Source: a virus. From it: a DNA stretch of 64,000 nt. Positions 1 through 64,000 of the stretch are shown piece by piece (position 1 is the first letter of the stretch; the number at the start of each line of letters is the position of its first letter). The DNA is taken from the IMG/VR virus record IMGVR_UViG_3300022542_000792, positions 4,222-68,221 of that record, one strand, 5' to 3'. Both the position numbers and the translations under genes were made by a program. The notes below the pieces were generated by a model, which did not search any database, had not been told where the DNA came from, and saw only the letters and a program-made list of their open reading frames with translations.

Positions 1-545
1 TGCAATACAATCGTCAGAGCATACGATATTGCGTGACTTTTCTTAAAATAATACTGGTCATCATCAGGTTTTCTATATAATTCTTGTCTTATCAATTCTT
101 TATTTTTTGGATATGCATTCAAAAGTTGTCGTTTTGCTGGTCTAATTAACGAAATTGCATCCGCTAATTCTTGCACAGATGTTGGTTTAACTATGCTCAA
201 TACTTTATAATGTCTGTGGATTTGAAATAGTTTACCAACAACTTCTTCATCTTGCAATAATGACCAATCTGGTTCTATTTTAACAAGAGCACGAATTTCA
301 TCTTTATTGTCAAAGTTATCAAGAATTGATAAGTGAAGGAAATCAATTTTAAAGTATCCTAACTCTTCTGCTTGTTCATATGGAATGGAAGCAAGTCCAG
401 TTATTTTATCTTTTGGAATATGTTGGAAGTATGCACCGACTGGATGTTTTTTGAGTTGTCCATCCTTAACCATAGAAGCACGAACTGCTTCATCAAAGTA
501 GTCAAGAGGGTCAAAATCTGAGTTGAAATCAATGTCAATATCCAT
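1..545 (-). CDS. dnaE: DNA polymerase III alpha (DnaE-type) catalytic fragment, runs off window start
   Basis: Not in ORF track; manual translation from ATG at 545: MDIDIDFNSDFDPLDYF...KHPVGAYF...GYFKIDFLHL...LADAISLIRP...YYFKKSHAISYALTIVL, matching DnaE motifs (P)DIDxD, HxxG, KxDxLGL and FNKSHAxAY. Confidence 0.85.
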   Translation of the reverse strand, partial: MDIDIDFNSDFDPLDYFDEAVRASMVKDGQLKKHPVGAYFQHIPKDKITGLASIPYEQAEELGYFKIDFLHLSILDNFDNKDEIRALVKIEPDWSLLQDEEVVGKLFQIHRHYKVLSIVKPTSVQELADAISLIRPAKRQLLNAYPKNKELIRQELYRKPDDDQYYFKKSHAISYALTIVL

Positions 546-551
546 ACATTA

Positions 552-580
552 ATTATACACGGATATTTTGGGTTAGACAA
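552..580 (-). promoter_or_regulatory. sigma70-type promoter for dnaE fragment (likely leaderless transcript)
   Basis: TTGTCT-17 nt-TATAAT with extended TG; ATG starts 7 nt after the -10 box. Confidence 0.7.
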
Positions 581-2203
581 CTACACTGCTTGTAATGAGG
601 TAATCGCTTGATTCTTAATAGTTTCAACTTCTTCATCAGTAGTAGCTGAACCTATATTCATTTTAGCTCGTAATCTAATTTCTTCTATTTGAGCATTTAC
701 TGCAATCCATTGTGATTTTCTTGCAAGAATACCATCAACGACTTCATCAGTTGTTTTACCTGTTCCATTTACCTCTGCACGAAGGAGAGGAAATGTTGAT
801 AGTTCAGTTGCACCATCAGCAATATAATCTGTAGCTTCATCAACTTTTTCAGCATATAATGCTTCTTGACCAGGAACGATAGTATTAGTTTTAGCTCGTA
901 TTGTAGAAGCAACTTCATCTATTTCTTGTTTAGCCCATACCTTATGTTCATCAAGGTTGACTGGTACTGGTTCTGGAGCAGCAATTGGTTCTGGCTCTGG
1001 TAAATGTTTTTGTACTTCTATTGCAACTAAATCTATAACAACTTGCTCATCAATAATTGCTGTAGTTGAAGTTTGAGGGAACCTATTAAAATATTCTTGA
1101 ATTCCAACCGTAACTAAATGATTGACAGCTGCTTCATCAATAGTTTCAGCTATTGTATTAATCGGTGCGACAACAGGTATGTTTGCAATCTGTTCAGCAA
1201 TCATTTTATTAACTGATTGGACATCTACTTCTGGTTTAGTAAGTTCTTGTCTTGTAATTTCATCTGCAACCAGTTGATTAACTACTTCAGCAGTCATTTC
1301 TGGTTGTGCAATTATTACTTCTGGTTGTTCAGTTGGTATTTTATCAAGCTCTGCAATGACTATTTCTGTAACTGTTTTTTCATCAAGAATTAGAGCATTG
1401 TCTCGTAAATGTTTTGCAACAAGATATTTGACAGCTTCTTCATCAACCGTTTCAACTACAGTATTGATTGGTTCAAACTCAGGTATATTTGCAATCTGTT
1501 CAGCAATCATTTGATTGACTGATTGTACATTTACTTCAGGCTTAGTAAGTTCTTGTCTTGTAATTTCATTAGCAATCATTTGATTAACTGACTGTTCGGT
1601 TACTTCAGGCTTAGTAAGTTCTTGTCTTGCAATTTCATCAGCAATTAGTTGATTAACTATTTGTGTAGTCACTTCTGGTCTTTTATCAAATTCTGCAACA
1701 ACTAATTTTTCAACTGTTTTTTCATCAAGAATTGATGGTGGTGCTGGTGCACGGATTCGTAGTTCTTCTGCAACGAAATATCTAACCGCTTGTTCGTCAA
1801 TCTTCTCAACTATACGATTGACTGGAGCGATAGTAGGTATATTTGCAATTTTCTCAGTAATCATTTCATTAACTGATTGTTTAGTTACTTCTGGTTTAGT
1901 AAGTTCTTGTCTTACAATTTCTTTGTTGATGATTTTTTTAATATCATTTTCATTTATGGTTGGAGCAGGAGCTGGTTGTAATGCTAATCGTTTAGCAACT
2001 AACTTATTGACAGTTTCTTCATCCATAGTTGGCCGTAAAGCTAACTGTTTATCAATTAACCTATTCATAAGTGCAGGGTCAATTTCTTTAACAATTTCCT
2101 TTTCGACAATTTTTTCTTGGATGATAGCTTTATCTTGAAGATGAATTATAATGTCATCTAATGAAATTCCAAGTTGTTCTAGCCGTATTGGTTTTTGTGC
2201 CAT
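581..2203 (-). CDS. Repeat-containing protein with C-terminal tail-fibre-assembly-like domain
   Basis: 540 aa; ~23-aa repeats (RQELTKPEVxxQSVNxMIA); C-terminal ~120 aa (IDEVASTIR..PGQEALYAEKVDEA..FPLLRAE..W..IEEIRLRAK) resembles helical domains encoded next to phage fibre genes. Confidence 0.5.
   Translation of the reverse strand: MAQKPIRLEQLGISLDDIIIHLQDKAIIQEKIVEKEIVKEIDPALMNRLIDKQLALRPTMDEETVNKLVAKRLALQPAPAPTINENDIKKIINKEIVRQELTKPEVTKQSVNEMITEKIANIPTIAPVNRIVEKIDEQAVRYFVAEELRIRAPAPPSILDEKTVEKLVVAEFDKRPEVTTQIVNQLIADEIARQELTKPEVTEQSVNQMIANEITRQELTKPEVNVQSVNQMIAEQIANIPEFEPINTVVETVDEEAVKYLVAKHLRDNALILDEKTVTEIVIAELDKIPTEQPEVIIAQPEMTAEVVNQLVADEITRQELTKPEVDVQSVNKMIAEQIANIPVVAPINTIAETIDEAAVNHLVTVGIQEYFNRFPQTSTTAIIDEQVVIDLVAIEVQKHLPEPEPIAAPEPVPVNLDEHKVWAKQEIDEVASTIRAKTNTIVPGQEALYAEKVDEATDYIADGATELSTFPLLRAEVNGTGKTTDEVVDGILARKSQWIAVNAQIEEIRLRAKMNIGSATTDEEVETIKNQAITSLQAV
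1190..1915 (-). repeat. Intragenic ~69-bp (23-aa) imperfect repeats
   Basis: ttagtaagttcttgtctt recurs at ~1236, ~1542, ~1611, ~1896; tandem pair at ~1505-1660. Confidence 0.8.
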
Positions 2204-2215
2204 TATGTTATCCTA

Positions 2216-2998
2216 TTATGGAACCTTAGGAAATGGTTGATTTCTTTCTGTGGTAAATGATCCATCAGATTGATAATGAAAATCTACATACATCAAGATT
2301 GCATCACTACCAAAAGTATCATTTGTAGAATCACGGAATATACGAAACATTATAATCGTATCTGGCTCAACATTTGTTCCATCAATTATGTTATTGATTG
2401 TAGGTGAACCAGTACCAAGTCCAGCTTCTATTAGGTGATGTATGTACTGAGCATCAGCAGCTTGTTCAAAATAAATTGTCGTAGAAGCTGGAAATGCTTC
2501 TTGATTATATCCCTTTGCAATAGTAAATTCTAACCCCCAACGAACAAACCCAGTTGGTGCTGCATTATCATGTGTCCAGTGTATATGTGGATATAAATTT
2601 GTACCAATAACATAATCATGTAATATATGAACACTCGACCATGCTTGTTCAAGTGAAGTTGGATCAAATCCCCAACCTCTAATATTGTCACGTATTGTTA
2701 CAAGATCGGGTGATGTTCCAGGAGCGCCGACGTCAATATTTGAAGCAGAAGCTAAATAATCATTCCACCCCCAATTTGTCCCTGTTGTGCTTTTTGGTTT
2801 TGAAATCCAATTTGTTCCATCAAATATATATTCACCACCAATATAAGTTACAAATGATGGGGATCCTCCAACGATATCCGTTGTTAAAAAAAACTGCTTG
2901 CCAGTGGCAGGTGCACCAGGAAAGGAAGTTCCAGATTCTAATATGTTCTCGAATGTGCTTTCGTCTACTTGAAATCCTGCAATTGGTGGTTGTGCCAT
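2216..2998 (-). CDS. Putative virion/tail-fibre-associated protein
   Basis: 260 aa beta-rich, FDGTNW motif, in fibre cluster, ATAAATA late motif upstream. Confidence 0.5.
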   Translation of the reverse strand: MAQPPIAGFQVDESTFENILESGTSFPGAPATGKQFFLTTDIVGGSPSFVTYIGGEYIFDGTNWISKPKSTTGTNWGWNDYLASASNIDVGAPGTSPDLVTIRDNIRGWGFDPTSLEQAWSSVHILHDYVIGTNLYPHIHWTHDNAAPTGFVRWGLEFTIAKGYNQEAFPASTTIYFEQAADAQYIHHLIEAGLGTGSPTINNIIDGTNVEPDTIIMFRIFRDSTNDTFGSDAILMYVDFHYQSDGSFTTERNQPFPKVP

Positions 2999-3033
2999 TT
3001 ATATATTCTCCATATTTTCTAATTATTTATATA

Positions 3034-4557
3034 TTATCCGAACCCGTAGAATTCTACATCATCATTCAATGCTGGAGTTTGTCCAGCATTGAATGTAACT
3101 GTATTTGGTGCAGTTATAGTGTATGCTTTACCTGATCCTTCAACTTGTTTAATACCATTAACAAATACCATTATTGATGCTTCTCCTGGTGGAGAACCAG
3201 CTGGATCAGTGAAACTGAAAGCTGTAGTATATGCTACAGGAATTTCTGGTGAGCCACCAACACCTGTTCCAGCTTGCAAATCATAATCTGGAAGAGTTGT
3301 TTTGTTATCAACGTATTGTTTCGTTGCAGCTTCAAGTGGTTGTGCAGGGTCAATTGCAAGTGTGACAACACCGCTTCCTGCTACAGTAACATTACCTGTA
3401 AATAATGAATCACCAAGAACATCAAAAGGAACTGAAGGTGCTACATTAATACCAACTCTGTCAGACCCTGCATCAACATAAAGTGTATCAGTATCAACAA
3501 GTAAATTGTTAAGTATTTGAACATTATCATTTGCATCAACTGCAAGAAGATTACTAGTACCAGCAACGTCTTTAATAAGCAAAGTTGCTGAAGCAACATT
3601 GTTCCCTTTAAGCTCCCAAGTAACACCAGTCGCATCTGTGCGCAAAACTGCTCCACCAACTGCTTTAATACCTTTTGCATTTGCAAATTGTAAGTCATTT
3701 GAAAATTGATTATCTAATGTAGTTCCAGTTTGTTTAAATGAGTTTGTAGTTGATGTGTGACCATCGTGTTCAACACGAAGACGTTCACTTCCAGTTGCAG
3801 ACAAAACTCTGAAAATTGAATCTGCAGAAGCAGGATCTATTAATGTACGAAGAGCAGCACCAACATCAGGATAAGATGAATCGCTACCAGAGATAACAAC
3901 ATCAGCCGAAGCTGGTGAGCCAGTACCATTTGGATTTTCTGGATCAGTTAATATTAATGATCCTGATGATGCCAACGAGACACTAGAAGACCATCCAGAT
4001 AATGTATACCGATAAAGTGTTTCATCTATTGTGTTAAACCATTGTTGTCCAATAATAGGATTTGAAGGTGCAGTGCTATTAGCAAAGTTTTCCAATAAAT
4101 GGACTGAACTTTCTAACATTGCGATACCATAATTTAAGTAACCGCGACCAGGAATTAATAATGATGTAGCTTCTTCTGCACCAGGAATTGAATATTTAAT
4201 TTGTCCAAGTGGTAATGCATCTGAAGTTATTTGTCCAGTTTCTACAACTGGTATTGTTGTACGATTTGTTCCTGCACTATATGTGCTTCCAACAAGCGGA
4301 GAACCACTACCCAAAACAGTATACGTTCCATTATTTGGTAACGCAGGGCTTCCAGCAACACCAGTATTCTCTACTGTAAATGTTTGTCCTGGAACGAAAC
4401 GATAAGTTAAATCACCAGCAAGTTCAAATGAAGCTCCTATATTGGTTACTTGAATTCGTCTTGGAATTGATAGATTACCAGGACCATTACTTTCTAATGG
4501 ATAAACATTAAAAGTCGTAACTCCATCTGAAAGTGTGATTGTGTAAATATCGGCCAT
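3034..4557 (-). CDS. Virion structural protein (fibre/baseplate-associated, LLENF family)
   Basis: GRGYLNYG..HLLENFA..GQQWFN domain shared with two neighbours; AATKQYVD fibre motif; VFVNGIKQ C-terminal domain. Confidence 0.65.
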   Translation of the reverse strand: MADIYTITLSDGVTTFNVYPLESNGPGNLSIPRRIQVTNIGASFELAGDLTYRFVPGQTFTVENTGVAGSPALPNNGTYTVLGSGSPLVGSTYSAGTNRTTIPVVETGQITSDALPLGQIKYSIPGAEEATSLLIPGRGYLNYGIAMLESSVHLLENFANSTAPSNPIIGQQWFNTIDETLYRYTLSGWSSSVSLASSGSLILTDPENPNGTGSPASADVVISGSDSSYPDVGAALRTLIDPASADSIFRVLSATGSERLRVEHDGHTSTTNSFKQTGTTLDNQFSNDLQFANAKGIKAVGGAVLRTDATGVTWELKGNNVASATLLIKDVAGTSNLLAVDANDNVQILNNLLVDTDTLYVDAGSDRVGINVAPSVPFDVLGDSLFTGNVTVAGSGVVTLAIDPAQPLEAATKQYVDNKTTLPDYDLQAGTGVGGSPEIPVAYTTAFSFTDPAGSPPGEASIMVFVNGIKQVEGSGKAYTITAPNTVTFNAGQTPALNDDVEFYGFG

Positions 4558-4578
4558 TTTTTATTAATCCTTTATTAA

Positions 4579-6915
4579 TTACGTTATTAAGAACTCAACA
4601 ACTGCCCCTGATGGGACTGCTGTTCTGAATACGATAGCATATGCGATTATACCTGCTGATGCTTGAATATACGATATTGAAGGTGAACCAACAAGGTCAG
4701 CCTCATAATAAGCACCATCGTTTGTTACTTGTGTGATGTCTCCTGGATAGTCAGGGAAAATATTATTATAATCATATATAGGCAAACTAACAGTTGCACC
4801 GACAGCACCCATTGCAGTAAATAAATCAACATCTGTGATGCTTATTGCTGAACCGTTTCCTGAAGTATCTGAGAACACAAAAATACCAACCCAACGAGGA
4901 TCATATATTGCTGTTGCTCCTGTTACTTGAGCATTAATTTGGTCTATGATATCCTGAACTGTTTGTACTTGCGATCCCGTAACATTTACAGTTTGAGGAG
5001 TTTGTGGACTACCAGTTGCTTGTCCATCAACTGCAACAGTAAATGAATATGCTGTCGCATCATCTGGCAAACCAGTTGCTGCAGTTGGTGAAACGTTAAA
5101 CTCTCTTCTAAAATATATTGTTTGACGAGCACGCTGATCGGCATATTGTTTAATACCATTTATAAATACTTGCAATCTATTAAATCCAGAAATATATTCT
5201 TCATCATTATCAATTAAGAATTCTGTTTGTGGTGCAACTGGACGATGAATTTGTTGTAATATTATTTGATTACCAAGTTCTCTTGAAGTTTTACTACCTA
5301 TTTCTGAACTAAGTTGCTCAACTATAACATCAATCGTAGTGTCAAGTTGTTGTGGACTACCACCTGGAACAAGTGCATCACGTAATACTGAATCAACTAC
5401 AGTATGTGTTACATCAGTTGATGGATGAGTATGACTCAAGTCTACTTGTATAGGAACTGGAAGTGGCGAACCACCATCAGATGTTTGAAGATCTAATTGA
5501 TAGATTGATGAATCCCAAGCTGCACTAATTAATACACCATCAGCTCCACCAAGAGCATAAGTGGCAATAGCTTGGTGTACAAAACTACAGGTTGCAATTT
5601 GTGTCGTGGTGTTCGTAGCAGGTGTTGCTGTTGGCGCTATAGGTGTTCCAGTTAATGATGGAGAAGCAAGAGGAGCTGCACCAGCCACATCCGCAATTAA
5701 TATATTTCTATTTTTCCATTGTCCTGCTGGACTACCAACATTGTCATAATATAAAAATTCATCGTGCGATGGAGTAGGTACATAAACATCTAATAAATCA
5801 TCTATTGAAGCTGGAGTTCCTCCTGATACAATAGCTACCACATCATCAACATATTTTTTGGAGGCTGCTGCAGTATCACCAGATGGAAGAGCTGGAAGTC
5901 CAAGAACTTCATTGTTACTCTGTATTTGAATATTACCAGCAAATGTGCTTGTATCATCAGCATCCGAAACACCAACAGTTAATACTGTCACCCCTACAGA
6001 ATTCTTAACTACAAAACTACTAAAAAGGGAGTTGCCAGATTGCATCTCCCAAGTAAATCCGTCTGAACTTAATATTAGTGTTGCACCATCTGCAAGTGGA
6101 GAGCCAGCAACATTCCCTATCAAACCTTTTGTTGCATCAATATTAATATTTGCACCAGTCATTGTTAAATCACCAGTCATTGTATCACCAGTTTGGAGAA
6201 CATAGTTTCCACCTGATGATGCCCACATACTTCCATTCCAAACTTTTAAATCGGTGTTTGCAGTATCATACCACAAGTCACCATCAACGGGGGAAGTAGG
6301 TGCTGTAGTAGATGCAAATGTGCTACTGGTTACAGAAACCCAAGCTTCGCCATTGTACACTTTAAGAGATTTTTCAGGAGTGGCATTTAACGTTATTGGA
6401 TCAGTACTTCCATTAGAACCCGAGTGAAGAACTGTTACCCATGTGTTGGTTAAAGGATGGTCAGTGATAAGTACTCGTCTTTTAAGAGTTAAATTAAGAG
6501 TATCAAACCAATATATTCCATCAGCGACTGCACCTGGATCGGTGCCTTTAGCGTATGTTACTGTTAATGAATCCCAACTAGACGTACTATCATTCCAACG
6601 ATACCAACCAGAAGTAGTTAAAGTGGTTTGCCAATATTCTCTTCGTGAAAACCAAACTTGCCCAGAAATTGGGAGTACAGGAACTGTTGCTCCAGAGAAA
6701 TTTTCAAGTAGATGAAGAACGTTTTCAGCGATTCGTTCGCCGTAATTTGCAGAGCCCCTTCCGTATATTAGTAAACTTGTATCAGCACTAACTGCAGATG
6801 AATCAAGTTGCCCAGAGATTGGGAATGTACGACCATTTGCCGTATATGGGCTAACTATAAACGAAGACTTAGATGGGTCCGTAAAATGTATAATGTACTG
6901 TTCTGGTTGAGCCAT
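4579..6915 (-). CDS. Virion structural/tail fibre protein (LLENF family)
   Basis: YGRGSANYG..HLLENFS; GDLWYDT, GDTMTGDL, AASKKYVD and SPSLTGTPIAPT..TTQIAT fibre motifs. Confidence 0.7.
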   Translation of the reverse strand: MAQPEQYIIHFTDPSKSSFIVSPYTANGRTFPISGQLDSSAVSADTSLLIYGRGSANYGERIAENVLHLLENFSGATVPVLPISGQVWFSRREYWQTTLTTSGWYRWNDSTSSWDSLTVTYAKGTDPGAVADGIYWFDTLNLTLKRRVLITDHPLTNTWVTVLHSGSNGSTDPITLNATPEKSLKVYNGEAWVSVTSSTFASTTAPTSPVDGDLWYDTANTDLKVWNGSMWASSGGNYVLQTGDTMTGDLTMTGANINIDATKGLIGNVAGSPLADGATLILSSDGFTWEMQSGNSLFSSFVVKNSVGVTVLTVGVSDADDTSTFAGNIQIQSNNEVLGLPALPSGDTAAASKKYVDDVVAIVSGGTPASIDDLLDVYVPTPSHDEFLYYDNVGSPAGQWKNRNILIADVAGAAPLASPSLTGTPIAPTATPATNTTTQIATCSFVHQAIATYALGGADGVLISAAWDSSIYQLDLQTSDGGSPLPVPIQVDLSHTHPSTDVTHTVVDSVLRDALVPGGSPQQLDTTIDVIVEQLSSEIGSKTSRELGNQIILQQIHRPVAPQTEFLIDNDEEYISGFNRLQVFINGIKQYADQRARQTIYFRREFNVSPTAATGLPDDATAYSFTVAVDGQATGSPQTPQTVNVTGSQVQTVQDIIDQINAQVTGATAIYDPRWVGIFVFSDTSGNGSAISITDVDLFTAMGAVGATVSLPIYDYNNIFPDYPGDITQVTNDGAYYEADLVGSPSISYIQASAGIIAYAIVFRTAVPSGAVVEFLIT

Positions 6916-6977
6916 AGCTTCCTCGCATAAAATAGACTTTTTATGTATTTATGATAGGTCAATTCTTGTTCAGTAAT

Positions 6978-7006
6978 AAAAAATAGCGTCCGAAGACGCT
7001 ATTTTT
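6978..7006. terminator. Intrinsic terminator (bidirectional form)
   Basis: aaaaatagcgtc-cgaa-gacgctattttt perfect stem with A/T tails. Confidence 0.8.
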
Positions 7007-7027
7007 GTTGGTATGATCAAACTCATA

Positions 7028-8020
7028 TTATGAGTATTGTGCAGGGAATATTATGTTCCAAGTACTAAACGCATATATTTTTATTTGTGTGTTGAGTGAA
7101 TCAACCCAAATATCACCATCTTTTGCAGTACCAGGTGTGCTTGATGAAGTTGTTATCAACGGCTTGGCATCAACGTATGCTTTTGTGGCAGCGTGCAATG
7201 TGTTTGTCGGAGCGCCAGAAAGTGTAAGTGCACCCGTCATTGTACTGCCAGCTTTTGCAACTTTTGCATCCAATTGTGTTTGTATGCTTGAGGTTACACC
7301 ACTAATATCTGTTGATATTAATCCTCTATTTTCCCAAGTAGTCCCATTGAAATATAAAACCTCACCAGTTACAGCAGATGATGTTACATCATCTTCAACA
7401 TCTGACAATTCCCATAATTCATTATTACTACTGATTAATCCATCAACATATTCTTTAGAAGCTGCTCCAGTTGCAGATGGTGACGCTGGTAATCCAAGAA
7501 CTTCACCACCTCCAGCAAATGTAATGTTAGCAGCAGAGTCCATCGTATCACCAGATTTCAATACATAGTGATCAGCTGTTGATGTCCAAACCATTGCATA
7601 ATATACTTTAAGTTGAGTTGCGACCGTATCAAACCACAAATCCCCATCTTGTGGATTTGGTGGTGCGGTAGCTGATGAGAAAACACCACCAGCAGAAACC
7701 CAGTTAGTCCCATCAAACATCATTAATTTATTGGTAGTTGAGTTAAACCATAGTTGTCCTTTTACAGAATATGCTGGATCAAAAAATGCTGGATCTGGTG
7801 CTGTTGTTGCAGGGCTTCCACCCAATTCAGGACTTGCGAAATTTTCTAATATCTTGAGGAAATTTTCATTTACGCCTTCGCCATATTGTAGAGAACCTGC
7901 GCCATATAAACGAAGATTGGTATTTTGTGTTACAGATCCTGGTCCGTCTAGCTTGTTCGGACTGATTCTAAAATTGCCATTCGCTGGATCTGTGTGGTCA
8001 ATGATGTAAATGGCTGTCAT
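7028..8020 (-). CDS. Virion structural/tail fibre protein (LLENF family)
   Basis: LYGAGSLQYG..KILENFA; GDLWFDT, AASKEYVD and AATKAYVD motifs. Confidence 0.7.
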   Translation of the reverse strand: MTAIYIIDHTDPANGNFRISPNKLDGPGSVTQNTNLRLYGAGSLQYGEGVNENFLKILENFASPELGGSPATTAPDPAFFDPAYSVKGQLWFNSTTNKLMMFDGTNWVSAGGVFSSATAPPNPQDGDLWFDTVATQLKVYYAMVWTSTADHYVLKSGDTMDSAANITFAGGGEVLGLPASPSATGAASKEYVDGLISSNNELWELSDVEDDVTSSAVTGEVLYFNGTTWENRGLISTDISGVTSSIQTQLDAKVAKAGSTMTGALTLSGAPTNTLHAATKAYVDAKPLITTSSSTPGTAKDGDIWVDSLNTQIKIYAFSTWNIIFPAQYS

Positions 8021-8067
8021 ATTAGTCCATTCCCCTTAATATTTAATTAGACTTTCGTGCGTTAAGG

Positions 8068-8075
8068 TATTTATA
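8068..8075 (-). promoter_or_regulatory. T4-type late promoter TATAAATA
   Basis: Exact TATAAATA upstream of fibre gene; ATAAATA recurs upstream of nearly all structural genes (e.g. ~3025, ~6947, ~22890, ~40573, ~41295, ~43480, ~49459, ~50255, ~51137, ~54078, ~55301, ~56972, ~59232). Confidence 0.75.
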
Positions 8076-8146
8076 CAAAGTCAATCTTTGTGTTAATCTA
8101 TTAGTTTATATTTATCAATTGGGTGGTAGGGGGATAGGGGGATGTG

Positions 8147-8827
8147 CTAGATATCAAGTTCTTCTACGTACTTTTTCATCATTTCTACATCATTTGGTTG
8201 TTTTCCGAATTTATCCACCCAATAATGAGGACGGATGATAGACTCCATAATAATTCGTTGTTCATCAGAAGTTTGGTGTATTAATAATTCTTTGAACTTG
8301 GGACTGAACAGCAGAATCCAAGGTGATAATCTACGTTCACGAAGTAATGTGATTACTTCATTTGGTTGTAATATGTCAAATATTTCATTTACCTCACATT
8401 CAGCAGCATCCGCTATTTTGAATAATGTATCAATAGTAACCTTGGCTTGACTCAATGGAGATGCACGTCTATCCAAATATTCAAGATATATAGCATACAC
8501 TTGGTCGTTCGTCCATAGTGTAGGAGAAATATCCTTTTCTTTCATTAACGCAACAAATGCATCAACATCAGGAAAGTTTAATTTTTTAACACGTTGTGCA
8601 AAACGATTAAATGATTGGTAATACTTTGACTTTAAAAATGATTGGGAATTCGGAACCATTCGCTTATATGCTTTCATCCACTTCTGGTAGAAAAGCCAAG
8701 CTGCTTGTCCTATAGGCGTACGGAATTCTTCATTACGTTGCATCTGTTTACAGTGATGCTTGAGGTATCTATCCTCTGTAACAAACTTGGCAGAACAGTA
8801 CGAACATTCAAAGTGTTCTTTCTTCAT
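8147..8827 (-). CDS. Hypothetical protein with N-terminal zinc finger
   Basis: FECSYC..F..E..YLKHHC pattern; overlap-coupled to upstream gene. Confidence 0.6.
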   Translation of the reverse strand: MKKEHFECSYCSAKFVTEDRYLKHHCKQMQRNEEFRTPIGQAAWLFYQKWMKAYKRMVPNSQSFLKSKYYQSFNRFAQRVKKLNFPDVDAFVALMKEKDISPTLWTNDQVYAIYLEYLDRRASPLSQAKVTIDTLFKIADAAECEVNEIFDILQPNEVITLLRERRLSPWILLFSPKFKELLIHQTSDEQRIIMESIIRPHYWVDKFGKQPNDVEMMKKYVEELDI

Positions 8828-9297
8828 CTATTTTTCAATTCTCGTTTGATTTTCGTCATCTCTTCTTTCTGTCTTCCCAATTGTTCAGCATACTCTAATA
8901 TATCATCATTGGTCAACATCGGTAATGCTTCAATTGCATGCATTGTGCTATAATTAAAATAGTCTTTAATAACACTAACAGACAATGGTGTTGTAGATGA
9001 TTTTTTAGATAACGCCTTATTCCAGGTATATCGTTGAGACTTTCCACTCGTGCAAGTTGTCATCAAATAGTAGATTAATTCCTTATGCGTATGCATTGAA
9101 AAGACAAAGGGATTGACTAATTCATTAAGGAAGTAAACTTGACGAGCATCTGTTGTTCCAGATAACCATCGCATAACAACTAATGGTTGAAATGCTTTCT
9201 TTTCTTCGTCTGTTAAGTCTTTAAAGAAATTTCTATCTTTCTTACTAATATGATTTAACGTTTGGAATATATCAAGTTTATGCTTCGTCTGTGTCAT
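8824..9297 (-). CDS. Clamp loader small subunit (T4 gp62-like)
   Basis: DIFQTLNHISKKD..LTDEEKKAFQPLVVMRWLS pattern, size, same operon as RFC ATPase. Confidence 0.6.
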   Translation of the reverse strand: MTQTKHKLDIFQTLNHISKKDRNFFKDLTDEEKKAFQPLVVMRWLSGTTDARQVYFLNELVNPFVFSMHTHKELIYYLMTTCTSGKSQRYTWNKALSKKSSTTPLSVSVIKDYFNYSTMHAIEALPMLTNDDILEYAEQLGRQKEEMTKIKRELKNR

Positions 9298-9622
9298 TTG
9301 GTATTCCTAATTTCGTTCCGCAAAACTTACACACAATGTGAGTGTCTTTATATAAAAGGTCATCAAGTGGGTGTATGCATTCTTTAACCATCGTTGCACG
9401 AAGAGCAGTCACATCATCCATAATAGGCATCTTTTGTGCCATCAAATCAAGAATCTGTTCTTCAATAGGACGAATGACGGCAATTAGTTTAACCATGTTA
9501 TCCATTTTACGATTCCAAGATGTCTTCTCACTTCTTGTTGAACTGTTAGCAACAGACTCAAGACGTTGACGTATTAATGTTTCTTCTGGTGTTTCGTTTT
9601 CTGGTCTCTTTCTACGTGCCAT
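9278..9622 (-). CDS. Hypothetical protein, coiled coil plus C-terminal Zn-ribbon
   Basis: CIHP...CKFC; overlap-coupled. Confidence 0.55.
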   Translation of the reverse strand: MARRKRPENETPEETLIRQRLESVANSSTRSEKTSWNRKMDNMVKLIAVIRPIEEQILDLMAQKMPIMDDVTALRATMVKECIHPLDDLLYKDTHIVCKFCGTKLGIPNDTDEA

Positions 9623-9878
9623 TATTATTCTCCATTATACTCATTGCGTTTTCGAATCGTTCTTCTATTGATTTATCACCCACATATGATGCATCAGGTA
9701 TAAGTGTAATTTCTAGTGTTACCTTAGGAGTTTCTCCCATAGGAACACGTATAGAACGCCCATCCATCGTTTGCTCATCTGCATAAGATTTCTCAAATCT
9801 TATATCTGTGCTTGTAATCAACGCATCAAATCCAAAATTTTTAATATATGATTTAAAATCATCTAAAGATGTTATCAT
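9612..9878 (-). CDS. Small protein with C-terminal FENAMS tag
   Basis: 88 aa, TAATG-coupled to upstream gene; ends IEERFENAMSIMENNNGT. Confidence 0.6.
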   Translation of the reverse strand: MITSLDDFKSYIKNFGFDALITSTDIRFEKSYADEQTMDGRSIRVPMGETPKVTLEITLIPDASYVGDKSIEERFENAMSIMENNNGT

Positions 9879-10504
9879 TATTCTATCCCCTTCATTGCTC
9901 GTTCAAAAGCTGTTTTTTGATTCGTATCATGATATACTGACTCAACAAACGACTTTGGTTCGTTAGATGTTGCAGCGAATGTTCCCATTTCTGTTTCTTT
10001 CCAACCACCGTTTCGTATTGCTGCGTTTGTTGTCTGAGTATTCTCCAATCCTGCAAGTTGCTTTTCTGTCTTTTCTGTAGGAATACCCATTGACATTGAT
10101 TTTTCTAATTTTTCCCTAAAGTACCTAATGTCTTCGCCTATATCCAAGGCTTGTCTACTTGGTAATGTTTCGATATGAGAACCTCTGCCTTTTACAGGAT
10201 GTGGGAATGTGAAATCCTCAACTATGGGATGTGGATCATATCCTTTTGTGACTCTTGTGTCTGCATCCAATTGTTTAATTATTTCATCACACGAATATCC
10301 TAAATCTTCTGGAGTCCAACGTTTTGTAATATGTGGAAGTGTGAAGTCTTCAGTAGTTGACTGGTTATCTAATATTTTTGTATTCAAATCATTAACTGCA
10401 CGTAACCTTCTTTTAAGCTCATCAATTTCTTCCAACATTTCAAACCTTTTTGTTCTCAACTCATCGATTTCTTCCTGCATCGTTATTAGATTTTTATTAT
10501 TCAT
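9878..10504 (-). CDS. Protein containing a portal-protein fragment and C-terminal FERAMK tag
   Basis: 44-aa segment with 20/44 ungapped identities to this window's portal; ends TAFERAMKGIE; GGAG SD. Confidence 0.7.
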   Translation of the reverse strand: MNNKNLITMQEEIDELRTKRFEMLEEIDELKRRLRAVNDLNTKILDNQSTTEDFTLPHITKRWTPEDLGYSCDEIIKQLDADTRVTKGYDPHPIVEDFTFPHPVKGRGSHIETLPSRQALDIGEDIRYFREKLEKSMSMGIPTEKTEKQLAGLENTQTTNAAIRNGGWKETEMGTFAATSNEPKSFVESVYHDTNQKTAFERAMKGIE

Positions 10505-10518
10505 TTTTATTATTCTCC

Positions 10519-11451
10519 TTACACACCTGCTAAGCGTATAAACATTGCTGATGCATTTATTTCAGTGTCTGCGACAGCTGAATGCTTGTATAAATGGTCA
10601 GCGATAATAACAATACCAGCTTCCCACTTATCTTGATTTGAAAATTTTGCAGATTTTTCTAAATTCTCGTATAAGAAGCGATATACATCTTCCCATTCTT
10701 CTGCTGCAACATTTCCACACAATAGTTTACGAACTTCAAACCAGTTATCTCTTTCCAATAAATCCAGTAACTTAAATTTGTAATCACCGACTTCGCCAGA
10801 TGATGTTGGTTCTTGAAGAGCACCATCAATTGTATTCTGTTGTAGGAGATTTATAATTTTACGGATGTCAGGATATCCTGCAGTTACATATTTGTCAATT
10901 AAATCAAGAGTAAATTTAACTTGCTCAGTTGCAAGTATTGTAACAACTCGTTCTGCAATTTCATCTTTGTCAAACGATTTGAAACGATAGTGTTGACAAC
11001 GAGAACGAATTGCAGGCATAATTTTATGTTCGTAATTGCAAGTGAGAATAAAGCGAGCACTATCAGAAAACTCTTCCATCAATCTACGCATTACTGCTTG
11101 TCCATTTTGAGTAATGAAATCTGCTTCTTCAAGAAGAACGACTTTATATTCACCCATTGCAAATGTAGAAATGAAATTCTTTAACTTCTCACGGATGACA
11201 TCAACAGAGTTTTCATCTGATGCGTTGATAATAAGAACATCTGTTTCTTCTAGTTCTAATTCTTTAATGAGCATTAAGGCGAGTGTGGTCTTACCACTAC
11301 CTTGAACACCAGAAAGCAACAAGTTAGGAATACTTTGGTCAGCAACCATTTTTAGGATTGCTAATTTTTGTGTGTGGTTTTGGAAGAGATAATCTTCCAC
11401 GGTTTGTGGGCGGTATTTTTCCGTCCAGAGTTTTTCAAGATTTTTTGCCAT
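10519..11451 (-). CDS. Clamp loader large subunit (gp44/RFC AAA+ ATPase)
   Basis: LWTEKYRP, GVQGSGKT Walker A, INASD, LEEAD, FILTCN and IRSRC motifs. Confidence 0.95.
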   Translation of the reverse strand: MAKNLEKLWTEKYRPQTVEDYLFQNHTQKLAILKMVADQSIPNLLLSGVQGSGKTTLALMLIKELELEETDVLIINASDENSVDVIREKLKNFISTFAMGEYKVVLLEEADFITQNGQAVMRRLMEEFSDSARFILTCNYEHKIMPAIRSRCQHYRFKSFDKDEIAERVVTILATEQVKFTLDLIDKYVTAGYPDIRKIINLLQQNTIDGALQEPTSSGEVGDYKFKLLDLLERDNWFEVRKLLCGNVAAEEWEDVYRFLYENLEKSAKFSNQDKWEAGIVIIADHLYKHSAVADTEINASAMFIRLAGV

Positions 11452-11477
11452 TTATTATTCTCCTTGTAGCAACGTAT

Positions 11478-11505
11478 ATTATACTACAAAGAGAAAAAAT
11501 GTCAA
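11478..11505 (-). promoter_or_regulatory. sigma70-type early promoter of clamp-loader operon
   Basis: TTGACA-16 nt-TATAAT, followed by AAGGAG SD. Confidence 0.75.
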
Positions 11506-11507
11506 CT

Positions 11508-12659
11508 TTATTCGTTGGGGGTAGGCTGTCTTTCTAGAACTAATTCAGGGGTACGAACACGAGCGGTAACTTGCTTACGACGAAGAAGCTGCTCAATCTG
11601 TTCTTTTTCCATTTTCTCTTGTGGAGTTAATTCATGTTTTTGGTTCATAGATGATAACATGGATTGTAGCTGCTCAATGCTGCTTGCCAATGGGTTATCA
11701 GTATCTTTTTCTTCAACATTATAATCAAGAAGGTCATCAACTGTTGTTACTGTTGGTTCGGGTTCTTCTGTTTTTTCAATATCTCCATCAGGCAACTCTG
11801 TTACTAAAGAACCTCTACCATCTTCGGGATGTGGATTATCAGGATATTCGTCTTGGTGTGTTTGATGAACATAATCTTCAGCACTAACTTCAACATAATC
11901 ATTTACGCGTTTGTGTACTTTGTATGTGCCATTATCCTTTTGTCGTTGAACAATAGCGATGTTTGAACCAATTGTTAAAATAACGGCAAGCGGGTCAAAG
12001 ACAAATATGATAAGAAAAATCATCCATTTTGTCGCATCGTCAACATCACTACCAAATGCTTTAGCAATAAAGATGATTGGTCCAGTATGCGCTTCTTGTT
12101 GGATTACCGCATTCTTTATTTTGTGTTGTTCAGTTGTTGTAGTTTGAAGCTCACGTGCATATCGTTTAAGGTCAATATCAATTTGAGCACGTTCTGCATT
12201 TTGTGACTCACGCATTTTTCTTCTGTTCGTGCTATGGTTACCAGGAATAGAATCAATTTGAGCATCAAGGCGAGCACGTTGATTAATTCGTTCTTGCTTT
12301 AAATCTCCAATTTCTTTTTTGCGTTCATCAAACAATGCAATCTTTGACTGCATCTCTTTTAATGGAAGTGTGTCTTGTTGATACGCAGCAGAAAGGTAAC
12401 CAAATATACCAGCCGATGTTATTACCATTAAAATAAGGATGGCTGAAATCAAGTATGATTTCATTAAGAATGAAATTGTTGACCAGTATCTATATACGTA
12501 TGAAGCTGAAATAAGTTTTCCAGCTTCTAGTGATGTCGCCATTACTACAACAGGCCAAAAGGAACCTGAAAATATATTTGCTAATCCATAGATACTAAAA
12601 AATGCTGCAGAGCCAGCAATTGAAAGTGTAACGAGGATGAGTGTAACGATAAATCCCAT
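11508..12659 (-). CDS. Membrane protein with coiled coil
   Basis: Three N-terminal hydrophobic helices, coiled coil, further TM (IFLIIFVFDPLAV), acidic tail; late motif upstream. Confidence 0.65.
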   Translation of the reverse strand: MGFIVTLILVTLSIAGSAAFFSIYGLANIFSGSFWPVVVMATSLEAGKLISASYVYRYWSTISFLMKSYLISAILILMVITSAGIFGYLSAAYQQDTLPLKEMQSKIALFDERKKEIGDLKQERINQRARLDAQIDSIPGNHSTNRRKMRESQNAERAQIDIDLKRYARELQTTTTEQHKIKNAVIQQEAHTGPIIFIAKAFGSDVDDATKWMIFLIIFVFDPLAVILTIGSNIAIVQRQKDNGTYKVHKRVNDYVEVSAEDYVHQTHQDEYPDNPHPEDGRGSLVTELPDGDIEKTEEPEPTVTTVDDLLDYNVEEKDTDNPLASSIEQLQSMLSSMNQKHELTPQEKMEKEQIEQLLRRKQVTARVRTPELVLERQPTPNE

Positions 12660-12716
12660 AATTTTTCTCCACTAAAGTAGTTGCATATATTTATGGTTCA
12701 AAATTATGGGACTTTG

Positions 12717-13025
12717 TTATTGTTGAGGATATTCTTGTGAAACAAGCATTACTTTACTAGAATCTGTTTTCCAGATTTCAACACCATCATGCTTAATTCC
12801 TCTAGTCCACATTAATGGTTCAACAAAAATATAATCACCTTTTTGTATATCTTCTTCAGGAACATCAGGTCCAAGTGCTAATACTTTACCCCACCTACCT
12901 TCTTGAGTAGTGTTTTGGTGTCCACCTTTAATTTCAAACCCCCAATCGGTCTTTTCTTCAAATAATCCACCTTTGACCTCATCGGCGAAAAAGAAAAGTA
13001 TGCCATTAAATAATGGTGTTATCAT
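12717..13025 (-). CDS. groES: Co-chaperonin GroES-like
   Basis: ITPLFNGI..GKVLALGPDV..IQKGDYI pattern, 102 aa. Confidence 0.75.
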   Translation of the reverse strand: MITPLFNGILFFFADEVKGGLFEEKTDWGFEIKGGHQNTTQEGRWGKVLALGPDVPEEDIQKGDYIFVEPLMWTRGIKHDGVEIWKTDSSKVMLVSQEYPQQ

Positions 13026-13243
13026 TTGTCTGCCTCTGTATTATCTGTTATTGTTGGTTCAACATCTACTTCAACTGTTTCAACTTTCTTAATCTTTTTC
13101 GTGCGACGACGAAGTTTCTTGTCAATGAAGTCTTCACGATTTCTAACATCTGTTGGCTTTGGTGCTGAAGCAATTTGGGCTTTGATTTTAAGAAGGTCAA
13201 AATCTATAACCTCACCTTTAGCGCTTCTTGTTTTCTTTGGCAT
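13022..13243 (-). CDS. Small basic hypothetical protein
   Basis: ORF with AGGAG SD, ATGA overlap with groES. Confidence 0.6.
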   Translation of the reverse strand: MPKKTRSAKGEVIDFDLLKIKAQIASAPKPTDVRNREDFIDKKLRRRTKKIKKVETVEVDVEPTITDNTEADK

Positions 13244-13265
13244 ACTGGAATTCTCCTATGTATTA

Positions 13266-13841
13266 TTATTCGACTTTCAAAAAATCATCTATGTTTAGTT
13301 CATATTCAACCGAGTCTACATCGTGTACACCTATAAGATATAACACAAACGAAGAAACACTGCTTCCTCGTCCAACACCCCATACAATATTTTGTGAGTC
13401 TAGGGTATTTATGATATAAATTATCGTACGGAGAACATTTGTTAATCCAAGTTTTTTATATAGAGAAAGTTCTGTAGAAATGCGGATTAATCTATCATTA
13501 AGTTGTTGTTCATTTAATTCGTCACACCGTATATCAAGTTGTTGAGCAATATAATCAACAAGGTCGAGATCCATATATTCTTCTGGAATATTCCACGAAA
13601 AATCTAATGATGAGACAGAATCCTTAACCCTAATTTGCTCATCTGGTCCAACAAATCTATTAAATTGCTTTATTTCATTAGTAATTTTGTCAGTGAAGAT
13701 TCCAGACAATGACGCACCAGTTTGTATAAGTTGCATAAGTGCATCACTAGCAAACATTGAGTCGCCATCATAAAACAGACACCTATCTTTTAATTGTGTA
13801 CTATTCATAGGAGCTTTTATACTCACCAGATGATGTATCAA
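13266..13841 (-). CDS. dnaE: DNA polymerase III alpha (DnaE-type) N-terminal palm fragment
   Basis: RISTELSL..IVWGVGRGSSVSSFVLYLIGVHDVD..L..DDFLK corresponds to the DnaE GxGRGSxxGS..LGITxxD region; true start may be MNSTQ. Confidence 0.85.
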   Translation of the reverse strand: MIHHLVSIKAPMNSTQLKDRCLFYDGDSMFASDALMQLIQTGASLSGIFTDKITNEIKQFNRFVGPDEQIRVKDSVSSLDFSWNIPEEYMDLDLVDYIAQQLDIRCDELNEQQLNDRLIRISTELSLYKKLGLTNVLRTIIYIINTLDSQNIVWGVGRGSSVSSFVLYLIGVHDVDSVEYELNIDDFLKVE

Positions 13842-14187
13842 TATCTGGTGTTTTTACTTGCTGTTGTCCCTTCGCAATTGGTGCATTTGGATTCAATTCA
13901 ATTGGTGCTGGTGGTGCTGGCTGGTGTACTACACCATCCAATGAACTTGGTCCTGGAGCATAAGCAGGTGTTGGTACTGGAATGTATGCGGGTGGGGTTG
14001 GAATTGCTGGTACTGGTTCAGGAATAGGAGCATCTTCAATCATATCAATCTTATTACGAATTCGTCTCCATTGTTCAATAGAAGGAACCCACTCGTCACC
14101 TTGCATTTCTTCAACACCTTCAAGCCAAGCACGAAACTCAACTAATGTTGTTTTCTTTCTACTTTTGGTTTTCTTTTTTGCCGCCAT
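13801..14187 (-). CDS. Hypothetical protein, Pro-rich
   Basis: ORF track; EFRAWLEGVEEMQ..W.P...QW N-terminal domain. Confidence 0.6.
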   Translation of the reverse strand: MAAKKKTKSRKKTTLVEFRAWLEGVEEMQGDEWVPSIEQWRRIRNKIDMIEDAPIPEPVPAIPTPPAYIPVPTPAYAPGPSSLDGVVHQPAPPAPIELNPNAPIAKGQQQVKTPDIDTSSGEYKSSYE

Positions 14188-14212
14188 AATTATTATCTCT
14201 TGTTATTTGTTA

Positions 14213-14701
14213 TTATGTTAATATATCGCCTACATATAAGTCTTTCAAATATTTATTATATGTATCAGATGGTGCTATATTTATCCATTCATTTGGTCCG
14301 ATAGGATGACAAAGCATCTGGTGCTTATTAAGTGATGGTGCAACATTTTGATGTTCTGGTGTATAATCAACAACTATGATACGACCAGGAACGTGTGAAT
14401 GAATATCAGGTCCACCAACCAAAGCTGTAAATTCTCTTCCAGCAAGATTCCCAATTTCTACAACATCTACTTGTTGAGTATCTTCAGCATATATGAGAAC
14501 ATTCCAATTTGCTGGAACAATAAAGTCAAATCCTTTAATGCGGAGTGTTACGGATGGACATACGATTTCTTCAAGAACTAACAGTGGAGCTAATGTGAAG
14601 TCTAGCATTGCTAAATCTAAAACATAAAAATATTCTGTAAGTGTGGGAGTATAGATACTATCCAATATGATTGCTTCGGCATTTTCATCAAATATTAACA
14701 T
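14213..14701 (-). CDS. Hypothetical beta-rich protein
   Basis: ORF directly downstream of a sigma70 promoter. Confidence 0.6.
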   Translation of the reverse strand: MLIFDENAEAIILDSIYTPTLTEYFYVLDLAMLDFTLAPLLVLEEIVCPSVTLRIKGFDFIVPANWNVLIYAEDTQQVDVVEIGNLAGREFTALVGGPDIHSHVPGRIIVVDYTPEHQNVAPSLNKHQMLCHPIGPNEWINIAPSDTYNKYLKDLYVGDILT

Positions 14702-14729
14702 AATTTCTCTTTTTTATTGTTATTGTTGT

Positions 14730-14758
14730 ATTATACTAAATTTAATTGGTATAGTCAA
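14730..14758 (-). promoter_or_regulatory. sigma70-type promoter
   Basis: TTGACT-17 nt-TATAAT. Confidence 0.75.
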
Positions 14759-16265
14759 CCTTTCGTTTCTTATGAGGGTATTCGGCCTCTTTGTAAAATT
14801 TAATTCGTTCTCTGACGTGCTTCTTACCATATTTCAAATCCGAACATATATCAGTGACGTCAACGTGGTCTTTATCGGGTGCTTTTCTTAGTCCACGTCC
14901 AATGGTTTGAATAACCCTAATAAAAGATTTCCCCACATCAATAAACATTAGGTTAAAAATTCGTTTAATGTTTAATCCTGTACTTGCAATTTGGACCGTT
15001 GCAATTACAACAAGGTTATCATTTTCTTTAAATAATTGATAAACTTCTTTTCTTGCTTTCTTTTTATCTTTACCGTGAACAAAAATTGCACCAGGAATTA
15101 ATTTGGCTAACTTCTTACCAAAGTTGACGCCATCAACCAAACAAAATACATTACCTTTGCCCACATCTCGTTTTGCTTCAATGTACATTTTAATCCATTC
15201 AAGACGGTCCTTGTTCGTTTGCAAATATCCTTTCTCTGCTGGATACTCAGGGAAGTATGAATCTTTGAATTGTGTATAAGTTAATTTCTTGTGTTCTGAC
15301 TTTGCTATTGCTGACATCTCTTCATATTCTCGAAGATATCGTTCATATTGTTCCGTAAAATCTTCTTCAAGCTGCATAATATTAATATGAAGACTTGCTA
15401 ACCATCCTTGCTTAATTAACTCTGCTGCAGTAATAGAATACTGTACATCACCAACTGCAATACGAACAGCCATCGCATCTGTTTCTGCTTTTGGAAGCGT
15501 TCCAGTTAAACCAAAACGATATGAAATATTGTGTCCGTGTTCATTTAAAAGCTTTGTTAATACTTGTCCCTTCAATCCGTGACACTCATCAACTAATACT
15601 AATTGAAATTCAGTAATTATTTTAGGATTGTTCTGCAATGCTTGCCATGTGGAAACAACATGTTGGTGTTTAATATCTTTACAATCACCACTATACTCAC
15701 CAGTATCCAATCCCCAATAAAGGAAATCAGTTCTCGTTTGTTCAATTAAATCTTGGTTAGGAACGACAGTAATTGTTTTCAATCCCATCTTTCCATACGA
15801 ATCAACAAGTGCGGCATTACAAATCGTTTTACCAGCACCTGTTCCAGCCAATGCTATACCACCAGCATTTTCAATTAATGAATTAACCAAATCAACTTGA
15901 TATGGGCGTAACTGGATAGGCTCGCCAGTCTCTGGGTCTTCTATATGAGAAAAATAATCTTTATCAATTAATGGAGGTGTTATTGCTTTTCCTATTCGTT
16001 GGTCTATTAAATCCAACTTATAACCAAAAGCAGTTAATTTTGGGATTATATCACCCAACAGATACGTATACGTTTTGCCAGTTTTGTGAAAGTATCTGAT
16101 TTTACCATCCCAACTTCCAAGTTTGAATCTCGGGTTGAAGAAATGGTTTGGTGCAAACCGTGCGAACTCTTCATAGAAATATAATACGTGGTCTGGTGTT
16201 AATCCAACAATAACTGCATTGACTTCATCAAGCAGTTTTATTTTAACAGTCCTAAATTGTGACAT
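14742..16265 (-). CDS. uvsW: UvsW-like SF2 DNA helicase
   Basis: LRPYQ, GTGAGKT, DECH, GLTGT and QTIGRGLR motifs; WDGKIR N-terminal motif. Confidence 0.9.
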   Translation of the reverse strand: MSQFRTVKIKLLDEVNAVIVGLTPDHVLYFYEEFARFAPNHFFNPRFKLGSWDGKIRYFHKTGKTYTYLLGDIIPKLTAFGYKLDLIDQRIGKAITPPLIDKDYFSHIEDPETGEPIQLRPYQVDLVNSLIENAGGIALAGTGAGKTICNAALVDSYGKMGLKTITVVPNQDLIEQTRTDFLYWGLDTGEYSGDCKDIKHQHVVSTWQALQNNPKIITEFQLVLVDECHGLKGQVLTKLLNEHGHNISYRFGLTGTLPKAETDAMAVRIAVGDVQYSITAAELIKQGWLASLHINIMQLEEDFTEQYERYLREYEEMSAIAKSEHKKLTYTQFKDSYFPEYPAEKGYLQTNKDRLEWIKMYIEAKRDVGKGNVFCLVDGVNFGKKLAKLIPGAIFVHGKDKKKARKEVYQLFKENDNLVVIATVQIASTGLNIKRIFNLMFIDVGKSFIRVIQTIGRGLRKAPDKDHVDVTDICSDLKYGKKHVRERIKFYKEAEYPHKKRKVDYTN

Positions 16266-16710
16266 CTTCCAATGCGCTCACTCTTATTTTTGTAATGTTA
16301 TTGAGGGCGTATCCACGAGACTTGAATGCTTCTATTACAGCATCATACCTATCATACAACTCTTTAACTTCAAGAAAAACTTCAAGCATATCCAAGTATG
16401 CTTTTTCATTATCAATGTATTTGTCTTTTGCTCTATCAGATAATTCACGAGAGTAAGTTTCAGTATATGATTTAAACAGTTTACCTCTAACCCTACTAAT
16501 TTGTCCATCATAATACTTAACGAGAGAATATAATTCAATTCTTCGTTGGTCATAATAACTCTGCCAACCAGGATGTTCGCGGTTTGCGTGTTCTAATTTC
16601 TTCCCTTTAATTTCAAGGTTCTTTTCAAATCCATCAAGCGCTGATTCATACTCTGTCAGAATATCTGGTAGAGATTTTTTATTTTCAACAAGGTCAGCAA
16701 TTAAGCTCAA
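16252..16710 (-). CDS. uvsY: UvsY-like recombination mediator
   Basis: 152 aa helical, ends AFKSRGYALNNITKIR; adjacent to uvsW. Confidence 0.7.
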   Translation of the reverse strand: MSLIADLVENKKSLPDILTEYESALDGFEKNLEIKGKKLEHANREHPGWQSYYDQRRIELYSLVKYYDGQISRVRGKLFKSYTETYSRELSDRAKDKYIDNEKAYLDMLEVFLEVKELYDRYDAVIEAFKSRGYALNNITKIRVSALEDVTI

Positions 16711-17225
16711 TGTATTTTATCCTTATCCAAATGTTGCATAATTTGTCGTATTTTATCTTCAGATAATCCTTCGGTATCAAACCCTGTTATTGATGTGGCG
16801 GCTTGTGTTTCAAGATTGTCAATTGCATCAACAATTTCTTCAATGTTTTCATAATTCTTTTCTTTTCGCTGGATAAAGTATTCAGTTATTTCTTCTACTG
16901 AACCATTTTCAACTAAATCAAGAGGAATGCCAACACGGAGAATCCGACGAAATGTTTCTGCGTTATCTTCTGTTATAGAAATTGTTTTACCTGTATCAAG
17001 TACTATATTTTCACCTGGTATGAGTTGAATGAAACCAATGAGGACGATTACATCATCTTCTGGTGCCAATTGAGCATCTTCCCAAACAACATTAGAACCA
17101 GCATCCTCCTCAAGAGCAAGGAGGACACCTTCTAATACATGAGGCATTGATTGTAGGATTAAATCAGTATTTTCATAATAAAGACGACTCCGTTCTTCAA
17201 ACAGTTCTTTAATATCTAGCATCAA
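16707..17225 (-). CDS. Hypothetical acidic protein
   Basis: ORF with 4-nt overlaps on both sides. Confidence 0.6.
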   Translation of the reverse strand: MMLDIKELFEERSRLYYENTDLILQSMPHVLEGVLLALEEDAGSNVVWEDAQLAPEDDVIVLIGFIQLIPGENIVLDTGKTISITEDNAETFRRILRVGIPLDLVENGSVEEITEYFIQRKEKNYENIEEIVDAIDNLETQAATSITGFDTEGLSEDKIRQIMQHLDKDKIH

Positions 17226-18301
17226 CTACCCCACACAAGGTCCTGAGCATCCATAAGCAAAGCAGCGGCAAATTTAAGGTCAGGTTTCTTACGAAGGTCA
17301 GTTTTCTTATACCAAACTTCACGTACTTCCCTATCCATTTCTTCTGCGTATGCTACAACTTCATCATATGTCCATGCACCATCACGAATGCTCAATAGTT
17401 CCTGAGCATCAGGTCGTTTAACGATAAGCTCTCCATCACGAAGCGCTTCTACACCCATACGAAGTAAACGCACAAGATGCATTGCATGCTTAGTATCGTA
17501 CCCGAATTGTTCTTCAAGTTTACCACGAGCTTCGTTACGGTTCTTTTTCCAATCCCAATACTGCTTGTGCTTATCTTTTGCAAGATTGTATTCTTCTTTG
17601 TTATATTTAACAACAAATGAAGGAATGCGTTCACTACCAGTAAGACCAATAACAGTTTCGTCATTGGTGTTCAGTGTAAAGTCATCAGAATAAGTTTGAT
17701 ATCCTTTTGATTCAAGTACACCAAAAATATTGTGACCATATGGAATCAATCTCCAATCGTTACGAAAATCTTCCAAATCAATCCGGAACATTTTGTTACC
17801 AGTAAAGTTTTGTACCAAAGATACAAAATCAATTTGACGAGGTGGTTCAATAGATTGAGGATTATTAATCCATTTGTTGTGGCCTTTAATTCGTTTCAAT
17901 TGAGCTAACGCATAACCACTTGTCGTGAATGCGATTTTTGAAGAAAGCAATGCGTGACGATTTTCACGAAGTAAATCATACGCAGGCGTTCTGAAAGTAA
18001 TATCAATATCATCCACCCACAATGTTTCTACAATGTTAGGATTACAATCAAGTGTCAACTTCATAAAATGAGATAACTCAAATAACTTGGTATCCTCTTC
18101 TGTAACGTCTTCACATTCACGGACAGTGAAAAACGGTGTACGTACATTGATTGGGTCGGCACAAAAGATACCACGAAAATCAATATCTGAAGTTGGTAAA
18201 TTTGTTCCATACGAAATTGAACCTGCATAGTGTTTAACCAGCATATTGTCTTTCATTAATTCTTGTGCGCTTCTAAGCGATTTAATCTGATGTGTTTGCA
18301 T
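17222..18301 (-). CDS. Pol-beta-superfamily nucleotidyltransferase (RlaP/YcgL-like)
   Basis: GSISYGTNLPTSDIDFRG (GS..DxD), NPNIVE and YDTKHAMHLVRLL motifs. Confidence 0.8.
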   Translation of the reverse strand: MQTHQIKSLRSAQELMKDNMLVKHYAGSISYGTNLPTSDIDFRGIFCADPINVRTPFFTVRECEDVTEEDTKLFELSHFMKLTLDCNPNIVETLWVDDIDITFRTPAYDLLRENRHALLSSKIAFTTSGYALAQLKRIKGHNKWINNPQSIEPPRQIDFVSLVQNFTGNKMFRIDLEDFRNDWRLIPYGHNIFGVLESKGYQTYSDDFTLNTNDETVIGLTGSERIPSFVVKYNKEEYNLAKDKHKQYWDWKKNRNEARGKLEEQFGYDTKHAMHLVRLLRMGVEALRDGELIVKRPDAQELLSIRDGAWTYDEVVAYAEEMDREVREVWYKKTDLRKKPDLKFAAALLMDAQDLVWGS

Positions 18302-18338
18302 TACAATTCCCCATAAAAATATAGCCAGTTCAGAGTAT

Positions 18339-18367
18339 ATTATACCCTAAACCAGCTATAAAGTCAA
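18339..18367 (-). promoter_or_regulatory. sigma70-type promoter
   Basis: TTGACT-17 nt-TATAAT. Confidence 0.75.
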
Positions 18368-18373
18368 CAGATA

Positions 18374-19459
18374 TTATAGTTTATCAGCTTTCTTTTTGCG
18401 GCGAGTTTTTGCAGTCTCTTCTTCATCCATATCTTCATCAACTACATCAGATACGTTCAGAATTGCGTGAGTTTGTTTTTCTGCTTCCATTAAAATATCA
18501 CCAGAATAATTATTAAACTCTTTAGCGTACCAAGATTTTTCTTGTCCTGTAACAGAAAGACGAGAACCTTTCTTTACCAAAAGTCCCATATCTACAGCTA
18601 CGTCAATCAATCCTGAGTTAGGATCCATTCCTGATTCATAAGGTACTTCAATGGTAACATTCTGGAAAGGTTTAGTGAAGCGAGTTTTATATCCCATACA
18701 CTTCATCTTAATTCCTAAGAATACTCCAGCAAGAGCGTCCTTTTCTTTCAGTTTTAATTTCGTCAATAAGACAATCTGTGAAAGAGAATAACGAACAGCA
18801 TCACTAACGATCCAAGTACCTTCACCATTTTTCAAATCTTGATTACGATAAACTTGACAAGTCACTGCCATAGAAACATTCAAGTCTTTAATGTCTTGAA
18901 CGAATGTACGAAGCATTGCTTTAAGTTGTTTGTTTCGTTGTCCTTGATCACCTTTAGTTACACCTTTACCATAATGGTCCAATTCAGTCTCAGTCATTAA
19001 CATATCAAGAGAATCAATTGCGATGAATATTTGAGGTGCGTCTGGATCATTGCCATATTCTTTTTTGTATCCAGTGAGGAATGTTGATACAACTTTAGTT
19101 ACTTGAGGAATCGTAGTCACAGCTTTGTAGTTGTAGTTGTTTTCAACATCAACACCAATCGCTGTCATAAATCCATCATCTAAAGCATTTTCAGAATCAA
19201 TAACAAGAATGTAAGCACCTGCTTGTTGAGCACTTCTTACAAGGTTACCAATTACGAAACTTTTACCTGCACCGGACGGTCCGGCTAATCCTGTGATGCG
19301 TCCTTGTGGGACACCTTTCATAAAACTACCAGACATGATTCGGTTTAATACATAGTTACCGAATGAATACCAGTATCGTGGTGGTTGAGATGAACCACCA
19401 ACACCTGCTAATTTATCAATAGTCTTTTCAAAATCTTTTAAGAAATTAAGTTTTGACAT
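18374..19459 (-). CDS. uvsX: RecA/UvsX recombinase
   Basis: GRITGLAGPSGAGKS, IDSENA, IAIDSL and KTRF motifs. Confidence 0.92.
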   Translation of the reverse strand: MSKLNFLKDFEKTIDKLAGVGGSSQPPRYWYSFGNYVLNRIMSGSFMKGVPQGRITGLAGPSGAGKSFVIGNLVRSAQQAGAYILVIDSENALDDGFMTAIGVDVENNYNYKAVTTIPQVTKVVSTFLTGYKKEYGNDPDAPQIFIAIDSLDMLMTETELDHYGKGVTKGDQGQRNKQLKAMLRTFVQDIKDLNVSMAVTCQVYRNQDLKNGEGTWIVSDAVRYSLSQIVLLTKLKLKEKDALAGVFLGIKMKCMGYKTRFTKPFQNVTIEVPYESGMDPNSGLIDVAVDMGLLVKKGSRLSVTGQEKSWYAKEFNNYSGDILMEAEKQTHAILNVSDVVDEDMDEEETAKTRRKKKADKL

Positions 19460-19481
19460 ATTATACTCCTATTAAAATGAT

Positions 19482-19507
19482 AGGGTGGGAGACATTGCCT
19501 CCCACTT
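19482..19507 (-). terminator. Hairpin between ssb and uvsX
   Basis: gggtgggag-acattgc-ctcccactt stem; weak U tail. Confidence 0.45.
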
Positions 19508-19518
19508 ACTATATTATA

Positions 19519-20394
19519 TTACTCAGATTTAGCTTTCTTGCGGTTACGAATCTGTGCGAGTATATCGTCAGCTTCGGCTTCAAGTTCACCATCATCTTCA
19601 GGAGTAGTAGTTTTAGCTGCTGCAGGTTTAGATTCAGCGGCAGGTTTAGATTCAGCGGCTGGTTTTGGAGTAGAAGAATTATCTTCTGCGTAGTCAGCAC
19701 CAGTAAGTGCTGCTTCAAGCATAGCTTCAATCTTATCGCGACCTGGATTCTTTGGTAAAAGAGTTTCAAGTTCAATAAGGTCAATATTAGCTATTATATC
19801 TTCATCAAGGTCAGATGATTTACGAGCAAATTTTGAGCCTACTGCGTAAGTTGAATATTCACCTTGTTGAGATTTCTTAATGATGAAATTACAACCACCT
19901 TCATATGCAAATGGAACATCATCCAATTCACCACTTTCAAATGCTTCTTTAATAACATTAAAAAGTTGGTAACCGAGAGCAACATAACGAACTTTGCCTT
20001 CGTGTGTTTCTTGAGTTGTTTCATCAGCTGGTAATGGGTCTTCAACAACTAATGCTTGTGCAATGTGTTGCTTTTTCTTCCAGTATTTCTTTCCGTTTTC
20101 TTTATCATCAGCTTTATAATAAGCTTGTGATACAGCACAAACAGGACAGTCTTCGCCATACATAGAAAGACAAGGAACAGATTTACGTTCACCATTAATT
20201 TCTAAATTGTGCATTACTTTTTCAACGAGGAAGCCAAGAGCATTCTCGGTATTTGAATCTGGTAAGAAACGAATAACTGCTGATTCGCCATTTTTCATAT
20301 TCCAAAATGGGAAGTAGTTATTTGGTAGGTTTGCACCTTCGGTGCGTTCTGGGGTTTTAAATGCTGCTTTGAGTTGGTCTATAGATAGAGTCAT
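19519..20394 (-). CDS. Single-stranded DNA-binding protein (T4 gp32-like)
   Basis: AVIRFLPD, CL...G..CPVC zinc site, G.NF.IKK, acidic tail; start moved to ATG 20394 (AGGAG SD). Confidence 0.85.
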   Translation of the reverse strand: MTLSIDQLKAAFKTPERTEGANLPNNYFPFWNMKNGESAVIRFLPDSNTENALGFLVEKVMHNLEINGERKSVPCLSMYGEDCPVCAVSQAYYKADDKENGKKYWKKKQHIAQALVVEDPLPADETTQETHEGKVRYVALGYQLFNVIKEAFESGELDDVPFAYEGGCNFIIKKSQQGEYSTYAVGSKFARKSSDLDEDIIANIDLIELETLLPKNPGRDKIEAMLEAALTGADYAEDNSSTPKPAAESKPAAESKPAAAKTTTPEDDGELEAEADDILAQIRNRKKAKSE

Positions 20395-20534
20395 TGTGTA
20401 TCTCCTTTTTCTCTTCTTATTATTATTCTCTTCTTTGAGAGTCTTTTTCACTTCTTTTTTGTCAAGGGTACAAATAATTGCTTACCTTTTAAGTCAGAAA
20501 CCCTTTCCCTGACTGAATGCTTTTGACGAGATGG

Positions 20535-20563
20535 AGCATACCATAACCATCTTTAAGAGTCAA
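20535..20563 (-). promoter_or_regulatory. sigma70-type promoter for ssb
   Basis: TTGACT-17 nt-TATGCT with extended TG. Confidence 0.7.
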
Positions 20564-20625
20564 CAACTTTCGTTTTCTCTAATTCTATTTATGGTCAAAC
20601 TATTTAAAGATGACCATTTTTATTA

Positions 20626-22854
20626 TTAAATAATACTGTTTATAGTAACCCCAATATCTGCTAATGTTGCATCTTGTGAACCTGGAGCGACGATTGTAAT
20701 TACGTCACCTGCAACAACCGAAACCGATACAATAGGTGAACCAGTTAATGTAACAACGCCTGTAGCTGATGTCGTGAATGTAATAGAAGCAATTGAACCA
20801 CCATTTAATTGAACATCAAAAACTGCAGTGCCTGTTGAGGCTGTGTCTGCTTTTGCTTGATGTCCTGTAGTTTCAATAGTAAAAGCACGTACTGAAACAA
20901 ACCTTAATACTACTGCACTTGCATCTGGTAATCCAACAACTTGTGCAGCAAGGTCATAAGGAATAACGTGAGTATGAGCAGTATCAGATTTTTCTGTATC
21001 CAATTCTGCTAATGCTGCTTGCACATCAGTGGCTGCAATATTTCCTACTGGAGTAAAATCAACTTCGCTTGCAGTTACGACAACTCCTGCACCAGAAATC
21101 TCAACCCACTTAGTTAAATAATCACTATAAACATATTGGTGATACGCATGCAATGATTCGTCATTGTTAACAAATACTGCTGCACTTCCTGTTGGAGCAA
21201 TAAAACTCCAAGTTGGTGTTGCAGGATCATCAAGAACATAAATGTAATCTTTCTTACCTACAAATGTACCACCTGGTGTTGTTGTAGATTCCATTGCAAT
21301 ACCGAATCGTGTACCAGCGGAATGATTTGAAAGTAATCCTTCGTGGATATCTGCATACCAACTTGAACCATCCCAGATAACAACACTTCCTATTGGGAAG
21401 CCAGACCATGCTCCACCTATTCCATCCGTGATGTACACATTAGAAGCATCTGCAGCAGTCAAAGTTGGTGCTGTTGTTAAACTATCATCTATTAAGTTAA
21501 TGAAATGTACTGGATCTTGCCAATTTAATCCACTAACAAGTCCATCAACGTATTGTTTTGTTGCTGCGTGAAGAACGTTTGTTGGGTCAGCATTAAGTGT
21601 TAAAAATCCAGTTAATGTTCCACCTGCTAATGATAATTTTTCATCATCTAATTCTTGAATCGCTAACTGTGCTGTAGCCGATGATATGTCACCATATGGA
21701 GTAAATGTAATCGTTGATGCGGCTTGATTGTGAGCTGTTGGTGCACGAGCATCCGTAAGGCGAGAATCATTAGTTCCAACAGCTATTGGAGATTCTGGGT
21801 CGTCTGGTGCTGCTGATAAAAAGACAACACCTAATTGTGATATTGTTGATGGTGTTGCATTTGCTGAAACACCTGCTGGGCCAGTTTTTCCGATTCCACC
21901 GAGACCTTGTTCAAATATAATTTCTGTTCGTGAAAGAATTCTTGCAACTGGGATAGTTCCTGATACATTTGGGTCAGTTTGTGTAAACGTGCCAGAAGCA
22001 CTAACCCACAATTCGTTACCTATTGTTGCATCTGTCCAATTCCAGCTAGGATTTGTTATTATACCTTGAAGTATAACTGAAACACTGTCTCCAATTCCAG
22101 CTCCTTCTGTGACAACACCAAGAACTGTATTACCAACATCATCTTTACCTGCTGGGGATACCTTTCCACTTGCAACATACTTAACAATATTATACGCACC
22201 AAGTGACACGTTAGCAGTTGCAAAATTGATATTAGATTCAAGACGAACTGAATTTACACGTGAGCCAGTTGCAAAGAATTGGTCTTCTGTTGTGAATAAT
22301 TCACCAGATGAGCGTTTGATGACTGCACCAGAATCGTCAAAAACGATACGTCCTGTTAGGTTCGAAAAGTTTGTTATCCCTACTTGAGATCCTGCGAATG
22401 AAAGATTTGGCAATCCTGCTGAAAGAGAAGTAAATGTTGTCACACCATCGAATTTTGCAGCAAATACACGAACAACTTCTACAAATGCGCCAGATTGATA
22501 AACGAACATTATTTCATTTGTGGTATCATACCAATGCAAATCAGCAACTGGTGATACAGGTTCGGTTGGTCCAAATACAGGCTCAATTAATGTGCTACCG
22601 AAAGTTCGTGCACCTGTTGTTAAATTAATATCCCAATATAACCATTGGTCAGTAGATACAGCAAATGACGGCCAAGCATCATCAATCGTAGCATTTTCTA
22701 TGTGAAGATAATTCGTATTCCGATGTGCAAGTGTGACTTCAATTGGCCCATTATCAGCCTTTAATCCAACATCTGACCCAACAACAGCTAAAAATTGCTG
22801 AATACTTCCACTATATGGATAGCGAACAATGCCCTGTCTGAACAGTAATCTCAT
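20626..22854 (-). CDS. Virion structural/fibre-like protein
   Basis: FRQGIV N-terminus, DSRLTDARAPTAH, GGTLTGFLTL, AATKQYVD and ATDVQAALAEL fibre motifs. Confidence 0.7.
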   Translation of the reverse strand: MRLLFRQGIVRYPYSGSIQQFLAVVGSDVGLKADNGPIEVTLAHRNTNYLHIENATIDDAWPSFAVSTDQWLYWDINLTTGARTFGSTLIEPVFGPTEPVSPVADLHWYDTTNEIMFVYQSGAFVEVVRVFAAKFDGVTTFTSLSAGLPNLSFAGSQVGITNFSNLTGRIVFDDSGAVIKRSSGELFTTEDQFFATGSRVNSVRLESNINFATANVSLGAYNIVKYVASGKVSPAGKDDVGNTVLGVVTEGAGIGDSVSVILQGIITNPSWNWTDATIGNELWVSASGTFTQTDPNVSGTIPVARILSRTEIIFEQGLGGIGKTGPAGVSANATPSTISQLGVVFLSAAPDDPESPIAVGTNDSRLTDARAPTAHNQAASTITFTPYGDISSATAQLAIQELDDEKLSLAGGTLTGFLTLNADPTNVLHAATKQYVDGLVSGLNWQDPVHFINLIDDSLTTAPTLTAADASNVYITDGIGGAWSGFPIGSVVIWDGSSWYADIHEGLLSNHSAGTRFGIAMESTTTPGGTFVGKKDYIYVLDDPATPTWSFIAPTGSAAVFVNNDESLHAYHQYVYSDYLTKWVEISGAGVVVTASEVDFTPVGNIAATDVQAALAELDTEKSDTAHTHVIPYDLAAQVVGLPDASAVVLRFVSVRAFTIETTGHQAKADTASTGTAVFDVQLNGGSIASITFTTSATGVVTLTGSPIVSVSVVAGDVITIVAPGSQDATLADIGVTINSII

Positions 22855-22957
22855 TTGGTAACCCCTATTTCAATATGATTCTCGTATATTTATGTAAGGT
22901 GTATGTTGTGCGTAGAGTTTACATAACATAAATATAATCAACAAAATACAGGAATTT

Positions 22958-25456
22958 TTGATGGCAATAACATATTCAGCTGGTGCAGGTACAATAATTA
23001 CTTCGTTTCTAGTTACTCAAGTATTAGGAGATCAGACTCAACAGACGGGAAATAATACAATAGTATTAGATAATATTCCGTCTGCAGCTTCAGGGTATGG
23101 TGGCAATGTCGGTGATGGTACATTAGGTATAGGAGACTCATACGATACTCGACGTATCATGATAGGTCGTGGAGGTACAATACAAGAACGTATTGTGACC
23201 AATGATGCTGCTGGTACTGGTGCTACTCGTATTCTAACTGTACATGAGGATTGGGATACTAACCCTATAGCGACTACTGATACTGTTGACGTATACTACG
23301 AGATTGCTGATGTTGAAGATGGTGGATCAAGTGGTGGTATCAGTTTTGCGGCACGAACAGGTCTATGGACACTCAGTAATGATTTCTCAGTAGGCAATGG
23401 CACTGATCCAGCTGGTTTGGCCATACACGGTGGTCAAGCAATTGAAGTCTCTGATGAGGGTGTAACAGAAGCATTTAATATATTGAACAACGGGTATTTT
23501 CGTGCAGGATATTATTCGGTAAGCAAAGCAATATCTGGTGGTGTAATTACTATAACAGCAAATTCAGATGATGAGCCTGCTATGCGCTTTGATTCTGGTT
23601 CTGATGCAGCTTTCTTAGATACGTTAATCTGGGCACAAGTTGCAACACTAAGTCAAATAAGTAATGGTGGTGGGGTTGTAGTTTATGATAAAGTAAAATT
23701 ACTGAAGACTACTCAAGAGTGTGAGTTATATGGAGATACAGTTACTGATTTAAGTATATCAGGAGAAGCTAAGACTACTGAAATAATACGTGTTGACTCA
23801 TCTACTAATTGTGCTGCATTAGTTCTTGTAGATGTACAAGTATTAGATTCAGCAGCTGATACTATTACAGAAACTATTACTTTATCTGGAGTAGTGTTCT
23901 CTGGTGTAGTTGGATATGTTGATGTTCGGCAGAATAAGACATGGAATTTAATCAATCCAGAGTGGGATGTAACAATTTATACTCAACTAACATGGACAGG
24001 GACGTCGACGGGCAATGAATTAAACGATAAACGTAGTGTTGCTGCTATTGTACAACAAGCTGATGGTACTAAGTTACAAAATGCAGTGGTTATTGTTTAT
24101 GAAGGTACTCAACTAGATGATCTAGTAATTACAGAGATAACTGATGTAAATGGGTATGCTGAAAATTCGTTTATATATCTTAAACATGCAACCAACTCAG
24201 TAACAACCACATATGGTAATCATGCTCTTCGTATTTTTAATTATGGGTATACTCCATTTGTTGCATCTCAATTATCAACTGAATCATTTAGTGGAGCAGT
24301 TACATTAACAACTGATTCAGCGATTATAGAAGCAACCCAAGCAACGGCAATTTCAAACGGTTTAGGAATTACTCCACAACGTCATGGTACTGGTGAAACA
24401 GATACTCGTCCAATGAAAGTATTAAATTATGATGGTGGTACTGGAAGCGTTCCAACTATTGGTGAAACAATAACACAAGGTTCAGCAACTGGTGTTGTAG
24501 TAGAATATCTTGGTGACGCTGTTAGTGGTACTCTTGTTCTTGAAACCTGGAACGGTACTGAATTTACCGACAATCAAACAATGACTGGTGGTACATCTTC
24601 CTTTAATGCTCAAACAGATTTAATTGGTGGTACAGGATTCTATGAAGAATATACTTGGGAAGTAGATTGCAGCAGTAAATCACTTCAAATTACATATGAT
24701 TATCTTGCTGCCAAAATGGCTGACTATTCAGGCTCACCTCTTGCATTTGATGCAATATTTGAAAAACTACACGAATGGGGACAAGAAGAACAAGGACAAG
24801 CAATATATTCTGGTGGTTCTGGATATTATACAGAGCGGTCTGATACATCAGGAAGTCCATTAGTTGGTGAAGGTGTATGGTTGAGCAATCGTGGTTCAGG
24901 GACAATTGCATATTTGACTTCAGATAGTGGAACTACATATACACCACCAGCTTCTTATACATTCTCAGTTACTGGTGTTCAAACCGATTCAGAAGTTAGA
25001 ATTATTCAAAACAATGCAGCAAGAGATTTTATTGATGGTACAGAAAGTACAACAGGTGGAGTAACGAAGGCAGCGATATCAAATGTTGGTTCTGGTTATA
25101 CAGTTAGTGATGTATTGACAGTTATTGGTGGTACTGGAACAGCAGCAACGCTGACTGTTACTTCTGTTTCTGGCGGTCAAATTACAGGTGTTAGCATTAC
25201 AGATCCTGGGGTATATTCTGTTAATCCAACTAATCCAGTTTCAGTAACAGGTGGAACGGGAACTGGTGCACAATTCAGATTAACACTTTCAGGGTCATTT
25301 TCATACACATATACATATAGTACAGATATTGACGTTTATGTGGTTGTTTTTCATCTTGACTTTAAAGAAGTTCGGTTAATTGATTTAACGCTGACGAATT
25401 CGGACCAACCTATTCCAGTACAACAACAAACAGATAGGGTTTATAGCAATCTTTAA
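22958..25456 (+). CDS. Large Thr/Gly-rich putative virion protein
   Basis: 832 aa; GSGYT..GG.GT repeats typical of virion proteins; ends QQQTDRVYSN; ATAAATA upstream. Confidence 0.6.
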   Translation: MMAITYSAGAGTIITSFLVTQVLGDQTQQTGNNTIVLDNIPSAASGYGGNVGDGTLGIGDSYDTRRIMIGRGGTIQERIVTNDAAGTGATRILTVHEDWDTNPIATTDTVDVYYEIADVEDGGSSGGISFAARTGLWTLSNDFSVGNGTDPAGLAIHGGQAIEVSDEGVTEAFNILNNGYFRAGYYSVSKAISGGVITITANSDDEPAMRFDSGSDAAFLDTLIWAQVATLSQISNGGGVVVYDKVKLLKTTQECELYGDTVTDLSISGEAKTTEIIRVDSSTNCAALVLVDVQVLDSAADTITETITLSGVVFSGVVGYVDVRQNKTWNLINPEWDVTIYTQLTWTGTSTGNELNDKRSVAAIVQQADGTKLQNAVVIVYEGTQLDDLVITEITDVNGYAENSFIYLKHATNSVTTTYGNHALRIFNYGYTPFVASQLSTESFSGAVTLTTDSAIIEATQATAISNGLGITPQRHGTGETDTRPMKVLNYDGGTGSVPTIGETITQGSATGVVVEYLGDAVSGTLVLETWNGTEFTDNQTMTGGTSSFNAQTDLIGGTGFYEEYTWEVDCSSKSLQITYDYLAAKMADYSGSPLAFDAIFEKLHEWGQEEQGQAIYSGGSGYYTERSDTSGSPLVGEGVWLSNRGSGTIAYLTSDSGTTYTPPASYTFSVTGVQTDSEVRIIQNNAARDFIDGTESTTGGVTKAAISNVGSGYTVSDVLTVIGGTGTAATLTVTSVSGGQITGVSITDPGVYSVNPTNPVSVTGGTGTGAQFRLTLSGSFSYTYTYSTDIDVYVVVFHLDFKEVRLIDLTLTNSDQPIPVQQQTDRVYSNL

Positions 25457-25466
25457 TAAATAACAT

Positions 25467-25474
25467 TATAAATA
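25467..25474 (+). promoter_or_regulatory. T4-type late promoter TATAAATA
   Basis: Exact motif upstream of 25513 gene with AGGAG SD. Confidence 0.7.
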
Positions 25475-25512
25475 TTAAAACTAAGCAAATAGTTAATTAG
25501 GAGACTTAAAAA

Positions 25513-28179
25513 ATGGCAATTATCGTCGACCCAGACAACCTAGATCGTCAACAACTTATTTTTGGAACGAACACACAGAAAATGTCGTTCTATCCCGTTG
25601 GAGCGTTAGTCTTCAATAACGGAGTAGACGGTGCAGTCGTTGTAGGTGGTAGCCCAGTTGGGATTTCGTCTCAATTTACAAGCACAACATATGCATTTAC
25701 AGCGAATCACGTTGGATCTCATATCATTATTCAAGCTGCATCTGATCCGCTTAATATAGGTAGTTACGAAATTACAGCATTTACTGATGCAAATACTGTT
25801 ACAGTTGACCGAGACTTTAACTCATCAGAATCAGGAATGACATTTAATGTAGCATCAGGTTCAACAGCAGGTACACTTGACTTTACCGATCTCGATGGTG
25901 ATTTTATTACCGATGGTGTTGCTGTTGGTGATATTCTTTGTATCTTCAGTGGTCCAGATTCTGGACACTACCGAATTAATGCTCGTACGGCGACGACCGT
26001 TACAGCAGATACATTTAATGGATTCGCAGCATTCCAAACATATGGTGCTGTTGGTTCTCCTTCATTTGAAGTAATTGCTTATACAATTCACCAAGAAACT
26101 GGTGGCTCTGCTGCTGATGGTGCTACGATTCAGTCAATGTACTCTTTCGGTAAGGAAGAATGGCGTTCTGATTCAATGCAATTCAACCGTGATGATTTAA
26201 TCAAACACGAATTCCCATTTGAAGCAATCACATCGGAACAATTTGAAATTGGTGGTGGTGCTGCTCACTTTGATTGGACATGGCACAATGGACCAACTGA
26301 TACTGACGAAACAATTCACTACATCAGAACTGGTGGGTGGGCTGATAAAGATAATACTGGTACAACTTCATTTGAATATGCTGGTATCATCACGTTGGGT
26401 AGTATAGACATAGATGCTCAAGTTTACTATCAACAAATTGATGATACACAGACTCCTCAAGACTTCGTTTTGACTGGTCCTGTAAACCAATCAATTTTGA
26501 TTTTAGATACAGCAGGTTCTCCAGATGATGATCGAAGAACTTACTTGAAATTGTTCGTACGTAAGAAAGCTCGTACATATGCGCAATCAGAAATCGCGGA
26601 TATTGGTGTATCAACAATCAAAACAATCGTTAACCGATTCCCTCTTTCTCATGCAGTTGATGCTGCTATTTTAGATATAGATGGTGACATTATTGTTACC
26701 ACACCATATACAAATGCAACGGTTGCTCGTTCATTAACTGGTACATTAACATCTGGTGTAACTACAGCTGGTACTGGTATTTTTACTGCGACTGCTACAG
26801 CATTCTTAACTGAAGTCAAAGTTGGTGATGCATTAAGACTTGTTTCTGGTGCAGATGCTGCTGACCTTATCTACTGGCACGTCATTAGTGTTGATTCTGA
26901 TACACAATTAACAGTTTCTACAGCTGATGCAACATTTGTTGGTGATACTGTAATTACGTTTGAAGTACACTCAAGTGAACTTCTTGCTGATAGAATAGAT
27001 GGTGCTCTTGCTAATGTTGATGGCGCAACTGGTACATTAACAACTGCTGTTGGTTTGACTGCTGCTGGTGTTACTACTGGCGATATGGTTATTATCACAG
27101 AGCCTGCATCTGACCATCGTGGTGTTTATAAAGTTATTAGTTCTACAGATACAGTAATAACTCTTAACACAGAAGATAAAGCATTCACAACACAAACAAA
27201 TATTGACTTCTCTATAATTGAACCTTCTATAAAGCTTCAATATAAATGGGAACAAATTGTTGCTCCTGTTGTTGATGGTGGTACTGGTTATGACTTTGCT
27301 GATGTAAACCCAGATACTATTACTACTACTGGTGCTAAATGGGGTTCAGTTTTGGCTGGTGATGTTGCAATTGTTTCTGGTTCAACATCTAATGATGGTT
27401 CATATACAGTTGCATCTGCTACAGCTACAGTTCTAACACTTATTGACACTGATGGTCTTGCTGCAGAAGTAGATAACACAATAGCAACGATTGAAATTCG
27501 ACGTGGATTCTCAAGAACAATTGCTGGTATTACATATGGATTTAAGTGGCGCTTACTTGGTAACAATGCTACTGCTATTGATTGTTATCAATTTGTTCAG
27601 CATCAGCTCCGTCAAGTAGATGATGTTGATTTTGGACCAGGCGTAAGTCGTGGTGACGTAACCGATTTGTTAATGTCATTCTCAACTCCAACTGGTATCG
27701 CAATCAATATGCACATTGATGATATTTCATCTGCTGACTTGAATAATGTTACCTTTAGGGATGCAACTGGTACTGACCGTCTATATGCATTCGTTGCTGC
27801 TGGATCAATTGTATTCAATGATAACCTCCAATCTGATACTAATGCTAAGTACTGGATGTTCTTTACTAACGATAATGCTGGTGATAACCTTGCTCGTGAC
27901 TATGGTACGAAGGATGCTATCATAGTTCTCGATGCTTCTGAAACACCTGCACAGATTACTGGTAACGTTAACAGTCAACCTTCTGTTAGCTTCACGTATG
28001 ATTATACTAATAATGTTCAGCGTGGTGCTGCATCAGCGGGTATAGATGCTCCAATAACAATTGTGGCAATTGGGTTAGACACAGCACAATTCGTTATAAC
28101 AACAGGAAGTATTACTGAAAGTAAAACGAATAACTTCTCACTTGTTGCGGCTCTTGAACGTAACTACAGTAATCCTTAA
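25513..28179 (+). CDS. Large putative virion protein with repeated beta-domains
   Basis: 888 aa; repeated GD.(hydrophobic)..G.Y.(I/V)...T.TV units; ends ERNYSNP, similar to the upstream gene's end. Confidence 0.6.
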   Translation: MAIIVDPDNLDRQQLIFGTNTQKMSFYPVGALVFNNGVDGAVVVGGSPVGISSQFTSTTYAFTANHVGSHIIIQAASDPLNIGSYEITAFTDANTVTVDRDFNSSESGMTFNVASGSTAGTLDFTDLDGDFITDGVAVGDILCIFSGPDSGHYRINARTATTVTADTFNGFAAFQTYGAVGSPSFEVIAYTIHQETGGSAADGATIQSMYSFGKEEWRSDSMQFNRDDLIKHEFPFEAITSEQFEIGGGAAHFDWTWHNGPTDTDETIHYIRTGGWADKDNTGTTSFEYAGIITLGSIDIDAQVYYQQIDDTQTPQDFVLTGPVNQSILILDTAGSPDDDRRTYLKLFVRKKARTYAQSEIADIGVSTIKTIVNRFPLSHAVDAAILDIDGDIIVTTPYTNATVARSLTGTLTSGVTTAGTGIFTATATAFLTEVKVGDALRLVSGADAADLIYWHVISVDSDTQLTVSTADATFVGDTVITFEVHSSELLADRIDGALANVDGATGTLTTAVGLTAAGVTTGDMVIITEPASDHRGVYKVISSTDTVITLNTEDKAFTTQTNIDFSIIEPSIKLQYKWEQIVAPVVDGGTGYDFADVNPDTITTTGAKWGSVLAGDVAIVSGSTSNDGSYTVASATATVLTLIDTDGLAAEVDNTIATIEIRRGFSRTIAGITYGFKWRLLGNNATAIDCYQFVQHQLRQVDDVDFGPGVSRGDVTDLLMSFSTPTGIAINMHIDDISSADLNNVTFRDATGTDRLYAFVAAGSIVFNDNLQSDTNAKYWMFFTNDNAGDNLARDYGTKDAIIVLDASETPAQITGNVNSQPSVSFTYDYTNNVQRGAASAGIDAPITIVAIGLDTAQFVITTGSITESKTNNFSLVAALERNYSNP

Positions 28180-28190
28180 TAGACTAAATA

Positions 28191-28217
28191 GCTGGATGGT
28201 ATTTAATACCATCCAGC
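28191..28217 (+). terminator. Stem-loop terminator
   Basis: gctggatggtat-tta-ataccatccagc perfect inverted repeat. Confidence 0.65.
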
Positions 28218-28264
28218 CTCATTTTGGGGTTTTGTATAATTATAAAAAATATAAAGGGTGAATT

Positions 28265-28582
28265 ATGTCTGTAAATAATGAAGTATTAAACTTAGCGGAA
28301 GAATTAAAACTTCCACCAAGAATAAAAGAAAATAGACGGAATGTTAGATATAGATTATTCCGAATTCAGGAAAACAAAGATGTAGTCAATGATGACCTTA
28401 AGCAGTTTGTTGAATCTCAATTTGAATTTGGGATGACGTGGAAAACCTTTACATTTACTTGGGATGTTTCTCCTCGAGACCCATTAAAAGTTATTACAGA
28501 AGATATGTGGGATGACGAAAAAGGTGGATACGACCCAGTCACAGGTGTTAAATCACCTCCTGGATTTACTCACCAATCATAA
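28265..28582 (+). CDS. Hypothetical protein
   Basis: ORF track, GGGTG SD-like, in + strand cluster. Confidence 0.6.
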   Translation: MSVNNEVLNLAEELKLPPRIKENRRNVRYRLFRIQENKDVVNDDLKQFVESQFEFGMTWKTFTFTWDVSPRDPLKVITEDMWDDEKGGYDPVTGVKSPPGFTHQS

Positions 28583-28615
28583 ATTTGCTAAATTTTAACA
28601 GGTATAAATATCTCT

Positions 28616-28771
28616 ATGGATAACGATTTACAACAAGCAATAAACAACATTGAACAATTAATAACAAAGTTAATTAATGAGCCACCTGAGGGTCTTGATA
28701 TTAATCAACTTGTTCGTGATTACAATGTTGTTCGTCGAGCAGTAACAGAAAAATTAGTGAATAAAGAATAA
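28616..28771 (+). CDS. Small hypothetical protein (51 aa)
   Basis: Manual ORF MDNDLQQAINNIEQL...VNKE*, 5 nt after TATAAATA (28603-28610); fills the gap. Confidence 0.55.
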   Translation: MDNDLQQAINNIEQLITKLINEPPEGLDINQLVRDYNVVRRAVTEKLVNKE

Positions 28772-28791
28772 GAGATTTGGAGAAATAATTA

Positions 28792-30711
28792 ATGTCTGTA
28801 GAAAATATTAGAGTCCCACCAGATAGTACAGGTAAACGTGTACACGTCCAACACAATATTGAACTTGTATATTCTTCAGGAACTATTGACTTTAAAGTTG
28901 GTGATGTAGTAGTTGGACAATCATCTGGTGCATCGGGCGTAGTTGCTCAAGTAGAAGGGACTACATCAGCAGGTGACCTCTATCTGGCTCATGTTGATTC
29001 GACGCCTGAAACTTTTACTGTTAGTGAAAACTTACAGGTTGCTACTGTAACATATGCGGTTGCTGATTCACAGACTGATTTCTATACACAGTATACTGTA
29101 AACGTTGGACAGAATAATCCTTTCAATGGACAATATGTTGATAACCAAGGTGCAGCATATATGCGGTTTGCTGAGGGTGCTCCTCAGTTCGATGCCTTTG
29201 GAAAAATGCAAGTTTCCAATGCAACAGTTCTTGGTGAATACATCAACACGTACGAAAGAGATGACAAAAACTGGTGGTATGAAGAAATAGAAGGTGGTTC
29301 ACCTGTAACAGGTAACGTTTCTGTTGAACACATTCCAAGCAATCAAGGAACATTGTTTAAAGTTGGAAGTGTTTCTGGAGATAAGGCTGCTGCAACTACT
29401 CACTTATATCACAAATATCAATTAGGTACTTCTCAACTTATCGAATTCACTATGATATGTGGTGATGTTGGAAAGACTAATCTTCGTCGCATGTGGGGAT
29501 ATGGCGATGCTCAAGATGGATTATTTTTCCGTTTAGAAGGCACAGCATTCCAAGTTTACATGAGAAGTTCAACTGTTGGTGACCATATTATTGAACAAGC
29601 TGATTTTAATTTTGATAGATTAGATGGAACTGGTCTCGCTGGAATTACCTTAGATGTAACAAAAGATAATATCTACTGGATAGACTTCCAGTGGTTGGGT
29701 GCAGGCCGTGTTCGTTTTGGTGTTATCATTGATGGTGTTCGTATCGTTGTTCACGAAATGTATCATGCAAACAAATATGCTCAACCTTACATACGAACTG
29801 GTTCACTTCCTGTTCATTATGAAATGTCAAATTTGGATACAACAATTTCTGGTTCAGAAATGAAAGTATGGTGTTCTGTTGTTAAGACAGAAGGTTCATG
29901 GGAACCAGATGTTAGAGAACATTTCCATCACATACGCGCAAATGAAAAAGTAGATGGTGGATTATATAAGAAACGTATCTTTAACTGGCATCCAGGACGA
30001 TCTTTATTTTCAGTTCGCTCTAAACTAACAGTTAATGGATTAACGAATAGAACAGTAGCGATACCTACACATATAGCGTTTAGTAATGAAGGAAATAGCC
30101 CTTTGTATATTCAAGCAAGACGTGGTGCACAATTATTGGGTACTCCTTCTTGGCAAGACTTCCATGTTGAATCCTCTTTGGAGTATAATGACCGAGGTGT
30201 TGAAATTGATATGGATAACCGAGGCGTTCAAACTGGTATGTGGGTTATTCCTCCAAATAGTACTGAGAATGTATCTCTTGAAAAAGTGTTTGGTTATCGT
30301 AAAGAACGTATCTTATTAAATGCAGATGGAATTACTCAAGATACATTTACGTATACATTTACGGCTTGGAATATGAATCCTATTCTTGGTGGAGCAGATG
30401 CAGGTACATTAACTTGTAATTTTGGTACATCTGGTAGCCCAGCTATTGCAACGATTACTAAAACTGTTGGTTTTGATTTTGATACGGAAGGATTTGTTGC
30501 TGGTCAAGGTTTGTATGTTCGTAACAGTCTTAATAATCAAAATGATGGATACTATATGATTGTAAATGTCACTTCTGATACCTTAACCGTCACAAAATTT
30601 GATGGAACTGCTGCTTCATTTGTAGCTGAAACGGGAACAGCTGGTGTGACACTACAAGCTGGAGATACTACAAAAGCATTTGGTTCTCTTAACATGGAAG
30701 AGATTTGGTAA
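28792..30711 (+). CDS. Putative virion protein with lectin-like beta-sandwich
   Basis: RVPPDSTGKR N-terminus; DAFGKMQVS and IYWIDFQWLGAGRVRFG motifs seen in phage structural proteins. Confidence 0.6.
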   Translation: MSVENIRVPPDSTGKRVHVQHNIELVYSSGTIDFKVGDVVVGQSSGASGVVAQVEGTTSAGDLYLAHVDSTPETFTVSENLQVATVTYAVADSQTDFYTQYTVNVGQNNPFNGQYVDNQGAAYMRFAEGAPQFDAFGKMQVSNATVLGEYINTYERDDKNWWYEEIEGGSPVTGNVSVEHIPSNQGTLFKVGSVSGDKAAATTHLYHKYQLGTSQLIEFTMICGDVGKTNLRRMWGYGDAQDGLFFRLEGTAFQVYMRSSTVGDHIIEQADFNFDRLDGTGLAGITLDVTKDNIYWIDFQWLGAGRVRFGVIIDGVRIVVHEMYHANKYAQPYIRTGSLPVHYEMSNLDTTISGSEMKVWCSVVKTEGSWEPDVREHFHHIRANEKVDGGLYKKRIFNWHPGRSLFSVRSKLTVNGLTNRTVAIPTHIAFSNEGNSPLYIQARRGAQLLGTPSWQDFHVESSLEYNDRGVEIDMDNRGVQTGMWVIPPNSTENVSLEKVFGYRKERILLNADGITQDTFTYTFTAWNMNPILGGADAGTLTCNFGTSGSPAIATITKTVGFDFDTEGFVAGQGLYVRNSLNNQNDGYYMIVNVTSDTLTVTKFDGTAASFVAETGTAGVTLQAGDTTKAFGSLNMEEIW

Positions 30712-30719
30712 TTTGACAG

Positions 30720-31559
30720 ATGCTTACTTTATTCTTTGGAAATTGGGAGTATTGGGAACTTAGCCACAAAGTTACATTTGATGGTGAGAATCGTATTATC
30801 ATTATCAATGATGAAGTAACTACTCTTGATATTAAAATAGATGTATACTCTGATTGGAAAGAGTGGGTAGACTTAGAAAATAATGGTAAGTACTTAGCAG
30901 CACTAAGAACAATCGGTGGAGATCCCACGATTGACATACAAACAGCTGGTGATATTTACTTCACTATTAATGGGTGGCGGGTTGCTGTTGATTTAACAAC
31001 AGCGAGAATCACTGGTACATTATTCAGTGATAATTATGAATCGGCTTGGATTGATAAAAATAGTTATGTCAATGATGGTTTAATTGTTCCTGTATTCCCC
31101 GCTCTTGCATCAAGTTTGGTTACTGGTATCGATTCTTCAAGTCTTCCTTCTTCCGCAAATACTGCTGAAGCAGTTCGTACAGAATTAACACCAGAATTAT
31201 CTCTTATAGATATTTCTATTTCATCACGTGCATCACAAACTTCTGTTGATAATATTCAAACTGATGTTACAACAATAGATGGAAAGGTTGATGCTATTGA
31301 TTTACTTGTCAATAATATCGACACAACTGTTACAAGCGTTGATGGTAAGGTTGATGCGATTCAACTTGACATAACCAATATTCTTACTGTTGTAGATGAT
31401 ATTATAAAATATCATGCAAATAGGACTTTCATTAACAAAAATAACCACACTTTAACTATATACGAATCTAATGGAACTACTCCATTTAAGGTATATGATC
31501 TTAAAGATGATCTTGGTGTTGCTTCTGTTACGAAGATATTTGAACGTCTTCCTCAATAA
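30720..31559 (+). CDS. Putative virion protein with coiled-coil repeat
   Basis: VYSDWKEW..RTIGGDP..YF..NGWR domain; heptad repeat VT(T/S)(I/V)DGKVDAI x2. Confidence 0.55.
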   Translation: MLTLFFGNWEYWELSHKVTFDGENRIIIINDEVTTLDIKIDVYSDWKEWVDLENNGKYLAALRTIGGDPTIDIQTAGDIYFTINGWRVAVDLTTARITGTLFSDNYESAWIDKNSYVNDGLIVPVFPALASSLVTGIDSSSLPSSANTAEAVRTELTPELSLIDISISSRASQTSVDNIQTDVTTIDGKVDAIDLLVNNIDTTVTSVDGKVDAIQLDITNILTVVDDIIKYHANRTFINKNNHTLTIYESNGTTPFKVYDLKDDLGVASVTKIFERLPQ

Positions 31560-31580
31560 TAATTTCACATAAATATTGCT

Positions 31581-32027
31581 ATGACTGACGTAGCACCTGG
31601 AATAATTACATTTGGTCTCGGTGGAGACCACTCCAATATGATAGTTGGAAATATATTCAATCTTGGATTTTTCGAGGTTGAAGTCATCGTTACGCCTCCT
31701 CCTACGGGTGGTCAAGGTGGTGGTTCAATCCCATTCCTTCCTGGACGAATCAAAGATTTTTATAGACCTGTTGATAACAAATGGCAAGTTCCGTACTTAT
31801 ATCCACGAGATAGAAGAGTTCCTGTAACAATACGGATAACTTTTATGGGCAAGACTATTGAGAAGAATTACAAAGTTCAACCGAAGCGCAGTGATATTAT
31901 CATCACAGTATTGAATATGATTAATACAATAAAAAGCCGCATTTCTGTAACAGTTAAGAACATTAGACGCGTTCCATCGCGGATTGTTGCGTATGTTAAA
32001 AACCTTCGCCACAAAGACGAAGAGTAA
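31581..32027 (+). CDS. Hypothetical protein
   Basis: ORF after ATAAATA motif. Confidence 0.55.
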   Translation: MTDVAPGIITFGLGGDHSNMIVGNIFNLGFFEVEVIVTPPPTGGQGGGSIPFLPGRIKDFYRPVDNKWQVPYLYPRDRRVPVTIRITFMGKTIEKNYKVQPKRSDIIITVLNMINTIKSRISVTVKNIRRVPSRIVAYVKNLRHKDEE

Positions 32028-32057
32028 TAAATATATAATACGTAAAAGGGGAAATAT

Positions 32058-32948
32058 ATGGAAAATGTTGTTTCAATAGTCAATACACGAGAGAATCCAC
32101 TTGAATTTGATATATCAATTCAGGGTGTAGTTGATAAAGATACATCTGTAAAATTTGTTATTGAGACAAATCCTGTTCATTTTAGCTTTCTTTGTCATAA
32201 GGGAGAAGGTGATAAATGGGTTGTTAATATTCCTCCACTTCCTCACATTGAGCGTGTATCATATCCCTTCCATATTGAAATTGTTGTTGATGGTTATTAC
32301 TTTGAGCCATATAGTGGCACATTAATTGTAACTGCTGAACCAGAAGTGAAAGCTACTGATGTCCATAAGACTCGTCCTGCTGCTCCAATCGTTGCTCCTG
32401 TTGTTAAAAATGTTGAAGTTCAAGAAGATGAAGAATCTATAACAGATGATGAATTCAAAAATCTTGCTGAAAAGATTATCAACAAACATAAAGAGAAGAA
32501 AGAAAAGAAAGCAGAAAAGCCTGAAAGGAAAACTGACCCAGCAAAAGAAAAGGCCATTAAAGAGGCTATTGAGCAATTTAAGAACACCCCATTAAAAGTA
32601 GAAAAGCCAAATGAAGTGATTGAGGAGTCTGGTGCCAAAAAAGCATATAGTATGGGGTTAGATGATGGAAAGAATTCAAGACCTAAAAAGAAAGCAGAAA
32701 AATCGTTTGGTGATTATGCCAATGAATATTACAAAGGGTATGAAGACGGAAAGGCTGCTGAAGAACATGAAGCTTGGAAAGAAAAAACTGCTGCAAAGAG
32801 AACTGGACGAGACTATCACGAATCAACTGATGAAGTTAAACCTCGTAAGTCTAATTTAGCTGGTGCTATTGAGAAGTTAGAAGAAGGTCCAGAATTATCA
32901 GAACAAGCAAAACGTGTTCGTGATATTGTTAATACCACAAAACATTAA
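32058..32948 (+). CDS. Hypothetical protein, beta-sandwich N-terminus and charged C-terminus
   Basis: ORF with AAGGGG SD and ATAAATA upstream. Confidence 0.6.
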   Translation: MENVVSIVNTRENPLEFDISIQGVVDKDTSVKFVIETNPVHFSFLCHKGEGDKWVVNIPPLPHIERVSYPFHIEIVVDGYYFEPYSGTLIVTAEPEVKATDVHKTRPAAPIVAPVVKNVEVQEDEESITDDEFKNLAEKIINKHKEKKEKKAEKPERKTDPAKEKAIKEAIEQFKNTPLKVEKPNEVIEESGAKKAYSMGLDDGKNSRPKKKAEKSFGDYANEYYKGYEDGKAAEEHEAWKEKTAAKRTGRDYHESTDEVKPRKSNLAGAIEKLEEGPELSEQAKRVRDIVNTTKH

Positions 32949-33523
32949 GAAGTAACCAATCCAGCTTGTCTTAAAGATTGAATAGTCTTAATCAAATGTT
33001 TGCATATGCCTGGAGTTCTATTAGGATTTGCTGGTGGACGTGTTTCAGTCTTACGTTGATAAGGTGGAGGTGGCTTTCCATACAAAGCACCTCTATCATC
33101 ATTCCAAACAGAAAATCTCCATCTAAAATCTAAACAATTACAAGTAACTTTACAGTTGCTTCTTGATAATGATATTGGTTGAATATTATAGTCATCTCCA
33201 TCAGCAGCAGTAAATGTTACATTTGTTCTTGTATCTTCATCTTCAAAAGTTGTATCAAGAAATAAAATCTTTGGGTCGTATGTTTTAGGACCACTCTTTG
33301 CCACAGCATCACAAATTAAATCACCAGTTGGACGAGCAGGAACTAATTTCATTTGAGTAATTTGAACTGGGTCTGTAGCGTGTTGACGTTTTGTAGTATT
33401 AGGAAATCCAGAAACTGTATCTCGCTCAAGGTCGGCAAGTGTAACTTCTTCCAAAGTTTCATCTTCTTCAGCCCATTGAAGTAATCTTGCACCACGTATA
33501 AATTTGAAGTTTTTTGTATCCAT
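32945..33523 (-). CDS. SWIM-type zinc-finger protein
   Basis: VTCNCLDF...ICKHL motif. Confidence 0.7.
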   Translation of the reverse strand: MDTKNFKFIRGARLLQWAEEDETLEEVTLADLERDTVSGFPNTTKRQHATDPVQITQMKLVPARPTGDLICDAVAKSGPKTYDPKILFLDTTFEDEDTRTNVTFTAADGDDYNIQPISLSRSNCKVTCNCLDFRWRFSVWNDDRGALYGKPPPPYQRKTETRPPANPNRTPGICKHLIKTIQSLRQAGLVTS

Positions 33524-33531
33524 ACGAGTGG

Positions 33532-33735
33532 TTAATTTCCTTCGGGTTTTCTTTTACTAAGAGCTTCTGACATATCTTCAAATGCATCAAGTGCTGACAT
33601 TTCATTCGTAGCAGGGCCAACTTTCAATACTTTTCCTACTGCATCCAAAAATCTAGACATGGCTTCTTCATAATCCCCTATCGATGCCTCATCTATTTGA
33701 ACGCCAGCTAATTCCATTAATCTTTCTTTATCCAC
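33532..33735 (-). CDS. Small putative internal head protein
   Basis: GTG start with GGAG SD, TATAAATA at 33758-33765; N-terminal RLMELAGV..IDEA. Confidence 0.55.
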   Translation of the reverse strand: MDKERLMELAGVQIDEASIGDYEEAMSRFLDAVGKVLKVGPATNEMSALDAFEDMSEALSKRKPEGN

Positions 33736-33769
33736 AATATTTCTCCAAGTTGTGGAGTATTTATAAGGT

Positions 33770-33789
33770 AACTGCCCCGAAGGGCAGTT
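33770..33789 (-). terminator. Intrinsic terminator ending HD-enzyme operon
   Basis: aactgccc-cgaa-gggcagtt (reads UUCG loop on - strand). Confidence 0.7.
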
Positions 33790-33791
33790 AA

Positions 33792-34928
33792 TTAGAGGTT
33801 AGAAGGAGTGACAAGAATTCCGTCAAAATCACCATATGATGGCAACTGTAATCCCATATACATACGTTCTATGGCGTAAACAGGGACAGTCTTGTCAGGA
33901 CGAGAAGTTTGACGGTCAATTAATTCTTGCAATTCAATTGGGAATACAATTGCTTGAATGTAATAACCACGTTTGCGAGCCTCTGTAATATAGAATCTAC
34001 GGCGCTTTGCAGATGTGTTTGTGTTATCAACATACAAGTCATTGCCAGTTTTAATCATCTCCATATAACGAGCGTTTGCTTTTGAGTTGAATGTATTATC
34101 ACCACAAGCACGTTCAAACGCTTTGCTGTATGCTTCTCTGAGAGAATATTCTCCATCTTCTTCTGCGTCAATGTACCATTCCAATCGCAAATCATCCAAA
34201 GAGAAAACTGGAAGGTTTGGCAAAGAGTTCCGGAATGTAGATTTCCCTGTTCCTGCTGCTCCAATCGGTACATACAAGATTGGTTGGTCATCAGCAGCTC
34301 GTTCAGGAGACGACTCACATTCATCCATTAACGAAAAGAATTCTACAATCCATTGGTTGACTTTTGCTTTCTTTTCAGAACCATCATCAGAAATTCGTCC
34401 CCAAGTATCAGCAAGAAGCAAATCAACGAATGCAAGTTTCAACCCCGTATCGTGAAGAGTCTGAGCGATTGCTTTACGCTTCTCAATTCTTTTAACTCCC
34501 CAAGGCAAATGATGTTCAATCATCCAACCAACGTGGTAGATATCCTCTACAACAAGTCCAAATTCCATCAACCGTACCCATTCACGAACAGCAAAGTCTT
34601 CCCACATACGAGCGGAGAGAATTTCGTGTCCGCCAAAAGAAAGGTAGTTACCTCTTTCTGGTTTGAATTTGATACCATTCTTTTTACAAGCGGCAGGTTT
34701 GCCAACATCATGAAAAGCACAAGCTAACGCTCCAAGCAAAGTTGGAGTATCCCACATATTGTGATTACGGCCAAGATATTGAGCCACAACCATATCCGTA
34801 TGAATACCAACATTCGCTTCTCTGTGCCAAGGTGAACCCTCAACGGTTTCGACCATAGACTGATATAAATCAGTTAGGTGAAACTCATTGAAGTACCAAG
34901 TTGTAAATTCTGTTCGTAAATCTAACAT
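33792..34928 (-). CDS. HD-domain phosphohydrolase fused to P-loop (polynucleotide kinase-like) domain
   Basis: WHRE..HT, FHDVGKP, GHE..SA, ADTWGR; then IGAAGTGKST, SLDDLR and VDNTN. Confidence 0.85.
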   Translation of the reverse strand: MLDLRTEFTTWYFNEFHLTDLYQSMVETVEGSPWHREANVGIHTDMVVAQYLGRNHNMWDTPTLLGALACAFHDVGKPAACKKNGIKFKPERGNYLSFGGHEILSARMWEDFAVREWVRLMEFGLVVEDIYHVGWMIEHHLPWGVKRIEKRKAIAQTLHDTGLKLAFVDLLLADTWGRISDDGSEKKAKVNQWIVEFFSLMDECESSPERAADDQPILYVPIGAAGTGKSTFRNSLPNLPVFSLDDLRLEWYIDAEEDGEYSLREAYSKAFERACGDNTFNSKANARYMEMIKTGNDLYVDNTNTSAKRRRFYITEARKRGYYIQAIVFPIELQELIDRQTSRPDKTVPVYAIERMYMGLQLPSYGDFDGILVTPSNL

Positions 34929-35359
34929 TCATATAATCCTCTTAAATACTCAACAGCGCGAAGATATTTTTCTAAGCGGTCAAAATCTTTCTTACGCAGT
35001 CCTTTCATTCTGGTAACTTTACAGTTGTGTTCCAAGTCTCGTAACTTAATCAGCGTAGCGATTCTGTTCACAGAGATTCGCTTAATATAATCTTCATATG
35101 CTTCACCATTACGGTGAGTCAAACAATCAATGATTGTAATAACTTCTTCTGAAAATCTTTCTACTCTTAAATCATCGAATGTCCATTTAGTGTCTTCAAT
35201 TAAGTCATGAAGCACTGCTGCAATCATTGCAATGACACTAACATGACGCACCTTGTTCATTACATATAAACAATGTAATATATAAGGTTTTCCACCTTTA
35301 TCAAATTTACCTTCAAACTCAACTGCTGCGATTGCAATTGCTCTGTCTAATCCTGCCAT
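34922..35359 (-). CDS. Stand-alone HD hydrolase, SpoT/Mesh1 (p)ppGpp hydrolase-like
   Basis: DKGGKPYILH, AAVLHDLIEDT and IKLRDLEHN motifs. Confidence 0.8.
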   Translation of the reverse strand: MAGLDRAIAIAAVEFEGKFDKGGKPYILHCLYVMNKVRHVSVIAMIAAVLHDLIEDTKWTFDDLRVERFSEEVITIIDCLTHRNGEAYEDYIKRISVNRIATLIKLRDLEHNCKVTRMKGLRKKDFDRLEKYLRAVEYLRGLYEC

Positions 35360-35572
35360 TTAATTATCCACCATAACTTTTATTGGAGTTTCAGCTACCA
35401 TATACCAATCTGGAGTGTAAGATAAGTTATTATCTTTATTGAAATCTGTTACAAACGTATTTGCAGATTCTTCATCATCAAAGAACTTTATTTCATCTAC
35501 TTTTTGTCCCCAACCTCTTTCACTTTCAATTATGTTGACTTTCCAACGATATTTTGCCATCAGTCTCTCCAT
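35360..35572 (-). CDS. Small hypothetical protein
   Basis: IIESERGWGQKVD..PDWY; operon position. Confidence 0.6.
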   Translation of the reverse strand: MERLMAKYRWKVNIIESERGWGQKVDEIKFFDDEESANTFVTDFNKDNNLSYTPDWYMVAETPIKVMVDN

Positions 35573-35805
35573 TCTGGTAATGGGCCAAATAATGATTCGG
35601 CCATTGTTTGTGGAATCTTACTACCCCACTGTGCAATATGTTCAGCATCAGTTTGTTCATTAATGCCTTGACCAACACCAATATAGGCTTTAACATAATG
35701 CATTGTCATATCTTCACACAATACCACACCAATAGTATCTTTCCCACTAAACCAGTGAACATCCACCAGTTTTAGATTAGTGTTTGGAATAAGTATTAAT
35801 TGCAT
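35560..35805 (-). CDS. Small hypothetical protein
   Basis: AAAGGAG SD; first gene after promoter. Confidence 0.6.
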   Translation of the reverse strand: MQLILIPNTNLKLVDVHWFSGKDTIGVVLCEDMTMHYVKAYIGVGQGINEQTDAEHIAQWGSKIPQTMAESLFGPLPEWRD

Positions 35806-35827
35806 AATTATCTCCTTTCTACGCTTT

Positions 35828-35856
35828 ATTATACCCTATATTGGGAGGGTTTTCAA
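35828..35856 (-). promoter_or_regulatory. sigma70-type early promoter
   Basis: TTGAAA-17 nt-TATAAT. Confidence 0.7.
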
Positions 35857-35886
35857 CAGGAGATTTAGGGGTGTTAAATCAAGGAG

Positions 35887-37476
35887 TTAGAACGACATTG
35901 GGACTGGTTCATCATCTTCATCATAATTATCATTTCCATTATCTTTGAACCAATCATCATCTTCTATGGAATATAGCTTATCATGAGCTGCTTGTTCATA
36001 CGTTGCAATTTCTTCTAACAATCTAATAACAACAAGAACTGCTGATATACAATCATCTGTACTGCCACGTTGAGCAGAATACGAACCAGCCTTACGGGTA
36101 AATGTTTTAAGTTCTTGAAGAAGAATTCCAGACTTGATTCCAAGGTTTCCTTTTTCTAACATTTCTTTTAAGTTAAGACAAGCACGCATTTTAGATTTTT
36201 GAGTAGTTGTCATTCCTCTACGCTTAGCACCTTCTTCAGAAATAAATTCAGACATTATTGGAGGAGAATCATCTGCTTCATATAAAGAAATAATTCCTTC
36301 ACCAACACCGTTATTTTCTACAGAGAAATAAATTGTGCAGTTTTTCTTTTCAAGGTATCGTAATACATTTTTAAGTACTTGATACATTTGTGGTGATGAC
36401 ATAGAGTTTGAACGATACTCTGCAACTTGTTCCATACTTGGGAATTCAAATACTTCAATGACACTAAAATCTTCTCCAGTTCCAGTAGCAGGGTCAACTC
36501 CAACCAAATACGTTCCTTCGTGAACAATTTCTTTATAAAATTTTACCTCACGAATTTCAAACTCTGGTTTAATTTTTCCAATGATAGGGGTAAGTTGACT
36601 TAGAATCAAAGAGTTAATCAATAACGCATCAGAGGATAAGAACTCACATTCGTATTCCTGACTCCACTTTTGTTCACCAATAAGAGCAATTTGTTGTTTT
36701 TTAAATCGCTCTTGGTTGGGACGAGGTAATGCATCCCACCGAATATGCATAGGTGTAAATGTTAAGTTTTCTACATTACCATCTTCATCTTCAAATTCCA
36801 TTCCTTTACCAACTTTAGCAGCACGCCAAAGTGTTGCAAATAAATCAGCATCACCATTTGGTGTAGAGGACATAATACAGCTACCACCAGTTGATAACGT
36901 AGGTAAGATAGAAGTCCAGAACTCATTCTGAATGTTTGGTTTAACGAATGCAAATTCATCCAAGTATAATAATGAAAGAGATTCACCACGACCAGAATCT
37001 TCTGATGTTGCAGTTGAATCAATTTTGGAATCATTATCAAACGACACGCTATGTTTGTTCCAACCATCATCTGTAACACCAGGTTTTAACCACATAGGTA
37101 AGTTTTCATATGCATAACGGATACGACGAATCATTTCCATAGCACCTTTATTTTTATTAGATGCTATAAGAATGTTTTTATCAAAGTGAAATATTGCAAA
37201 CCATAAAAGATAGATTGCTGAGGTAATTGATTTACCAGTTTGGCGAGCAGATAGTATAATGTTATAACGGTTATCTTGAAATGCTTGCATCATTTCAACC
37301 TGATAATCATATAACGTAAATGAAATAGCACCACGAGTTGGATGCTGAATTTTTACATACTTTCTTGTGAAATATATAGGGTCAGTTGCACATCGTTTAA
37401 GTTCAAGAACTTGCTCAGGAGTATACTCAGTCTCCTGCCCTGCTTTCTTTATCTTATCATTTCTTCTTCCAGCCAT
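35887..37476 (-). CDS. terL: Terminase large subunit (T4 gp17-like)
   Basis: YDYQ, SARQTGKS, LYLDEFAFV, SSTPNG, QEYECEF, GVDPATG and DDC motifs. Confidence 0.95.
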   Translation of the reverse strand: MAGRRNDKIKKAGQETEYTPEQVLELKRCATDPIYFTRKYVKIQHPTRGAISFTLYDYQVEMMQAFQDNRYNIILSARQTGKSITSAIYLLWFAIFHFDKNILIASNKNKGAMEMIRRIRYAYENLPMWLKPGVTDDGWNKHSVSFDNDSKIDSTATSEDSGRGESLSLLYLDEFAFVKPNIQNEFWTSILPTLSTGGSCIMSSTPNGDADLFATLWRAAKVGKGMEFEDEDGNVENLTFTPMHIRWDALPRPNQERFKKQQIALIGEQKWSQEYECEFLSSDALLINSLILSQLTPIIGKIKPEFEIREVKFYKEIVHEGTYLVGVDPATGTGEDFSVIEVFEFPSMEQVAEYRSNSMSSPQMYQVLKNVLRYLEKKNCTIYFSVENNGVGEGIISLYEADDSPPIMSEFISEEGAKRRGMTTTQKSKMRACLNLKEMLEKGNLGIKSGILLQELKTFTRKAGSYSAQRGSTDDCISAVLVVIRLLEEIATYEQAAHDKLYSIEDDDWFKDNGNDNYDEDDEPVPMSF

Positions 37477-37511
37477 AATTATATTTACGGTGGAAAATTA
37501 AAGGGTTACCT

Positions 37512-38369
37512 TTATTTTATGGTAGCACCTTTAACTTTATTCAACCCTTCGCCACGAAGCACAGCCATTACATCCATAGATGTTGGTTTAGCTCCCTTCT
37601 TAGAAAGATGACGAACTTGAACACGTACTTCCAATGAGCCAGCAAATGCAGCAGGAATTTCAGGAATAGTTTCTACTCCTAACACTTCATATAATTCTTT
37701 CTCAACTGCTTTTGATAATTTTTTACCATGAGGAATGATATACGCTTCACTTCCTAAGATAAACAACATTAAATTATCTCCACCCGCCTTCTTCTTAAAT
37801 TTATTTTTGTAGTGGTCAACAATCATAGTACCTATTCGTTTATCTTTAATTGCCGGACTTGATAATTGGAAATTATTACCTGTACCACCGAATTCTTTTT
37901 TCGCTAATTTAACAAATTTAAGTGTTTGTTTATATCGTTTGTCTTTTTCTTTAATTACAGAAAGTGAACCAGATTTTATTTCTTTGACATCTTTACTAAA
38001 ATGTTGCTTGAGTAAAGAAAGCATTTTCGTCGCTCGTTTCTTTACATCTTTACTTCCATTGAGTACATCTAAAATTAAAAGTTGATTATCTGTAACATCG
38101 CCAATTGCATCAAATTTTCCACGTTTGTATTCCCACTTACGAAGCGATCCCATTGGGTCTCTTTTGCTCATCTTTGCTTCAATGTGAAGGAAGACTTGCT
38201 TGCCGCTTGGTAGTGTAATAGAAGCACCAATATCTGGCCAGCCAGCATCTGCACCTTTTGGCTCAGCCCAAATTTTAAAACCCTTTTTCTTCAACATTTT
38301 GGCAATGCCATCTTCGTGTGCATCTGATGCTGGAGTTTCAAGTATCATTTTAAGTTCATTCAGTTTCAT
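37512..38369 (-). CDS. Putative PD-(D/E)XK nuclease
   Basis: HE..IAK.L, GWPDI..HIEAK catalytic spacing; very basic. Confidence 0.6.
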   Translation of the reverse strand: MKLNELKMILETPASDAHEDGIAKMLKKKGFKIWAEPKGADAGWPDIGASITLPSGKQVFLHIEAKMSKRDPMGSLRKWEYKRGKFDAIGDVTDNQLLILDVLNGSKDVKKRATKMLSLLKQHFSKDVKEIKSGSLSVIKEKDKRYKQTLKFVKLAKKEFGGTGNNFQLSSPAIKDKRIGTMIVDHYKNKFKKKAGGDNLMLFILGSEAYIIPHGKKLSKAVEKELYEVLGVETIPEIPAAFAGSLEVRVQVRHLSKKGAKPTSMDVMAVLRGEGLNKVKGATIK

Positions 38370-38820
38370 TTGTAATATCCTTCATTTCGCTACCATTTAA
38401 AATATTTTTGAGTAATTCATTCCTATCAATGATAATGTTATTATTAACTGTTTTTGGTCCACCACCATTCTGCTTTGTAGCTTCCAATTTATCTTTGTGT
38501 TGTTTTAATCCACCCTTTTCTTTGGCAGCATTGAGCGCAGCGTTTAAAAATTGGACTGCTACTTCTGCATTACGTGCAGCATACTTTCCTTCAACTGTAT
38601 CAACTATATCAGATTGTGCGTCAAAAGCATCCATAGCTTTGTCATATACTGTCTGATACTGTCCTTCTATCTCATCGTCCTTTTCATCATACTCTTGATG
38701 GTCAGATAATTCAGTTGGAAGAGACTCTGTATATTCAACAATTGTGCTATTAGCTTCAATACCAAATACTTCTTCCATTGGATGGGATATAGTTTTCTCT
38801 TTTGTAATTTTTTCACTCAT
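38356..38820 (-). CDS. Probable terminase small subunit
   Basis: Helical core RNAEVAVQFLNAAL, TVNNNIIIDRNELLK tail; position near terL. Confidence 0.6.
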   Translation of the reverse strand: MSEKITKEKTISHPMEEVFGIEANSTIVEYTESLPTELSDHQEYDEKDDEIEGQYQTVYDKAMDAFDAQSDIVDTVEGKYAARNAEVAVQFLNAALNAAKEKGGLKQHKDKLEATKQNGGGPKTVNNNIIIDRNELLKNILNGSEMKDITNETE

Positions 38821-39278
38821 TTGAAAATCTCTCTTTCTGTCATAATACGGAACGTTATACCGTATTTATCACAGAAAAGCTTGGCGCTTTGCCATTTTGC
38901 AATATTTATTGCATAAGCGATATCTTCATACAATTTTGTTTTAGGGTTTTTACTACGAGTTCTGCGAGTTTGTTGTAATGGTTTGACCTCAATTATTTCT
39001 TGTTTAAGGTTACCCTCCGCATCTTTATATTCAATCCAGTAGTCAGGAAAGTAACGATGCACTCGTCCAGTTGTTGGCTTTACATATGGAATAGCAATCT
39101 CTTCAGATGACCAACGAAGAATGTTTGGATTGTTATCAAGGAAATGATTAAAGTTTAATTCCCAAGAAGACATATAACGAATCTTTGTAACATCACCAGT
39201 ATACTTTTCAGGGTTTTTTGGTGTATAGTATCCTTGCTTGAATCTTGATTTTTTATTGATTGTTTTAGCTAAGCTCAT
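38817..39278 (-). CDS. Head completion nuclease (T4 gp4-like, TnsA fold)
   Basis: PKNPEKY.GD, SSWE, WSSE..IPY, HRYFPD and IEVKP motifs. Confidence 0.9.
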   Translation of the reverse strand: MSLAKTINKKSRFKQGYYTPKNPEKYTGDVTKIRYMSSWELNFNHFLDNNPNILRWSSEEIAIPYVKPTTGRVHRYFPDYWIEYKDAEGNLKQEIIEVKPLQQTRRTRSKNPKTKLYEDIAYAINIAKWQSAKLFCDKYGITFRIMTEREIFK

Positions 39279-39280
39279 AA

Positions 39281-40543
39281 TTATAATTGTGGGGAACTTT
39301 CATAAAAGTCATCACTATATCCTGTGGTAGTATTTGGATCATTAGAATCATCACTAGCGTAACGAAGGGGCCAATTACCACCTTTTGTAAGTTCACTAAG
39401 ATTAACTTGTCCGATACTTGGATTGGTAGGTTCATTTGGTTCAATGTATAATCCATCGTAACTAAATTGCAACCCAATTTCATTACCTTCCCCAGATTCA
39501 GCCATACTCAATTCATCCATTTGTAATTCTAAAATTTTAGGATTGAAGAAGTGGTAACTGTTCATCAACCGACCACCATCAAAAACATGAAACAATGTAA
39601 TTTCTCGTAACACTGTTTTTTGATTTTCAAGAAGAGGACCTGCAGATGCTGAATAATTGTGTGTTGGAGTTCCAAGTGCAGCGTGTTGGTTTAATTGATC
39701 AAAATTCATACCACCACCATCAAATTGTTCAATCTGTTCTCTTGTCATATTTGAAATAGGACTCATTGCTCTAAGATAAGAATTATAAAAATGCATAGCT
39801 TCATTCGTCAGATCGTCATAGAATCGCATACCGATAGGATTATAAGTTGACTTTTTGATAACCTTTGTCTTGAAGTTGTATAAATTAATATCATCATATT
39901 CAAATTGAATTGTTGGACGATCTGACTGTTTGATTACAAACGCAAAATGTTTGAATCGATCTGACATTGCTACATATGGTTCACTAAATGTAAATTGGAC
40001 AACGAATAAGAATTTACTTTTTGGTGCCCGAGCAATCAAATCCATTGCATATGGAGATGCGTGACATACTTTAAAATCTGGGGCTTTATTTGCATCTGGG
40101 GATGTAAATAATTTATCTGTAAATGTTTTTAAATTTGATAAATCTGCTACAGCATCAGGAAGGTCAGAAATATCATTATAATTACCACCTTTAACTTTTT
40201 CCCAAACTTGTTTAGCAGAACTAATTCCTCTATTAACTACACCTGGATTTAAAGAGGCGTTTGTACGAGCGGCAGATGGATTAATTCCCGTCTCTCCCAA
40301 AACAAAATCGGCACCAAGATCATCAGAACTTCCTAGTGGTAGTGGACCATTTCCACCCAATCCAATAATGTTGGATGTACTAACTAATGCACGAAGACCA
40401 TCACCAACTGATCCAGTTCCTTCAATCCCACCAAGAAAACTTGCACCTTCAAAAAATGACTTCTTTGATGATGTGTTTTGTATGTGTGAATTGATATCTG
40501 CTGAACAATTTTTGACTAAGAATTTTCTTGGATCTACCGCCAC
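39281..40543 (-). CDS. Tail-tube-like baseplate/tube initiator protein
   Basis: C-terminal half has gp19-like pattern (DRPTIQF..YN..Y.PI.MRFYDD..FSYD); adjacent to tube gene. Confidence 0.6.
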   Translation of the reverse strand: MAVDPRKFLVKNCSADINSHIQNTSSKKSFFEGASFLGGIEGTGSVGDGLRALVSTSNIIGLGGNGPLPLGSSDDLGADFVLGETGINPSAARTNASLNPGVVNRGISSAKQVWEKVKGGNYNDISDLPDAVADLSNLKTFTDKLFTSPDANKAPDFKVCHASPYAMDLIARAPKSKFLFVVQFTFSEPYVAMSDRFKHFAFVIKQSDRPTIQFEYDDINLYNFKTKVIKKSTYNPIGMRFYDDLTNEAMHFYNSYLRAMSPISNMTREQIEQFDGGGMNFDQLNQHAALGTPTHNYSASAGPLLENQKTVLREITLFHVFDGGRLMNSYHFFNPKILELQMDELSMAESGEGNEIGLQFSYDGLYIEPNEPTNPSIGQVNLSELTKGGNWPLRYASDDSNDPNTTTGYSDDFYESSPQL

Positions 40544-40679
40544 AGGTTACTCCCTAAATTATGGTTTAAAAGTATTTATGACAATCGTACAGGCAAAAAG
40601 AAAGGGTTCATCCTTGAACCCTTCCAAATACCACATCCCTGTGCTATACATCCTTGTATTATCTTCCTTAATTACTATG

Positions 40680-41264
40680 TCACGCGCCTGCGCCACCTGT
40701 AGCAACACCTTCACCTTGAGCATATCCACCAATATCTTGGCGAGCATGGTCATAACGAATTGTTGCAATAATCTGAACCGCTTCACTTGCTGCGAAATCC
40801 AAATCTGTATAATCAACATTCTGAATCCAGCAACCTTCCATTGTCCATTTTTCAACGACTTGCTCATTACCATCAAGAAGGTCAAGATATGTAACGAACT
40901 TGTAAAGTCCACCCTCACCTGCAGATGCTAACCACTGTCCTTCAGCGCCAATCAAATATTGTTGCTTCTGAAGTTGTGCTTGAACTACTGCAGAAGCAGT
41001 ACCTGTAACATCATCTTCAAGAGTTAATGTGACAGGCTCAAAGTTGTGTTTGCCAGCAATCCAAGCTCTTGAATTATAACGGTCAAGTTGAACTTCTTCA
41101 AAATTCAACGATGGACGTGTAATTGTAATTGCCTGCATTGATACTGGTTGTGAATCTGCACCACCTCCCAAGTTAGCGAATGTTACACGCCATTTGTTCT
41201 TGAGCTTTGGCTGCAAGATTCCTGAGCCAACGCCTGGGATTCCGATGTCATTAATAGTTGCCAT
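40680..41264 (-). CDS. Tail tube protein (gp19-like)
   Basis: RPSLNFEEV..AGKH.FEPVTLTLEDD..W.MEGCW..YTDLD..TIRYD; follows sheath. Confidence 0.85.
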   Translation of the reverse strand: MATINDIGIPGVGSGILQPKLKNKWRVTFANLGGGADSQPVSMQAITITRPSLNFEEVQLDRYNSRAWIAGKHNFEPVTLTLEDDVTGTASAVVQAQLQKQQYLIGAEGQWLASAGEGGLYKFVTYLDLLDGNEQVVEKWTMEGCWIQNVDYTDLDFAASEAVQIIATIRYDHARQDIGGYAQGEGVATGGAGA

Positions 41265-41320
41265 GTTTTTCCTTCCCTTTTCTGCTATTTAACCTATTTA
41301 TACTAAATTCTACTTAACCA

Positions 41321-43432
41321 TTAAATCTCAGCGCCTGATGCAACAACGCGTATTGGTACGTAGATAAATTCAGCTGCTTTGACTGGCTTAATAGCCACAT
41401 CAATATACATTTCGTTTCTGTCTATACGGTCAGGTGTGTTATTTGATTCATCACAAACTGTTGCGAAATCATATAAACCACGTTTAACCACTATGTCTCC
41501 CAAGAATCCATCAACGACAGCTTTAAGATTGTCACGGGTTAATTGGTCATTTGGTTCGAATACGAATGCAAGTGTATTTTTACGCAATTGACGCTTAATG
41601 TACATTACAAGACGTGAAACATTTACACGGTCAAGAGCACTTGCGTCAGATGCTGATGTCTTCTGTCCCCAGATAAGAATACCACGACCAGGGAAGAATG
41701 CAATCGGATTAACGTTTGTGAAGTATTTGTATAAATCATCACGTTGACCTTGATTAACATGCAATGCATTAAATGTTGTTGCAGTTCCAAGTTCACCTGA
41801 AACATAACCAACATCAGTAAGACCAGTAACAAGACCACGACGTGTTCCTGCTGGTGCAAACCATAATTGACTTACTTCATCACTAAATGCATATGTGCGA
41901 AGTGCTGTTCCACTTGCTGCAATGAATACATTCTTTCCATCAATATTTGATGCAAGTCCATGAGGATAGTAATAAGCAACATTTGTAGATGATTGACGAG
42001 CTGGTGTTCCAGCCCATGCAACTACTTCAGATGCTGTCATATCCATTGGCGTATCTGCGATAACAAATGCTTCACCACTAATATCAGCAGAAAGTGCTAA
42101 CATTTCATCAACTACTTCATGATATCCAGGGCAAAGAATTAAATTAAATTCAAAGTTTTCAGAACGTACTTCTGTATTAGCATTCATTGTTCCTTGAAGT
42201 GCTGTAACTATTGCTGCACGACGTGCAGTATCATTAGCACCAAGGCTTGTAAGATTTCTAAACTCAGCAGTAAACTTAAAGTTGTCTGCTGCATTAGTAA
42301 GAGATGTTGTAGCTTCTGCAGGAGACCATTCTGTAGGGGTTGGACTTCCACTACCACCAGCAACCCAAGCTGCTACATCACCTTCAAAACCAAGATATGT
42401 ACCAGTAGCTGCTTGTGAATAACCATTTCCATAAACTGGAAGAGCAACATCAATTGTAACACCGTTAACTGGAAGTGAAAATGAAACAAAACCATTTAAG
42501 TTTGCGAATAATGCTGTAGCTCCTGATCCGTCTGTAATACTGATTGTTGAAGCAGCACCTTCTAATGTACTTGTAATTACAATATTATCAGCTTGTGGAG
42601 AGCCACCTGGAGTTAAAGATGCAACTGCACCTGTAAGGTCAGTGTTTATTGCTGCCAATAAAGCTGTCCAAGTTGTTGCATCTGATCCAGAGAAGGAAAT
42701 ATTATTTACCGTACCATCAACTGTAACCGTAGCTGTATAAGTAGTACCACCAACAAGGCCAGGATCAGCACCAACATCAGTAATGCTGTTACCCATATCA
42801 ACGACTTGGATACCACTTGTGCTTGCAGCAGGAATACCATTATCATCAAAGAAGTCTGTTTCAAGACCTGAGAAAGTTGCTAAGTCCCAAATATCTGTTG
42901 TTGCATCATTAGCAAGAGAAACTATCTCTGCTGCTGTTACTGTTGTTCTGAAACCAGGATCGGTTGTAACAAAACCATTTGTATTATTGTATTCGTCAAG
43001 TAATGCTTGTGCAAGAATTGCAATAGTTGTTCCTGCAGTAACAATTTTGGAATCCCATCGGGTACGTAATGTTACAGTGTCATCATCAAGATTGACATTT
43101 GCACGGACTACATAAGCTCTATTACCTAAACCAAGGAATTGGTTTAATCCAAATAGGCCGTATTCATTTCTTGCATCACCGTGTTGAGCATTTCCACTAG
43201 AATCTTCAAGGAAGCTTGGAACACCATATAATTCAAGACTCTGTTTCAGAGACGTTACTGTGCGAACAACATCGTGTTCATATGTGCCAGCAGCAGGTGT
43301 AGTTCCATCAATTTGAACTTTTTCATCAGCTGTTGCAACAAAAATTAGAGGGACAGTGGATGCGGCCGCTGGGATGAAGAAACTTTCATCTGTTACCGTT
43401 ACACTTACACCTGGACTTACTAATGTAGCCAT
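41321..43432 (-). CDS. Contractile tail sheath protein (gp18-like)
   Basis: LVSPGVSV, WFAPAGTRRG, WGQKT, DRVNVSRL, FEPND and PVKAAEFIY motifs. Confidence 0.95.
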   Translation of the reverse strand: MATLVSPGVSVTVTDESFFIPAAASTVPLIFVATADEKVQIDGTTPAAGTYEHDVVRTVTSLKQSLELYGVPSFLEDSSGNAQHGDARNEYGLFGLNQFLGLGNRAYVVRANVNLDDDTVTLRTRWDSKIVTAGTTIAILAQALLDEYNNTNGFVTTDPGFRTTVTAAEIVSLANDATTDIWDLATFSGLETDFFDDNGIPAASTSGIQVVDMGNSITDVGADPGLVGGTTYTATVTVDGTVNNISFSGSDATTWTALLAAINTDLTGAVASLTPGGSPQADNIVITSTLEGAASTISITDGSGATALFANLNGFVSFSLPVNGVTIDVALPVYGNGYSQAATGTYLGFEGDVAAWVAGGSGSPTPTEWSPAEATTSLTNAADNFKFTAEFRNLTSLGANDTARRAAIVTALQGTMNANTEVRSENFEFNLILCPGYHEVVDEMLALSADISGEAFVIADTPMDMTASEVVAWAGTPARQSSTNVAYYYPHGLASNIDGKNVFIAASGTALRTYAFSDEVSQLWFAPAGTRRGLVTGLTDVGYVSGELGTATTFNALHVNQGQRDDLYKYFTNVNPIAFFPGRGILIWGQKTSASDASALDRVNVSRLVMYIKRQLRKNTLAFVFEPNDQLTRDNLKAVVDGFLGDIVVKRGLYDFATVCDESNNTPDRIDRNEMYIDVAIKPVKAAEFIYVPIRVVASGAEI

Positions 43433-43501
43433 TCTTTTATCTCCTTAACCATTTTAATCTTTATCTTTGGGTCTGTCATTATTTATGTGATGTCACTAAG
43501 T

Positions 43502-44266
43502 TTATGGTAAATTTATGTCATCTAAACTGAACCAGTTCTCATAATCTATCCCTTGCTCATTGAGTTCATCAATCATTTCCTGATTTGTCAATGAGTCCTG
43601 ACTGACTGCTCCAACGCGGACATATATGTCTTTGATGTAGTCATCTCGGAGATTTGCTGGTGCCGAGATATACACAGGAAAGTTGAATGATAATGTAGAA
43701 ATTATCATTCTTCGGTCAGTTCCAGTAGGATAACTCTGGTCAAAATTGATTCCATCCAATTCAACTGTTGTTAATTTTGTCCAGTCAAAAATACCATCAC
43801 TGGTTTGAATTTGCACCGTTGGGTCAAAAATCATTAATATTTGTTCTAAAATTTGAAAGTGTTGGTCAGAGTTACTTGCATAAATTGCCACTTCTGCTTG
43901 CATCCTATATGGAATTGGCATATACTGATGAACTGTTTTGATACCATCAGGAAATACTTCACCTCTTGGTAAGTATGATTGACGACGAGTTTGGCCTATC
44001 CCTTTTCTTAATTCAGGAGCAAGTTGAAAATTGTTTAAATATGCACTCAGCATAGGCAGACGCAATGGTTTATTTTGCGTGTTATCACCAATGATATGCG
44101 CTACAACTCTGTCCTTATTCCCATACTGGATAGGTACCGTTATTAACTGTTCTTCATCAGAATCAGCGTTTTTTCCAATGCTTGCTTGCAGTCCAGCAAA
44201 GATAGCCATAAATTGTGTTAGGTGTTTTTTGCACTGTTGGTTGTAATAAAAGTTTGCAATTGCCAT
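43502..44266 (-). CDS. Tail terminator/sheath stabiliser (gp15-like)
   Basis: FYNQQ..QF..IF, VPIQYG, PIPY..QILEQIL..F.P pattern; between neck and sheath. Confidence 0.8.
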   Translation of the reverse strand: MAIANFYYNQQCKKHLTQFMAIFAGLQASIGKNADSDEEQLITVPIQYGNKDRVVAHIIGDNTQNKPLRLPMLSAYLNNFQLAPELRKGIGQTRRQSYLPRGEVFPDGIKTVHQYMPIPYRMQAEVAIYASNSDQHFQILEQILMIFDPTVQIQTSDGIFDWTKLTTVELDGINFDQSYPTGTDRRMIISTLSFNFPVYISAPANLRDDYIKDIYVRVGAVSQDSLTNQEMIDELNEQGIDYENWFSLDDINLP

Positions 44267-44275
44267 AATTTATCC

Positions 44276-45829
44276 TCAAATATCTTCTGAAGGTGTTTTA
44301 GTTGTTGATGATAAGAATTGTTGTAAAATTGGTTTAGTTTGGTTATACTGTTCTCTCTTATCTGTTTCAAGATAGACCCAACGATTTTTAGCAGTTGAAT
44401 ATCTATATAATCTTGGTGGAATATCTTCAGCCAATCCGGTGTATGTTAATCTATGATAATCACCCTCTGCAAATGTTTCAGGGAATGAATCACCTTCAGT
44501 ATATGCTTCATCATTAGGTGGTAGACCATCTTCAACATATAATCCTTTTGAATTTAATCCGATTTTGCTTAAATTCGGTACTCCTTGGTCAGCAGCAGAT
44601 TGGAGTTCTTCGGCAGAAAATTCTTGAACATCAAGTGGGTCACTACCACGTTCAGCTAAATCCGTTGATGCTTCTGCTTCAATTGATTGACTAACATTAG
44701 AAATATCTTGGAAGATAGGATGATTTCCATCATCTATTCCAACCAATCCTGATGCATCAGGTGTTGAATTAAATCCACCAAATATGTCTTGTGTTTCTTG
44801 TGACGCCATCATTGGTTGAGCAATAATTCTTTGCATCGTTGGTTGCCATCCAGGTGTATACCCTTCTGTACTCCAACCTACATCTGTTACTTCAAGGAAC
44901 TTCTTAATTGGTTCCATTGTTGCCGAGTATTGAGTTTCACTTGGAACTTCAAAAATATCACCAATAACAATTGGTCGGCCAAGTGCTGTGACAACTGCAT
45001 TAAAACTCATATGCATATAATATTGTTGATTTGGAAGTTCAATACCAAATCTTGAAAGTTCAGTTTGTATATCAATTAAATCATATGTGCCTTTAATCGT
45101 AGTACTTTCTGAAGCGTACTCTCTGTCTCTATTTTCTAAAAATATATCATCTTGAATATCGTCAATAGATGTTTCATCATAATCCATTAACTGTAATGCT
45201 TGGATAATCCAACGGTCACTAACACCACCATTAAAATCAATTGGACGAAGTCTCCAAAAACGAGATGGTACAGAATGTTTAAAATGTATAACATTTAAGT
45301 TATCGTCATCTGGAAGGGTAAGAATAGAAACACCATACCAAGTTATTCCGTCTTTAGACCGTTCTACACGAACACGTGTCGCTCTGTTTTCAGAGTTAGG
45401 ACCTTGCATAATTTTAATCGTTGCAATGTTATGGTTTATAGATGTATCAATACCATAACGCTGACGTTCATTTTCAAGTTTGATTTCGCCAAAGTCATAA
45501 CCAATATAAGATGTTAATGGAACATTACTTCCAGTTTGTGAAGAACGCCATTGTGTAACGAATGCATCAAAAGCTTGGCTCGCAGGAAAGTTGGAAGCAT
45601 TGCCTCCTGCGATTGGAGTACCATTTCCAACTAAGTCAACAAGTTGTCCTTGTTCGTGTACACCTAAAAGTTTGAAAACGTGAATGTCAGCGGCACCGAT
45701 GTTGAGATTTTCCTCAACGACACCATCAATAAAACAAGAATCATTATTTTGTGTTAATTGAAACGGAGAGCAAGAATTGTCCCTTGTTTCAAGACATTTG
45801 GTTCCATCTGGTTTATCTTCGCAACTCAT
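44276..45829 (-). CDS. Neck protein (gp14-like) with inserted discoidin/F5-8-like domain
   Basis: IQD..FLENRDREY, LSRFG, GDIFEVP; insert AFD..W..YDFG..S.DG..W..RFWRL. Confidence 0.65.
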   Translation of the reverse strand: MSCEDKPDGTKCLETRDNSCSPFQLTQNNDSCFIDGVVEENLNIGAADIHVFKLLGVHEQGQLVDLVGNGTPIAGGNASNFPASQAFDAFVTQWRSSQTGSNVPLTSYIGYDFGEIKLENERQRYGIDTSINHNIATIKIMQGPNSENRATRVRVERSKDGITWYGVSILTLPDDDNLNVIHFKHSVPSRFWRLRPIDFNGGVSDRWIIQALQLMDYDETSIDDIQDDIFLENRDREYASESTTIKGTYDLIDIQTELSRFGIELPNQQYYMHMSFNAVVTALGRPIVIGDIFEVPSETQYSATMEPIKKFLEVTDVGWSTEGYTPGWQPTMQRIIAQPMMASQETQDIFGGFNSTPDASGLVGIDDGNHPIFQDISNVSQSIEAEASTDLAERGSDPLDVQEFSAEELQSAADQGVPNLSKIGLNSKGLYVEDGLPPNDEAYTEGDSFPETFAEGDYHRLTYTGLAEDIPPRLYRYSTAKNRWVYLETDKREQYNQTKPILQQFLSSTTKTPSEDI

Positions 45830-45841
45830 TAATATATCCTA

Positions 45842-46084
45842 TTAATCTTCTACAGCTTTTATAATTTTTATTGCTTCAATTAAATCTTTTCGTTGTTCTA
45901 CTGCCCATTTTTGAAATTCTTTAGGATCATCTAAATGTTTATCCATTTCCTTTATACCATCAACCATACGTTGAAGAGCAGATAGAGCTATTCTCTTAAT
46001 TTGTTGCTTACCAGAAACTTTTCCTTGTAACTTTCGTTTAATATCTGATGCAATACTTTCATCAAGTACATTATTCAACTTCAT
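45842..46084 (-). CDS. Small putative internal head protein
   Basis: MKLNNVLDE leader; overlap-coupled. Confidence 0.5.
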   Translation of the reverse strand: MKLNNVLDESIASDIKRKLQGKVSGKQQIKRIALSALQRMVDGIKEMDKHLDDPKEFQKWAVEQRKDLIEAIKIIKAVED

Positions 46085-46550
46085 TTTCTTTCTCCGGTTT
46101 CGTTTCGTTTACTGTTCCATCTTCATGTTGTGGTGGTGAGTATAATGCATACAATTTTAAATCTTCTGTATCAGAAGTATTAATGACATTATGTAAAGCT
46201 CCTTCTGGAACTACAACAGCATCACCATCTGTTACTGTTGTTTCCTTACCATCAATAATCATTTTACCTTCACCTTCTTCAAAGCGAAAGAATTGGTCAC
46301 CTTCGTGAGTTTCTTCACCAATATCTTCACCAGGTTCCAAGCTCATTAATACGAGTTGAGTCATTTCAGTCGTAAACAAAACTTTTCTGAAATTATCATT
46401 TTCAATAGTATCTTGTTCAATATTGATTTGAAAACCACCACCATCTTCTTCATTCTCTGGAGAATACTCTTCTGGATTGCCAGCATCGGCATAAGCAATT
46501 CCTATATCCGAAGCAGGCATTTCTTTTAATATTTCTTTTAATAGTGACAT
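46071..46550 (-). CDS. Cupin-domain protein with acidic N-terminal extension
   Basis: QLVLMSL.PGEDIGEETH..DQFF..EEG and VVPEGALHNVINT..LYSPPQH cupin motifs. Confidence 0.85.
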   Translation of the reverse strand: MSLLKEILKEMPASDIGIAYADAGNPEEYSPENEEDGGGFQINIEQDTIENDNFRKVLFTTEMTQLVLMSLEPGEDIGEETHEGDQFFRFEEGEGKMIIDGKETTVTDGDAVVVPEGALHNVINTSDTEDLKLYALYSPPQHEDGTVNETKPEKENEVE

Positions 46551-46554
46551 TATA

Positions 46555-49428
46555 TTATCCTACAATAAAGGTTGTTGCAATTCCAAAATCTTCAACTGTA
46601 TTAACAATAAAGTTATCAAGTTGTTCATAACATTCTGCCATATCAGTTTCTGCTCTTGCAATAAGCTCACCTGCGTTAAGAGATACACCACCACCAGCAC
46701 CTGGAAGTGAAGCATATTTACCACGAATTTCAGCAAGCATAAGACGAGCTTGTGCAGATGCATATTTTTCAATCCAAGATTTAGTCCAACGATCAGTTAA
46801 TAATTCTTGTTCTGTTCTTTCAATTGACGCATCAATAAGAATTCTTTCATCATAACCAAATGTCTGATAGAAATTTAGTTGACGTGTTTGTTCATTCCAT
46901 TGGAACACTAAACGAGTAGCAAACATATCTTCCAATGTTTCAATATATGATGCAACAAGATGATAACTCAATAAATCAAATGTTCCCATTGTATATAGAT
47001 GTTGTATAACTGTCTGTCCAAAAATACCACCTTCATATGCTGTAGTTAAGAATGCAGAATTTGTTCTGTATGCAGCCATAACTGTAACAATTTTATTAAA
47101 CCCAACGGTTTTATTTGTTAATCGTAGTGATTGTTGACCTGCAGGGACATCAACAAAGAAAAATGCGCGACGATAAGCAGCAGCACTTCGTTTGCGTAAT
47201 GATTCCAATCCAGCTGTGATTGCTGTATCCAACTGATATTTTGTAAGTTCAACTTGAACAACTGGATAACCAAGCTGTGCACGAATACTATCCATTAGTT
47301 CTCGTCTTTCATCTGGAGTACCATCATCACCAACACCAATTTGTTGATATTGAGGAGTAGGATCTACCCCATCTGTTCCAGCTACATAATCTACAAGTCC
47401 AGTAAATCCAGCAAGAGAATCAAACAAATCAACATCAGTTAAAATGATTGAAGAAGTGCTACCTGTCGTAGAGCTTGTGAATAAAAGATTACCATCAGAT
47501 GTTAATTCAACAATAGCAGCGTGTACTGAAGCAACATATGCTACTCCATTCCATTCATTAAGAATTTCATTAATTGTATCATACCATAGAGAACCAGTTG
47601 CTGGTGTTAATGGTAGAGTTGTAAATAACGCTGATACCCAAGAAACACCATTCCATTGATTCAAAGCAGTATTTGTTGTATCAAACCAAAATATACCAGT
47701 CGCTGGTGTATGTGGTGCTGCAGTTGCATCTACAGGATTAAATGCTACCCAAGTACCTGGTGAACCAGCTCGTTCATACCAAATATTATTTGTTGTGTCA
47801 AACCAAACATCTCCAGTGCTAACAATAGTTGGATCTGTTAAGCTATTAATAAATGTAACAGCTACCCACATTGAACCATCCCAACGATTTAGAGTAGTTG
47901 CTATTGTATTATACCAAACATCTGCAGTCGTCATTGTTGGTGGCGATGCTGGGTCTGTTGCTTGTTGTAAGAATGTAGTAACTAAGTCCCAAGATGATGT
48001 AGTGACATCCCAAACATAAAGGTTATCTCCAACAGAATCCCACCACAACCCACAAGAGTCACGATTTGTTGGATCGTCGGCTAATGATAATACTGTTAGG
48101 TCTGTCCAAGAAGTATTTGTTACATCACGTTGTTTTAATTCTTCTGTAGTAGGATTATACCAATAATTATTTGGTGCAGGTAATGTTGGTTCTGTTGAAC
48201 TTATAGTAGCTGTTAAAGTATCCCATGACGCTCCATTCCACTGCTTAAGAACATTATTTGTTTCATCAAACCAGTATGTACCAACCGTTAAACTATTCGG
48301 ATCCACATTCCAATAAATTGCATCAACATCATTCCAACTATTGGTTTGATCATTCCACTGATGGAGGAGTAAACTTACACTATCGTACCAATATGTTCCG
48401 AATGTTGGATATGTTGGAAGTGTTGGATCAGTCGCCTGGTTCCATAAAGTTTTTTCACACCATGTGTTGCCTTCCCAAATATACGCATTTGTTTCATTGA
48501 ACCAATAATCATTTCCATCAAGAGCTGTTGGATCTTGACTATACGTTGTGAATGTTTGAGTTACCCAACTTAAAGGCGAGCCACTCCATTTTGAAAGAAT
48601 AAGTGTTGTCGGGTTGTACCAATAATCTCCAGCACTTGGAGAATTAGGAGCTGAGGATTCTACGATGACGGTTACTTCAACGTGTTGTGTTCCATCCCAT
48701 TGGAATAATTCTTCAGTAGTTGCATTCCAATAATATGCACCAGTATTAGGTGATGTTGGTCCTTGAGGAGGATTGTTGACTTTCCCAATACTCTTTGCTA
48801 TTTCTGTTACGAGTTGATCATACGATGGAGTATTTGTTCCATCAACTGTTACTGAATATTCTGTGCCATCAATATCAATAGTAAATGTATAGTCTACACC
48901 AGTTGATAAACCTGTATTATCAGTCCCTGCGACTCCTAATGTTGCTACTTGGTAACCAGCAACTGGACTTACTTCATTACCACCGACATAATCCAACGCA
49001 TAAGCGTGAACGCCTTCTATATGATAACGATAAAGTTTATCAACAGCAAAACCAGAAACATACACAGCCATTTCAGCTGTTAATCCTGTTACATCAAAAA
49101 ATGTTGTTGTTTTGTCATCATACAATGCACTAATAACAAGAGATGTACCAATTTTATCACCAGCGTGTAGATTTGAGTCACCAGTTGGGTCAGCTGTATA
49201 TACTGTTCCGTTGACTGGACTTTTGTCAGGAGAGGTGTGCGTGGTATCAAGTGTAACAATAATACCATTATATGCTTGGTCATCTGCAGAACAACCTGAC
49301 GCTGGATTTGGAATATCCCAAGATATACGACCGGATGTTGGTCCAGTTCTCGTAAATCTAATTGTTATTTCCTGACCTTCTGTGCGAATTTGAAAGGGAC
49401 TGTCAGCGGATGAATCAAATGTTCCCAT
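46555..49428 (-). CDS. Neck protein (gp13-like) with long Trp-rich repeat insertion
   Basis: C-terminal LGYPVVQVEL..W...YA.A....L..IRGKY..LPG.GG.SLN; middle has many G.(Y/L)W(Y/F)(D/N)...L..W.G..W repeats. Confidence 0.75.
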   Translation of the reverse strand: MGTFDSSADSPFQIRTEGQEITIRFTRTGPTSGRISWDIPNPASGCSADDQAYNGIIVTLDTTHTSPDKSPVNGTVYTADPTGDSNLHAGDKIGTSLVISALYDDKTTTFFDVTGLTAEMAVYVSGFAVDKLYRYHIEGVHAYALDYVGGNEVSPVAGYQVATLGVAGTDNTGLSTGVDYTFTIDIDGTEYSVTVDGTNTPSYDQLVTEIAKSIGKVNNPPQGPTSPNTGAYYWNATTEELFQWDGTQHVEVTVIVESSAPNSPSAGDYWYNPTTLILSKWSGSPLSWVTQTFTTYSQDPTALDGNDYWFNETNAYIWEGNTWCEKTLWNQATDPTLPTYPTFGTYWYDSVSLLLHQWNDQTNSWNDVDAIYWNVDPNSLTVGTYWFDETNNVLKQWNGASWDTLTATISSTEPTLPAPNNYWYNPTTEELKQRDVTNTSWTDLTVLSLADDPTNRDSCGLWWDSVGDNLYVWDVTTSSWDLVTTFLQQATDPASPPTMTTADVWYNTIATTLNRWDGSMWVAVTFINSLTDPTIVSTGDVWFDTTNNIWYERAGSPGTWVAFNPVDATAAPHTPATGIFWFDTTNTALNQWNGVSWVSALFTTLPLTPATGSLWYDTINEILNEWNGVAYVASVHAAIVELTSDGNLLFTSSTTGSTSSIILTDVDLFDSLAGFTGLVDYVAGTDGVDPTPQYQQIGVGDDGTPDERRELMDSIRAQLGYPVVQVELTKYQLDTAITAGLESLRKRSAAAYRRAFFFVDVPAGQQSLRLTNKTVGFNKIVTVMAAYRTNSAFLTTAYEGGIFGQTVIQHLYTMGTFDLLSYHLVASYIETLEDMFATRLVFQWNEQTRQLNFYQTFGYDERILIDASIERTEQELLTDRWTKSWIEKYASAQARLMLAEIRGKYASLPGAGGGVSLNAGELIARAETDMAECYEQLDNFIVNTVEDFGIATTFIVG

Positions 49429-49476
49429 AGTTTACATACTCCTATACGATTTAGAAGTATTTATGTGAGGCAAAAG

Positions 49477-49502
49477 AAAAGGGCTGTTCAACAGCCCTTT
49501 TT
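49477..49502. terminator. Intrinsic terminator
   Basis: aaaagggctgt-tca-acagccctttt. Confidence 0.75.
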
Positions 49503-49522
49503 AGAGTGATAAAATAAGAAGG

Positions 49523-50227
49523 TTATTCTTTTTCGTCTTTGGATTCGTCTTTAGATTTATTAGATCCTTGGACCTTTTCAACTGCGGTACGAATAAGTTG
49601 TAAACGTTGCTGTTTTGTTAGTTTCTTTTTCTTGGCTGCTTTCTTGCGTGCTTCTGCACCCCATTTAGCGAGAACAGTTTTAGCAACTTCACCATCTTCT
49701 GCATTTGGAATGATAACAGAGTTCATAACATAACGCATCAAATGCCCGAAAGCATCTTTTGATTTGTGATCAAAACGAGTTGGATCTATTAAATTAACAA
49801 CATTCTTAGGTTCTACTCGTTTAATCTCATCAAGGATAGGACCTACGATTAGTGCCATAAATGAGTTGATTGCAGAGCGATATCCATCTTCTGAGAATTG
49901 TATACGTAGAACATCTTCAATCTCTTGCTTAATGCCGTCAATAGTTTCAATATGTTCATCTTTGCCTTTACGTTCTTTATATTTTGGATCTTTATATGGT
50001 TCCAAACGCTCCAACAATACTTCTTTGAATATAGAAATCATTTCAAGAGTAACTAGCTCATTTGCCATTTCTCCTTCCATTGCGGATTTCTTAATAAGAA
50101 GATCCAAAACTTTTTCCATTTTTGGAACAAAGCGTTGAGGATTAAACAGTTTGAGTTCACCTTCTTCTTTTTTCTTAGGTGTGCCTTTCTTGGCTTCTGT
50201 AATTAAATAGTCTTTAAATGTGAACAT
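49523..50227 (-). CDS. Putative internal head protein
   Basis: MFTFKDYLITE-A resembles T4 capsid-targeting sequences; ATAAATA at 50255-50261. Confidence 0.6.
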   Translation of the reverse strand: MFTFKDYLITEAKKGTPKKKEEGELKLFNPQRFVPKMEKVLDLLIKKSAMEGEMANELVTLEMISIFKEVLLERLEPYKDPKYKERKGKDEHIETIDGIKQEIEDVLRIQFSEDGYRSAINSFMALIVGPILDEIKRVEPKNVVNLIDPTRFDHKSKDAFGHLMRYVMNSVIIPNAEDGEVAKTVLAKWGAEARKKAAKKKKLTKQQRLQLIRTAVEKVQGSNKSKDESKDEKE

Positions 50228-50272
50228 AAAATGTATTCTCCAGTTGGTCTTAAATATTTATCAAAATGAACT

Positions 50273-50782
50273 TTATACTGTAGGTTTTTCAGTCTGTGGA
50301 CCTTTGGTTAATAATCCCTTTAACTGACTAAATTGTGCACGCATTTTATTAAGGTTGTTTATAAATGCTTCTTTCTTTTGAGGGTCGGTATCAATCGTCT
50401 TTAGCATTTCAGCATATTCTGGAATTTTTGATTTTGCATACATATCTCCGATTCGCATCAATACTTTATTTACTTCTTTATCATCACCAGCTTTCAAAAT
50501 TACATCTTTAATTGTAAATTTTGGATTAATCCCCTTTACTTCAGGTGCGATTGCAGCGATGTTATCTTTACTTTGAAGAACTGAAAGTCCAGCCAAAGCT
50601 TTCGCCATATTCTCATTACCTGCAAGACTTTTTCCGCCTTTGATTCCAGCTGATATTTTTCCAAGTAATTCTTCTGCACCTTCAACAAGTGTTGGGCATT
50701 CATCAAGGAACAATTCAACATTTTCTTTTAGTATTAATATTTCTTGAACTTCTTCGTGTATTTCTTGTATTAATTTACTCAT
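50273..50782 (-). CDS. Hypothetical (possible internal head) protein
   Basis: Likely start MSKLIQEIHEE by ATGA overlap with upstream stop. Confidence 0.55.
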   Translation of the reverse strand: MSKLIQEIHEEVQEILILKENVELFLDECPTLVEGAEELLGKISAGIKGGKSLAGNENMAKALAGLSVLQSKDNIAAIAPEVKGINPKFTIKDVILKAGDDKEVNKVLMRIGDMYAKSKIPEYAEMLKTIDTDPQKKEAFINNLNKMRAQFSQLKGLLTKGPQTEKPTV

Positions 50783-51108
50783 GACGCTTCCCTTGTATTT
50801 TTGTTTAACCATCGCTGGAATCTTTCACTTGCCCAATAAGTCAAGAACGACTCAGTGGAATCTACGTTACCAGATTCAAAACGCATTTCAACTAAATCTG
50901 GATTATCAATATCATTGTATTTCCATTCAACAATAATCTTGTGTTTTGGTTTTAGTGGAATGTATTGCTTTTTTTCCATCGTTTCACCAACAGGGAGTTT
51001 ACAATACTTATTTACAATGTAAGTTACAGTACGTACTGGAGATTCACTGATTGCTTTACGCAATTGCTCTTTTGATTCCAAGTACTCTTTGAATGTAATT
51101 TTTTTCAT
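50779..51108 (-). CDS. Hypothetical protein with capsid-targeting-like leader
   Basis: MKKITFKEYLES; TATAAATA at ~51137. Confidence 0.55.
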   Translation of the reverse strand: MKKITFKEYLESKEQLRKAISESPVRTVTYIVNKYCKLPVGETMEKKQYIPLKPKHKIIVEWKYNDIDNPDLVEMRFESGNVDSTESFLTYWASERFQRWLNKNTREAS

Positions 51109-51151
51109 CCGCTGCTCTACCACGTTGTTATTATATATTTATAATTAGAAC

Positions 51152-51478
51152 TCATTCTTCGCCAATAATTAACCAGAATACCTTCTTCCCTATCTTGAAA
51201 GACGTCATTTCTGGTTGCATACAATTACGCCATAAATTTTGGTCTGGGTCTTTTTTAAATTTTTCACTCTTTAATCGTTGTTGATTTATCCTACGAATCT
51301 CACCAGTTGACTTGAATAACCCAACTGTTTTAAGTATGTGCGGCAGAAATAATTCTTCTTTATCATTTATAATTTGGGCAAATGATAGATGTATAGTATC
51401 TTCGGTTGGAAGAACACCAAGTTGAATTTCGGTCAATCCCTCAACGAGGTTCCCAACGATGATATTATCTACTTGCAC
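51152..51478 (-). CDS. Stand-alone S4-like domain resembling TyrRS C-terminus
   Basis: LPHILKTVGLFKSTGEIRR...FKIGKK matches the TyrRS S4 pattern L..LL...GL..S.SEARR...GKK. Confidence 0.55.
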   Translation of the reverse strand: MQVDNIIVGNLVEGLTEIQLGVLPTEDTIHLSFAQIINDKEELFLPHILKTVGLFKSTGEIRRINQQRLKSEKFKKDPDQNLWRNCMQPEMTSFKIGKKVFWLIIGEE

Positions 51479-51512
51479 AATTATGACCCTTTAAGTGATT
51501 CAGAGGAACCCC

Positions 51513-51541
51513 ATTATACCATACATTTCACTTTCCGACAA
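51513..51541 (-). promoter_or_regulatory. sigma70-type promoter
   Basis: TTGTCG-17 nt-TATAAT with extended TG. Confidence 0.6.
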
Positions 51542-51547
51542 CGCATA

Positions 51548-51574
51548 AAAAAGCCCCGATAAATCGGGGCTTTT
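51548..51574 (-). terminator. Terminator downstream of major capsid gene
   Basis: aaaaagccccgat-aa-atcggggctttt. Confidence 0.85.
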
Positions 51575-51601
51575 GATTTTACACCTTTCTAAACTTTGTT
51601 T

Positions 51602-53008
51602 TTATGCAAAGTCAAGAGCAGATACAGCTATCTTACCGTAGTAATCAGCACTGTTTCCAAGTGATGTAGTTGCGCTAGTGAATGAAGTCTTGCCGTAGCG
51701 AGTCATCAAACTAACAACAGGTTGGAATGTAACTGGGTTAACAACCACACCTGAACTCATCAATGGAATATATGGGCAGTAGAAGTAACCAGTATCAGTT
51801 TCTCCGTTTCCACCTTTATAACCAATAAGGATTGTATCATTGTTACTTGCTTGAGTAGTACCAAGATCAAGACCAGCACCTGCTTGATTCCACAAGTATG
51901 AATAAACCTTGATTGAACCATTAAGAGTACCAACTAACATTGTATTGTTAGGACCTTTGAAAGAACCTTCAACAGCTGGAGCAAATACTGACTTGCTTGC
52001 AGACTGAAGAACAGAAACAATCATTGGTGAAACAACGATGAAGTTACCAACACCACGACGAGTCTTACGACCAATCTCGTTAGCAACACGGTTAATAATT
52101 ACTGAGATGTTAGCAAGACGATCACCTACGTATGCAGGAGCGTATGTACCAGCAACACCACCACCGTAACCACCACCTGAAGCACCATCAAATGTATCAG
52201 TTGTACCAGCAAGAGCGATAAGATCGCTAATGATTTCAGCGTCAATTTCTTGAACGATTTCAGCAGAAAGCGCTTGAGTCATTTCTGATTCAATATCAAG
52301 TCCGTGTTGTGAATTCATATCTTGCATAGCTTCGATAGTCCAACCAGCTTGAAGTTTACGTGAACCAGCTTCAACAGCTTGGCTTACAACTTCAAGTCCC
52401 ATTTTACGACCACCAGAACCTTCAAGGTAACTACCAGAACCACCATAAGAACGGTTAGCAGTAGTTGCAGTGATGTCAAGGCTTGAAGGCCATGCTTCAC
52501 CAGTAGTTTCTGAACCATCGATCGCAGTTGTTCCGATACCAATACCACCAGCACCAGCTACTTGAGCATCAGCTCCAGCAGGTAATGGAGAACCAGAACC
52601 AGCACCAGCACCACCAGAATAGAAAGCACGAAGAGCAGGGCTGTTGCCAAACGCTTCATTACCAGCTGTGATGCTTTGTGCACCGAATGCATCATTAGTT
52701 GTATCAGTTACTGATTCTTTGTAAGTGTAACGCAAAGAATAAACAAGTCCAACAGGACCAGTCATTGGTTGTACACCAACTAATTCACTTGCAATTGTAC
52801 CAGGAATGATACGACGAATCATTGGGATTAAGATTTTACGGAATCCAGCAATGTCGTGTGCAACAGTTGCGCCAGAAGCGGCTGTTTCCATCATCATTTG
52901 GTTTTTTTGGTTTTCAAGAAGAGGTGCGACAATCTTACGTTTGTCAGCGGCTAATCCTTCAAGTAACGCTTCTTTGGTCTCTGACCAATTTTCGAACATT
53001 TCGTCCAT
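51602..53008 (-). CDS. Major capsid protein (T4 gp23-like)
   Basis: LENQ, GVQPMTGPVG, SRKLQAGWT.E..QD..HGLD, EIDAEI and YCPYIPL..TFQP..MTRYG motifs. Confidence 0.95.
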   Translation of the reverse strand: MDEMFENWSETKEALLEGLAADKRKIVAPLLENQKNQMMMETAASGATVAHDIAGFRKILIPMIRRIIPGTIASELVGVQPMTGPVGLVYSLRYTYKESVTDTTNDAFGAQSITAGNEAFGNSPALRAFYSGGAGAGSGSPLPAGADAQVAGAGGIGIGTTAIDGSETTGEAWPSSLDITATTANRSYGGSGSYLEGSGGRKMGLEVVSQAVEAGSRKLQAGWTIEAMQDMNSQHGLDIESEMTQALSAEIVQEIDAEIISDLIALAGTTDTFDGASGGGYGGGVAGTYAPAYVGDRLANISVIINRVANEIGRKTRRGVGNFIVVSPMIVSVLQSASKSVFAPAVEGSFKGPNNTMLVGTLNGSIKVYSYLWNQAGAGLDLGTTQASNNDTILIGYKGGNGETDTGYFYCPYIPLMSSGVVVNPVTFQPVVSLMTRYGKTSFTSATTSLGNSADYYGKIAVSALDFA

Positions 53009-53065
53009 TTTTATTTCTCCTTAAACTAGCTAAAGTTTATAATTAAAGTTTTCAGTTAAAAGTTA

Positions 53066-54013
53066 TTATTCGATTAATCCAGCAAGACGTTGTAAACGTG
53101 TACGAGTTTCCTCGGACAATTGAACGCGTCCTTCTAAATCTTCCTTCTCATTTTCTTCAATGAGTTCATCATTATCACCAGTGACTACTGCACCTTCAAT
53201 GATGTCTTTCTTATTGCCTTTATCTGATTTACCTTCAGCTAGTACTTTATCTTCCTTCTCTGAAGTGTTATCTTCGACTGTTGCTTCTTTCAAAACACGG
53301 CCGATGAAGGTCTTGTATCCTTCTTCAAGTTGTTCCGTAGGAACACTTTTAAGAATTGTTTCCATAACTTCTTTGGCTGAGCCATCAAGAGGTTTTAGAA
53401 TTTCTTGCATCTTAATTGTACGTTCAAGTGTTGATAACTTGGTTTCAGACTCTTCAAGAGCTGAAGTTGTATCTTCAAGACGGCTTTCTGTTTCGCGTAA
53501 TGTACCTTCAAGAGATTCATCATCTGCGTAGCTATGTGCATATTCTTCTGCAACAGCTTCGAAGATTTTACGACCAAATTCATTCTGACGAACAACGTCA
53601 ATATCTTCACGAAGTTCTTCAAGTTCAGCACCTAAACGGATTTCAAGGAAAGCGTCAAGTTTTTCAACTAACTCACCAAGGTCGCCTTTAAGTTCTTCAC
53701 CCATTTCAGATTTAGCTTCAACAAGCTTTTCAGCGAATTCAGCTTCAAGGTCACGGAAACGTTCAATATCTTCTTTAAGTTCTGAAATTTCACTATCGAG
53801 GAATTCAGAAACTTTAGAATCTACTGCCTCAATTAATGCATCTCTTTCTTGTACCCACTGTTCTGTAAGTTCTGCACGAACATCAGCAGCGGCATCTGCT
53901 TTGGCAGCTTCGACAGCTTCATCGAGCTTGCCATTAAAAGCTTCTTCAAGTTCTTTCTTTGTATCTTCAGAAAGTACTTCGGCTTCTAATAATTTTTGAA
54001 GCAATTCATCCAT
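53066..54013 (-). CDS. Prohead scaffolding protein (gp22-like)
   Basis: Glu-rich coiled coil, FGRKIFEA, C-terminal RLQRLAGL; between protease and MCP. Confidence 0.85.
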   Translation of the reverse strand: MDELLQKLLEAEVLSEDTKKELEEAFNGKLDEAVEAAKADAAADVRAELTEQWVQERDALIEAVDSKVSEFLDSEISELKEDIERFRDLEAEFAEKLVEAKSEMGEELKGDLGELVEKLDAFLEIRLGAELEELREDIDVVRQNEFGRKIFEAVAEEYAHSYADDESLEGTLRETESRLEDTTSALEESETKLSTLERTIKMQEILKPLDGSAKEVMETILKSVPTEQLEEGYKTFIGRVLKEATVEDNTSEKEDKVLAEGKSDKGNKKDIIEGAVVTGDNDELIEENEKEDLEGRVQLSEETRTRLQRLAGLIE

Positions 54014-54097
54014 CGTTTTATACTCCTCATTTCGAAATTAATGGTTTAATAGTTTAACATTTTGTTTTATATAAGATATTTATCTAAGGTATGCAGA

Positions 54098-54140
54098 AAA
54101 AGCGGAACGATACTATGTGGTATAGTATTTCTCCGCTTTT
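54098..54140 (-). terminator. Long imperfect hairpin after prohead protease
   Basis: aaaagcgga..atactat / atagtat..tccgctttt; U-run on - strand; late motif immediately downstream. Confidence 0.5.
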
Positions 54141-54186
54141 ATCAAGGGGTTAAGTATTTCAGGCTTTACGAATTTTTTCGAACTTT

Positions 54187-54813
54187 TTATTTTTTAACAA
54201 ATAAACCTTCTTCAAGAAACTTCATAATAGCACGCTTTAAATATAATTGAGCTGCTGGATCTTCTTGTACTTGTTCAGCCAAAGTTAACACCTTACGACC
54301 GTTCATTGAAGATTGTAAAGACTCATAAACTGTATCAGGCATCGCACCTGGAGCAGAAGGAGTTGCAACAATATCAACTGTTACAAAATTAAAATCTGCA
54401 ACTGTACTTTCATTGACAGCACCAGCACCACGACTAGAAACACCTAAACGAACACCACTCTGAACAAGTTCTTTTGCGATGTTGCCCATTGGCGTATTAA
54501 GTAATTTAGCTCGACCAATCGCGTTATTACCTTCCATACGAATATCTGTGATTGCGTGTGAAATACGGTCAAGATTAATGTTTAATGATTGAGGATGATC
54601 TAACTCACCAAAAATCCCATTATGTTCTTTAATGCGTTGTTGCGCGGTATCAACAGCTTTCGCTATTTCAGCTAGAGGATAAATTCGTCCGTTGCGATTC
54701 TTTAACTCAGCCTGCATAAACACACCAGAAAGATACATATCCTTTCCATCTTGTGTAGATTCAGTCACCAAATGACTTTCAGATGGTGTGAGTTCTTCAA
54801 TTAATAACTCCAT
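54187..54813 (-). CDS. Prohead protease (gp21-like)
   Basis: NRNGRIYP, GELDHP, TPMG, GVSSRG.G and DIVATPS motifs. Confidence 0.93.
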   Translation of the reverse strand: MELLIEELTPSESHLVTESTQDGKDMYLSGVFMQAELKNRNGRIYPLAEIAKAVDTAQQRIKEHNGIFGELDHPQSLNINLDRISHAITDIRMEGNNAIGRAKLLNTPMGNIAKELVQSGVRLGVSSRGAGAVNESTVADFNFVTVDIVATPSAPGAMPDTVYESLQSSMNGRKVLTLAEQVQEDPAAQLYLKRAIMKFLEEGLFVKK

Positions 54814-54840
54814 AATTAACTCCTTGTTAGACTCTGACGA

Positions 54841-55110
54841 TTAATCGTCGTCTTTGTCCTTATCTTTATCATCATCTTTATCATCTTCAGACTTATCGTC
54901 TTTATCTTCGTCTTCAGACTCATCGTTATCTTTGTCTTTGTCGTCGTCTTCATCTTTATCATCGTCTTCATCTTTATCATCATCTTTCTTCTTTTCACCA
55001 AGAAGGACGATGTTAAATTTTTCAGCGAGATATGCGTGAAGAGCTTCAGAAGCTTTTTCACTATCATCTTCGATGAGAGCGTTAATTACTTCCTGCAGTT
55101 TATCTTTCAT
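54841..55110 (-). CDS. Small acidic prohead core protein (gp67/68 position)
   Basis: Start MKDKLQE with AAGGGG SD; D/K/E low-complexity tail. Confidence 0.65.
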   Translation of the reverse strand: MKDKLQEVINALIEDDSEKASEALHAYLAEKFNIVLLGEKKKDDDKDEDDDKDEDDDKDKDNDESEDEDKDDKSEDDKDDDKDKDKDDD

Positions 55111-55120
55111 TGTATTCCCC

Positions 55121-55282
55121 TTAATCCTGTGTTGTACTATCGAGTTCTGCTGATTCTTCTTCACCTTGCAAAGTATCTTTCATCTTGTCAGAAAGGTAAG
55201 AATGAAAATCAACTTGTGCCTTTTCAGAATTGTCATCGATCAATGCATCGAGCATATCACGGAGTTTATCATTATCAGCCAT
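55121..55282 (-). CDS. Small prohead core protein, paralog of downstream gene
   Basis: Manual ORF MADNDKLRDMLDALIDDNSEKAQVDFHSYLSDKMKDTLQGEEESAELDSTTQD* with AGGAG SD. Confidence 0.7.
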   Translation of the reverse strand: MADNDKLRDMLDALIDDNSEKAQVDFHSYLSDKMKDTLQGEEESAELDSTTQD

Positions 55283-55347
55283 TTTAATCTCCTACTTTAT
55301 TATTTATGGGTTTAATTATATTTACGATATATTTTTGATCGGTTGCA

Positions 55348-56946
55348 TTAAAGTTCTCCACCAAGTTCTCCACCACCAAGTTCTCCACCAAGTTCTCCAC
55401 CAGCAGTCATCTCTCCTCCACCCATCTCTCCACCCATCTCTGCAGCAGCGGCTGCAGCTTCAGGTTGGTACAGTGCTAGAAGATCTTTTTCATTACCATC
55501 TGGATCAAGTCCTTTCTCTTCACGAAGTTTACGTTCATTATCAATAATTTCATCATCAGTAAGTTGTAAATAACGTTCAAGAATGAAACGTTTAGAAAGA
55601 TATGGAATACCATCAGCACTACCATATGCAGATAATAATGCAGCATCTACTTCTTGTTGTCGGTATGTACCAAAGTTAGTAGGTTCTGGTAAACGAATTC
55701 TATAAAGAGTTTCATCAATGCGGATGTTAGTTTTTTGGAGATATTTTTTAAATTCCGTATCAAGGATATTTTCAATGTGTCCTTGAAGTCGCATTACATA
55801 TAATGCAAATTTGAATTCTTCAATATATGCGACACCTACTTTACCGTCATTGAATACTGCACCTTCTGCTCCTTTTTTCATATAAGAAACAGGAACACGT
55901 AAGCCTCTCCAAACTTTATCTTGGAAGTATTCTAAGTCAGCAAGTTCACCAAGACCTTGTCCACCAGGTAATGTTTCTACACGAGAACCTCGACCATCTG
56001 CACGTTGGGCAAAAAAGAAATCTTCTGACATTGATTGAGGATTATATACTGATTCAACTTCACTTTTTCCACCAGATTGGGTAGGAATTTTTTTCTGTTT
56101 GATTTCGTTCTTGATTTGTTCAAGATATGTTTTAACACGTTGAGGAGGCATCTTACCAACATCAATATAGAATACTCGACGTTCAGGAGCACGTTGTACA
56201 CGATAGATAAGGATAGCATCTTCTAATAATTCTTTTTGTTTGTGAGCACGGAATACTGGACGAAGAACAGATTCTCCAAATGGAGCTGTATCAGATAAGT
56301 CATCGTTTAAAGTAAACCGAACAATTTCATCTGCAGAAATAATTTCTGTTTCAGTTTCTTGTGTCCCTGTAACAGGAGCACCATATGAAGATTTAGCTTT
56401 TGTTATACTCTTTTTTACTTGCCACCCAATGATATTTGTCACATCATCTTCTTCAACGATGGCACCAATTATATTTTTAGGATGTAAAAATGCCCAACGT
56501 TTAAAATGGTCTTCTTGTTTACGAAAGAAACAATCACCATATTTGGCTGTTGTGCGTGAAACTTTGAACAGACGATTTTCCCAATCATGAGATTTGCACC
56601 AATGATGCATTGCAGCCCGAAGAGTAAGGACAATGTTACTTGGTAATTTTTCTTCATCTTCAGCAAGAATATCAAGTTCCAGTGGCATATCTGTCTTTGG
56701 ATTATTACCTGTCATTTCTTCAGCTATTGTATCAAGTGCACGAGATACTTCAACATCATTATCCATTAAATCATATTCACGGTAACGAGTTAAACGTGAA
56801 GCTGACCCTTGAACTAGTCGAGAGTACCAAGTGTAGTTACCATATGTCCCTTGATCACCAAGAGACTGGCTATCAGAAATCTTGGTAGTTTCAGGCTTCG
56901 GTGTTACGATTTTAAAATAGTTGGTCCACTTTGGATTCTGGGTCAT
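55348..56946 (-). CDS. Portal protein (T4 gp20-like)
   Basis: LLEDAILIYRVQRAPERRVFYIDVG.MP and EDFF..ETLPGGQ..YF motifs. Confidence 0.95.
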   Translation of the reverse strand: MTQNPKWTNYFKIVTPKPETTKISDSQSLGDQGTYGNYTWYSRLVQGSASRLTRYREYDLMDNDVEVSRALDTIAEEMTGNNPKTDMPLELDILAEDEEKLPSNIVLTLRAAMHHWCKSHDWENRLFKVSRTTAKYGDCFFRKQEDHFKRWAFLHPKNIIGAIVEEDDVTNIIGWQVKKSITKAKSSYGAPVTGTQETETEIISADEIVRFTLNDDLSDTAPFGESVLRPVFRAHKQKELLEDAILIYRVQRAPERRVFYIDVGKMPPQRVKTYLEQIKNEIKQKKIPTQSGGKSEVESVYNPQSMSEDFFFAQRADGRGSRVETLPGGQGLGELADLEYFQDKVWRGLRVPVSYMKKGAEGAVFNDGKVGVAYIEEFKFALYVMRLQGHIENILDTEFKKYLQKTNIRIDETLYRIRLPEPTNFGTYRQQEVDAALLSAYGSADGIPYLSKRFILERYLQLTDDEIIDNERKLREEKGLDPDGNEKDLLALYQPEAAAAAAEMGGEMGGGEMTAGGELGGELGGGELGGEL

Positions 56947-56995
56947 AAAATTCTCTTAGTATTTTTCTTTTATTTATGTACTGAAATTATCCGTA

Positions 56996-59215
56996 TTACA
57001 ATGATCTCGGACTGCGTCCGCGTTCACCTCGTTTTGTTCGCATTTCTCGTTTCATACGAGCTTGTTCGTCAATTGATACTTTTCCATCCGCAGCAATTTC
57101 AGCTAGAGTTTGAACTTGCGTATTAGAAAATTTATTAGCTTGTTCGTTTGATATTTTTAATTCCATAAGAAGTGCTGCAATATCTTTAAGTTGTGGATTT
57201 TCTATATTTGCGTTTGCAGCATTAAGTTTGGATTGTACTTCAGCAAATTGTGGAGTATAAGATTTGTCTGTATATGTTGCACCTGTTAATTTAGCTATCG
57301 ATGAACCAATCAATTCACCCAAATTATCTGCTAATCCAAAAGATGCAATATCACCAATATTTCTGAAGCCTGATACAATATTATTAGTGATTTGACTCAT
57401 CATACCTTTTCCAAACATAGCCTCGCCCATCTTGTTAGCATTTTCTGATGTTTGTTTTGCAGTTTCTGAGAATGTTTCAACTACTCCACCTGCGACAGCT
57501 AATACAGATCCAATTTTTGCCACACTTTTGAGCATTCCACCAGCCACTCTTGCCATACCACCAGGTCCTTTGCCTTTCTTTCCAAACATATCCATTATTC
57601 CGCCTGCTCCCATCGCCATTCTAATTTGGAGTACAGTTGCACCAATGAATGAAACACCAGCAAGGATACCTGTCAATAATGGATTCACTGCTAGGTTAGT
57701 AACCCATTTCTGTATACTACCAACCAGCGCTGTGGTTTTAGGATATTCTTCTGCCATCGTTTTAGTATTCAGTGCAGTTTCTGCACCAGATGATGCTACT
57801 TCAGTTAAATTCTTTTCAAATGGACTACCTGGACCTAACAATCCTTCCATACCAGATTTCTGAAGCATAGCTGAAGCAAAGAAGTCACCAGATAATGATT
57901 CTTGTTGTGTTTCAGAAACTCTAGCATTTACTTTTGCCATTGTTTCAGCAAGTTTTTTATCTTCAGGTCCAGTCCGTACACGCTTACGCATCAATGCAGC
58001 AGTTTCAGCTCCACCACCAATTCCCATTGCCCCCATCATCATTTGCATCTTAGCTGCGGCCTTCAATCGTTCTTTTGGTCCTTTGCCAGCCATTTGATCC
58101 AATGCTGCCGCTGCCCGTTTAGCTTGTTCAGTATTCATTCCCATAGCTAATAGGTTTTTGTGACGTTCCATTGTTTCTTGTATAATTATTCTGCGTTGTT
58201 TTTGGGATGCTGCACCCATTAATTTCCAACGAATTGTTTGATCTTCAGTAAGGTCTTTCATCATTCGTCCGGTTTCTTCAAACGTCGCACCAGATATTTT
58301 TTGGATGTCTTTAAAAGTTTTTCCGAGTGGTCCTAGATTTCCAGAAGCATCCATAAACGCATCTGTTGTTGGTTGAATACCAGCTCTAACTAATGTCATC
58401 ATACCATCAGCCATAAATTGAGTAGTTGTATCCAAATCACCAATATGTCCGAACATACTTGATTGTATAGCTGATACCTGCTTAGACCATTTAGCAGCCC
58501 CACCCATAACACTTACAGCTTGACGAGTAGAAGCTTGAATTTCGGATAAACGAGCTGGGTCAATACCTAGACTCATTGCATTTGACATATTTGACCAAAC
58601 GCCCTCGGTTACATCGGTACCATATTTCATCGCAGCTTTAAAATCATTGAATCCTTGATATGCTGCTTTAACTACAAGGAACTTAGCTGTTCTAAAGGAA
58701 AAGGCTGTCTCCATGAATGAAGATACCATTTCTTTAGAACCAGATACTACATCCTTTTTTGCTTGATTAACACTTTCACCAAATGTTTTAATTCCATCAC
58801 GATTCCGTTTATACTGCACATTAAGTGATCTTAGTTTATCCCAACTTTGTTGCTGTGTTGCCTTTCCTGAGCTAAATTGTTTTGCTACTGATATGTAAGT
58901 GTCGCCAAGGATTTCTTGTTGTTTGTTTAATTTACGCAACGCTATGGTTCGTTGAGCACGGGCGGTTTTATCCCCCTTTATTACTGCTTCATGGGCTTTA
59001 ATATACTGCCTTAATATCTTTATACTATCTTTTTCAGCTTTAATTTTGTTACGGGTGATAGGGTCCATGACACCACCACCGTCACCAGCGCCAGCACCAC
59101 CTGTAAATACACCAGCTTCTTTAAATTTTCTTGCAAAGATTGTTGCCGCACCTTCTATTTCAGGTCCCGCGAGTTTTGTGAATATACTATCTGCCATTAT
59201 ACTGTTTCCTAACAA
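56996..59215 (-). CDS. Probable tape measure protein
   Basis: 739 aa helical, Ala/Gly/Met-rich with hydrophobic segments; divergent from baseplate hub genes; likely start MADSIF. Confidence 0.55.
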   Translation of the reverse strand: MLGNSIMADSIFTKLAGPEIEGAATIFARKFKEAGVFTGGAGAGDGGGVMDPITRNKIKAEKDSIKILRQYIKAHEAVIKGDKTARAQRTIALRKLNKQQEILGDTYISVAKQFSSGKATQQQSWDKLRSLNVQYKRNRDGIKTFGESVNQAKKDVVSGSKEMVSSFMETAFSFRTAKFLVVKAAYQGFNDFKAAMKYGTDVTEGVWSNMSNAMSLGIDPARLSEIQASTRQAVSVMGGAAKWSKQVSAIQSSMFGHIGDLDTTTQFMADGMMTLVRAGIQPTTDAFMDASGNLGPLGKTFKDIQKISGATFEETGRMMKDLTEDQTIRWKLMGAASQKQRRIIIQETMERHKNLLAMGMNTEQAKRAAAALDQMAGKGPKERLKAAAKMQMMMGAMGIGGGAETAALMRKRVRTGPEDKKLAETMAKVNARVSETQQESLSGDFFASAMLQKSGMEGLLGPGSPFEKNLTEVASSGAETALNTKTMAEEYPKTTALVGSIQKWVTNLAVNPLLTGILAGVSFIGATVLQIRMAMGAGGIMDMFGKKGKGPGGMARVAGGMLKSVAKIGSVLAVAGGVVETFSETAKQTSENANKMGEAMFGKGMMSQITNNIVSGFRNIGDIASFGLADNLGELIGSSIAKLTGATYTDKSYTPQFAEVQSKLNAANANIENPQLKDIAALLMELKISNEQANKFSNTQVQTLAEIAADGKVSIDEQARMKREMRTKRGERGRSPRSL

Positions 59216-59294
59216 AGTCTTGTTTCAACGTATTTATACGTTGTACAACAATGATTTTTTTGGTATAAATAATGTCAGATAGGAGATAATTATA

Positions 59295-60119
59295 ATGACA
59301 GATAACAATGAAGCACAAGTACCTGCAATGGAACCACTAAAACCAGTAAATCCTCTTTTGGAACGAGCTCGGATGCCTGGTGGGACGTTCACTTTACCAT
59401 CACAAGGACTTTTTTACAAAAAAGGCGAATTGTCACCTGACGTCAAAAATGGTGAGGTTCATGTTCATCCAATGGTGACTTTGGATGAAATTATATTGAA
59501 GACTCCAGATAAGTTATTCTCTGGAGATGGAATCGTTGAAGTATTCAAGCGGTGCATTCCACAAATTAATGACCCAATGCAACTACTTGCAAAGGATGTT
59601 GATTTTCTGATGGTTTGTTTGCGTAAGGTGACATATGGTGATGAGATGGAAATTACGTATACTCATGATTGTGAAGAAGCCAAAGAACATAGTTATATGA
59701 TTCCAGTTAATGATTTCATACAAAAAAGTAAAAGGATTGACCCCACAACATCTGGTAAACTATTTTCATTAGAATTAGATAATGGCCAAGTTTTAAAATT
59801 ACGACCAGCTAATTTAAAGAATGTATTAGGCATCTACCAATCAACAATGAATGTTGATGATGAAAGCATTGATACGATTAGTAAAAATATATTTGATACG
59901 ATGGTAGCAATGATTGAATCTGTTGATGGTATAACCGATAGTGAAATGATATCCGAATGGGTACGAACAATATCAGCAGGATGGGTACATCAAATTGGTG
60001 ACACTATTGATAAGGTAAGTGATTGGGGACCAACGTTTGATGTAACAATTAAATGTAAAGATTGTGGAAAAGAAATGACAATCAACACTCCAATTAATCC
60101 ACTAGCTTTTTTTATGTAA
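59295..60119 (+). CDS. Baseplate hub assembly protein (gp26-like)
   Basis: LPS.G.FY, M...DEI..KTP, DVD..LR..TYG and CKDC motifs. Confidence 0.75.
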   Translation: MTDNNEAQVPAMEPLKPVNPLLERARMPGGTFTLPSQGLFYKKGELSPDVKNGEVHVHPMVTLDEIILKTPDKLFSGDGIVEVFKRCIPQINDPMQLLAKDVDFLMVCLRKVTYGDEMEITYTHDCEEAKEHSYMIPVNDFIQKSKRIDPTTSGKLFSLELDNGQVLKLRPANLKNVLGIYQSTMNVDDESIDTISKNIFDTMVAMIESVDGITDSEMISEWVRTISAGWVHQIGDTIDKVSDWGPTFDVTIKCKDCGKEMTINTPINPLAFFM

Positions 60120-60343
60120 TGCTGAAATCAGGTAACCAAGAAGAAATTACTAAAATGTTTCGTTCTATGGAAGGAGAAGCGAAAGCAATTGTTAGTAATA
60201 TTATCCAACTTGTTTACTTTATGAGAGGTGGAATACAATACGATGATATGATGTATCGGACACCAGGTGAAAGAGATTTATTTGAAAGATTTATATCAGA
60301 TAGAATGGAACAAGAAAAAAATAACATGTATCCTCAATATTGA
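60119..60343 (+). CDS. Small baseplate hub assembly protein (gp51-like)
   Basis: YFMRGG..Y..M....ER pattern; TAATG-coupled to gp26-like gene. Confidence 0.6.
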   Translation: MLKSGNQEEITKMFRSMEGEAKAIVSNIIQLVYFMRGGIQYDDMMYRTPGERDLFERFISDRMEQEKNNMYPQY

Positions 60344-60365
60344 TTTCAGCACTATCCCAAAAATA

Positions 60366-60390
60366 AAGGCCGCTTTAAGCGGCCTTTTTT
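60366..60390. terminator. Bidirectional terminator between convergent genes
   Basis: aaaggccgct-tta-agcggccttttt. Confidence 0.8.
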
Positions 60391-61963
60391 ATAATAAACG
60401 ATAAGAGTCTCGCCACCACGTTGGAACCATTGCATTCGTTTGTGAATACAAGTACGCCCAACTAGCATCTAAAATATAAACGTTTCCTTTATCATCCGAT
60501 GAACGAACAATACGTCCTCCACCTTGAATAACATCAATTACAGCTCTACGCTGATACCATGATTGAGACATCTCCAAACGCTTCTTAATCCATTGGTCGC
60601 CTAAGAAACCAAAAGGTACTTTAGCAAAGATAGCAAACCGTCCCAAATCACCAACCAAGTCTAACCCTTCGGTAATGCTTGGAGATATTAGTACTGTTGG
60701 TTTAGGTGTAGTCATATACTGATTAATGATAGCATTCCTATCATCACCACTATCAGGATTATGATGCAATACTTGTTGTGGTACAGAATATTCTAATTCC
60801 TCAACTAACCATTTTGCAATTTGGAAATTAGCAGTATGTATAATACCAGACTCTGCATTGTGTAATTCAAGGATGTCGGTAATAGTGGATAACATCTCCT
60901 TTCTGCCATTTGCATTTTCATCATTCTTCCATGCTGCATTCATTTTCATTTGTGGCATATAAAATATAGGACGGTTTTCTGTTGGGAATTCAGAATCCAA
61001 TGATAAGAAAGCAACATCGTTAATATTAATTCCAAGATCACGACAGAATCCTTTATGGTCAAGAATGGTAGAAGACATGAATAAGAACTTATCTGCCATT
61101 GGTTCAACTATGTTTTTAAATCCATGAGCACCAGTAATTCGTTTGAATTTCATCATTGTCTTGTCATGGACCAAAACAAAGTTTTCTTCTACATCCATTA
61201 ATGGCATAGCCAAAAATTCTGATACATCATCAATGTGGTCTTCAAGTGAATTATATTCACGAAGTAATTTAATATCTCGTTGTGTTAGGTCACTACTTCC
61301 TTTGTCAAGGAGAGGTTCTACTATATCAAATTGTTTCTTTAAGAATTCATTAGCGGCAGGAATATATGTGTCTTTTAACCACTTATGTGCATACTTGATT
61401 GTGATTTGAGGACGCCATTTAATACCAAATTTTTCTGCTCTTTTTTCATATACAGCAATTGCATTGAATTCGGTTAGGTGTTCTTCAACTGTATGGCATT
61501 CATCAAGAACCATAAGTTGTCTTGGTTTAAATACTTCAGTATACCCAAATAGCAACAATGCTAACTTATAATTAAATACAGCATTTGGTTTTGCTTTGGT
61601 TTGTGCCTTAGCCCGCTCATAAGGACAACTATCACATCTAGGTTTAACAATGCTTCCTATGTCACAAGTTGTGTGTTTTTGATTGCAAGGATAATTGGAT
61701 TTGCCATATAACGAACCAATTGATTTGTCATCTAATGTCCGTTCGTATTGCTCCTGAAGAATGCGCTGAGGAGTTAGGATAAATGAATTTCCTGTGCGAC
61801 CAGATAGATATCGAGAGTATGTCAGTCCTATTAAGGACTTACCTGAACCAACTGGTGCTTCAAGTATAATGTATTTGGCATCCTGGTTTTCAATCCATTC
61901 TAATGCCTTGATTTGGTTTGGTCTAGGTGGCGATTTAATCGGCCAGAAGTCTAATATGCTCAT
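60389..61963 (-). CDS. DinG/Rad3-like SF2 helicase
   Basis: APVGSGKS, four-Cys cluster, DECH, SSTI, EGLD, KVPF and QGGGRIVRS..D.G...LD motifs; start likely MSILDF. Confidence 0.88.
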   Translation of the reverse strand: MSILDFWPIKSPPRPNQIKALEWIENQDAKYIILEAPVGSGKSLIGLTYSRYLSGRTGNSFILTPQRILQEQYERTLDDKSIGSLYGKSNYPCNQKHTTCDIGSIVKPRCDSCPYERAKAQTKAKPNAVFNYKLALLLFGYTEVFKPRQLMVLDECHTVEEHLTEFNAIAVYEKRAEKFGIKWRPQITIKYAHKWLKDTYIPAANEFLKKQFDIVEPLLDKGSSDLTQRDIKLLREYNSLEDHIDDVSEFLAMPLMDVEENFVLVHDKTMMKFKRITGAHGFKNIVEPMADKFLFMSSTILDHKGFCRDLGININDVAFLSLDSEFPTENRPIFYMPQMKMNAAWKNDENANGRKEMLSTITDILELHNAESGIIHTANFQIAKWLVEELEYSVPQQVLHHNPDSGDDRNAIINQYMTTPKPTVLISPSITEGLDLVGDLGRFAIFAKVPFGFLGDQWIKKRLEMSQSWYQRRAVIDVIQGGGRIVRSSDDKGNVYILDASWAYLYSQTNAMVPTWWRDSYRLL

Positions 61964-61970
61964 GGGAACC

Positions 61971-61999
61971 ATTATACAGTAACCCTTAACGGAAATCAA
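61971..61999 (-). promoter_or_regulatory. sigma70-type promoter (likely leaderless transcript)
   Basis: TTGATT-17 nt-TATAAT with extended TG; ATG starts 8 nt after the -10 box. Confidence 0.65.
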
Positions 62000-62405
62000 G
62001 GATTACTTCGTAATAACAACACCACTGGCTTCGCCATTGTTGCAGTTATTAATTGACATCTAAAAACAAATTATATAATATAGTTATAGTCCTAATCCCC
62101 CGTTTAGAAAATTTAAAACATTTTCAAGGGTACCAAAACGGTAACAGCGCCCTAATAGCCTACTATCATAACAGAACCCTTATGCGGTATTATACAGATC
62201 TTTTTAATTGCTTTACTTTCATCTACTACGGAATCTTATTTCTCGTCTCGAATTCAACGCGCAATTTTAACAAACATCATGTTCGTAGGGACCTCGACAA
62301 TCTGCTAATTTAATAGCCAGATGCACAGCCAGTCATAAAGAATGCTCTTCACAACATATCCACCAGTTAGCTGGTACTCTTCTATCTTATCTGTGATAGG
62401 ATTTA

Positions 62406-62630
62406 TTATATGTTAGATTTTATATCTTCGCTTCTGATAATATCATTTGGATATCTGGAATTATGTTCGCTTCTATATTGTTCTATTCTATCTAAAATTC
62501 GTTTCTGTTCTTTATTATCTAATTCTGTTCGATGTATACTTAAAAATGTATTCAATTTTGACCAATGGCAATATCCCTGTTTTTCAGCAAATAGTTTATC
62601 TATCTGAGCGCTTAAGCCCATACCATCCAC
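62406..62630 (-). CDS. Small hypothetical protein
   Basis: 74-aa ORF; start uncertain. Confidence 0.4.
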   Translation of the reverse strand: MDGMGLSAQIDKLFAEKQGYCHWSKLNTFLSIHRTELDNKEQKRILDRIEQYRSEHNSRYPNDIIRSEDIKSNI

Positions 62631-62662
62631 TTTCTGTGTAATGTCATATTGTTCACTAAATG

Positions 62663-63202
62663 TTATTTACTCTTTTTCCTGGCTTTTTTCTTTTTCTTTG
62701 GTTTATCAAAGCCTTCCGACTTAAATTCTGGATTGCTGACTGTCTTTGCAATATAATATGCATCAGTCAAATCAAGCATTCCAGTTGATTTCTTCAACCC
62801 CATTTCTTCCAATAAAGTTTTTATTTTTTGGGGTAATAGTTCATACATCTCCATTTTATCAGCTTTACCACTACCAGTCGCTACCTTCTTCACGGTTCTT
62901 GGTGAAACTACTATACATTCTTTATTATGCAATTCTCGTAGAATACAAACTATAACAAACTGTAACCCTGCTAAATCCCTAGTAGCATCACCACGCATAC
63001 CAAATGCTAGTCCTTCTAATGCTACAATATCTGGCTTGTGTAACTCAACAAGTTTTCCAATATGCTGTGCAATATCCCAAGCTCTCGCTGGCTTATCCTT
63101 CGTAGCATCCGATACAAACTTCTCAGCGTGTATTACATTGTCTTCTTCTAGTATTATTAAACCACTACAAGTATACGATTGATCAATTCCAAAAATTTTC
63201 AT
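62663..63202 (-). CDS. ruvC: RuvC-like Holliday junction resolvase
   Basis: GIDQS, VALEG, VKKVATGSGKADK.EM and D.TDAY.IA motifs. Confidence 0.88.
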   Translation of the reverse strand: MKIFGIDQSYTCSGLIILEEDNVIHAEKFVSDATKDKPARAWDIAQHIGKLVELHKPDIVALEGLAFGMRGDATRDLAGLQFVIVCILRELHNKECIVVSPRTVKKVATGSGKADKMEMYELLPQKIKTLLEEMGLKKSTGMLDLTDAYYIAKTVSNPEFKSEGFDKPKKKKKARKKSK

Positions 63203-63229
63203 AAATATCCTCTTTCAGATATTTATTCG

Positions 63230-63619
63230 CTAATCTTGGGAGATTCCCTTCATTGCTCTTTCGAATGCTGTTTGTAAATCAGATTCATTGGCGTTAATCG
63301 AAATAGGGATATATACGAACTCAGCTGATTTGTTAGGTTTAATTGTTACATCAATTGAAGTTTCTCCATATCCAACCGATACAGCAAAGTTGTCAATAGC
63401 ACCCCTATCCTTCATATTATCTAGGAATGATTGTGTATACATTTCAACTGAATTTGCTATGCAAGCTCTTGTTGCCTCATCATTTATTTCGAATTTGTAT
63501 TCATCCAACACTGTTTCGATTTGTTGTTTAAGATACACCATAGTTCGTTGTATGTCTACCTTATCCCATGGTGATTGTAATCTTTGATCTGCACCAACAT
63601 CTAAATTATAACTAGACAT
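63230..63619 (-). CDS. Stand-alone tail-sheath C-terminal-domain paralog with FERAMK tag
   Basis: Aligns to C-terminus of sheath 41321..43432; ends TAFERAMKGISQD. Confidence 0.75.
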   Translation of the reverse strand: MSSYNLDVGADQRLQSPWDKVDIQRTMVYLKQQIETVLDEYKFEINDEATRACIANSVEMYTQSFLDNMKDRGAIDNFAVSVGYGETSIDVTIKPNKSAEFVYIPISINANESDLQTAFERAMKGISQD

Positions 63620-63960
63620 TATTGATCCTCCACTATTTTCATTGCTCTTTCGAATGCTGCAATGTCATTTGAATTTCTGCCTTCTTTGACAGGAACCCAA
63701 GCTTCCATCGTCATCCACCCAGTATCATCCATTCTCATTCTACGACAAACAAATTCAGCACATAATTGTTTACTAGTCTCAAAAGTGTTTGGGTCAATGT
63801 AATCAATTAGCTTTTCTGAATTTGGTGTTCTTTTTATAGAATACCAACCATGTTGTTCACCATTAGCTTTCATTAATTTGCCTGTAACTAAATCAGCATT
63901 GTCATCACCTTCAATAAAAAATGGCTGTCCTTCATATTTGTCTCTTTCAATGATTTTCAT
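63619..63960 (-). CDS. Small protein with FERAMK tag (weak similarity to capsid C-terminus)
   Basis: TAATG-coupled on both sides; ends AAFERAMKIVEDQ. Confidence 0.65.
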   Translation of the reverse strand: MKIIERDKYEGQPFFIEGDDNADLVTGKLMKANGEQHGWYSIKRTPNSEKLIDYIDPNTFETSKQLCAEFVCRRMRMDDTGWMTMEAWVPVKEGRNSNDIAAFERAMKIVEDQ

Positions 63961-64000
63961 TATTCTATTGTCTTCATTGCATTTTCGAATTTGCTAACTA
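63960..64000 (-). CDS. 3' end of a gene ending in the FENAMK tag (truncated by window end)
   Basis: Manual translation ..VSKFENAMKTIE*, TAATG-coupled to next gene. Confidence 0.65.
   Translation of the reverse strand, partial: VSKFENAMKTIE

What the first reader, a model, noticed from the sequence alone, without database searches (positions are those of the whole stretch)
2216..53008. Virion-wide [GSATV]-G-S-P motif inserted into loops of outer structural proteins: candidate modification sequon
Seen: by manual count GSP occurs 27 times in 11 virion proteins (~7,100 aa): 2216(2), 3034(5), 4579(6), 7028(1), 20626(1), 22958(2), 25513(3), 28792(2), sheath(2), neck 46555(2) and major capsid(1). 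It is always preceded by G/S/A/T/V. A rough compositional expectation is ~3. Among non-structural proteins I found one (EGSP in the HD enzyme), plus PGSP in the tape measure. Codons vary (gga tcc cca, ggt tca cct, gga agc cct, ggt agt cca, ggt tct ccg, ggc tca cca), so this is not a DNA repeat. Paralog comparisons show insertions at turns: YYDNVGSPAGQWKNR vs YFNGTTWENR; KGLIGNVAGSPLADGA vs KGIKAVGGA; VDGQATGSPQTPQTV vs VDGTVNNI; KWSGSPLSW vs QWNGASW; ENFASPELGGSPATTAP vs ENFANSTAP. Established: some phages (e.g. mycobacteriophages) glycosylate virion proteins with their own glycosyltransferases. Inference: GSP is an acceptor sequon (Ser O-glycosylation or another adduct) or a docking site for a decoration protein, repeatedly acquired so that head, neck, sheath and fibres are all coated. 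No modifying enzyme is identifiable in this window.
Basis: partly seen in the sequence, partly recalled or inferred. Interest (0 to 1): 0.85.

Follow-up and report, generated by a model that had tools for sequence, protein, structure and literature searches.

The report
Gly-Ser-Pro tag on jumbo-phage virions
The outer particle proteins of this uncultured giant phage, and of scattered relatives but not their sister lineages, carry Gly-Ser-Pro six to twelve times more often than chance, so the string probably marks sites where something, most likely a chemical modification, acts on the virion surface, though no enzyme or chemistry is known.

Summary
There are 29 GSP in 66 ORFs against 3.9 expected, and GSP ranks first of 8000 tripeptides. 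No shuffle of 5000 reached 29. Twenty-seven sites lie in the 11 named virion proteins (2.2 expected).

The signal is at protein level: 19 TCN and 10 AGY Ser codons, and the degenerate DNA pattern occurs only in the coding frame.

New here: the window is about 20% of an XacN1-like jumbo phage. GSP is the top or near-top tripeptide in 6 of 19 related genomes or contigs (87 vs 15.6 in a complete 363-kb relative). It is at expectation in the other 13, including orthologous giant, sheath, neck and capsid proteins. The six are not one clade on the capsid tree.

Sites lie in indel-rich loops, are shared between GSP-rich genomes, and are almost never shared with GSP-poor ones. The extended motif is [G/T/S/V/A]-G-S-P-[L/A/S/I/T].

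This pattern calls for a lineage-specific factor acting in trans. A Ser-directed modification sequon is the best reading (about 0.45), but no writer enzyme was found. PrkA was rejected. A radical-SAM cassette, a CMP-Kdo pathway, a sulfotransferase and an MptE/Maf-like gene occur in only one genome.

This scan has noted analogous but different Ser motifs in other phages.

The parts
2216..2998 (-). 260-aa fibre-like virion protein with 2 GSP (residues 45, 197; DNA 2858-2866, 2402-2410)
   Evidence: No PHROG or Pfam family. Expected 0.12.
3034..4557 (-). 507-aa fibre-like protein with 5 GSP (residues 69, 85, 213, 435, 454)
   Evidence: Expected 0.30.
4579..6915 (-). 778-aa tail-fibre protein with 6 GSP (residues 271, 394, 482, 519, 635, 743). 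Homologue of the G002 750-aa fibre, which has 11 GSP.
   Evidence: PHROG tail-fibre families; expected 0.35.
7028..8020 (-). 330-aa fibre-associated protein with 1 GSP (residue 68)
   Evidence: site shared with G001.
20626..22854 (-). 742-aa protein with a tail-fibre-like C-terminus and 1 GSP (residue 705), conserved in G001
22958..25456 (+). 832-aa virion protein with 2 GSP (residues 592, 632). Its family was found only in GSP-rich genomes.
25513..28179 (+). 888-aa virion protein with 3 GSP (residues 46, 181, 335; two conserved in G001). Its family occurs in 4 GSP-rich genomes and in 0 of 13 GSP-poor ones.
28792..30711 (+). 639-aa virion structural protein (PHROG 1645) with 2 GSP (residues 169, 548). 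Shares 55% identity with a G002 protein and has no hit in the 7 GSP-poor genomes tested at that stage.
41321..43432 (-). Tail sheath, 703 aa, with 2 GSP (residues 277, 362) in the lineage-variable insertion part, outside the conserved C-terminal domain.
   Evidence: sheath orthologues: 11 vs 0.72 expected in GSP-rich genomes, 2 vs 1.65 in GSP-poor.
46555..49428 (-). Neck / head-tail adaptor-like protein, 957 aa, with 2 GSP (residues 283, 555) at the turn of W..GSP..W hairpin-like repeats.
51602..53008 (-). Major capsid protein (T4 gp23-like), 468 aa, with 1 GSP (residue 139) in a Gly/Ala-rich hypervariable loop.
   Evidence: GSP in the MCP of 6 of 6 GSP-rich genomes and 1 of 13 GSP-poor.
33792..34928 (-). 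Non-structural HD/polynucleotide-kinase-like protein with one EGSP (residue 31). NSP in G001, so this is probably a chance instance.
56996..59215 (-).

Best explanation
[G/T/S/V/A]-G-S-P-[L/A/S/I/T/V] is a short linear motif under positive selection on the flexible loops and hairpin turns of outward-facing virion proteins: fibres, giant baseplate/fibre proteins, sheath insertion domains, neck and a capsid loop. It occurs in a patchily distributed subset of XacN1-like jumbo phages.

Its most likely role is as a recognition site (sequon) for a trans-acting cytoplasmic enzyme that modifies the invariant Ser before or during assembly. The modification would be O-glycosylation or another O-linked adduct, and the exposed parts of the particle would end up coated.

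Shown:
- the enrichment;
- its protein-level nature;
- its restriction to outer virion proteins;
- its lineage specificity;
- its location in indel-rich segments;
- its recurrent gain.

Inferred:
- that a trans-acting factor reads the motif;
- that Ser is the acceptor;
- that the product is a surface coat.

The writer is unidentified. It may be host-encoded or an unrecognisable phage protein.
For: (1) Enrichment in the window. 29 vs 3.94 expected, rank 1 of 8000 tripeptides, 0 of 5000 shuffles reach it. 27 vs 2.21 in the 11 outer virion proteins, 1 vs 0.68 in 8 inner or morphogenesis proteins, and 1 vs 1.05 in the 47 others.

(2) Protein level, not DNA. Both Ser codon families are used, and the pattern occurs only in the coding frame.

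(3) Lineage specificity among 19 related genomes or contigs.
- GSP is rank 1 in G000 (29 vs 4.05), G001 (18 vs 3.6), G002 (87 vs 15.6, p 7.5e-36), G003 (23 vs 7.0) and G013 (17 vs 3.0). It is rank 4 in G014 (7 vs 1.5).
- It is at expectation in 13 others: G004 12/14.5, G005 13/12.3, G006 9/12.1, G009 12/11.8, G010 21/19.2, G011 8/5.9, G012 8/9.5, G015 4/2.4, G016 8/7.1, G017 7/6.9, G018 3/3.5, RsoM2USA 14/17.5, XacN1 22/24.2.

(4) Same proteins, different lineages.
- Giant protein orthologues: 30 vs 2.3 expected in GSP-rich genomes, 8 vs 6.5 in GSP-poor.
- Sheath: 11 vs 0.7 against 2 vs 1.65.
- 1075-aa protein: 12 vs 0.85 against 1 vs 1.8.
- Portal and tube: 0 in GSP-rich genomes.

(5) Site behaviour.
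- Of 250 site-by-GSP-poor-genome comparisons, 2 are GSP, 15 are GTP and about 100 involve gaps. Background rates are 11-22% identical tripeptides and 4-8% gaps.
- Between GSP-rich genomes, 7 of 14 sites (G000-G001) and 5 of 9 (G000-G002) are conserved, against 35% and 21.5% background.

(6) Recurrent gain.
- The G002 sheath has an insertion carrying three GSP.
- The window (GSGSPT) and G002 (GTGSPP) both carry GSP in the same sheath loop, where 12 other orthologues do not.
- Extra GSP-bearing insertions occur in the MCPs of L012, L028, L037, L045 and L064.

(7) The six GSP-rich genomes need 4 state changes on the MCP tree, at least 2 of them forced by well-supported branches. An AU test rejects holding them as one clade (p 0.0086).

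(8) Flanks are constrained over 155 sites. Position -1 is G/T/S/V/A in 113 of 155 (background 42%). Position +1 is L in 32 vs 10.9 expected, and never K or R.
Against: - No writer was found. The window and all of G000 give no hit for radical SAM, sulfotransferase, GT2, GT4, 2OG-oxygenase, Pkinase, MptE/Maf or Kdo-transferase families.
- The complete GSP-rich genome G002 lacks GT2, GT4, P4H and Pkinase.
- No Pfam glycosyltransferase appears among the family lists returned for 127 G002-specific proteins. Three families were not shown.
- The only families shared by 3 or more GSP-rich genomes and absent from all 13 GSP-poor ones are fibre-like structural proteins and one 109-aa ORF.
- Five of the six GSP-rich records are 8-34% fragments, so enzyme association effectively rests on one genome.
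- GTP is the commonest alternative at aligned sites in GSP-poor genomes (15 of 250), and G-T-P occupies the same MCP loop in a large GSP-poor clade. That also fits a turn-forming structural role.
- Exposure is not demonstrated. The AlphaFold models have mean pLDDT 59 and 51.
- Genes flanking the MCP show no enrichment even in MCP-GSP lineages: 13 vs 9.9, compared with 23 vs 21.4 in the rest.
Confidence: 0.45

Rival explanations
1. Purely structural motif. small-G-S-P-aliphatic is a favoured turn or strand-start element of a particular fibre/baseplate architecture. It spread because GSP-rich phages exchange the same tail-fibre modules. Nothing reads or modifies it.
For: - G-T-P, and more rarely G-x-P, occupy many homologous positions in GSP-poor genomes.
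- Many sites precede beta-strand-like segments (GSP-x3-6-[YF]T[VI]xG) or sit at W..GSP..W hairpin turns.
- GSP-rich genomes exclusively share three fibre-like protein families.
- No enzyme was found.
Against: - The motif is enriched in unrelated folds (HK97/gp23-like capsid, sheath, neck, fibres), not in one domain family. Contexts are non-homologous.
- Orthologues of the same proteins in sister lineages have none.
- Permuted and neighbouring tripeptides are at expectation.
- The capsid and sheath are not part of an exchangeable fibre module, yet they carry the motif in 6 of 6 and 4 of 4 GSP-rich genomes that hold them.
Confidence: 0.25
2. Non-covalent docking or adhesion site. GSP loops bind a decoration or cement protein of the phage, or weakly bind a host or environmental surface polymer in the manner of Hoc/Ig-like adherence, so many copies increase avidity.
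For: - The motif is restricted to outward-facing proteins, present in many copies per protein, and correlated with a particular set of fibre genes that may mean a shared host type.
- Three large proteins of unknown function are exclusive to GSP-rich genomes and could be the binder.
Against: - A tripeptide core with small or aliphatic flanks is a poor specific binding epitope.
- No candidate decoration protein was identified.
- The exclusive proteins themselves carry GSP.
Confidence: 0.12
3. Protective motif. Pro-containing loops are selected because they resist a protease, or escape a sensor, specific to the hosts or habitat of these lineages.
For: Lineage-specific and surface-restricted distribution. 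Proline after the scissile region generally hinders proteolysis (established general knowledge).
Against: - It does not explain the strict G and S: ASP, TSP, SSP, GAP and GTP are not enriched.
- About half of the sites are insertions that add loop length instead of hardening existing loops.
Confidence: 0.07
4. DNA-level or annotation artefact: a repeat, a methylation or restriction-site signal, or wrong frames.
For: None found.
Against: - Six Ser codons from two unrelated codon boxes are used. Codon use in the motif mirrors background.
- The degenerate DNA pattern occurs 29, 0, 0 times in the three sense frames.
- Contexts are unique.
Confidence: 0.01

Closest known systems
Virion glycosylation of mycobacteriophages (Che8, Corndog, Myrna) by phage-encoded glycosyltransferases.
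   Same: Phage structural proteins exposed on the particle would carry O-linked adducts on Ser/Thr, added in the cytoplasm.
   Different: - There the acceptors are, as I recall, Ser/Thr-rich C-terminal extensions of capsid and tail tube, and the phages encode recognisable glycosyltransferases.
- Here the acceptor would be a discrete 5-residue motif scattered in loops of at least 11 proteins.
- No glycosyltransferase is recognisable, and no chemistry exists.
Maf-type flagellin O-glycosylation with CMP-activated ulosonic acids (Campylobacter, Helicobacter, Aeromonas; recalled)
   Same: It is cytoplasmic O-glycosylation of surface-exposed Ser/Thr on a self-assembling filament. The complete GSP-rich genome G002 encodes KDO8P synthase, CMP-Kdo synthetase and a 257-aa MptE/Maf-family protein (36 bits against a 34.6 cut-off).
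   Different: - Flagellin sites have no strict sequon (recalled).
- The G002 protein holds only the core domain, barely passes the cut-off and has no PDB relative by sequence.
- None of the three genes was found in any other genome searched for them: G004, G005, XacN1 and RsoM2USA for all three; also G000, G001, G003, G006, G009, G010 and eight further contigs for PF01973.
- The three genes are not clustered.
[S/T]-[G/A]-S and related Ser/Thr motifs enriched in outer virion proteins of marine T4-like phages, as noted earlier in this scan (e1-5659371, e1-5836438 and others; unchecked AI notes)
   Same: The same kind of signal: an ordered Ser-containing tripeptide several-fold over-represented only in outward-facing virion proteins, present or absent by lineage.
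   Different: - The motif differs. Pro at +1 is obligatory, and [S/T] at -2 is present in only 50 of 155 sites.
- The phage group differs (XacN1-like jumbo myoviruses).
- Unlike those notes, no co-varying glycosyltransferase pair was found here.
Radical SAM/SPASM peptide maturases (PapB ranthipeptide, SCIFF, anSME families)
   Same: In G002, four tandem genes of this superfamily lie inside the fibre operon, directly upstream of the 750-aa fibre with 11 GSP. anSME enzymes oxidise Ser or Cys in a short motif that contains Pro (recalled).
   Different: - All scores are far below the family cut-offs (125.9 bits against 340 for PapB).
- The GSP fibres have few or no Cys, so thioethers are unlikely.
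- The sulfatase motif is S/C-x-P-x-R, not S-P.
- The cassette is absent from the syntenic site in the window.
- Its only other copy (L211) sits in an unrelated phage whose flanks are not GSP-rich: 2 vs 0.9.

Membership tests
Phage-encoded virion O-glycosylation system (mycobacteriophage type) | Phage-encoded glycosyltransferase | tested here: not met
   PF00535 and PF00534: no hit over the cut-off in G000, G001, G002, G003. No glycosyltransferase family appears among the lists returned for 127 G002-specific proteins. 34 of the window's 66 ORFs were scanned with PHROGs or Pfam without an enzyme candidate.
Phage-encoded virion O-glycosylation system (mycobacteriophage type) | Ser/Thr acceptors on surface-exposed parts of virion proteins | tested here: inconclusive
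   Ser is invariant. The sites are in outer virion proteins, in indel-rich segments and in predicted coil. The models are too poor (pLDDT 59 and 51) to show exposure.
Phage-encoded virion O-glycosylation system (mycobacteriophage type) | Glycan demonstrated on virion proteins | not testable with these tools
   The phage is uncultured. No proteomic or glycan data are available.
Maf-type CMP-ulosonic acid protein glycosylation | CMP-sugar biosynthesis genes plus a Maf (PF01973) transferase in GSP-rich genomes | tested here: inconclusive
   G002 has KdsA and KdsB (over the NCBIfam cut-offs) and a PF01973 hit of 36 bits against 34.6. None is in G000, G001 or G003, which are fragments, nor in G011-G018. 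So n = 1.
Proline-directed Ser phosphorylation | A protein kinase co-occurring with the motif | tested here: not met
   Pkinase PF00069: 0 of 11 genomes. The PrkA/DUF444/SpoVR operon is in G002 and G003, but PrkA is also in RsoM2USA, which is not GSP-enriched at 14 vs 17.5.
Collagen-type G-X-Pro prolyl hydroxylation | Gly after the Pro (X-Pro-Gly) and a prolyl 4-hydroxylase | tested here: not met
   Gly at +1 in 5 of 155 sites. PF13640 is absent from all GSP-rich genomes and present only in the GSP-poor G005.
Radical SAM/SPASM maturase acting on neighbouring fibre proteins | Cassette co-occurs with GSP-rich proteins wherever it is found | tested here: not met
   It is present in G002 only. It is absent from G000, G001, G003 and from the syntenic fibre locus of the window. 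The L211 cassette has GSP-poor flanks.
Formylglycine (sulfatase) motif | [C/S]-x-[P/A]-x-R spacing | tested here: not met
   Ser and Pro are adjacent in every site. The GCP enrichment in G002 and G005 comes from an unrelated H-x-x-G-x-GCPxC zinc-finger repeat in non-virion proteins.

The most novel reading that the evidence does not exclude
A hitherto undescribed virion-coating system. A cytoplasmic writer, either host-encoded or a phage protein of no known family, recognises a compact 5-residue sequon, small-G-S-P-aliphatic, and attaches an O-linked group to the Ser. Several lineages of 350-kb jumbo phages have independently written this sequon into loops of capsid, neck, sheath, baseplate and fibre proteins: up to 15 copies in one 1022-aa protein and 87 per genome. 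The whole exposed surface would then be modified. This would be the first defined protein-modification sequon for phage particles of Gram-negative hosts.
Probability: 0.35. Interest if true: 0.85.

Novelty: new variant of a known kind. Interest (0 to 1): 0.62.

Why it matters
If GSP is a modification sequon, it gives a sequence-readable marker for which phages decorate their particles and exactly where. It also offers a compact tag that could be moved onto other proteins.

It would extend virion modification from actinobacteriophages to jumbo phages of Gram-negative hosts. The presence/absence contrast among close relatives (6 of 19) provides a ready comparative design for finding the writer once more complete genomes or a cultured GSP-rich phage exist.

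If instead it is structural or adhesive, it is still a rare example of a tripeptide convergently selected across unrelated folds of one particle.

The statistics are strong, but the mechanism is open.

Tried and rejected
**PrkA serine-kinase operon.** PrkA, DUF444 and SpoVR are shared by G002 and G003 and absent from G004 and G005. I rejected the lead because RsoM2USA has PrkA without enrichment, and the operon dropped out of the GSP-rich-only set when seven GSP-poor genomes were used.

**Radical SAM/SPASM cassette in the G002 fibre operon**. It was not found in G000, G001, G003, XacN1, RAS14 or Xoo-sp13. A single-protein scan of viral contigs found only itself. The profile scan found one true relative, L211, whose flanks are not GSP-rich. 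I keep it only as a lead.

**Other G002-only leads.** KdsA and KdsB, the sulfotransferase next to a fibre gene and the MptE/Maf-like protein all occur in G002 alone.

**Enzyme families.** GT2, GT4, P4H, Pkinase and Kdo transferase are absent from the GSP-rich genomes.

**GCP co-enrichment.** It comes from an unrelated zinc-finger repeat.

**Window ORF 581-2203 as a SurA-like chaperone.** The hit is weak and below the cut-off, and the protein is a repetitive coiled-coil-like protein.

**Fibre relatives.** The search for relatives of the 778-aa fibre in viral contigs found none.

**Test on MCP-flanking genes.** It was uninformative: 13 vs 9.9 against 23 vs 21.4. Over all 80 MCP loci the total was 65 vs 50.

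**AlphaFold.** The sheath model (pLDDT 59) and the MCP model (pLDDT 51) were too poor for exposure mapping, so I made no fold search.

**PDB by sequence.** Only the sheath C-terminal domain and the gp23 fold are matched. The 639-aa protein has no PDB, Pfam or Atlas lead.

**Literature.**
- I saw the listings only. None of the 25 listed of 52 papers holding 'GSP motif', 'Gly-Ser-Pro' or 'G-S-P motif' concerns phage virions.
- I read passages of PMC12014285. It reports phosphorylation and acetylation on marine phage structural proteins and gives no motif in the passages seen.
- I did not ask for supplements. They are closed and might hold site lists.

**Rows dropped.**
- ORFs under 60 aa, and ORFs overlapping a longer ORF by more than 60 nt, in all genome scans.
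- Three G002-specific ORFs split across 20-kb chunk borders.
- Identical MCP duplicates.

Full report
**1. What the window is**

The window is 64 kb of a 68,221-bp viral contig (G000) that CheckV rates about 20% complete. PHROG and Pfam scans identify:
- tail sheath, sheath stabiliser, tube, neck/adaptor, portal, prohead protease, baseplate hub and large terminase;
- a replication block with clamp loader, helicases, UvsX and SSB.

The major capsid protein (MCP) is T4 gp23-like (E 9.5e-42 to 5vf3).

Its relatives are environmental jumbo phages with contigs up to 363 kb (MCP identity 63-87%). Among isolates they are Xanthomonas phage XacN1, Stenotrophomonas phages CM1 and RAS14, Xoo-sp13 and, more distantly, Ralstonia phage RsoM2USA.

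**2.

| Measure | Result |
|---|---|
| Expectation from per-protein composition | 3.94 (Poisson p 4.8e-16) |
| Rank among 8000 tripeptides | 1; runner-up TDP, 17 vs 4.4 |
| Within-protein shuffles reaching 29 | 0 of 5000 (max 13) |
| 11 named virion proteins (7,104 aa) | 27 vs 2.21 |
| 8 further virion or morphogenesis proteins (tube, sheath stabiliser, 517-aa structural protein, portal, hub, scaffold-like, protease, 739-aa protein) | 1 vs 0.68 |
| 47 remaining ORFs | 1 vs 1.05 |

Within the 11 proteins, 27 of 50 Ser-Pro dipeptides follow Gly, and 27 of 45 G-x-P have x = Ser.

Ser is encoded by 19 TCN and 10 AGY codons. The degenerate DNA pattern occurs 29, 0, 0 times in the three sense frames and 0, 4, 0 antisense. 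The signal is therefore in the protein, not the DNA. The sequence contexts are unrelated to each other.

**3. It is a lineage trait, not a general property of these proteins**

I fetched whole contigs of relatives and repeated the unbiased 8000-tripeptide scan on each.

GSP-rich:

| Genome | Size | Observed vs expected | Rank |
|---|---|---|---|
| G000 | 68 kb | 29 vs 4.05 | 1 |
| G001 | 60 kb | 18 vs 3.6 (p 4.5e-8) | 1 |
| G002 | 363.5 kb, 100% complete | 87 vs 15.6 (p 7.5e-36) | 1 |
| G003 | 117 kb | 23 vs 7.0 | 1 |
| G013 | 49 kb | 17 vs 3.0 | 1 |
| G014 | 30 kb | 7 vs 1.5 | 4 |

At expectation (ranks 1136 to 5815): G004 (292 kb, 90% complete), G005, G006, G009, G010 (350 kb, terminal repeats), G011, G012, G015-G018, RsoM2USA and XacN1.

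Orthologue by orthologue the contrast is clean:

| Protein | GSP-rich genomes, obs vs exp | GSP-poor genomes, obs vs exp |
|---|---|---|
| Giant ~3,000-3,800-aa protein | 30 vs 2.3 | 8 vs 6.5 |
| 1075-aa protein | 12 vs 0.85 | 1 vs 1.8 |
| Sheath | 11 vs 0.7 | 2 vs 1.65 |
| Neck | 6 vs 1.1 | 1 vs 2.8 |
| MCP | 6 vs 1.3 | 1 vs 2.7 |
| Portal | 0 | 2 vs 1.70 |
| Tube | 0 | 3 vs 1.63 |

In G002, GSP sits overwhelmingly in the structural blocks, for example 15 in a 1022-aa protein, 14 in the 3702-aa protein, 11 in a 750-aa fibre and 7 in a 259-aa protein.

GC content does not separate the groups: 31.7-40.5% for the GSP-rich against 35.9-51.1%.

**4. Distribution on the tree**
- On an MCP tree of the 19 genomes, the six GSP-rich ones need four changes of state. 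At least two are forced by branches with SH-aLRT of 95 or more.
- An AU test rejects holding them together (p 0.0086).
- Two caveats apply. This was a quick tree, and I named the group after seeing an earlier tree. The MCP may also not share the history of the tail genes.
- G004, G011 and G015 (GSP-poor) sit among G002, G014 and G003 (GSP-rich). The window and G001 lie in another part of the tree.

**5. Where the sites lie**
- In 75 MCP relatives, the window's GSP falls in a Gly/Ala-rich, length-variable loop.
- Many relatives have GSP there, and a large clade has G-T-P. Several carry further GSP in independent insertions (L012, L028, L037, L045, L064).
- In the sheath alignment, G002 has an insertion with three GSP where the other 14 sequences have none.
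- The window (GSGSPT) and G002 (GTGSPP) both carry GSP in a loop where 12 orthologues read G-S/G-V/T-V.
- Across 250 comparisons of a GSP site with the aligned position in a GSP-poor genome, 2 are GSP, 15 are GTP and about 100 involve gaps. The same alignments have 11-22% identical tripeptides and 4-8% gaps overall.
- Between GSP-rich genomes the sites are kept at or above background: 7 of 14 for G000-G001, 5 of 9 for G000-G002 and 7 of 40 for G002-G003.
- Pooling 155 sites, position -1 is G/T/S/V/A in 113 (background 42%). Position +1 is Leu in 32 (10.9 expected), then A, S, I, T, and never K or R.
- AlphaFold models of the sheath (15-sequence alignment, pLDDT 59) and MCP (70 sequences, pLDDT 51) put all three sites in coil. 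They are too weak to prove exposure.
- By sequence, only the sheath's C-terminal domain matches T4 gp18. The GSP-bearing middle part is lineage-specific.

**6. What this implies**

A motif with these properties needs a lineage-specific cause acting on the finished proteins:
- it is gained repeatedly in unrelated folds of one particle;
- it occurs only in outward-facing components;
- it is kept among some lineages and absent from orthologues in their sisters.

A generic turn preference would appear in the sister lineages too.

The invariant hydroxyl residue, the constrained uncharged flanks and the many copies per protein fit an acceptor sequon best. Because virions assemble in the cytoplasm, the writer should be a soluble phage or host enzyme; that step is inference.

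**7. The search for the writer failed to converge**
- **PrkA.** The PrkA-DUF444-SpoVR operon looked promising: G002 and G003 have it, G004 and G005 do not. But RsoM2USA has PrkA without enrichment.
- **G002-only genes.** G002 alone carries the following:
  - four tandem radical SAM/SPASM maturase-like genes inserted in its fibre operon;
  - KDO8P synthase and CMP-Kdo synthetase;
  - a sulfotransferase beside a fibre gene;
  - a borderline MptE/Maf-family protein.
- **The rSAM cassette.** It is missing from the syntenic locus of the window, which lies between the conserved genes at 3-545 and 8147-8827. Its only other copy, L211, sits in an unrelated backbone with GSP-poor flanks.
- **Enzyme families.** GT2, GT4, prolyl hydroxylase, Hanks kinase and Kdo transferase are absent from the GSP-rich genomes.
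- **Exclusive families.** Families found in at least 3 GSP-rich and 0 of 13 GSP-poor genomes are only fibre-like structural proteins (the window's 832- and 888-aa proteins) and one small ORF.
- **Meaning.** The shared fibre genes hint that GSP-rich phages share a host type. That would fit a host-encoded writer, or a host-specific selective pressure.
- **Limit.** Five of the six GSP-rich records are fragments, so absence of an enzyme in them means little.

**8. Relation to what is known**
- Experimentally shown virion glycosylation exists for mycobacteriophages (recalled, not read here).
- This scan's notebook holds several unchecked AI notes of other Ser/Thr tripeptides, mostly [S/T]-[G/A]-S, enriched in outer virion proteins of marine T4-like phages together with glycosyltransferase pairs. 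One of them prompted my PF01973 test.
- The present case is the same kind of signal with a different, Pro-containing motif, in a different phage group and without a recognisable transferase.
- Full-text searches for the motif names found nothing about phage particles (listing only).

**9. Verdict**

A trans-acting reader or writer is the best explanation, and modification of Ser is the most likely form of it (0.45). A structural reading (0.25) and a binding reading (0.12) remain open, and no enzyme or chemistry supports any specific adduct.

Noticed in passing
G002:213041-218577 (L106:13041-18577, minus strand): Four tandem radical SAM/SPASM peptide-maturase-like genes (402, 400, 407 and 523 aa) plus a 104-aa ORF are inserted in a jumbo-phage tail-fibre operon. 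The same four-gene cassette, in the same order, occurs in an unrelated 35-kb viral contig (L211:6250-11149).
   Followed up: partly
G002, within 100-160 kb (loci L101-L103): The phage encodes CRISPR-Cas components of the type I-F variant: Cas5fv helical domain, Csy4/Cas6f, and Cas3 HD and C-terminal domains. They are among genes absent from four related genomes. I did not determine exact coordinates.
   Followed up: no
G002:57811-58641 (-), 176762-177490 (+), 342691-343464 (+): G002 carries KDO8P synthase, CMP-Kdo synthetase and a sulfotransferase. A PagL-like lipid A deacylase and OMP beta-barrel proteins occur elsewhere in G002. Together these form a set of envelope-directed auxiliary genes absent from the related genomes checked.
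   Followed up: partly
G002:243918-248744 (L108:3918-8744, minus strand); also G003 and RsoM2USA 21854-26670: A complete prkA - DUF444(yeaH) - spoVR(ycgB) operon is carried by jumbo phages, at 69-81% identity between G002 and G003.
   Followed up: partly
window 581-8020 compared with G002:208154-221551: This is a hypervariable fibre-cassette locus bounded by two conserved genes (window 3-545 and 8147-8827). Its content ranges from about 0.4 kb in RsoM2USA to about 13 kb in G002 and G009.
   Followed up: partly
window 581-2203 (-): A 540-aa protein built of repeats (…TRQELTKPEV..QSVNQMIA..IANIP…) lies directly next to the GSP-rich fibre genes and has no GSP. Its SurA_N_3 hit is weak and below the cut-off.
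   Followed up: partly
XacN1 whole genome (W01); G017 (63-kb contig): Other extreme tripeptide signals occur in relatives. XacN1 has TPT 325 vs 43.6 and PTP 175 vs 28.4 (Thr-Pro repeats). G017 has FTG 149 vs 11.6 and TGS 167 vs 18.7.
   Followed up: no
G002 and G005, various non-virion ORFs: GCP enrichment (15 vs 3.2 in G002, 12 vs 1.8 in G005) comes from a repeated H-x-x-G-x-GCP-x-C zinc-finger-like motif, up to three copies per protein. It is unrelated to GSP.
   Followed up: yes
window, all ORFs: The next most enriched tripeptides are TDP (17 vs 4.4) and SGS (22 vs 7.6). SGS partly overlaps the S-G-S-P form of the motif.
   Followed up: no

Follow-up and report, generated by a model that had tools for sequence, protein, structure and literature searches.

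A small gene beside the clamp loader

The window, a stretch of 64,000 nucleotides (positions 4,222 to 68,221 of IMG/VR record IMGVR_UViG_3300022542_000792), belongs to an uncultured giant phage that carries inside its replication genes the gene of a 208-residue protein, p208 (P0001). The ORF occupies positions 9878..10504 on the minus strand, on which all features named below also lie. It starts 14 nt past the stop codon of the gene immediately upstream, which encodes a gp44-type clamp-loader large subunit (10519..11451), and is preceded by a GGAG. An earlier note had described a non-structural-looking gene in a clamp-loader setting, and the arrangement agrees, p208 being co-oriented with and abutting the clamp-loader gene. 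The position after gp44 made p208 a candidate for gp62, which was rejected: phrog_225 matches another ORF, the 157-residue gp62-like clamp-loader small subunit (8824..9297; 1e-11), and p208 matches the portal family only. Downstream, p208 shares a TAATG overlap with p88, an ORF of 88 residues (9612..9878). Upstream of gp44 lies the gene of a 383-residue membrane protein (11508..12659), whose C-terminal tail bears PHPEDGRGSLVTELPDG (11784-11834), where the portal loop motif discussed below occurs for the third time; the motif is lacking from the XacN1 homologue.

Relative to the phages XacN1 and Xoo-sp13, p208 and p88 form an insertion straight after gp44. These nearest cultured relatives have the same virion module, with a single small ORF separating gp44 from the gp62-like gene, and the absence of p208 from them indicates that it is not a core assembly factor. 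No TATAAATA occurs from 8076 to 25466 of the window, which, together with the placement among replication genes, suggests expression ahead of the structural proteins.

From its N-terminus, p208 begins with a long helix (residues 3-47, 10364..10498) that contains an internal EEIDEL repeat and is predicted by AF2 with pLDDT 86-96. A regex scan located the two copies of the EDFTxPH duplication noticed earlier, which reads EDFT(L/F)PH: EDFTLP (residues 52-57, 10334..10351), invariant among three close orthologues, and EDFTFP (residues 96-101, 10202..10219), equivalent to E308-D309-F310 of the window's portal and to E332-D333-Y334 of T4 gp20. The second copy lies within the portal-like part of the protein, after which come an octapeptide, KSFVESVY (residues 184-191, 9932..9955), and the C-terminal tag AFERAMKGIE (residues 199-208, 9881..9910); the regex scan bears out the FERAMK tag of the earlier note, and AF2 places a low-confidence helix at residues 197-205. 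The other helices predicted, all confidently, are 3-47, 117-139, which is α7-like, and 144-165. The strand and loop part in between (residues 88-119) has a pLDDT below 50, as would be expected of a segment that folds on a partner.

The portal stem-clip module in p208

The window encodes a genuine portal of 532 residues (55348..56946), which matches positions 3-433 of the Pfam profile Portal_T4 (PF07230). The claim that positions 10109..10240 (p208 residues 89-132) align without gaps to portal 55915-56046 (residues 301-344), with 20 of 44 identities, withstood a comparison with 1000 shuffles of p208, whose best ungapped 44-mers had a mean of 10.6 and a maximum of 15 identities and never reached 20 (0/1000). 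The similarity extends further by BLASTP, which joins p208 74-163 to portal 286-375 without gaps (27/90 identical, E 5e-11), and the Smith-Waterman score of 109 was not attained by any of 300 shuffles (36.8 +/- 6.0, z 12.1). Derivation from a portal, as the earlier note proposed, is likewise supported by profiles: Portal_T4 matches p208 residues 85-149 (10058..10252) with 33.1 bits, above the gathering cut-off of 22.9, so that the significance sought against gp20 profiles was obtained, and the PHROG portal family phrog_213 matches at 9.9e-9. A tblastn search of 50,697 phage records with p208 gave 181 record matches and, among the matches listed, 40 of 40 fell under annotated portal genes.

Mapped onto T4, the segment corresponds to gp20 residues ~325-368, a stretch that takes in the clip's final strands and its inner loop, followed by the T349-L-P channel loop and stem helix α7. 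The 44-residue match holds KGRGSHIETLP, equivalent to the inner clip loop and T349-L-P, as well as EDIRYFREK, the start of α7. The gp20 numbering was verified on the residues N291, M292, R295, K296, K309, R311, N323, R338, R339, K342 and T349, which are named in the literature; the clip and stem limits were taken from PMC4493910. The GRGS...ETLP core is near-identical in DNA between p208 and its own portal, and within the clade p208 89-133 scores best against the own portal (103, vs 83-86 for the portals of XacN1, RsoM2USA and RAS14). The start of α7 in the family (EDIRYFR) is nearer to marine T4-like portals than to the ADLEYFQ of the own portal. EDIRYFR of p208 is identical at 6 of 7 positions to T4 gp20 360-366. 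This region was said to be among the most conserved of gp20-type portals, and in a comparison of the own portal with the L091 portal (130/485 identities overall) the identities are visibly much denser over the block.

At the level of the p208 family, homology to the portal appears wider than 44 residues, running from the end of stem helix α5 through the clip to α7. Relatives with longer N-termini align to the portal from the end of α5 on, and in an hhalign comparison of the family with portal 257-350 (probability 57.8%) the N-terminal helix region falls on the clip helix region. More distant searches gave little: p208 alone retrieved chance-level matches from PDB sequences (E >= 1.1), and with the family profile gp20 did not come up among them at E <= 1, T4 gp23 appearing at E 0.88. 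A complex prediction of p208 with portal 40-495, made from a 5-row alignment and without control runs, had a score of 0.00 (mark 0.32), a result that weighs neither for nor against binding.

The stem-clip is the portion of a gp20-type portal that lies outside the capsid and forms the channel entrance. Judged by its sequence, p208 is a free-standing, degenerate copy of this module. It is alike to the gp20-type portal (PF07230, T4 gp20; 3JA7, 6UZC) over the clip strands, inner clip loop, T-L-P loop and start of α7, and differs in length (208 vs 532 residues) and in covering 63 of 433 profile positions rather than the full wing, stem, clip and crown architecture. With 208 residues and neither wing nor crown, p208 is a portal derivative and cannot itself be a portal. 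Its additions to the portal segment are the internal strand duplication, the long N-terminal helix, a foreign C-terminal module and the tag. In T4, TerL is contacted by the tip of the clip, residues N291-K296 according to PMC4493910; the window's p208 has nothing equivalent to this tip, which weakens a reading of this copy as a TerL mimic.

Relatives of p208 and the FE(R/N)AM tag

Four relatives of p208 (P0002, P0003, P0011 and P0013) were found among 1.84 billion representative proteins. The family ORFs are intact, encode 192-317 residues and come from five divergent genomes; D-x-x-Y-F-R is kept in 5/5, with D125, Y128, F129 and R130 of p208 invariant. Two portals were used to test the portal similarity, and in four of the five members it exceeds that of every one of 300 shuffles for one or both of them. 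The fifth, P0002, is without the GRGS...TLP part, and its similarity is not significant (13/300 and 34/300 shuffles reach its score). Neutral decay, or absence from orthologues, was what the earlier note had set against a functional portal mimic; the relatives instead keep the core motifs, and the p208 segment appears to be under constraint and not decaying.

Module content differs between family members. The C-terminal module of P0011, P0013 and P0002 matches the conserved VGVQPM strand of the major capsid protein (residues 73-98, ASELVGVQPMTGPVGLVYSLRYTYKE, 52715..52792; T4 gp23 equivalents I111-Y131); in the window's own p208 no capsid-like module was detectable (z 0.2). This bears on KSFVESVY, which the earlier note had paired with KSEVESVY of the portal (residues 294-301). 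The likeness of 7 in 8 residues stands, since only 1 in 1000 shuffles lacking the main segment reaches it, but the portal origin became ambiguous: in the orthologue alignment the octapeptide falls on the capsid-protein-derived strand, and it may be of capsid-protein rather than portal origin.

Scans of viral contigs with p208, the family alignment, p129 (described below) and the p129 alignment gave no small relative, and 26/26 matches to the family alignment lay in portal-sized frames or in frames cut by contig ends. One metagenome scan returned only an ordinary portal locus, and the profile libraries, phage records and papers searched yielded no family similar to that of p208.

The tag links p208 to other small ORFs. 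FE[RN]AM occurs at most 13 residues from the stop in five ORFs of the window, and FE.AM is found in the last 22 residues of no other window ORF of at least 40 residues; it is thus a short terminal peptide common to otherwise unrelated proteins. In p88, which ends in the variant ...RFENAMSIMENNNGT, the tag lies inside a predicted helix (71-85; AF2 mean pLDDT 84). Features of the ESM Atlas place p88 near tube-like families (P2 GpU, Dit, CIS tube; score 0.90), which serves as a lead only; since Foldseek against the PDB gave no match at E <= 0.001 and the best Z of a wide VIA-align search was 4.0, p88 is left without a fold assignment. Another sibling, p129 (63230..63619), is a free-standing tail-sheath C-terminal domain ending in ...TAFERAMKGISQD. 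It matches Pfam Phage_sheath_1C (PF17482) with 31.3 bits (cut-off 26.9) and sheath residues 598-703 (41324..41641), its parent-like region, with a BLASTP E of 2e-13. The same profile gives 34.9 bits for P0009 and 15.6, under the cut-off, for P0010, and p129 orthologues retain the tag. Next to it, p113 (113 residues, 63619..63960, ending in ...AAFERAMKIVEDQ) matched no Pfam, PHROG or NCBIfam family, no phage record and no Atlas feature, and overlaps by TAATGA with the fifth tagged ORF (63963..64000), which is cut by the contig end and whose 3' end encodes ...VSKFENAMKTIE.

The tag is kept across three protein families, and most of it is lost in P0005. The DNA of the p208 tag differs from the other copies at synonymous sites, by which a repeated regulatory DNA element is ruled out for p208. 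The AFERAMK-coding pattern occurs in 86 stretches of IMG/VR, none a convincing C-terminal tag; only 4 of the 86 come as close as 11 residues to a stop, and the contexts of these 4 are unrelated. An FE[RK]AM-coding pattern is absent from XacN1 and Xoo-sp13. p208 is one of a set of small tagged proteins, not described before, that are made from pieces of virion proteins; five tagged genes lie in 20% of the genome, and there could be a couple of dozen overall. With a sheath domain among the siblings, an explanation must cover a family of virion-protein fragments and not the portal alone.

Possible roles of the tagged fragments

We tentatively favour p208 as an interface mimic that acts on portal assembly or packaging. 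In a lone p208, the clip strands and the α7-like helix would be disordered or only partly folded; they would associate with a portal protomer that is not yet assembled, or with a clip ligand, much as a neighbouring portal subunit would, and this pairing would cap or time the formation of the portal ring or packaging, so that p208 could serve as a chaperone or as a brake. The sheath-domain sibling p129 would act likewise on sheath subunits. Several observations point this way: the significant homology and its mapping to gp20 ~325-368, the best match to the own portal within the clade, the confident helices beside a poorly predicted 88-119 stretch, the residues invariant across the family, the sheath-derived sibling and the same loop motif in the adjacent membrane protein. 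The arrangement is reminiscent of T4 gp40, a head-assembly helper that is not known to be portal-derived, acts in membrane-bound portal initiation and is encoded among replication genes. The concept of microProteins, or dominant-negative fragments, comes from eukaryotes and covers small proteins related to an interaction module of a larger protein and without its other domains. p208 is likewise small, homologous to such a module and devoid of the remaining portal domains; the set it belongs to differs in having several parents and a shared tag. Literature searches found no phage microProteins and, among the papers listed, no portal mimic described in titles or abstracts. In the accessible text of PMC4493910, the three-stranded sheet of the clip is built from strands of adjacent subunits, and a clip peptide of T4 gp20 (288-311) binds gp17 and inhibits packaging, which sets an experimental precedent for competition by a soluble part of the clip. 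The peptide is a laboratory reagent comprising the clip tip and helix α6, whereas p208, without the tip, matches best over the later strands and α7.

Against an interface mimic stand the absence of p208 from the nearest cultured relatives, its placement among replication genes with no TATAAATA over 8076-25466, the missing TerL-contacting tip, the state of P0002, the failure of the family profile to find gp20, the limited hhalign probability and an α7 start that resembles marine T4-like portals more than the own one. Binding, the choice of partner, the direction of the effect and the role of the tag are all things we infer, and the interface mimic leaves the shared tag unexplained. The tag is accommodated by a reading ranked close behind, which is possible though somewhat doubtful, namely that tagged pieces of virion proteins, made before the real proteins, occupy host immune sensors without activating them. 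The pieces would be the most conserved, sensor-exposed parts (the portal stem-clip, a capsid strand overlapping the Gol region, the sheath C-terminal domain), and the tag would contribute a shared function, for instance preventing the sensor from oligomerising or passing it to a disposal factor. It is conceivable, at about the same level of doubt, that such a battery, enlarged by further virion-protein pieces, would blind sensors of the conserved core phage proteome through a common FE(R/N)AM neutralising step. Accessory-gene behaviour is in keeping with this (an insertion comprising p208 and p88, five members in 1.84 billion representatives, variable modules), as are the lack of the tag-coding pattern in XacN1 and Xoo-sp13, the location with replication genes and the presence in one polypeptide of motifs from two different virion proteins. 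DSAD1 of phage SPbeta offers a partial parallel, being encoded by a phage and acting against a sensor that responds to a virion protein; it is not known to be homologous to its trigger, whereas p208 descends from the putative trigger. According to the accessible text of PMC11087589, DSAD1 is a competitor of the tail-tube protein that triggers DSR2. Triggering by portals and by capsid proteins is documented: as far as the available text of one preprint goes, the portal and most core structural proteins are recognised by Avs families, and short motifs allow Lit and CapRel to detect capsid proteins (10.64898/2026.01.04.697583). The capsid strand of the p208 relatives overlaps the T4 Gol region, termed the most conserved part of gp23 in the accessible part of a review (PMC3014915). 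However, Avs sensors envelop whole folds through extended interfaces, so a partly disordered fragment may fail to bind them, and the tail sheath does not yet figure as a trigger in the available text (10.64898/2026.01.04.697583). Lit-type systems should be activated rather than blocked by a Gol-like peptide, the capsid-like module is undetectable in the window's p208, and the accessible part of the EVADES preprint holds no precedent for a trigger-derived decoy.

The remaining explanations fit fewer of the observations. FE(R/N)AM could be an encapsidation signal by which tagged proteins are packed into the prohead and perhaps injected, their virion-protein fragments being working parts or mere raw material; we regard this as unlikely. 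The logic would be analogous to that of the T4 capsid-targeting sequence, the HK97 protease tail and encapsulin cargo peptides. The T4 sequence, a short peptide by which unrelated proteins are directed to a common destination, is N-terminal, whereas the tag is C-terminal. One short terminal peptide in five otherwise unrelated ORFs, conserved in orthologues and predicted to be helical, would suit such a signal, as would its loose likeness to C-terminal segments of head-interior proteins, namely a scaffold-like one that ends in ...LQRLAGLIE and the prohead proteases of the window (...YLKRAIMKFLEE) and XacN1 (...FFESEVKKFLES). That likeness was judged by eye, however, the scaffold C-termini of relatives diverge in their last residues, no late-promoter-like site lies upstream, and the signal gives no account of why the bodies are virion-protein fragments. 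Functionless debris of a decaying partial duplication or recombination is very improbable; the presence of just a portal fragment and the varying composition (P0002 without GRGS...TLP, P0005 with most of the tag lost) would agree with it, but intact ORFs of 192-317 residues in five divergent genomes, invariant motif residues, a tag conserved in three protein families despite synonymous DNA differences and translational coupling through TAATG overlaps all speak against decay. Equally improbable is an adaptor whose tag would bind the sliding clamp or another replication protein and tether the portal-like module to replicating DNA, coupling replication to packaging. The place of p208 directly after gp44 in the clamp-loader operon would agree with it; clamp partners in T4 use extreme C-terminal peptides, and the terminase of that phage has links to late transcription and to the clamp. 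Known clamp-binding peptides are hydrophobic, though, and the tag is unlike them; the neighbours of the other tagged genes are a RuvC-like resolvase and a helicase instead of the clamp loader, and among the window's genes no clamp was recognised.

If the tagged proteins bind their parents, as the favoured interface mimic would, they would be a natural set of regulators that the phage derived from its own virion proteins and that act on the assembly of portal, capsid and sheath; they would reveal how polymerising proteins are kept in check in a giant phage, and would be at hand as peptides that inhibit packaging. If their targets are host sensors, this would be the first case of counter-defence evolved by copying the trigger, and the copies would point to the sensed surfaces on portal, capsid and sheath proteins. 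On either reading, the shared C-terminal tag would mark a common partner or pathway and provide a sequence handle for finding further members.

Portal likeness of p208 and its relatives

The p208 protein (208 residues; 9878-10504, minus strand) is a constrained stem-clip fragment derived from a portal. An earlier note had read 10109..10240 as portal-derived; these bases encode p208 residues 89-132, and the likeness is borne out. The best ungapped 44-residue stretch against the window portal has 20 identities (shuffle maximum 15, n=1000), BLASTP pairs p208 74-163 gap-free with residues 286-375 of the portal (55348..56946; E 5e-11), Pfam Portal_T4 matches residues 85-149 at 33.1 bits (curated cut-off 22.9), and the PHROG portal family matches at 9.9e-9. 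Also present are the EDFT(L/F)PH duplication, the FERAMK ending and KSFVESVY, identical to the portal at 7/8 positions (1/1000 shuffles as good). Among 50,697 phage records, p208 matched 181, and 40/40 matches listed fall under annotated portal genes; none of those listed covers 80% of the query, so p208 appears to have no orthologue in deposited phages. The whole protein is named in no profile library searched, and the listings, abstracts and passages of the literature consulted contained no phage protein of this kind.

Alignment of the window portal with T4 gp20 places p208 89-132 at gp20 325-368, in a numbering that reproduces residues named in structural papers on gp20 (N291, M292, R295, K296, K309, R311, N323, R338, R339, K342, T349). 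PMC4493910 assigns the clip to 279-358 and helix alpha7 to 359-377, the clip facing the outside of the capsid and binding the packaging ATPase and neck. The EDF of p208 equals E332-D333-Y334 in the last clip strands, R107 equals K342 in the inner clip loop, T113-L114-P115 equals T349-L350-P351, where the channel loop begins, and E124-R130 (EDIRYFR), identical to T4 in 6/7 residues, equals 360-366, the first part of stem helix alpha7. In p208 there is no counterpart of the TerL-contacting tip N291-K296. Marine T4-like portals from IMG/VR (L106-L131) read EDIEYFRKKL at the alpha7 start, to which the p208-family EDIRYFREKL is nearer than to its own portal's ADLEYFQDKV.

Two orthologues came from a word-indexed search, P0002 (193 aa, 44% identical) and P0003 (192 aa, 38%). 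When 1.84 billion representatives were searched with a profile, P0011 (232 aa) and P0013 (317 aa) joined them; a sixth profile match, P0012, was rejected as an unrelated repeat protein aligning over a 19-column stretch. The earlier note had named absence from orthologues as the mark of a decaying duplication; the portal-like segment is instead conserved among the relatives. D125, Y128, F129 and R130 at the alpha7 start are invariant in the five-member alignment, as are A203 and M204 of the C-terminal tag, and BLAST pairs KGRVPQIEPLP of P0011 with KGRGSHIETLP of p208. In Smith-Waterman comparisons with the window portal or L091, an unrelated metagenomic T4-like portal used as second reference, p208, P0003, P0011 and P0013 score above all 300 shuffles; P0002, from which the GRGS...TLP stretch is missing, does not. 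For Portal_T4, p208 is the sole member to pass the cut-off (P0003, 14.7 bits, E 0.013). In members whose N-terminus is longer, the alignment reaches further upstream on the portal, in P0003 from ...LIYRVQRAPERRVFYIDVGKMPP... onward (28/110 identities, z 8.8), and hhalign matches portal 257-350 to the family profile (E 1e-4, probability 57.8%); the profile did not retrieve gp20 from PDB sequences. The family thus resembles a portal stem-clip-stem unit copied as a protein of its own, the front part of which is replaced in p208 by a duplicated helix.

The capsid protein is a second source of family sequence. In P0011 the C-terminal module passes the cut-off of Pfam Gp23, the major capsid protein (25.0 versus 24.4 bits), and that of P0013 falls narrowly below (20.9 bits); in both, an IVGVQPMTEP...F.I..R(Y/F) stretch corresponds to residues 73-98 of the window capsid protein. 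P0002, P0011 and P0013 resemble the capsid protein more closely than any of 300 shuffles; p208 and P0003 do not. The T4 equivalents are gp23 I111-Y131, and Gol spans gp23 residues 93-122. A review (PMC3014915) describes the Gol region as the most conserved of gp23 and as binding EF-Tu. Since KSFVESVY of p208 occupies the position of the relatives' capsid-like strand, its portal match may be secondary.

Genomic setting

The window covers bases 4222-68221 of a 68-kb IMG/VR virus record estimated to be 20% complete. In portal, clamp loader and scaffold it is nearest to the giant myoviruses XacN1, Xoo-sp13, CM1/RAS14 and RsoM2USA (40-55% amino-acid identity), which infect Xanthomonas, Stenotrophomonas and Ralstonia. 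PHROG annotation splits it into a replication/recombination block (helicase, UvsY-like, UvsX-like, SSB, DNA-polymerase piece, gp44-like, gp62-like) and a virion block (TerL, TerS, neck, tube, sheath, capsid protein, scaffold-like protein, prohead protease, portal). The p208 gene, preceded by GGAG, follows the gp44-like clamp-loader gene, its start 14 nt past that gene's stop. One small ORF separates gp44 from the gp62-like gene in XacN1 and Xoo-sp13, so that p208 and its neighbour p88 are an insertion. The pattern TATAAATA, the T4 late-promoter consensus, occurs 10 times, not above chance (6.3 expected; 9/100 shuffles reach 10); 7/10 copies, all in virion blocks, precede an ORF start by no more than ~55 nt, and none lies between 8076 and 25466. 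Expression of p208 would probably coincide with that of the replication genes.

Just upstream of gp44, a 383-aa multi-pass membrane protein (11508-12659, minus strand) carries PHPEDGRGSLVTELPDG (11784-11834), with 9/13 identities to the portal (0/1000 shuffles) and 10/13 to P0003. Its tail has in this phage acquired the portal loop motif GRGSLVTELP and a DL..Y..E..I.QL stretch common to the p208 family. The protein is conserved upstream of gp44 in XacN1-like phages, and the XacN1 homologue is without the portal loop stretch; here it may be a p208-type mimic anchored in the membrane.

Elsewhere on the minus strand, a 191-aa ORF (13266-13841) matches only a piece of DNA polymerase, its homologue being annotated Pol III alpha in XacN1, which suggests a polymerase split among several genes. 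Adjacent tail-tube paralogues (39281-40543 and 40680-41264) have 420 and 194 aa, the longer with its tube domain at 172-370. The portal C-terminus (55348-55420) has GGEL/GGGEL repeats and ends ...GGGEMTAGGELGGELGGGELGGEL; in the portal/prohead protease gap, the second half of a 107-aa ORF (54841-55164) is nearly all D/K/E repeats, and an overlapping frame yields a K/M/T-rich ORF of 83 aa.

A shared C-terminal tag

By its ending, p208 belongs to a set that includes a sheath domain. Exactly five window ORFs, all on the minus strand, end in FE(R/N)AM-x-x-(E/D/S), with FE(R/N)AM no more than 13 residues from the stop: p208, p88 (9612..9878), p129 (63230..63619), p113 (63619..63960) and an ORF truncated at the contig end (63963-64000; ...VSKFENAMKTIE). 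FE.AM is absent from the final 22 residues of every other window ORF of at least 40 aa. The genes form two runs joined via TAATG stop-start overlaps. Adjoining a RuvC-like resolvase and a helicase, distant from the sheath gene, p129 is a tail-sheath C-terminal domain encoded on its own (PF17482, 31.3 versus 26.9 bits; BLASTP to sheath 598-703, E 2e-13), and its sheath similarity stops where the tag starts. The tag persists in orthologues of p129 and p113 (AFERAMKVVDQY, AFERAMGIVTD, AFERAMGVVNEFG); an 18-residue deletion takes most of it from P0005, a metagenomic p113 orthologue (...MEAW-MKVVED), so it can be lost in nature. At synonymous sites the tag DNA of p208 departs from the other copies, so the peptide is what selection acts on. 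The predicted fold of p88 is confident alone (pLDDT 84; tag within helix 71-85), and fold searches gave it no fold or parent; family and feature searches gave p113 no assignment. An FE[RK]AM-coding pattern is absent from the XacN1 and Xoo-sp13 genomes, and an AFERAMK scan of IMG/VR gave no convincing C-terminal tag. By eye, the C-termini of the scaffold-like protein (53066-54013, minus strand; ...LQRLAGLIE) and prohead protease (54187-54813, minus strand; ...YLKRAIMKFLEE...) are loosely tag-like.

A possible interface mimic or decoy

We infer that p208 acts by mimicry, as the earlier note proposed in suggesting an immune decoy or a regulator or poison of packaging. Tentatively, and with a slight edge over the decoy, p208 might serve as an interface mimic that targets portal or packaging proteins of the phage itself: the retained parts are inter-subunit sheet strands and alpha7, these elements are predicted to be disordered alone, p208 scores highest against its own portal within the clade (103 versus 83-86), its sibling p129 is the sheath's self-association domain, and a clip peptide is reported to bind gp17 and block packaging (PMC4493910). 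That p208 and the tagged set are decoys of sensor-exposed virion motifs is possible though doubtful; the accessory-gene behaviour and early placement of p208 fit it, as does the way in which several virion proteins have contributed their most conserved, sensor-exposed motifs, but Avs sensors are described in 10.64898/2026.01.04.697583 as recognising at fold level.

A capsid-addressing role for the tag shared by these ORFs is unlikely, and it is very improbable that p208 links to the replisome, next to whose clamp-loader gene it lies, or, with its alpha7 start invariant, that it is plainly decaying. The p208 protein is best filed as protein mimicry by self-derived fragments, with a shared tag that is undescribed, and the whole genome, of which the record holds ~20%, may encode many more tagged ORFs.

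Follow-up and report, generated by a model that had tools for sequence, protein, structure and literature searches.

Why should a phage that encodes a full-length tail sheath carry, at a distance from it, a second and much smaller gene for the inner domain of that sheath, and why should this copy end in a short motif which other small genes of the same DNA also carry? The question arises from the window, i.e. the whole stretch of 64,000 nucleotides of an IMG/VR virus record, and from an earlier note on it, which had read the small gene as a free-standing sheath C-terminal domain with an appended tag and had proposed a sheath mimic acting as decoy, assembly cap or dominant-negative against other contractile systems. 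The features concerned are the following:

41321..43432, minus strand: real tail sheath of the phage (703 aa), to which the stand-alone domain corresponds at residues 598-703.
62663..63202, minus strand: RuvC-like resolvase, adjoining the 129-aa gene downstream.
63230..63619, minus strand: stand-alone sheath-C gene, 129 aa with an ATG start; inner sheath domain plus C-terminal tag.
63284..63574, minus strand: sheath-C domain proper, residues 16-112 of the 129-aa protein.
63248..63268, minus strand: AFERAMK codons, residues 118-124 of the 129-aa protein.
63619..63960, minus strand: 113-aa ORF of no known family, ending in ...AAFERAMKIVEDQ and translationally coupled to the 129-aa gene.
63960..64000, minus strand: 3' part of a further ORF truncated at the contig end, with ...KFENAMKTIE as its last residues and a stop that shares bases with the ATG at 63960.

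The location given in the earlier note, about 20 kb from the tail operon and upstream of ruvC, agrees with our measurements: the end of the sheath gene is 19.8 kb away, and the product of the next gene downstream is RuvC-like according to both Pfam (E 3.6e-7) and PHROG 159 (E 3.8e-31). With roughly 20% of the genome in hand, the 129-aa gene is flanked by this RuvC gene and by small ORFs, and its ATG shares bases with the stop of the ORF upstream (TAATG). The tagged genes are situated among replication and recombination genes. Matches to the late-promoter sequence TATAAATA do precede structural genes; none is found in the region 59.3-64 kb, and none in the region 8.1-25.4 kb. From this absence of promoter matches, we infer that the tagged genes probably belong to an expression class other than late.

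The 129-aa protein is a stand-alone copy of the inner domain of a T4-type tail sheath. Its BLASTP alignment with the phage's own sheath spans 110 aa at 29% identity and scores 53.1 bits (E 2e-13), whereas the top score among 200 shuffled versions of the protein is 21.9 bits. The Phage_sheath_1C domain (Pfam: PF17482) is predicted for residues 16-108 with 31.3 bits (gathering cut-off 26.9; E 2.2e-7), the C-terminal end of the tail sheath family PHROG 10581 matches the ORF with E 2e-12, and, in a search of the PDB, a profile of the stand-alone family aligns to residues 547-646 of T4 gp18 (E 4e-20). The two local identities on which the earlier note had relied, 13 of 36 and 13 of 18 residues, are reproduced in alignments that start at ORF residues 16 and 89 and at sheath residues 598 and 677. 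Likewise, the loop described as deleted appears as a 10-residue gap in the ORF facing the sheath stretch ...CDESNNTPDRIDRNE...; a 4-residue insertion relative to the sheath lies earlier than this gap. The tag follows where the sheath ends, as was claimed, in that 14 residues (QTAFERAMKGISQD) extend beyond the last aligned point of the sheath.

Compared with a working sheath, the copy lacks four features. The N-terminal linker motif (..SPGV.V.V.D.S..), found at residues 6-17 of the real sheath, is absent, and the ORF begins just 15 residues ahead of the domain, i.e. without the outer domains. Missing, too, is the segment NPI...G.G..V.GQKT, which is conserved across 26 aligned sheaths, and where the sheath has its C-terminal linker, the copy has a helix, predicted for residues 112-127, that bears AFERAMK. 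The term sheath mimic used in the earlier note is supported: the protein consists of the sheath C-terminal domain alone with neither linker arm present. The loop CDExNNxPxxIDxNE is nearly invariant in sheaths and present in the 10 more distant tagged relatives; it is missing from the lineage of the window protein, which is gapped here, and the loop-less copy may no longer make sheath-lattice contacts. The AlphaFold2 model of the protein (pLDDT 71) consists of two helices and a three-stranded sheet, with the tag forming part of the helix 112-127 at a pLDDT of about 60. In a Foldseek search with this model, sheath chains rank first; the best of them has an E-value of 4.7e-3, and none reaches 1e-3.

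The tag itself is not confined to the sheath copy. AFERAMK, reported in the earlier note as an appended FERAMK tag, stands at the C-terminus of three ORFs of the contig, those at 63230, 63619 and 9878, and weaker forms are found at the end of the ORF at 9612-9878 (RFENAMSIME...) and of the truncated ORF at the contig end, where the last residues before the stop read ...KFENAMKTIE. Four complete ORFs and one cut ORF are therefore tag carriers, and their codons differ synonymously; the three AFERAM copies are separated by synonymous differences only (GCA/GCT, TTC/TTT, AGA/CGA). A matrix built from 20 foreign tags gives the C-terminal ends of the four complete ORFs 30.1, 29.6, 29.6 and 14.1 bits, while none of 39,133 internal positions of the contig ORFs reaches 12 bits. 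The tag of the 129-aa ORF, with 29.6 bits, also fits the pattern [FY]-[ED]-x-[AS]-M, which is required to lie no more than 10 residues from the stop.

In all 13 members of the stand-alone family (the window protein and 12 foreign proteins), the residues A-M of the tag are invariant, and an environmental contig encodes AFERAMKVV using four other codons. To judge from the sequences, the tag is a protein-level feature. Two observations at the DNA level have to be set beside this: an exact repeat of 20 bases joins the two adjacent tag-coding ends, and the tags are located at TAATG gene junctions, so that what is conserved beyond A-M may in part reflect the ribosome-binding site of the next gene. 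The tag-bearing tails have no match in Pfam, PHROGs or NCBIfam. A scan of IMG/VR DNA for possible AFERAMK coding returned 86 matches, four of them within 12 codons of a stop; as this is the level expected by chance, the scan adds no tagged genes. Two readings of the motif were dropped on its sequence pattern. A clamp-binding (PIP-like) tag would call for an aromatic pair, which is absent, and for a conserved Q, which varies; for a prohead-protease site (x-x-E), the E varies (E, D or N) whereas A-M is invariant.

Near the other end of the window, the tag is joined to a piece of a different virion protein. The corresponding features are:

9878..10504, minus strand: 208-aa ORF with a coiled-coil N-terminal part, a copy of the conserved middle piece of the portal, and the tag ...TAFERAMKGIE.
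9612..9878, minus strand: 88-aa ORF with a weaker tag (RFENAMSIMENNNGT), coupled to the 208-aa ORF by TAATG.
55348..56946, minus strand: real portal of the phage, 532 aa; residues 289-360 are the counterpart of the piece in the 208-aa ORF.

The 208-aa ORF and the phage's own portal share 33% identity over 72 aa (E 5e-8), and Portal_T4 of Pfam is predicted for the ORF with 33.1 bits (cut-off 22.9). A phmmer search of the PDB with the ORF yields nothing at E<=1; the piece was placed via the own portal, whose residues 289-364 lie inside the stretch aligning to T4-type gp20, in what we take to be the stem/clip region. At least four small, co-oriented and translationally coupled genes, or five with the cut ORF, carry the C-terminal motif. 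The bodies of the 129-aa (sheath) and 208-aa (portal) modules copy pieces of virion proteins, and the bodies of the 113-aa and 88-aa modules match nothing: for the 113-aa ORF, there is no Pfam or PHROG family, no match to phages better than E 0.2 and no usable Atlas lead, and no family was matched for the 88-aa ORF, PADLOC and NCBIfam included. PADLOC and NCBIfam likewise returned no family for the 129-, 208-, 113- and 92-aa queries and two of the mosaic proteins described below.

Full-length relatives of the 129-aa protein exist at 83% and 62% identity and others at 31-46%; the wider family comprises the 12 foreign stand-alone proteins. Relatives are encoded on long contigs, P0005 on one of 136.8 kb, P0155 on 128 kb, P0156 on 190 kb and P0003 on 40.6 kb. 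Both proteins related to the portal-piece ORF, at 44% and 38% identity, retain FERAMK. Among the three relatives of the 113-aa ORF, one keeps the tag, one is without it and one is truncated. Four mosaic proteins of 420-530 aa come from uncultured relatives. Each possesses a sheath-C domain, three of the four add a short capsid-like bit and the portal piece, and all four, which come from separate sources, end in a tag of the same kind. In P0012, P0077 and P0018, Phage_sheath_1C (E 1e-13 to 7e-10) is found together with Portal_T4 (E 5e-19 to 4e-15), and the C-terminal end reads KFDD[SA]ME... The model of P0012 is too poor for reading contacts of the tag (pLDDT 47, pTM 0.28). When a profile of the mosaics is run against the contig, it has exactly four matches, i.e. 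the sheath, the 129-aa ORF, the portal and the 208-aa ORF. The window phage carries a split version of the mosaic, with a tag of its own on each piece.

The distribution of these forms is narrow. Neither the stand-alone nor the fused form is present in any of five cultured relatives, which build the same kind of tail. In 50,697 phage records, neither form was found: a search for the stand-alone form led to 116 places in 116 records, and the best 40 of these 116 are all at the sheath gene or at an unnamed ORF in sheath position; for the fused form, none of 2221 matching records covers at least 80% of the mosaic. Loci related to the three closest proteins were found neither in IMG/VR nor in metagenome contigs. 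For the portal-piece family, IMG/VR contains no locus and the metagenome contigs contain one, which is an ordinary portal gene and has no tagged ORFs (L100). The clusters of the family are tiny, and in the phylogenetic tree 104 true sheaths cluster together, while all tagged, fused and other short forms fall outside on long branches. Other stand-alone sheath-C proteins possess Tat-like signal peptides or zinc-finger N-terminal parts; the latter, with CxxCxGxG in some of the short relatives, are presumably DnaJ-type zinc fingers. Variants of the 129-aa gene were compared in four DNA runs on short contig pieces. In its 5' part, among the 40 of 120 differences listed, synonymous changes outnumber non-synonymous ones by 3 to 1 in run X3 and by 4 to 2 in run X4.

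How far do these data favor a role in building the phage's own tail? A domain that can only accept in the linker handshake could bind the free linkers of sheath monomers, or the terminator (43502-44266), and would then prevent polysheath or help to start or end polymerization, in the role of chaperone, initiator or cap. That the domain is a sheath C-domain is well founded. Furthermore, a predicted co-fold of the 129-aa protein with the own sheath scores 0.55 (0.55, 0.54 and 0.56 in the single runs) against 0.00 for the best of three controls, the runs sharing at least 70% of contacts at a partner pLDDT of at least 62. Among 80 solved complexes, 58 reach the mark, as against 2 among 110 mismatched pairs; with a score of 0.60 or less, it is reached by just 7 of the 80 complexes and by both of these mismatches. 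The verdict of this co-folding check, a kind of test suggested in the earlier note, is weak support, both for an assembly role and for the mimicry reading given below. Since sheath lattices are already solved and our own alignments were used, the pass may come from likeness. The zinc-finger part of some short relatives suggests chaperone-like uses, and the model bears a weak fold likeness to T4 gp25, the sheath initiator (5iw9_B at rank 13, E 0.089, TM 0.28/0.29; 5iv5_BD at rank 23, TM 0.37/0.38). According to PMC5813253, gp25 and TssE adopt the same fold as the inner domain of the sheath, and the proposal is made there that they accept the linkers of the first sheath ring. Yet the gene is missing from five of five cultured relatives with the same kind of tail, it lies 19.8 kb off the tail genes amid recombination genes with no late-promoter match nearby, a tagged portal piece and sheath-portal fusions would be superfluous for a sheath chaperone, the CDExNN...IDxNE loop is lost, and the branches are long and outside the true-sheath cluster. 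We consider such an assembly factor unlikely. Another idea is that the protein is a gp25-like or other stoichiometric component of baseplate or neck which merely looks displaced. The same fold resemblance could be quoted for it, and with about 20% of the genome in hand the baseplate genes are not seen. Its sequence family, however, is the sheath C-domain itself; at E<=1, Pfam shows no GPW_gp25, and no gp25 chain is among the PDB matches of the family profile, so that the gp25-like identity held out in the earlier note as a counter-explanation comes down to weak fold resemblance. As the gene is, moreover, missing in the five cultured relatives and its tag partners include a portal piece, this identity is very improbable.

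The tag could, on the other hand, be a packaging address that loads the mimic modules into the head for injection with the DNA. A single short C-terminal helix is common to unrelated small proteins, is kept across relatives and occurs once per polypeptide in fused and split forms alike, all of which would suit an address. But the tag resembles no known targeting peptide, the genes lie outside the head module, and the tag-bearing tails are without match in Pfam, PHROGs and NCBIfam; we regard this explanation as quite improbable. A decaying, functionless duplicate, finally, would require that the tag is a by-product of gene conversion between neighboring 3' ends or of the ribosome-binding sites of coupled genes. 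The exact 20-base repeat between adjacent tag-coding ends, the position of the tags at TAATG junctions and the truncation of the 113-aa gene in one relative are what this explanation has to offer. It is scarcely credible in view of the synonymous-only differences between the tag copies, the fused proteins from four separate sources that end in the tag, and the excess of synonymous over non-synonymous changes in both runs among the differences listed. The pseudogene named in the earlier note as a possible objection is also at odds with an intact reading frame, full-length relatives not only at 83% and 62% but down to 31-46% identity, and A-M residues that do not vary in 12 foreign proteins.

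The evidence points to an undescribed set of virion-protein mimics. The set of mimic modules is rare and fast-evolving, and the 129-aa gene is very probably not a sheath-only device, a member of the gp25 family or a pseudogene. Taken as a whole, our preferred reading is that this gene is one module of a set that works by competitive mimicry, to which we attach slightly less than an even chance. The protein would present the surface on which, in a sheath inner domain, the linkers of neighboring subunits normally dock, a role that has been proposed for gp25/TssE; since the mimic cannot donate linkers, it could occupy a partner but not extend the lattice. The shared tail helix would tie all modules to one common partner or fate. 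The joint occurrence of sheath, portal and capsid pieces, the replication and recombination setting and the patchy, fast evolution argue for an accessory arms-race device and not for a part of the virion.

As to the target, our best guess is that the mimicry serves as an immune decoy or as assembly interference. That the protein, alone or through the tag, decoys or blocks host sensors which recognize conserved virion proteins is possible at clearly less than an even chance, and the case for a decoy is circumstantial. PMC13581612 describes Avs families as sensors of the portal and of the major capsid protein; it mentions the tail sheath as no more than a possible further target and depicts the sensors as wrapping whole folds. 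Short pieces may not satisfy sensors of this kind. Furthermore, a single cytoplasmic decoy role does not explain the forms with Tat-like signal peptides and zinc fingers. That the target is the sheath itself, either for assembly control or for the poisoning of a rival T4-like phage, seems fairly unlikely. The aim at other contractile systems (tailocins, T6SS) put forward in the earlier note has lost ground, because the same tag is found on a T4-type portal piece, other phages possess sheath-portal fusions, and tailocins and T6SS are not known to possess a portal. A broader proposal would be that some uncultured T4-like jumbo phages encode an early-region mimicry kit made of the most conserved pieces of their own sheath, portal and capsid proteins, fused or split, with the same address helix on each polypeptide; such a kit might blind host immunity that senses conserved virion folds, or interfere with virion assembly in rival T4-like phages, while the tag would couple the modules to one partner. 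We put this forward as a tentative picture that leans towards the unlikely.

If the mimic reading is true, the best-conserved virion proteins of a phage serve that phage as templates for copied fragments with a common address, a principle that was not found in the literature searched. It would provide a handle on how phages escape from sensors of folds that they cannot change, and on whether the sheath is sensed at all. Should the sheath be the target instead, nature would have supplied an acceptor-only inhibitor or regulator of sheath polymerization, which would be useful for studies of contractile machines. In both cases, the tag defines a family that can be searched for, and the sheath-portal mosaics represent an unexpected domain architecture.

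Among known systems, the nearest in sequence is the inner domain of T4 gp18 (Pfam: PF17482), with which the 129-aa protein forms one sequence family and, in its model, shares the helix-helix-sheet layout, sheaths being at the top of the fold search; it differs in that it stands alone, without N-terminal linker, NPI...GQKT segment or outer domains, carries a helical tag in place of the C-terminal linker and has lost 10 loop residues. Short address peptides are known from the internal proteins of T4, which carry a capsid-targeting sequence, and from encapsulins, whose cargo-loading peptides act in a similar way. These have in common with our tag that a short terminal motif is placed on otherwise unrelated small proteins; there is no likeness in sequence, and the AFERAMK motif is C-terminal and helical. 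gp25 and TssE (GPW_gp25), as described in PMC5813253, are small, free-standing proteins that have the inner-domain fold and can accept linkers but not donate them, and the 129-aa protein, with its weak fold matches to gp25, may be of a similar kind; the 129-aa gene, in contrast, has no sequence relation to them, lies outside a baseplate cluster, shares its tag with non-sheath modules and is absent from cultured relatives. Phage anti-defence mimics, e.g. DNA mimics, and the Avs sensors offer a parallel of a different kind, namely the copying of a conserved, sensed surface. The accessible part of a catalogue of anti-defence systems (10.1101/2025.06.06.658234) makes no mention of a decoy built from a phage's own structural pieces. 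The mosaics copy from three sources, and two of these, the portal and the major capsid protein, are known Avs targets according to PMC13581612.

The minus-strand ORF at 63230-63619 encodes a protein of 129 aa that consists of a stand-alone tail-sheath C-terminal domain and ends in the tag, a C-terminal motif (AFERAMK, with weaker forms) common to several small ORFs of the window phage.

63230-63619, minus strand: 129-aa sheath-C protein, tagged; ORF with Pfam, PHROG and BLASTP support
63619-63960, minus strand: 113-aa neighbour, tagged
9878-10504, minus strand: 208-aa copy of a portal piece, tagged
9612-9878, minus strand: 88-aa ORF with a weaker tag form

Residues 16-108 of the 129-aa protein match Pfam Phage_sheath_1C with 31.3 bits (gathering score 26.9), and the protein matches the C-end of the 'tail sheath' family PHROG 10581 (E 2e-12). 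Aligned with the 703-aa sheath of the same phage (41321-43432), it is 29% identical over 110 aa, at sheath residues 598-703 (53.1 bits, E 2e-13), the best of 200 shuffles reaching 21.9 bits. A 10-residue gap faces the sheath stretch CDESNNTPDRIDRNE, and past the point where the sheath ends the protein continues for 14 residues, QTAFERAMKGISQD. The sheath gene lies 19.8 kb away, and a RuvC-like gene is directly downstream. The earlier note had described a free-standing copy of the domain with a deleted loop and an appended tag, about 20 kb from the tail operon and upstream of ruvC; this observation holds in every point, and its alignment counts (13/36 and 13/18) are exact on recount. In an AlphaFold2 model (pLDDT 71), two helices and a three-stranded sheet are followed by a C-terminal helix (112-127) with the tag; Foldseek ranks sheath chains at the top (best E 4.7e-3).

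Within the near-length range, a word-based search of 5.8 billion proteins retrieved no more than two relatives; they have 83% and 62% identity, are roughly full-length and both carry AFERAM. An exhaustive HMMER search of 1.84 billion representatives yielded 174 proteins at E<=1e-3; the 152 listed and classed comprise 92 long proteins, 20 C-terminal fragments of sheath genes and otherwise short proteins. Ten more short proteins (110-142 aa) can be aligned end to end with the 129-aa protein, tag included. A 13-member alignment shows no variation at the A and M of the tag (consensus EAFERAMK), and the loop CDExNNxPxxIDxNEL is kept in the ten more distant members and lost in the window clade. In 50,697 phage records, tblastn found 116 places in 116 records, the best 40 of which coincide without exception with the C-end of a sheath gene or with that of an unnamed ORF so positioned; in five out of five cultured relatives, the stand-alone-family profile matches the sheath only, and no stand-alone copy was found. 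A tree of 148 domain sequences, built on 103 columns and of low resolution, unites 104 true sheaths with that of the phage itself in one cluster (SH-aLRT 82), groups the window protein with its two close relatives (support 95), and places all tagged, fused and other short forms outside the sheath cluster on long branches. Hence, the stand-alone copy did not arise by recent duplication of the resident sheath but belongs to an older family that is fast-evolving and patchy.

Other short metagenomic proteins carry the sheath C-domain behind different N-terminal parts. Eight of them (P0035, P0069, P0087, P0106, P0141, P0142, P0143 and P0148) have a twin-arginine-like signal (RRxF[LI]K plus a hydrophobic stretch), which suggests that sheath-domain proteins of phage or cell origin may be exported. 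In P0074, P0107, P0121 and P0122, the domain is preceded by two CxxCxGxG zinc-finger motifs, which we take to be of the DnaJ type. The ending ...FRMD of P0016 and P0101 may be a further form of the tail motif.

The 20-base string encoding the tag occurs in two exact copies (63251 and 63640) and in one with three mismatches (9893), the expected number being 0.01. All three encode AFERAM at 4-6 residues from the stop, and the mismatches are purely synonymous (GCA/GCT, TTC/TTT, AGA/CGA). Weaker forms end the 88-aa ORF (RFENAMSIMENNNGT) and an ORF cut by the contig end (...KFENAMKTIE*). With a position matrix trained only on 20 tags of foreign proteins, four C-ends among the 409 contig ORFs scored 30.1, 29.6, 29.6 and 14.1 bits, the next-best C-end 7.9, and none of the 39,133 internal positions reached 12 bits. 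The tag is a genuine feature, selected at the protein level. The tagged genes have the same orientation and are translationally coupled: TAATG (stop/start overlap) marks three junctions from a tagged gene to its downstream gene (63617-63621, 63958-63962, 9876-9880), and between the 88-aa ORF and the gene after it the overlap is 11 bases. Conservation downstream in the tag may therefore partly serve the ribosome-binding site of the next gene, which counts against the decoy reading given below. An exact repeat of 20 bases or more is common to the tag-coding ends of the two neighbouring genes (63250-63270 and 63639-63659), hinting at gene conversion between them; the copy at 9893-9912 differs from it by three synonymous changes.

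For the 113-aa ORF, no match was found in Pfam, PHROG or the phage records. Out of three relatives, one (52% identity) keeps AFERAMGVV, one has no tag and one is truncated. The truncated relative and the 83% relative of the 129-aa protein are both on contigs of 40,622 bases, a common size which suggests that the linkage of the two genes is conserved. Four DNA runs yielded contigs over parts of 62600-64000, and 40 of 120 differences are listed. Among these, the 5' part of the 129-aa gene has 3 synonymous and 1 non-synonymous codon changes in run X3 and 4 and 2 in run X4; the 113-aa gene has 12 and 13 in X4, with FERAMK unchanged. A loose end from X4 spells AFERAMKVV with four different codons. 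This partial list is consistent with selection on the tag.

Over 72 aa, the tagged 208-aa ORF shares 33% identity with portal residues 289-360 of the same phage (E 5e-8), and it matches Pfam Portal_T4 at profile positions 245-307 (33.1 vs 22.9 bits); its two relatives (44% and 38% identity) both end in FERAMKVVE. Four of the HMMER matches, P0012, P0077, P0018 and P0009 (423-530 aa; from JGI, Logan and ENA, every one a singleton cluster), are mosaics: an N-terminal region, a coiled coil and Phage_sheath_1C (E 1e-13 to 4e-11) precede a tagged end, whose last stretch reads [KQA]FDD[SA]M[EG]... Three of the four include a Portal_T4 piece (E 5e-19 to 4e-15). Between the sheath and portal pieces, P0018 and P0077 have a short stretch like residues 406-434 of the window phage's major head protein, with weak matches (43% over 28 aa, E 0.014; 57% over 14 aa, E 0.28). 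P0124 has an extra copy of the sheath N-terminal linker motif (83% over 18 aa, E 6.5e-4), and P0086 (337 aa) comprises an N-region, the sheath-C domain and the end AFARAMKGI. The mosaic pieces are 41-52% identical to the window phage's real sheath and 56-61% to its portal, versus 29-33% for the window's stand-alone copies. A profile of the four mosaics matches the contig in exactly four places, i.e. the sheath, the 129-aa ORF, the portal and the 208-aa ORF; the window phage thus carries a split mosaic with the tag repeated on each piece. In five out of five cultured relatives, this profile matches sheath and portal only, with no mosaic, and none of 2221 phage records matching P0012 covers at least 80% of it.

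According to PHROG matches, the phage is a T4-like myovirus; the window contains structural genes (sheath, tube, portal, major head protein, prohead protease, terminase) and replication and recombination genes (UvsX, UvsY, gp32-like, clamp-loader, helicase). The source contig from IMG/VR has 68,221 bases (window, 4222-68221) and an estimated completeness of about 20%. Its major head protein shares 58-68% identity with those of the jumbo phages XacN1, Xoo-sp13, CM1, RAS14 and RsoM2USA. The gene (51602-53008, minus strand) matches the closest cultured relatives in two pieces covering about 83% of the query, pointing to an insertion or an interruption within one lineage. At its C-end (55348-55450, minus strand), the portal terminates in the low-complexity run AAAAAAEMGGEMGGGEMTAGGELGGELGGGELGGEL. 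Two genes are tube-like:

39281-40543, minus strand: tube-like gene
40680-41264, minus strand: tube-like gene

The 194-aa product of one is a tube protein (PHROG 4542, E 7e-50); in the 420-aa product of the other, residues 172-370 also match that family (E 9e-13). A 226-aa ORF (8147-8827, minus strand; PHROG 11058) adjoins the small clamp-loader subunit, and from its size and position we would guess a putative sliding clamp. Just upstream of the clamp-loader gene, a predicted 383-aa membrane protein (11508-12659, minus strand), with no family match in PHROG, PADLOC or NCBIfam, has a short stretch, HPEDGRGSLVTELPDG, resembling the GRGSxVETLPGG core of the portal piece; this core is present in the portal, the 208-aa ORF and the mosaics.

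How might such proteins act? According to PMC5813253, sheath subunits are joined by N- and C-terminal linkers onto the inner-domain sheet of subunits in the baseplate-nearer ring, and TssE and gp25, of the same fold as the sheath inner domain, are proposed acceptors of first-ring linkers. The 129-aa protein has retained the inner-domain core and lacks both linkers; it could thus occupy a partner of that face without extending the lattice. The earlier note had proposed a sheath mimic. The co-fold with the full sheath, based on our own alignments, scored 0.55 (runs 0.55, 0.54, 0.56; contacts agreeing at least 70%, partner pLDDT at least 62), and the best of three controls 0.00. Among solved complexes, 58 of 80 reach the mark, against 2 of 110 mismatched pairs, and scores at the mark up to 0.60 include only 7 of the 80 complexes and both passing mismatches. 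The pass, which likeness to solved sheath lattices may explain, weakly supports predicted binding to the phage's own sheath.

The tagged genes are located among replication and recombination genes. Ten matches to the T4-type late-promoter pattern TATAAATA, mostly just upstream of structural genes, are not above chance (6.3 expected):

3024, 8068, 25467, 28603, 33758, 41295, 51136, 59231, 59264, on the strand of the genes that follow: TATAAATA, just upstream of structural or neighbouring genes

No match occurs in 59.3-64 kb or 8.1-25.4 kb of the window, a pattern that may bear on the expression timing of the tagged genes. The portal and capsid-like link argues for a set directed at something that handles conserved virion proteins of the T4 type in general. 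According to PMC13581612, bacterial Avs sensors recognise portal and major capsid protein, the tail sheath being mentioned just as a possible additional target. Based on this link, the gene location, the promoter pattern and the Avs targets, we tentatively rank first that the 129-aa protein and its kin act as an immune decoy or blocker. Against such a decoy, the window copy is missing the loop retained by sheaths; one cytoplasmic decoy role leaves the Tat-like or zinc-finger N-parts of other short sheath-C proteins unexplained; and the tagged modules and two of the mosaics have no match in PADLOC or NCBIfam. In the accessible part of the anti-defence catalogue preprint 10.1101/2025.06.06.658234, no decoy made from structural-protein pieces was seen.

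A sheath-directed regulator or poison, both taken jointly, is a less probable second reading, and a packaging address encoded by the tag would be improbable. Still less probable is a gp25-like virion part, the identity against which the earlier note had set its own view: T4 gp25 is matched weakly by Foldseek (ranks 13 and 23), and among solved structures the family profile finds no gp25 chain at E<=1 and sheaths instead (T4 gp18 residues 547-646, E 4e-20, plus others). That the gene is junk is hardly credible, given the synonymous tag mismatches. In the accessible literature, supplementary tables aside, neither a stand-alone sheath C-domain bearing a shared tag nor a sheath-portal mosaic protein was found described. 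The sheath C-domain itself is already known; the architecture and the gene set appear undescribed, and if the tagged genes do form a mimicry kit, the set could represent a new category.
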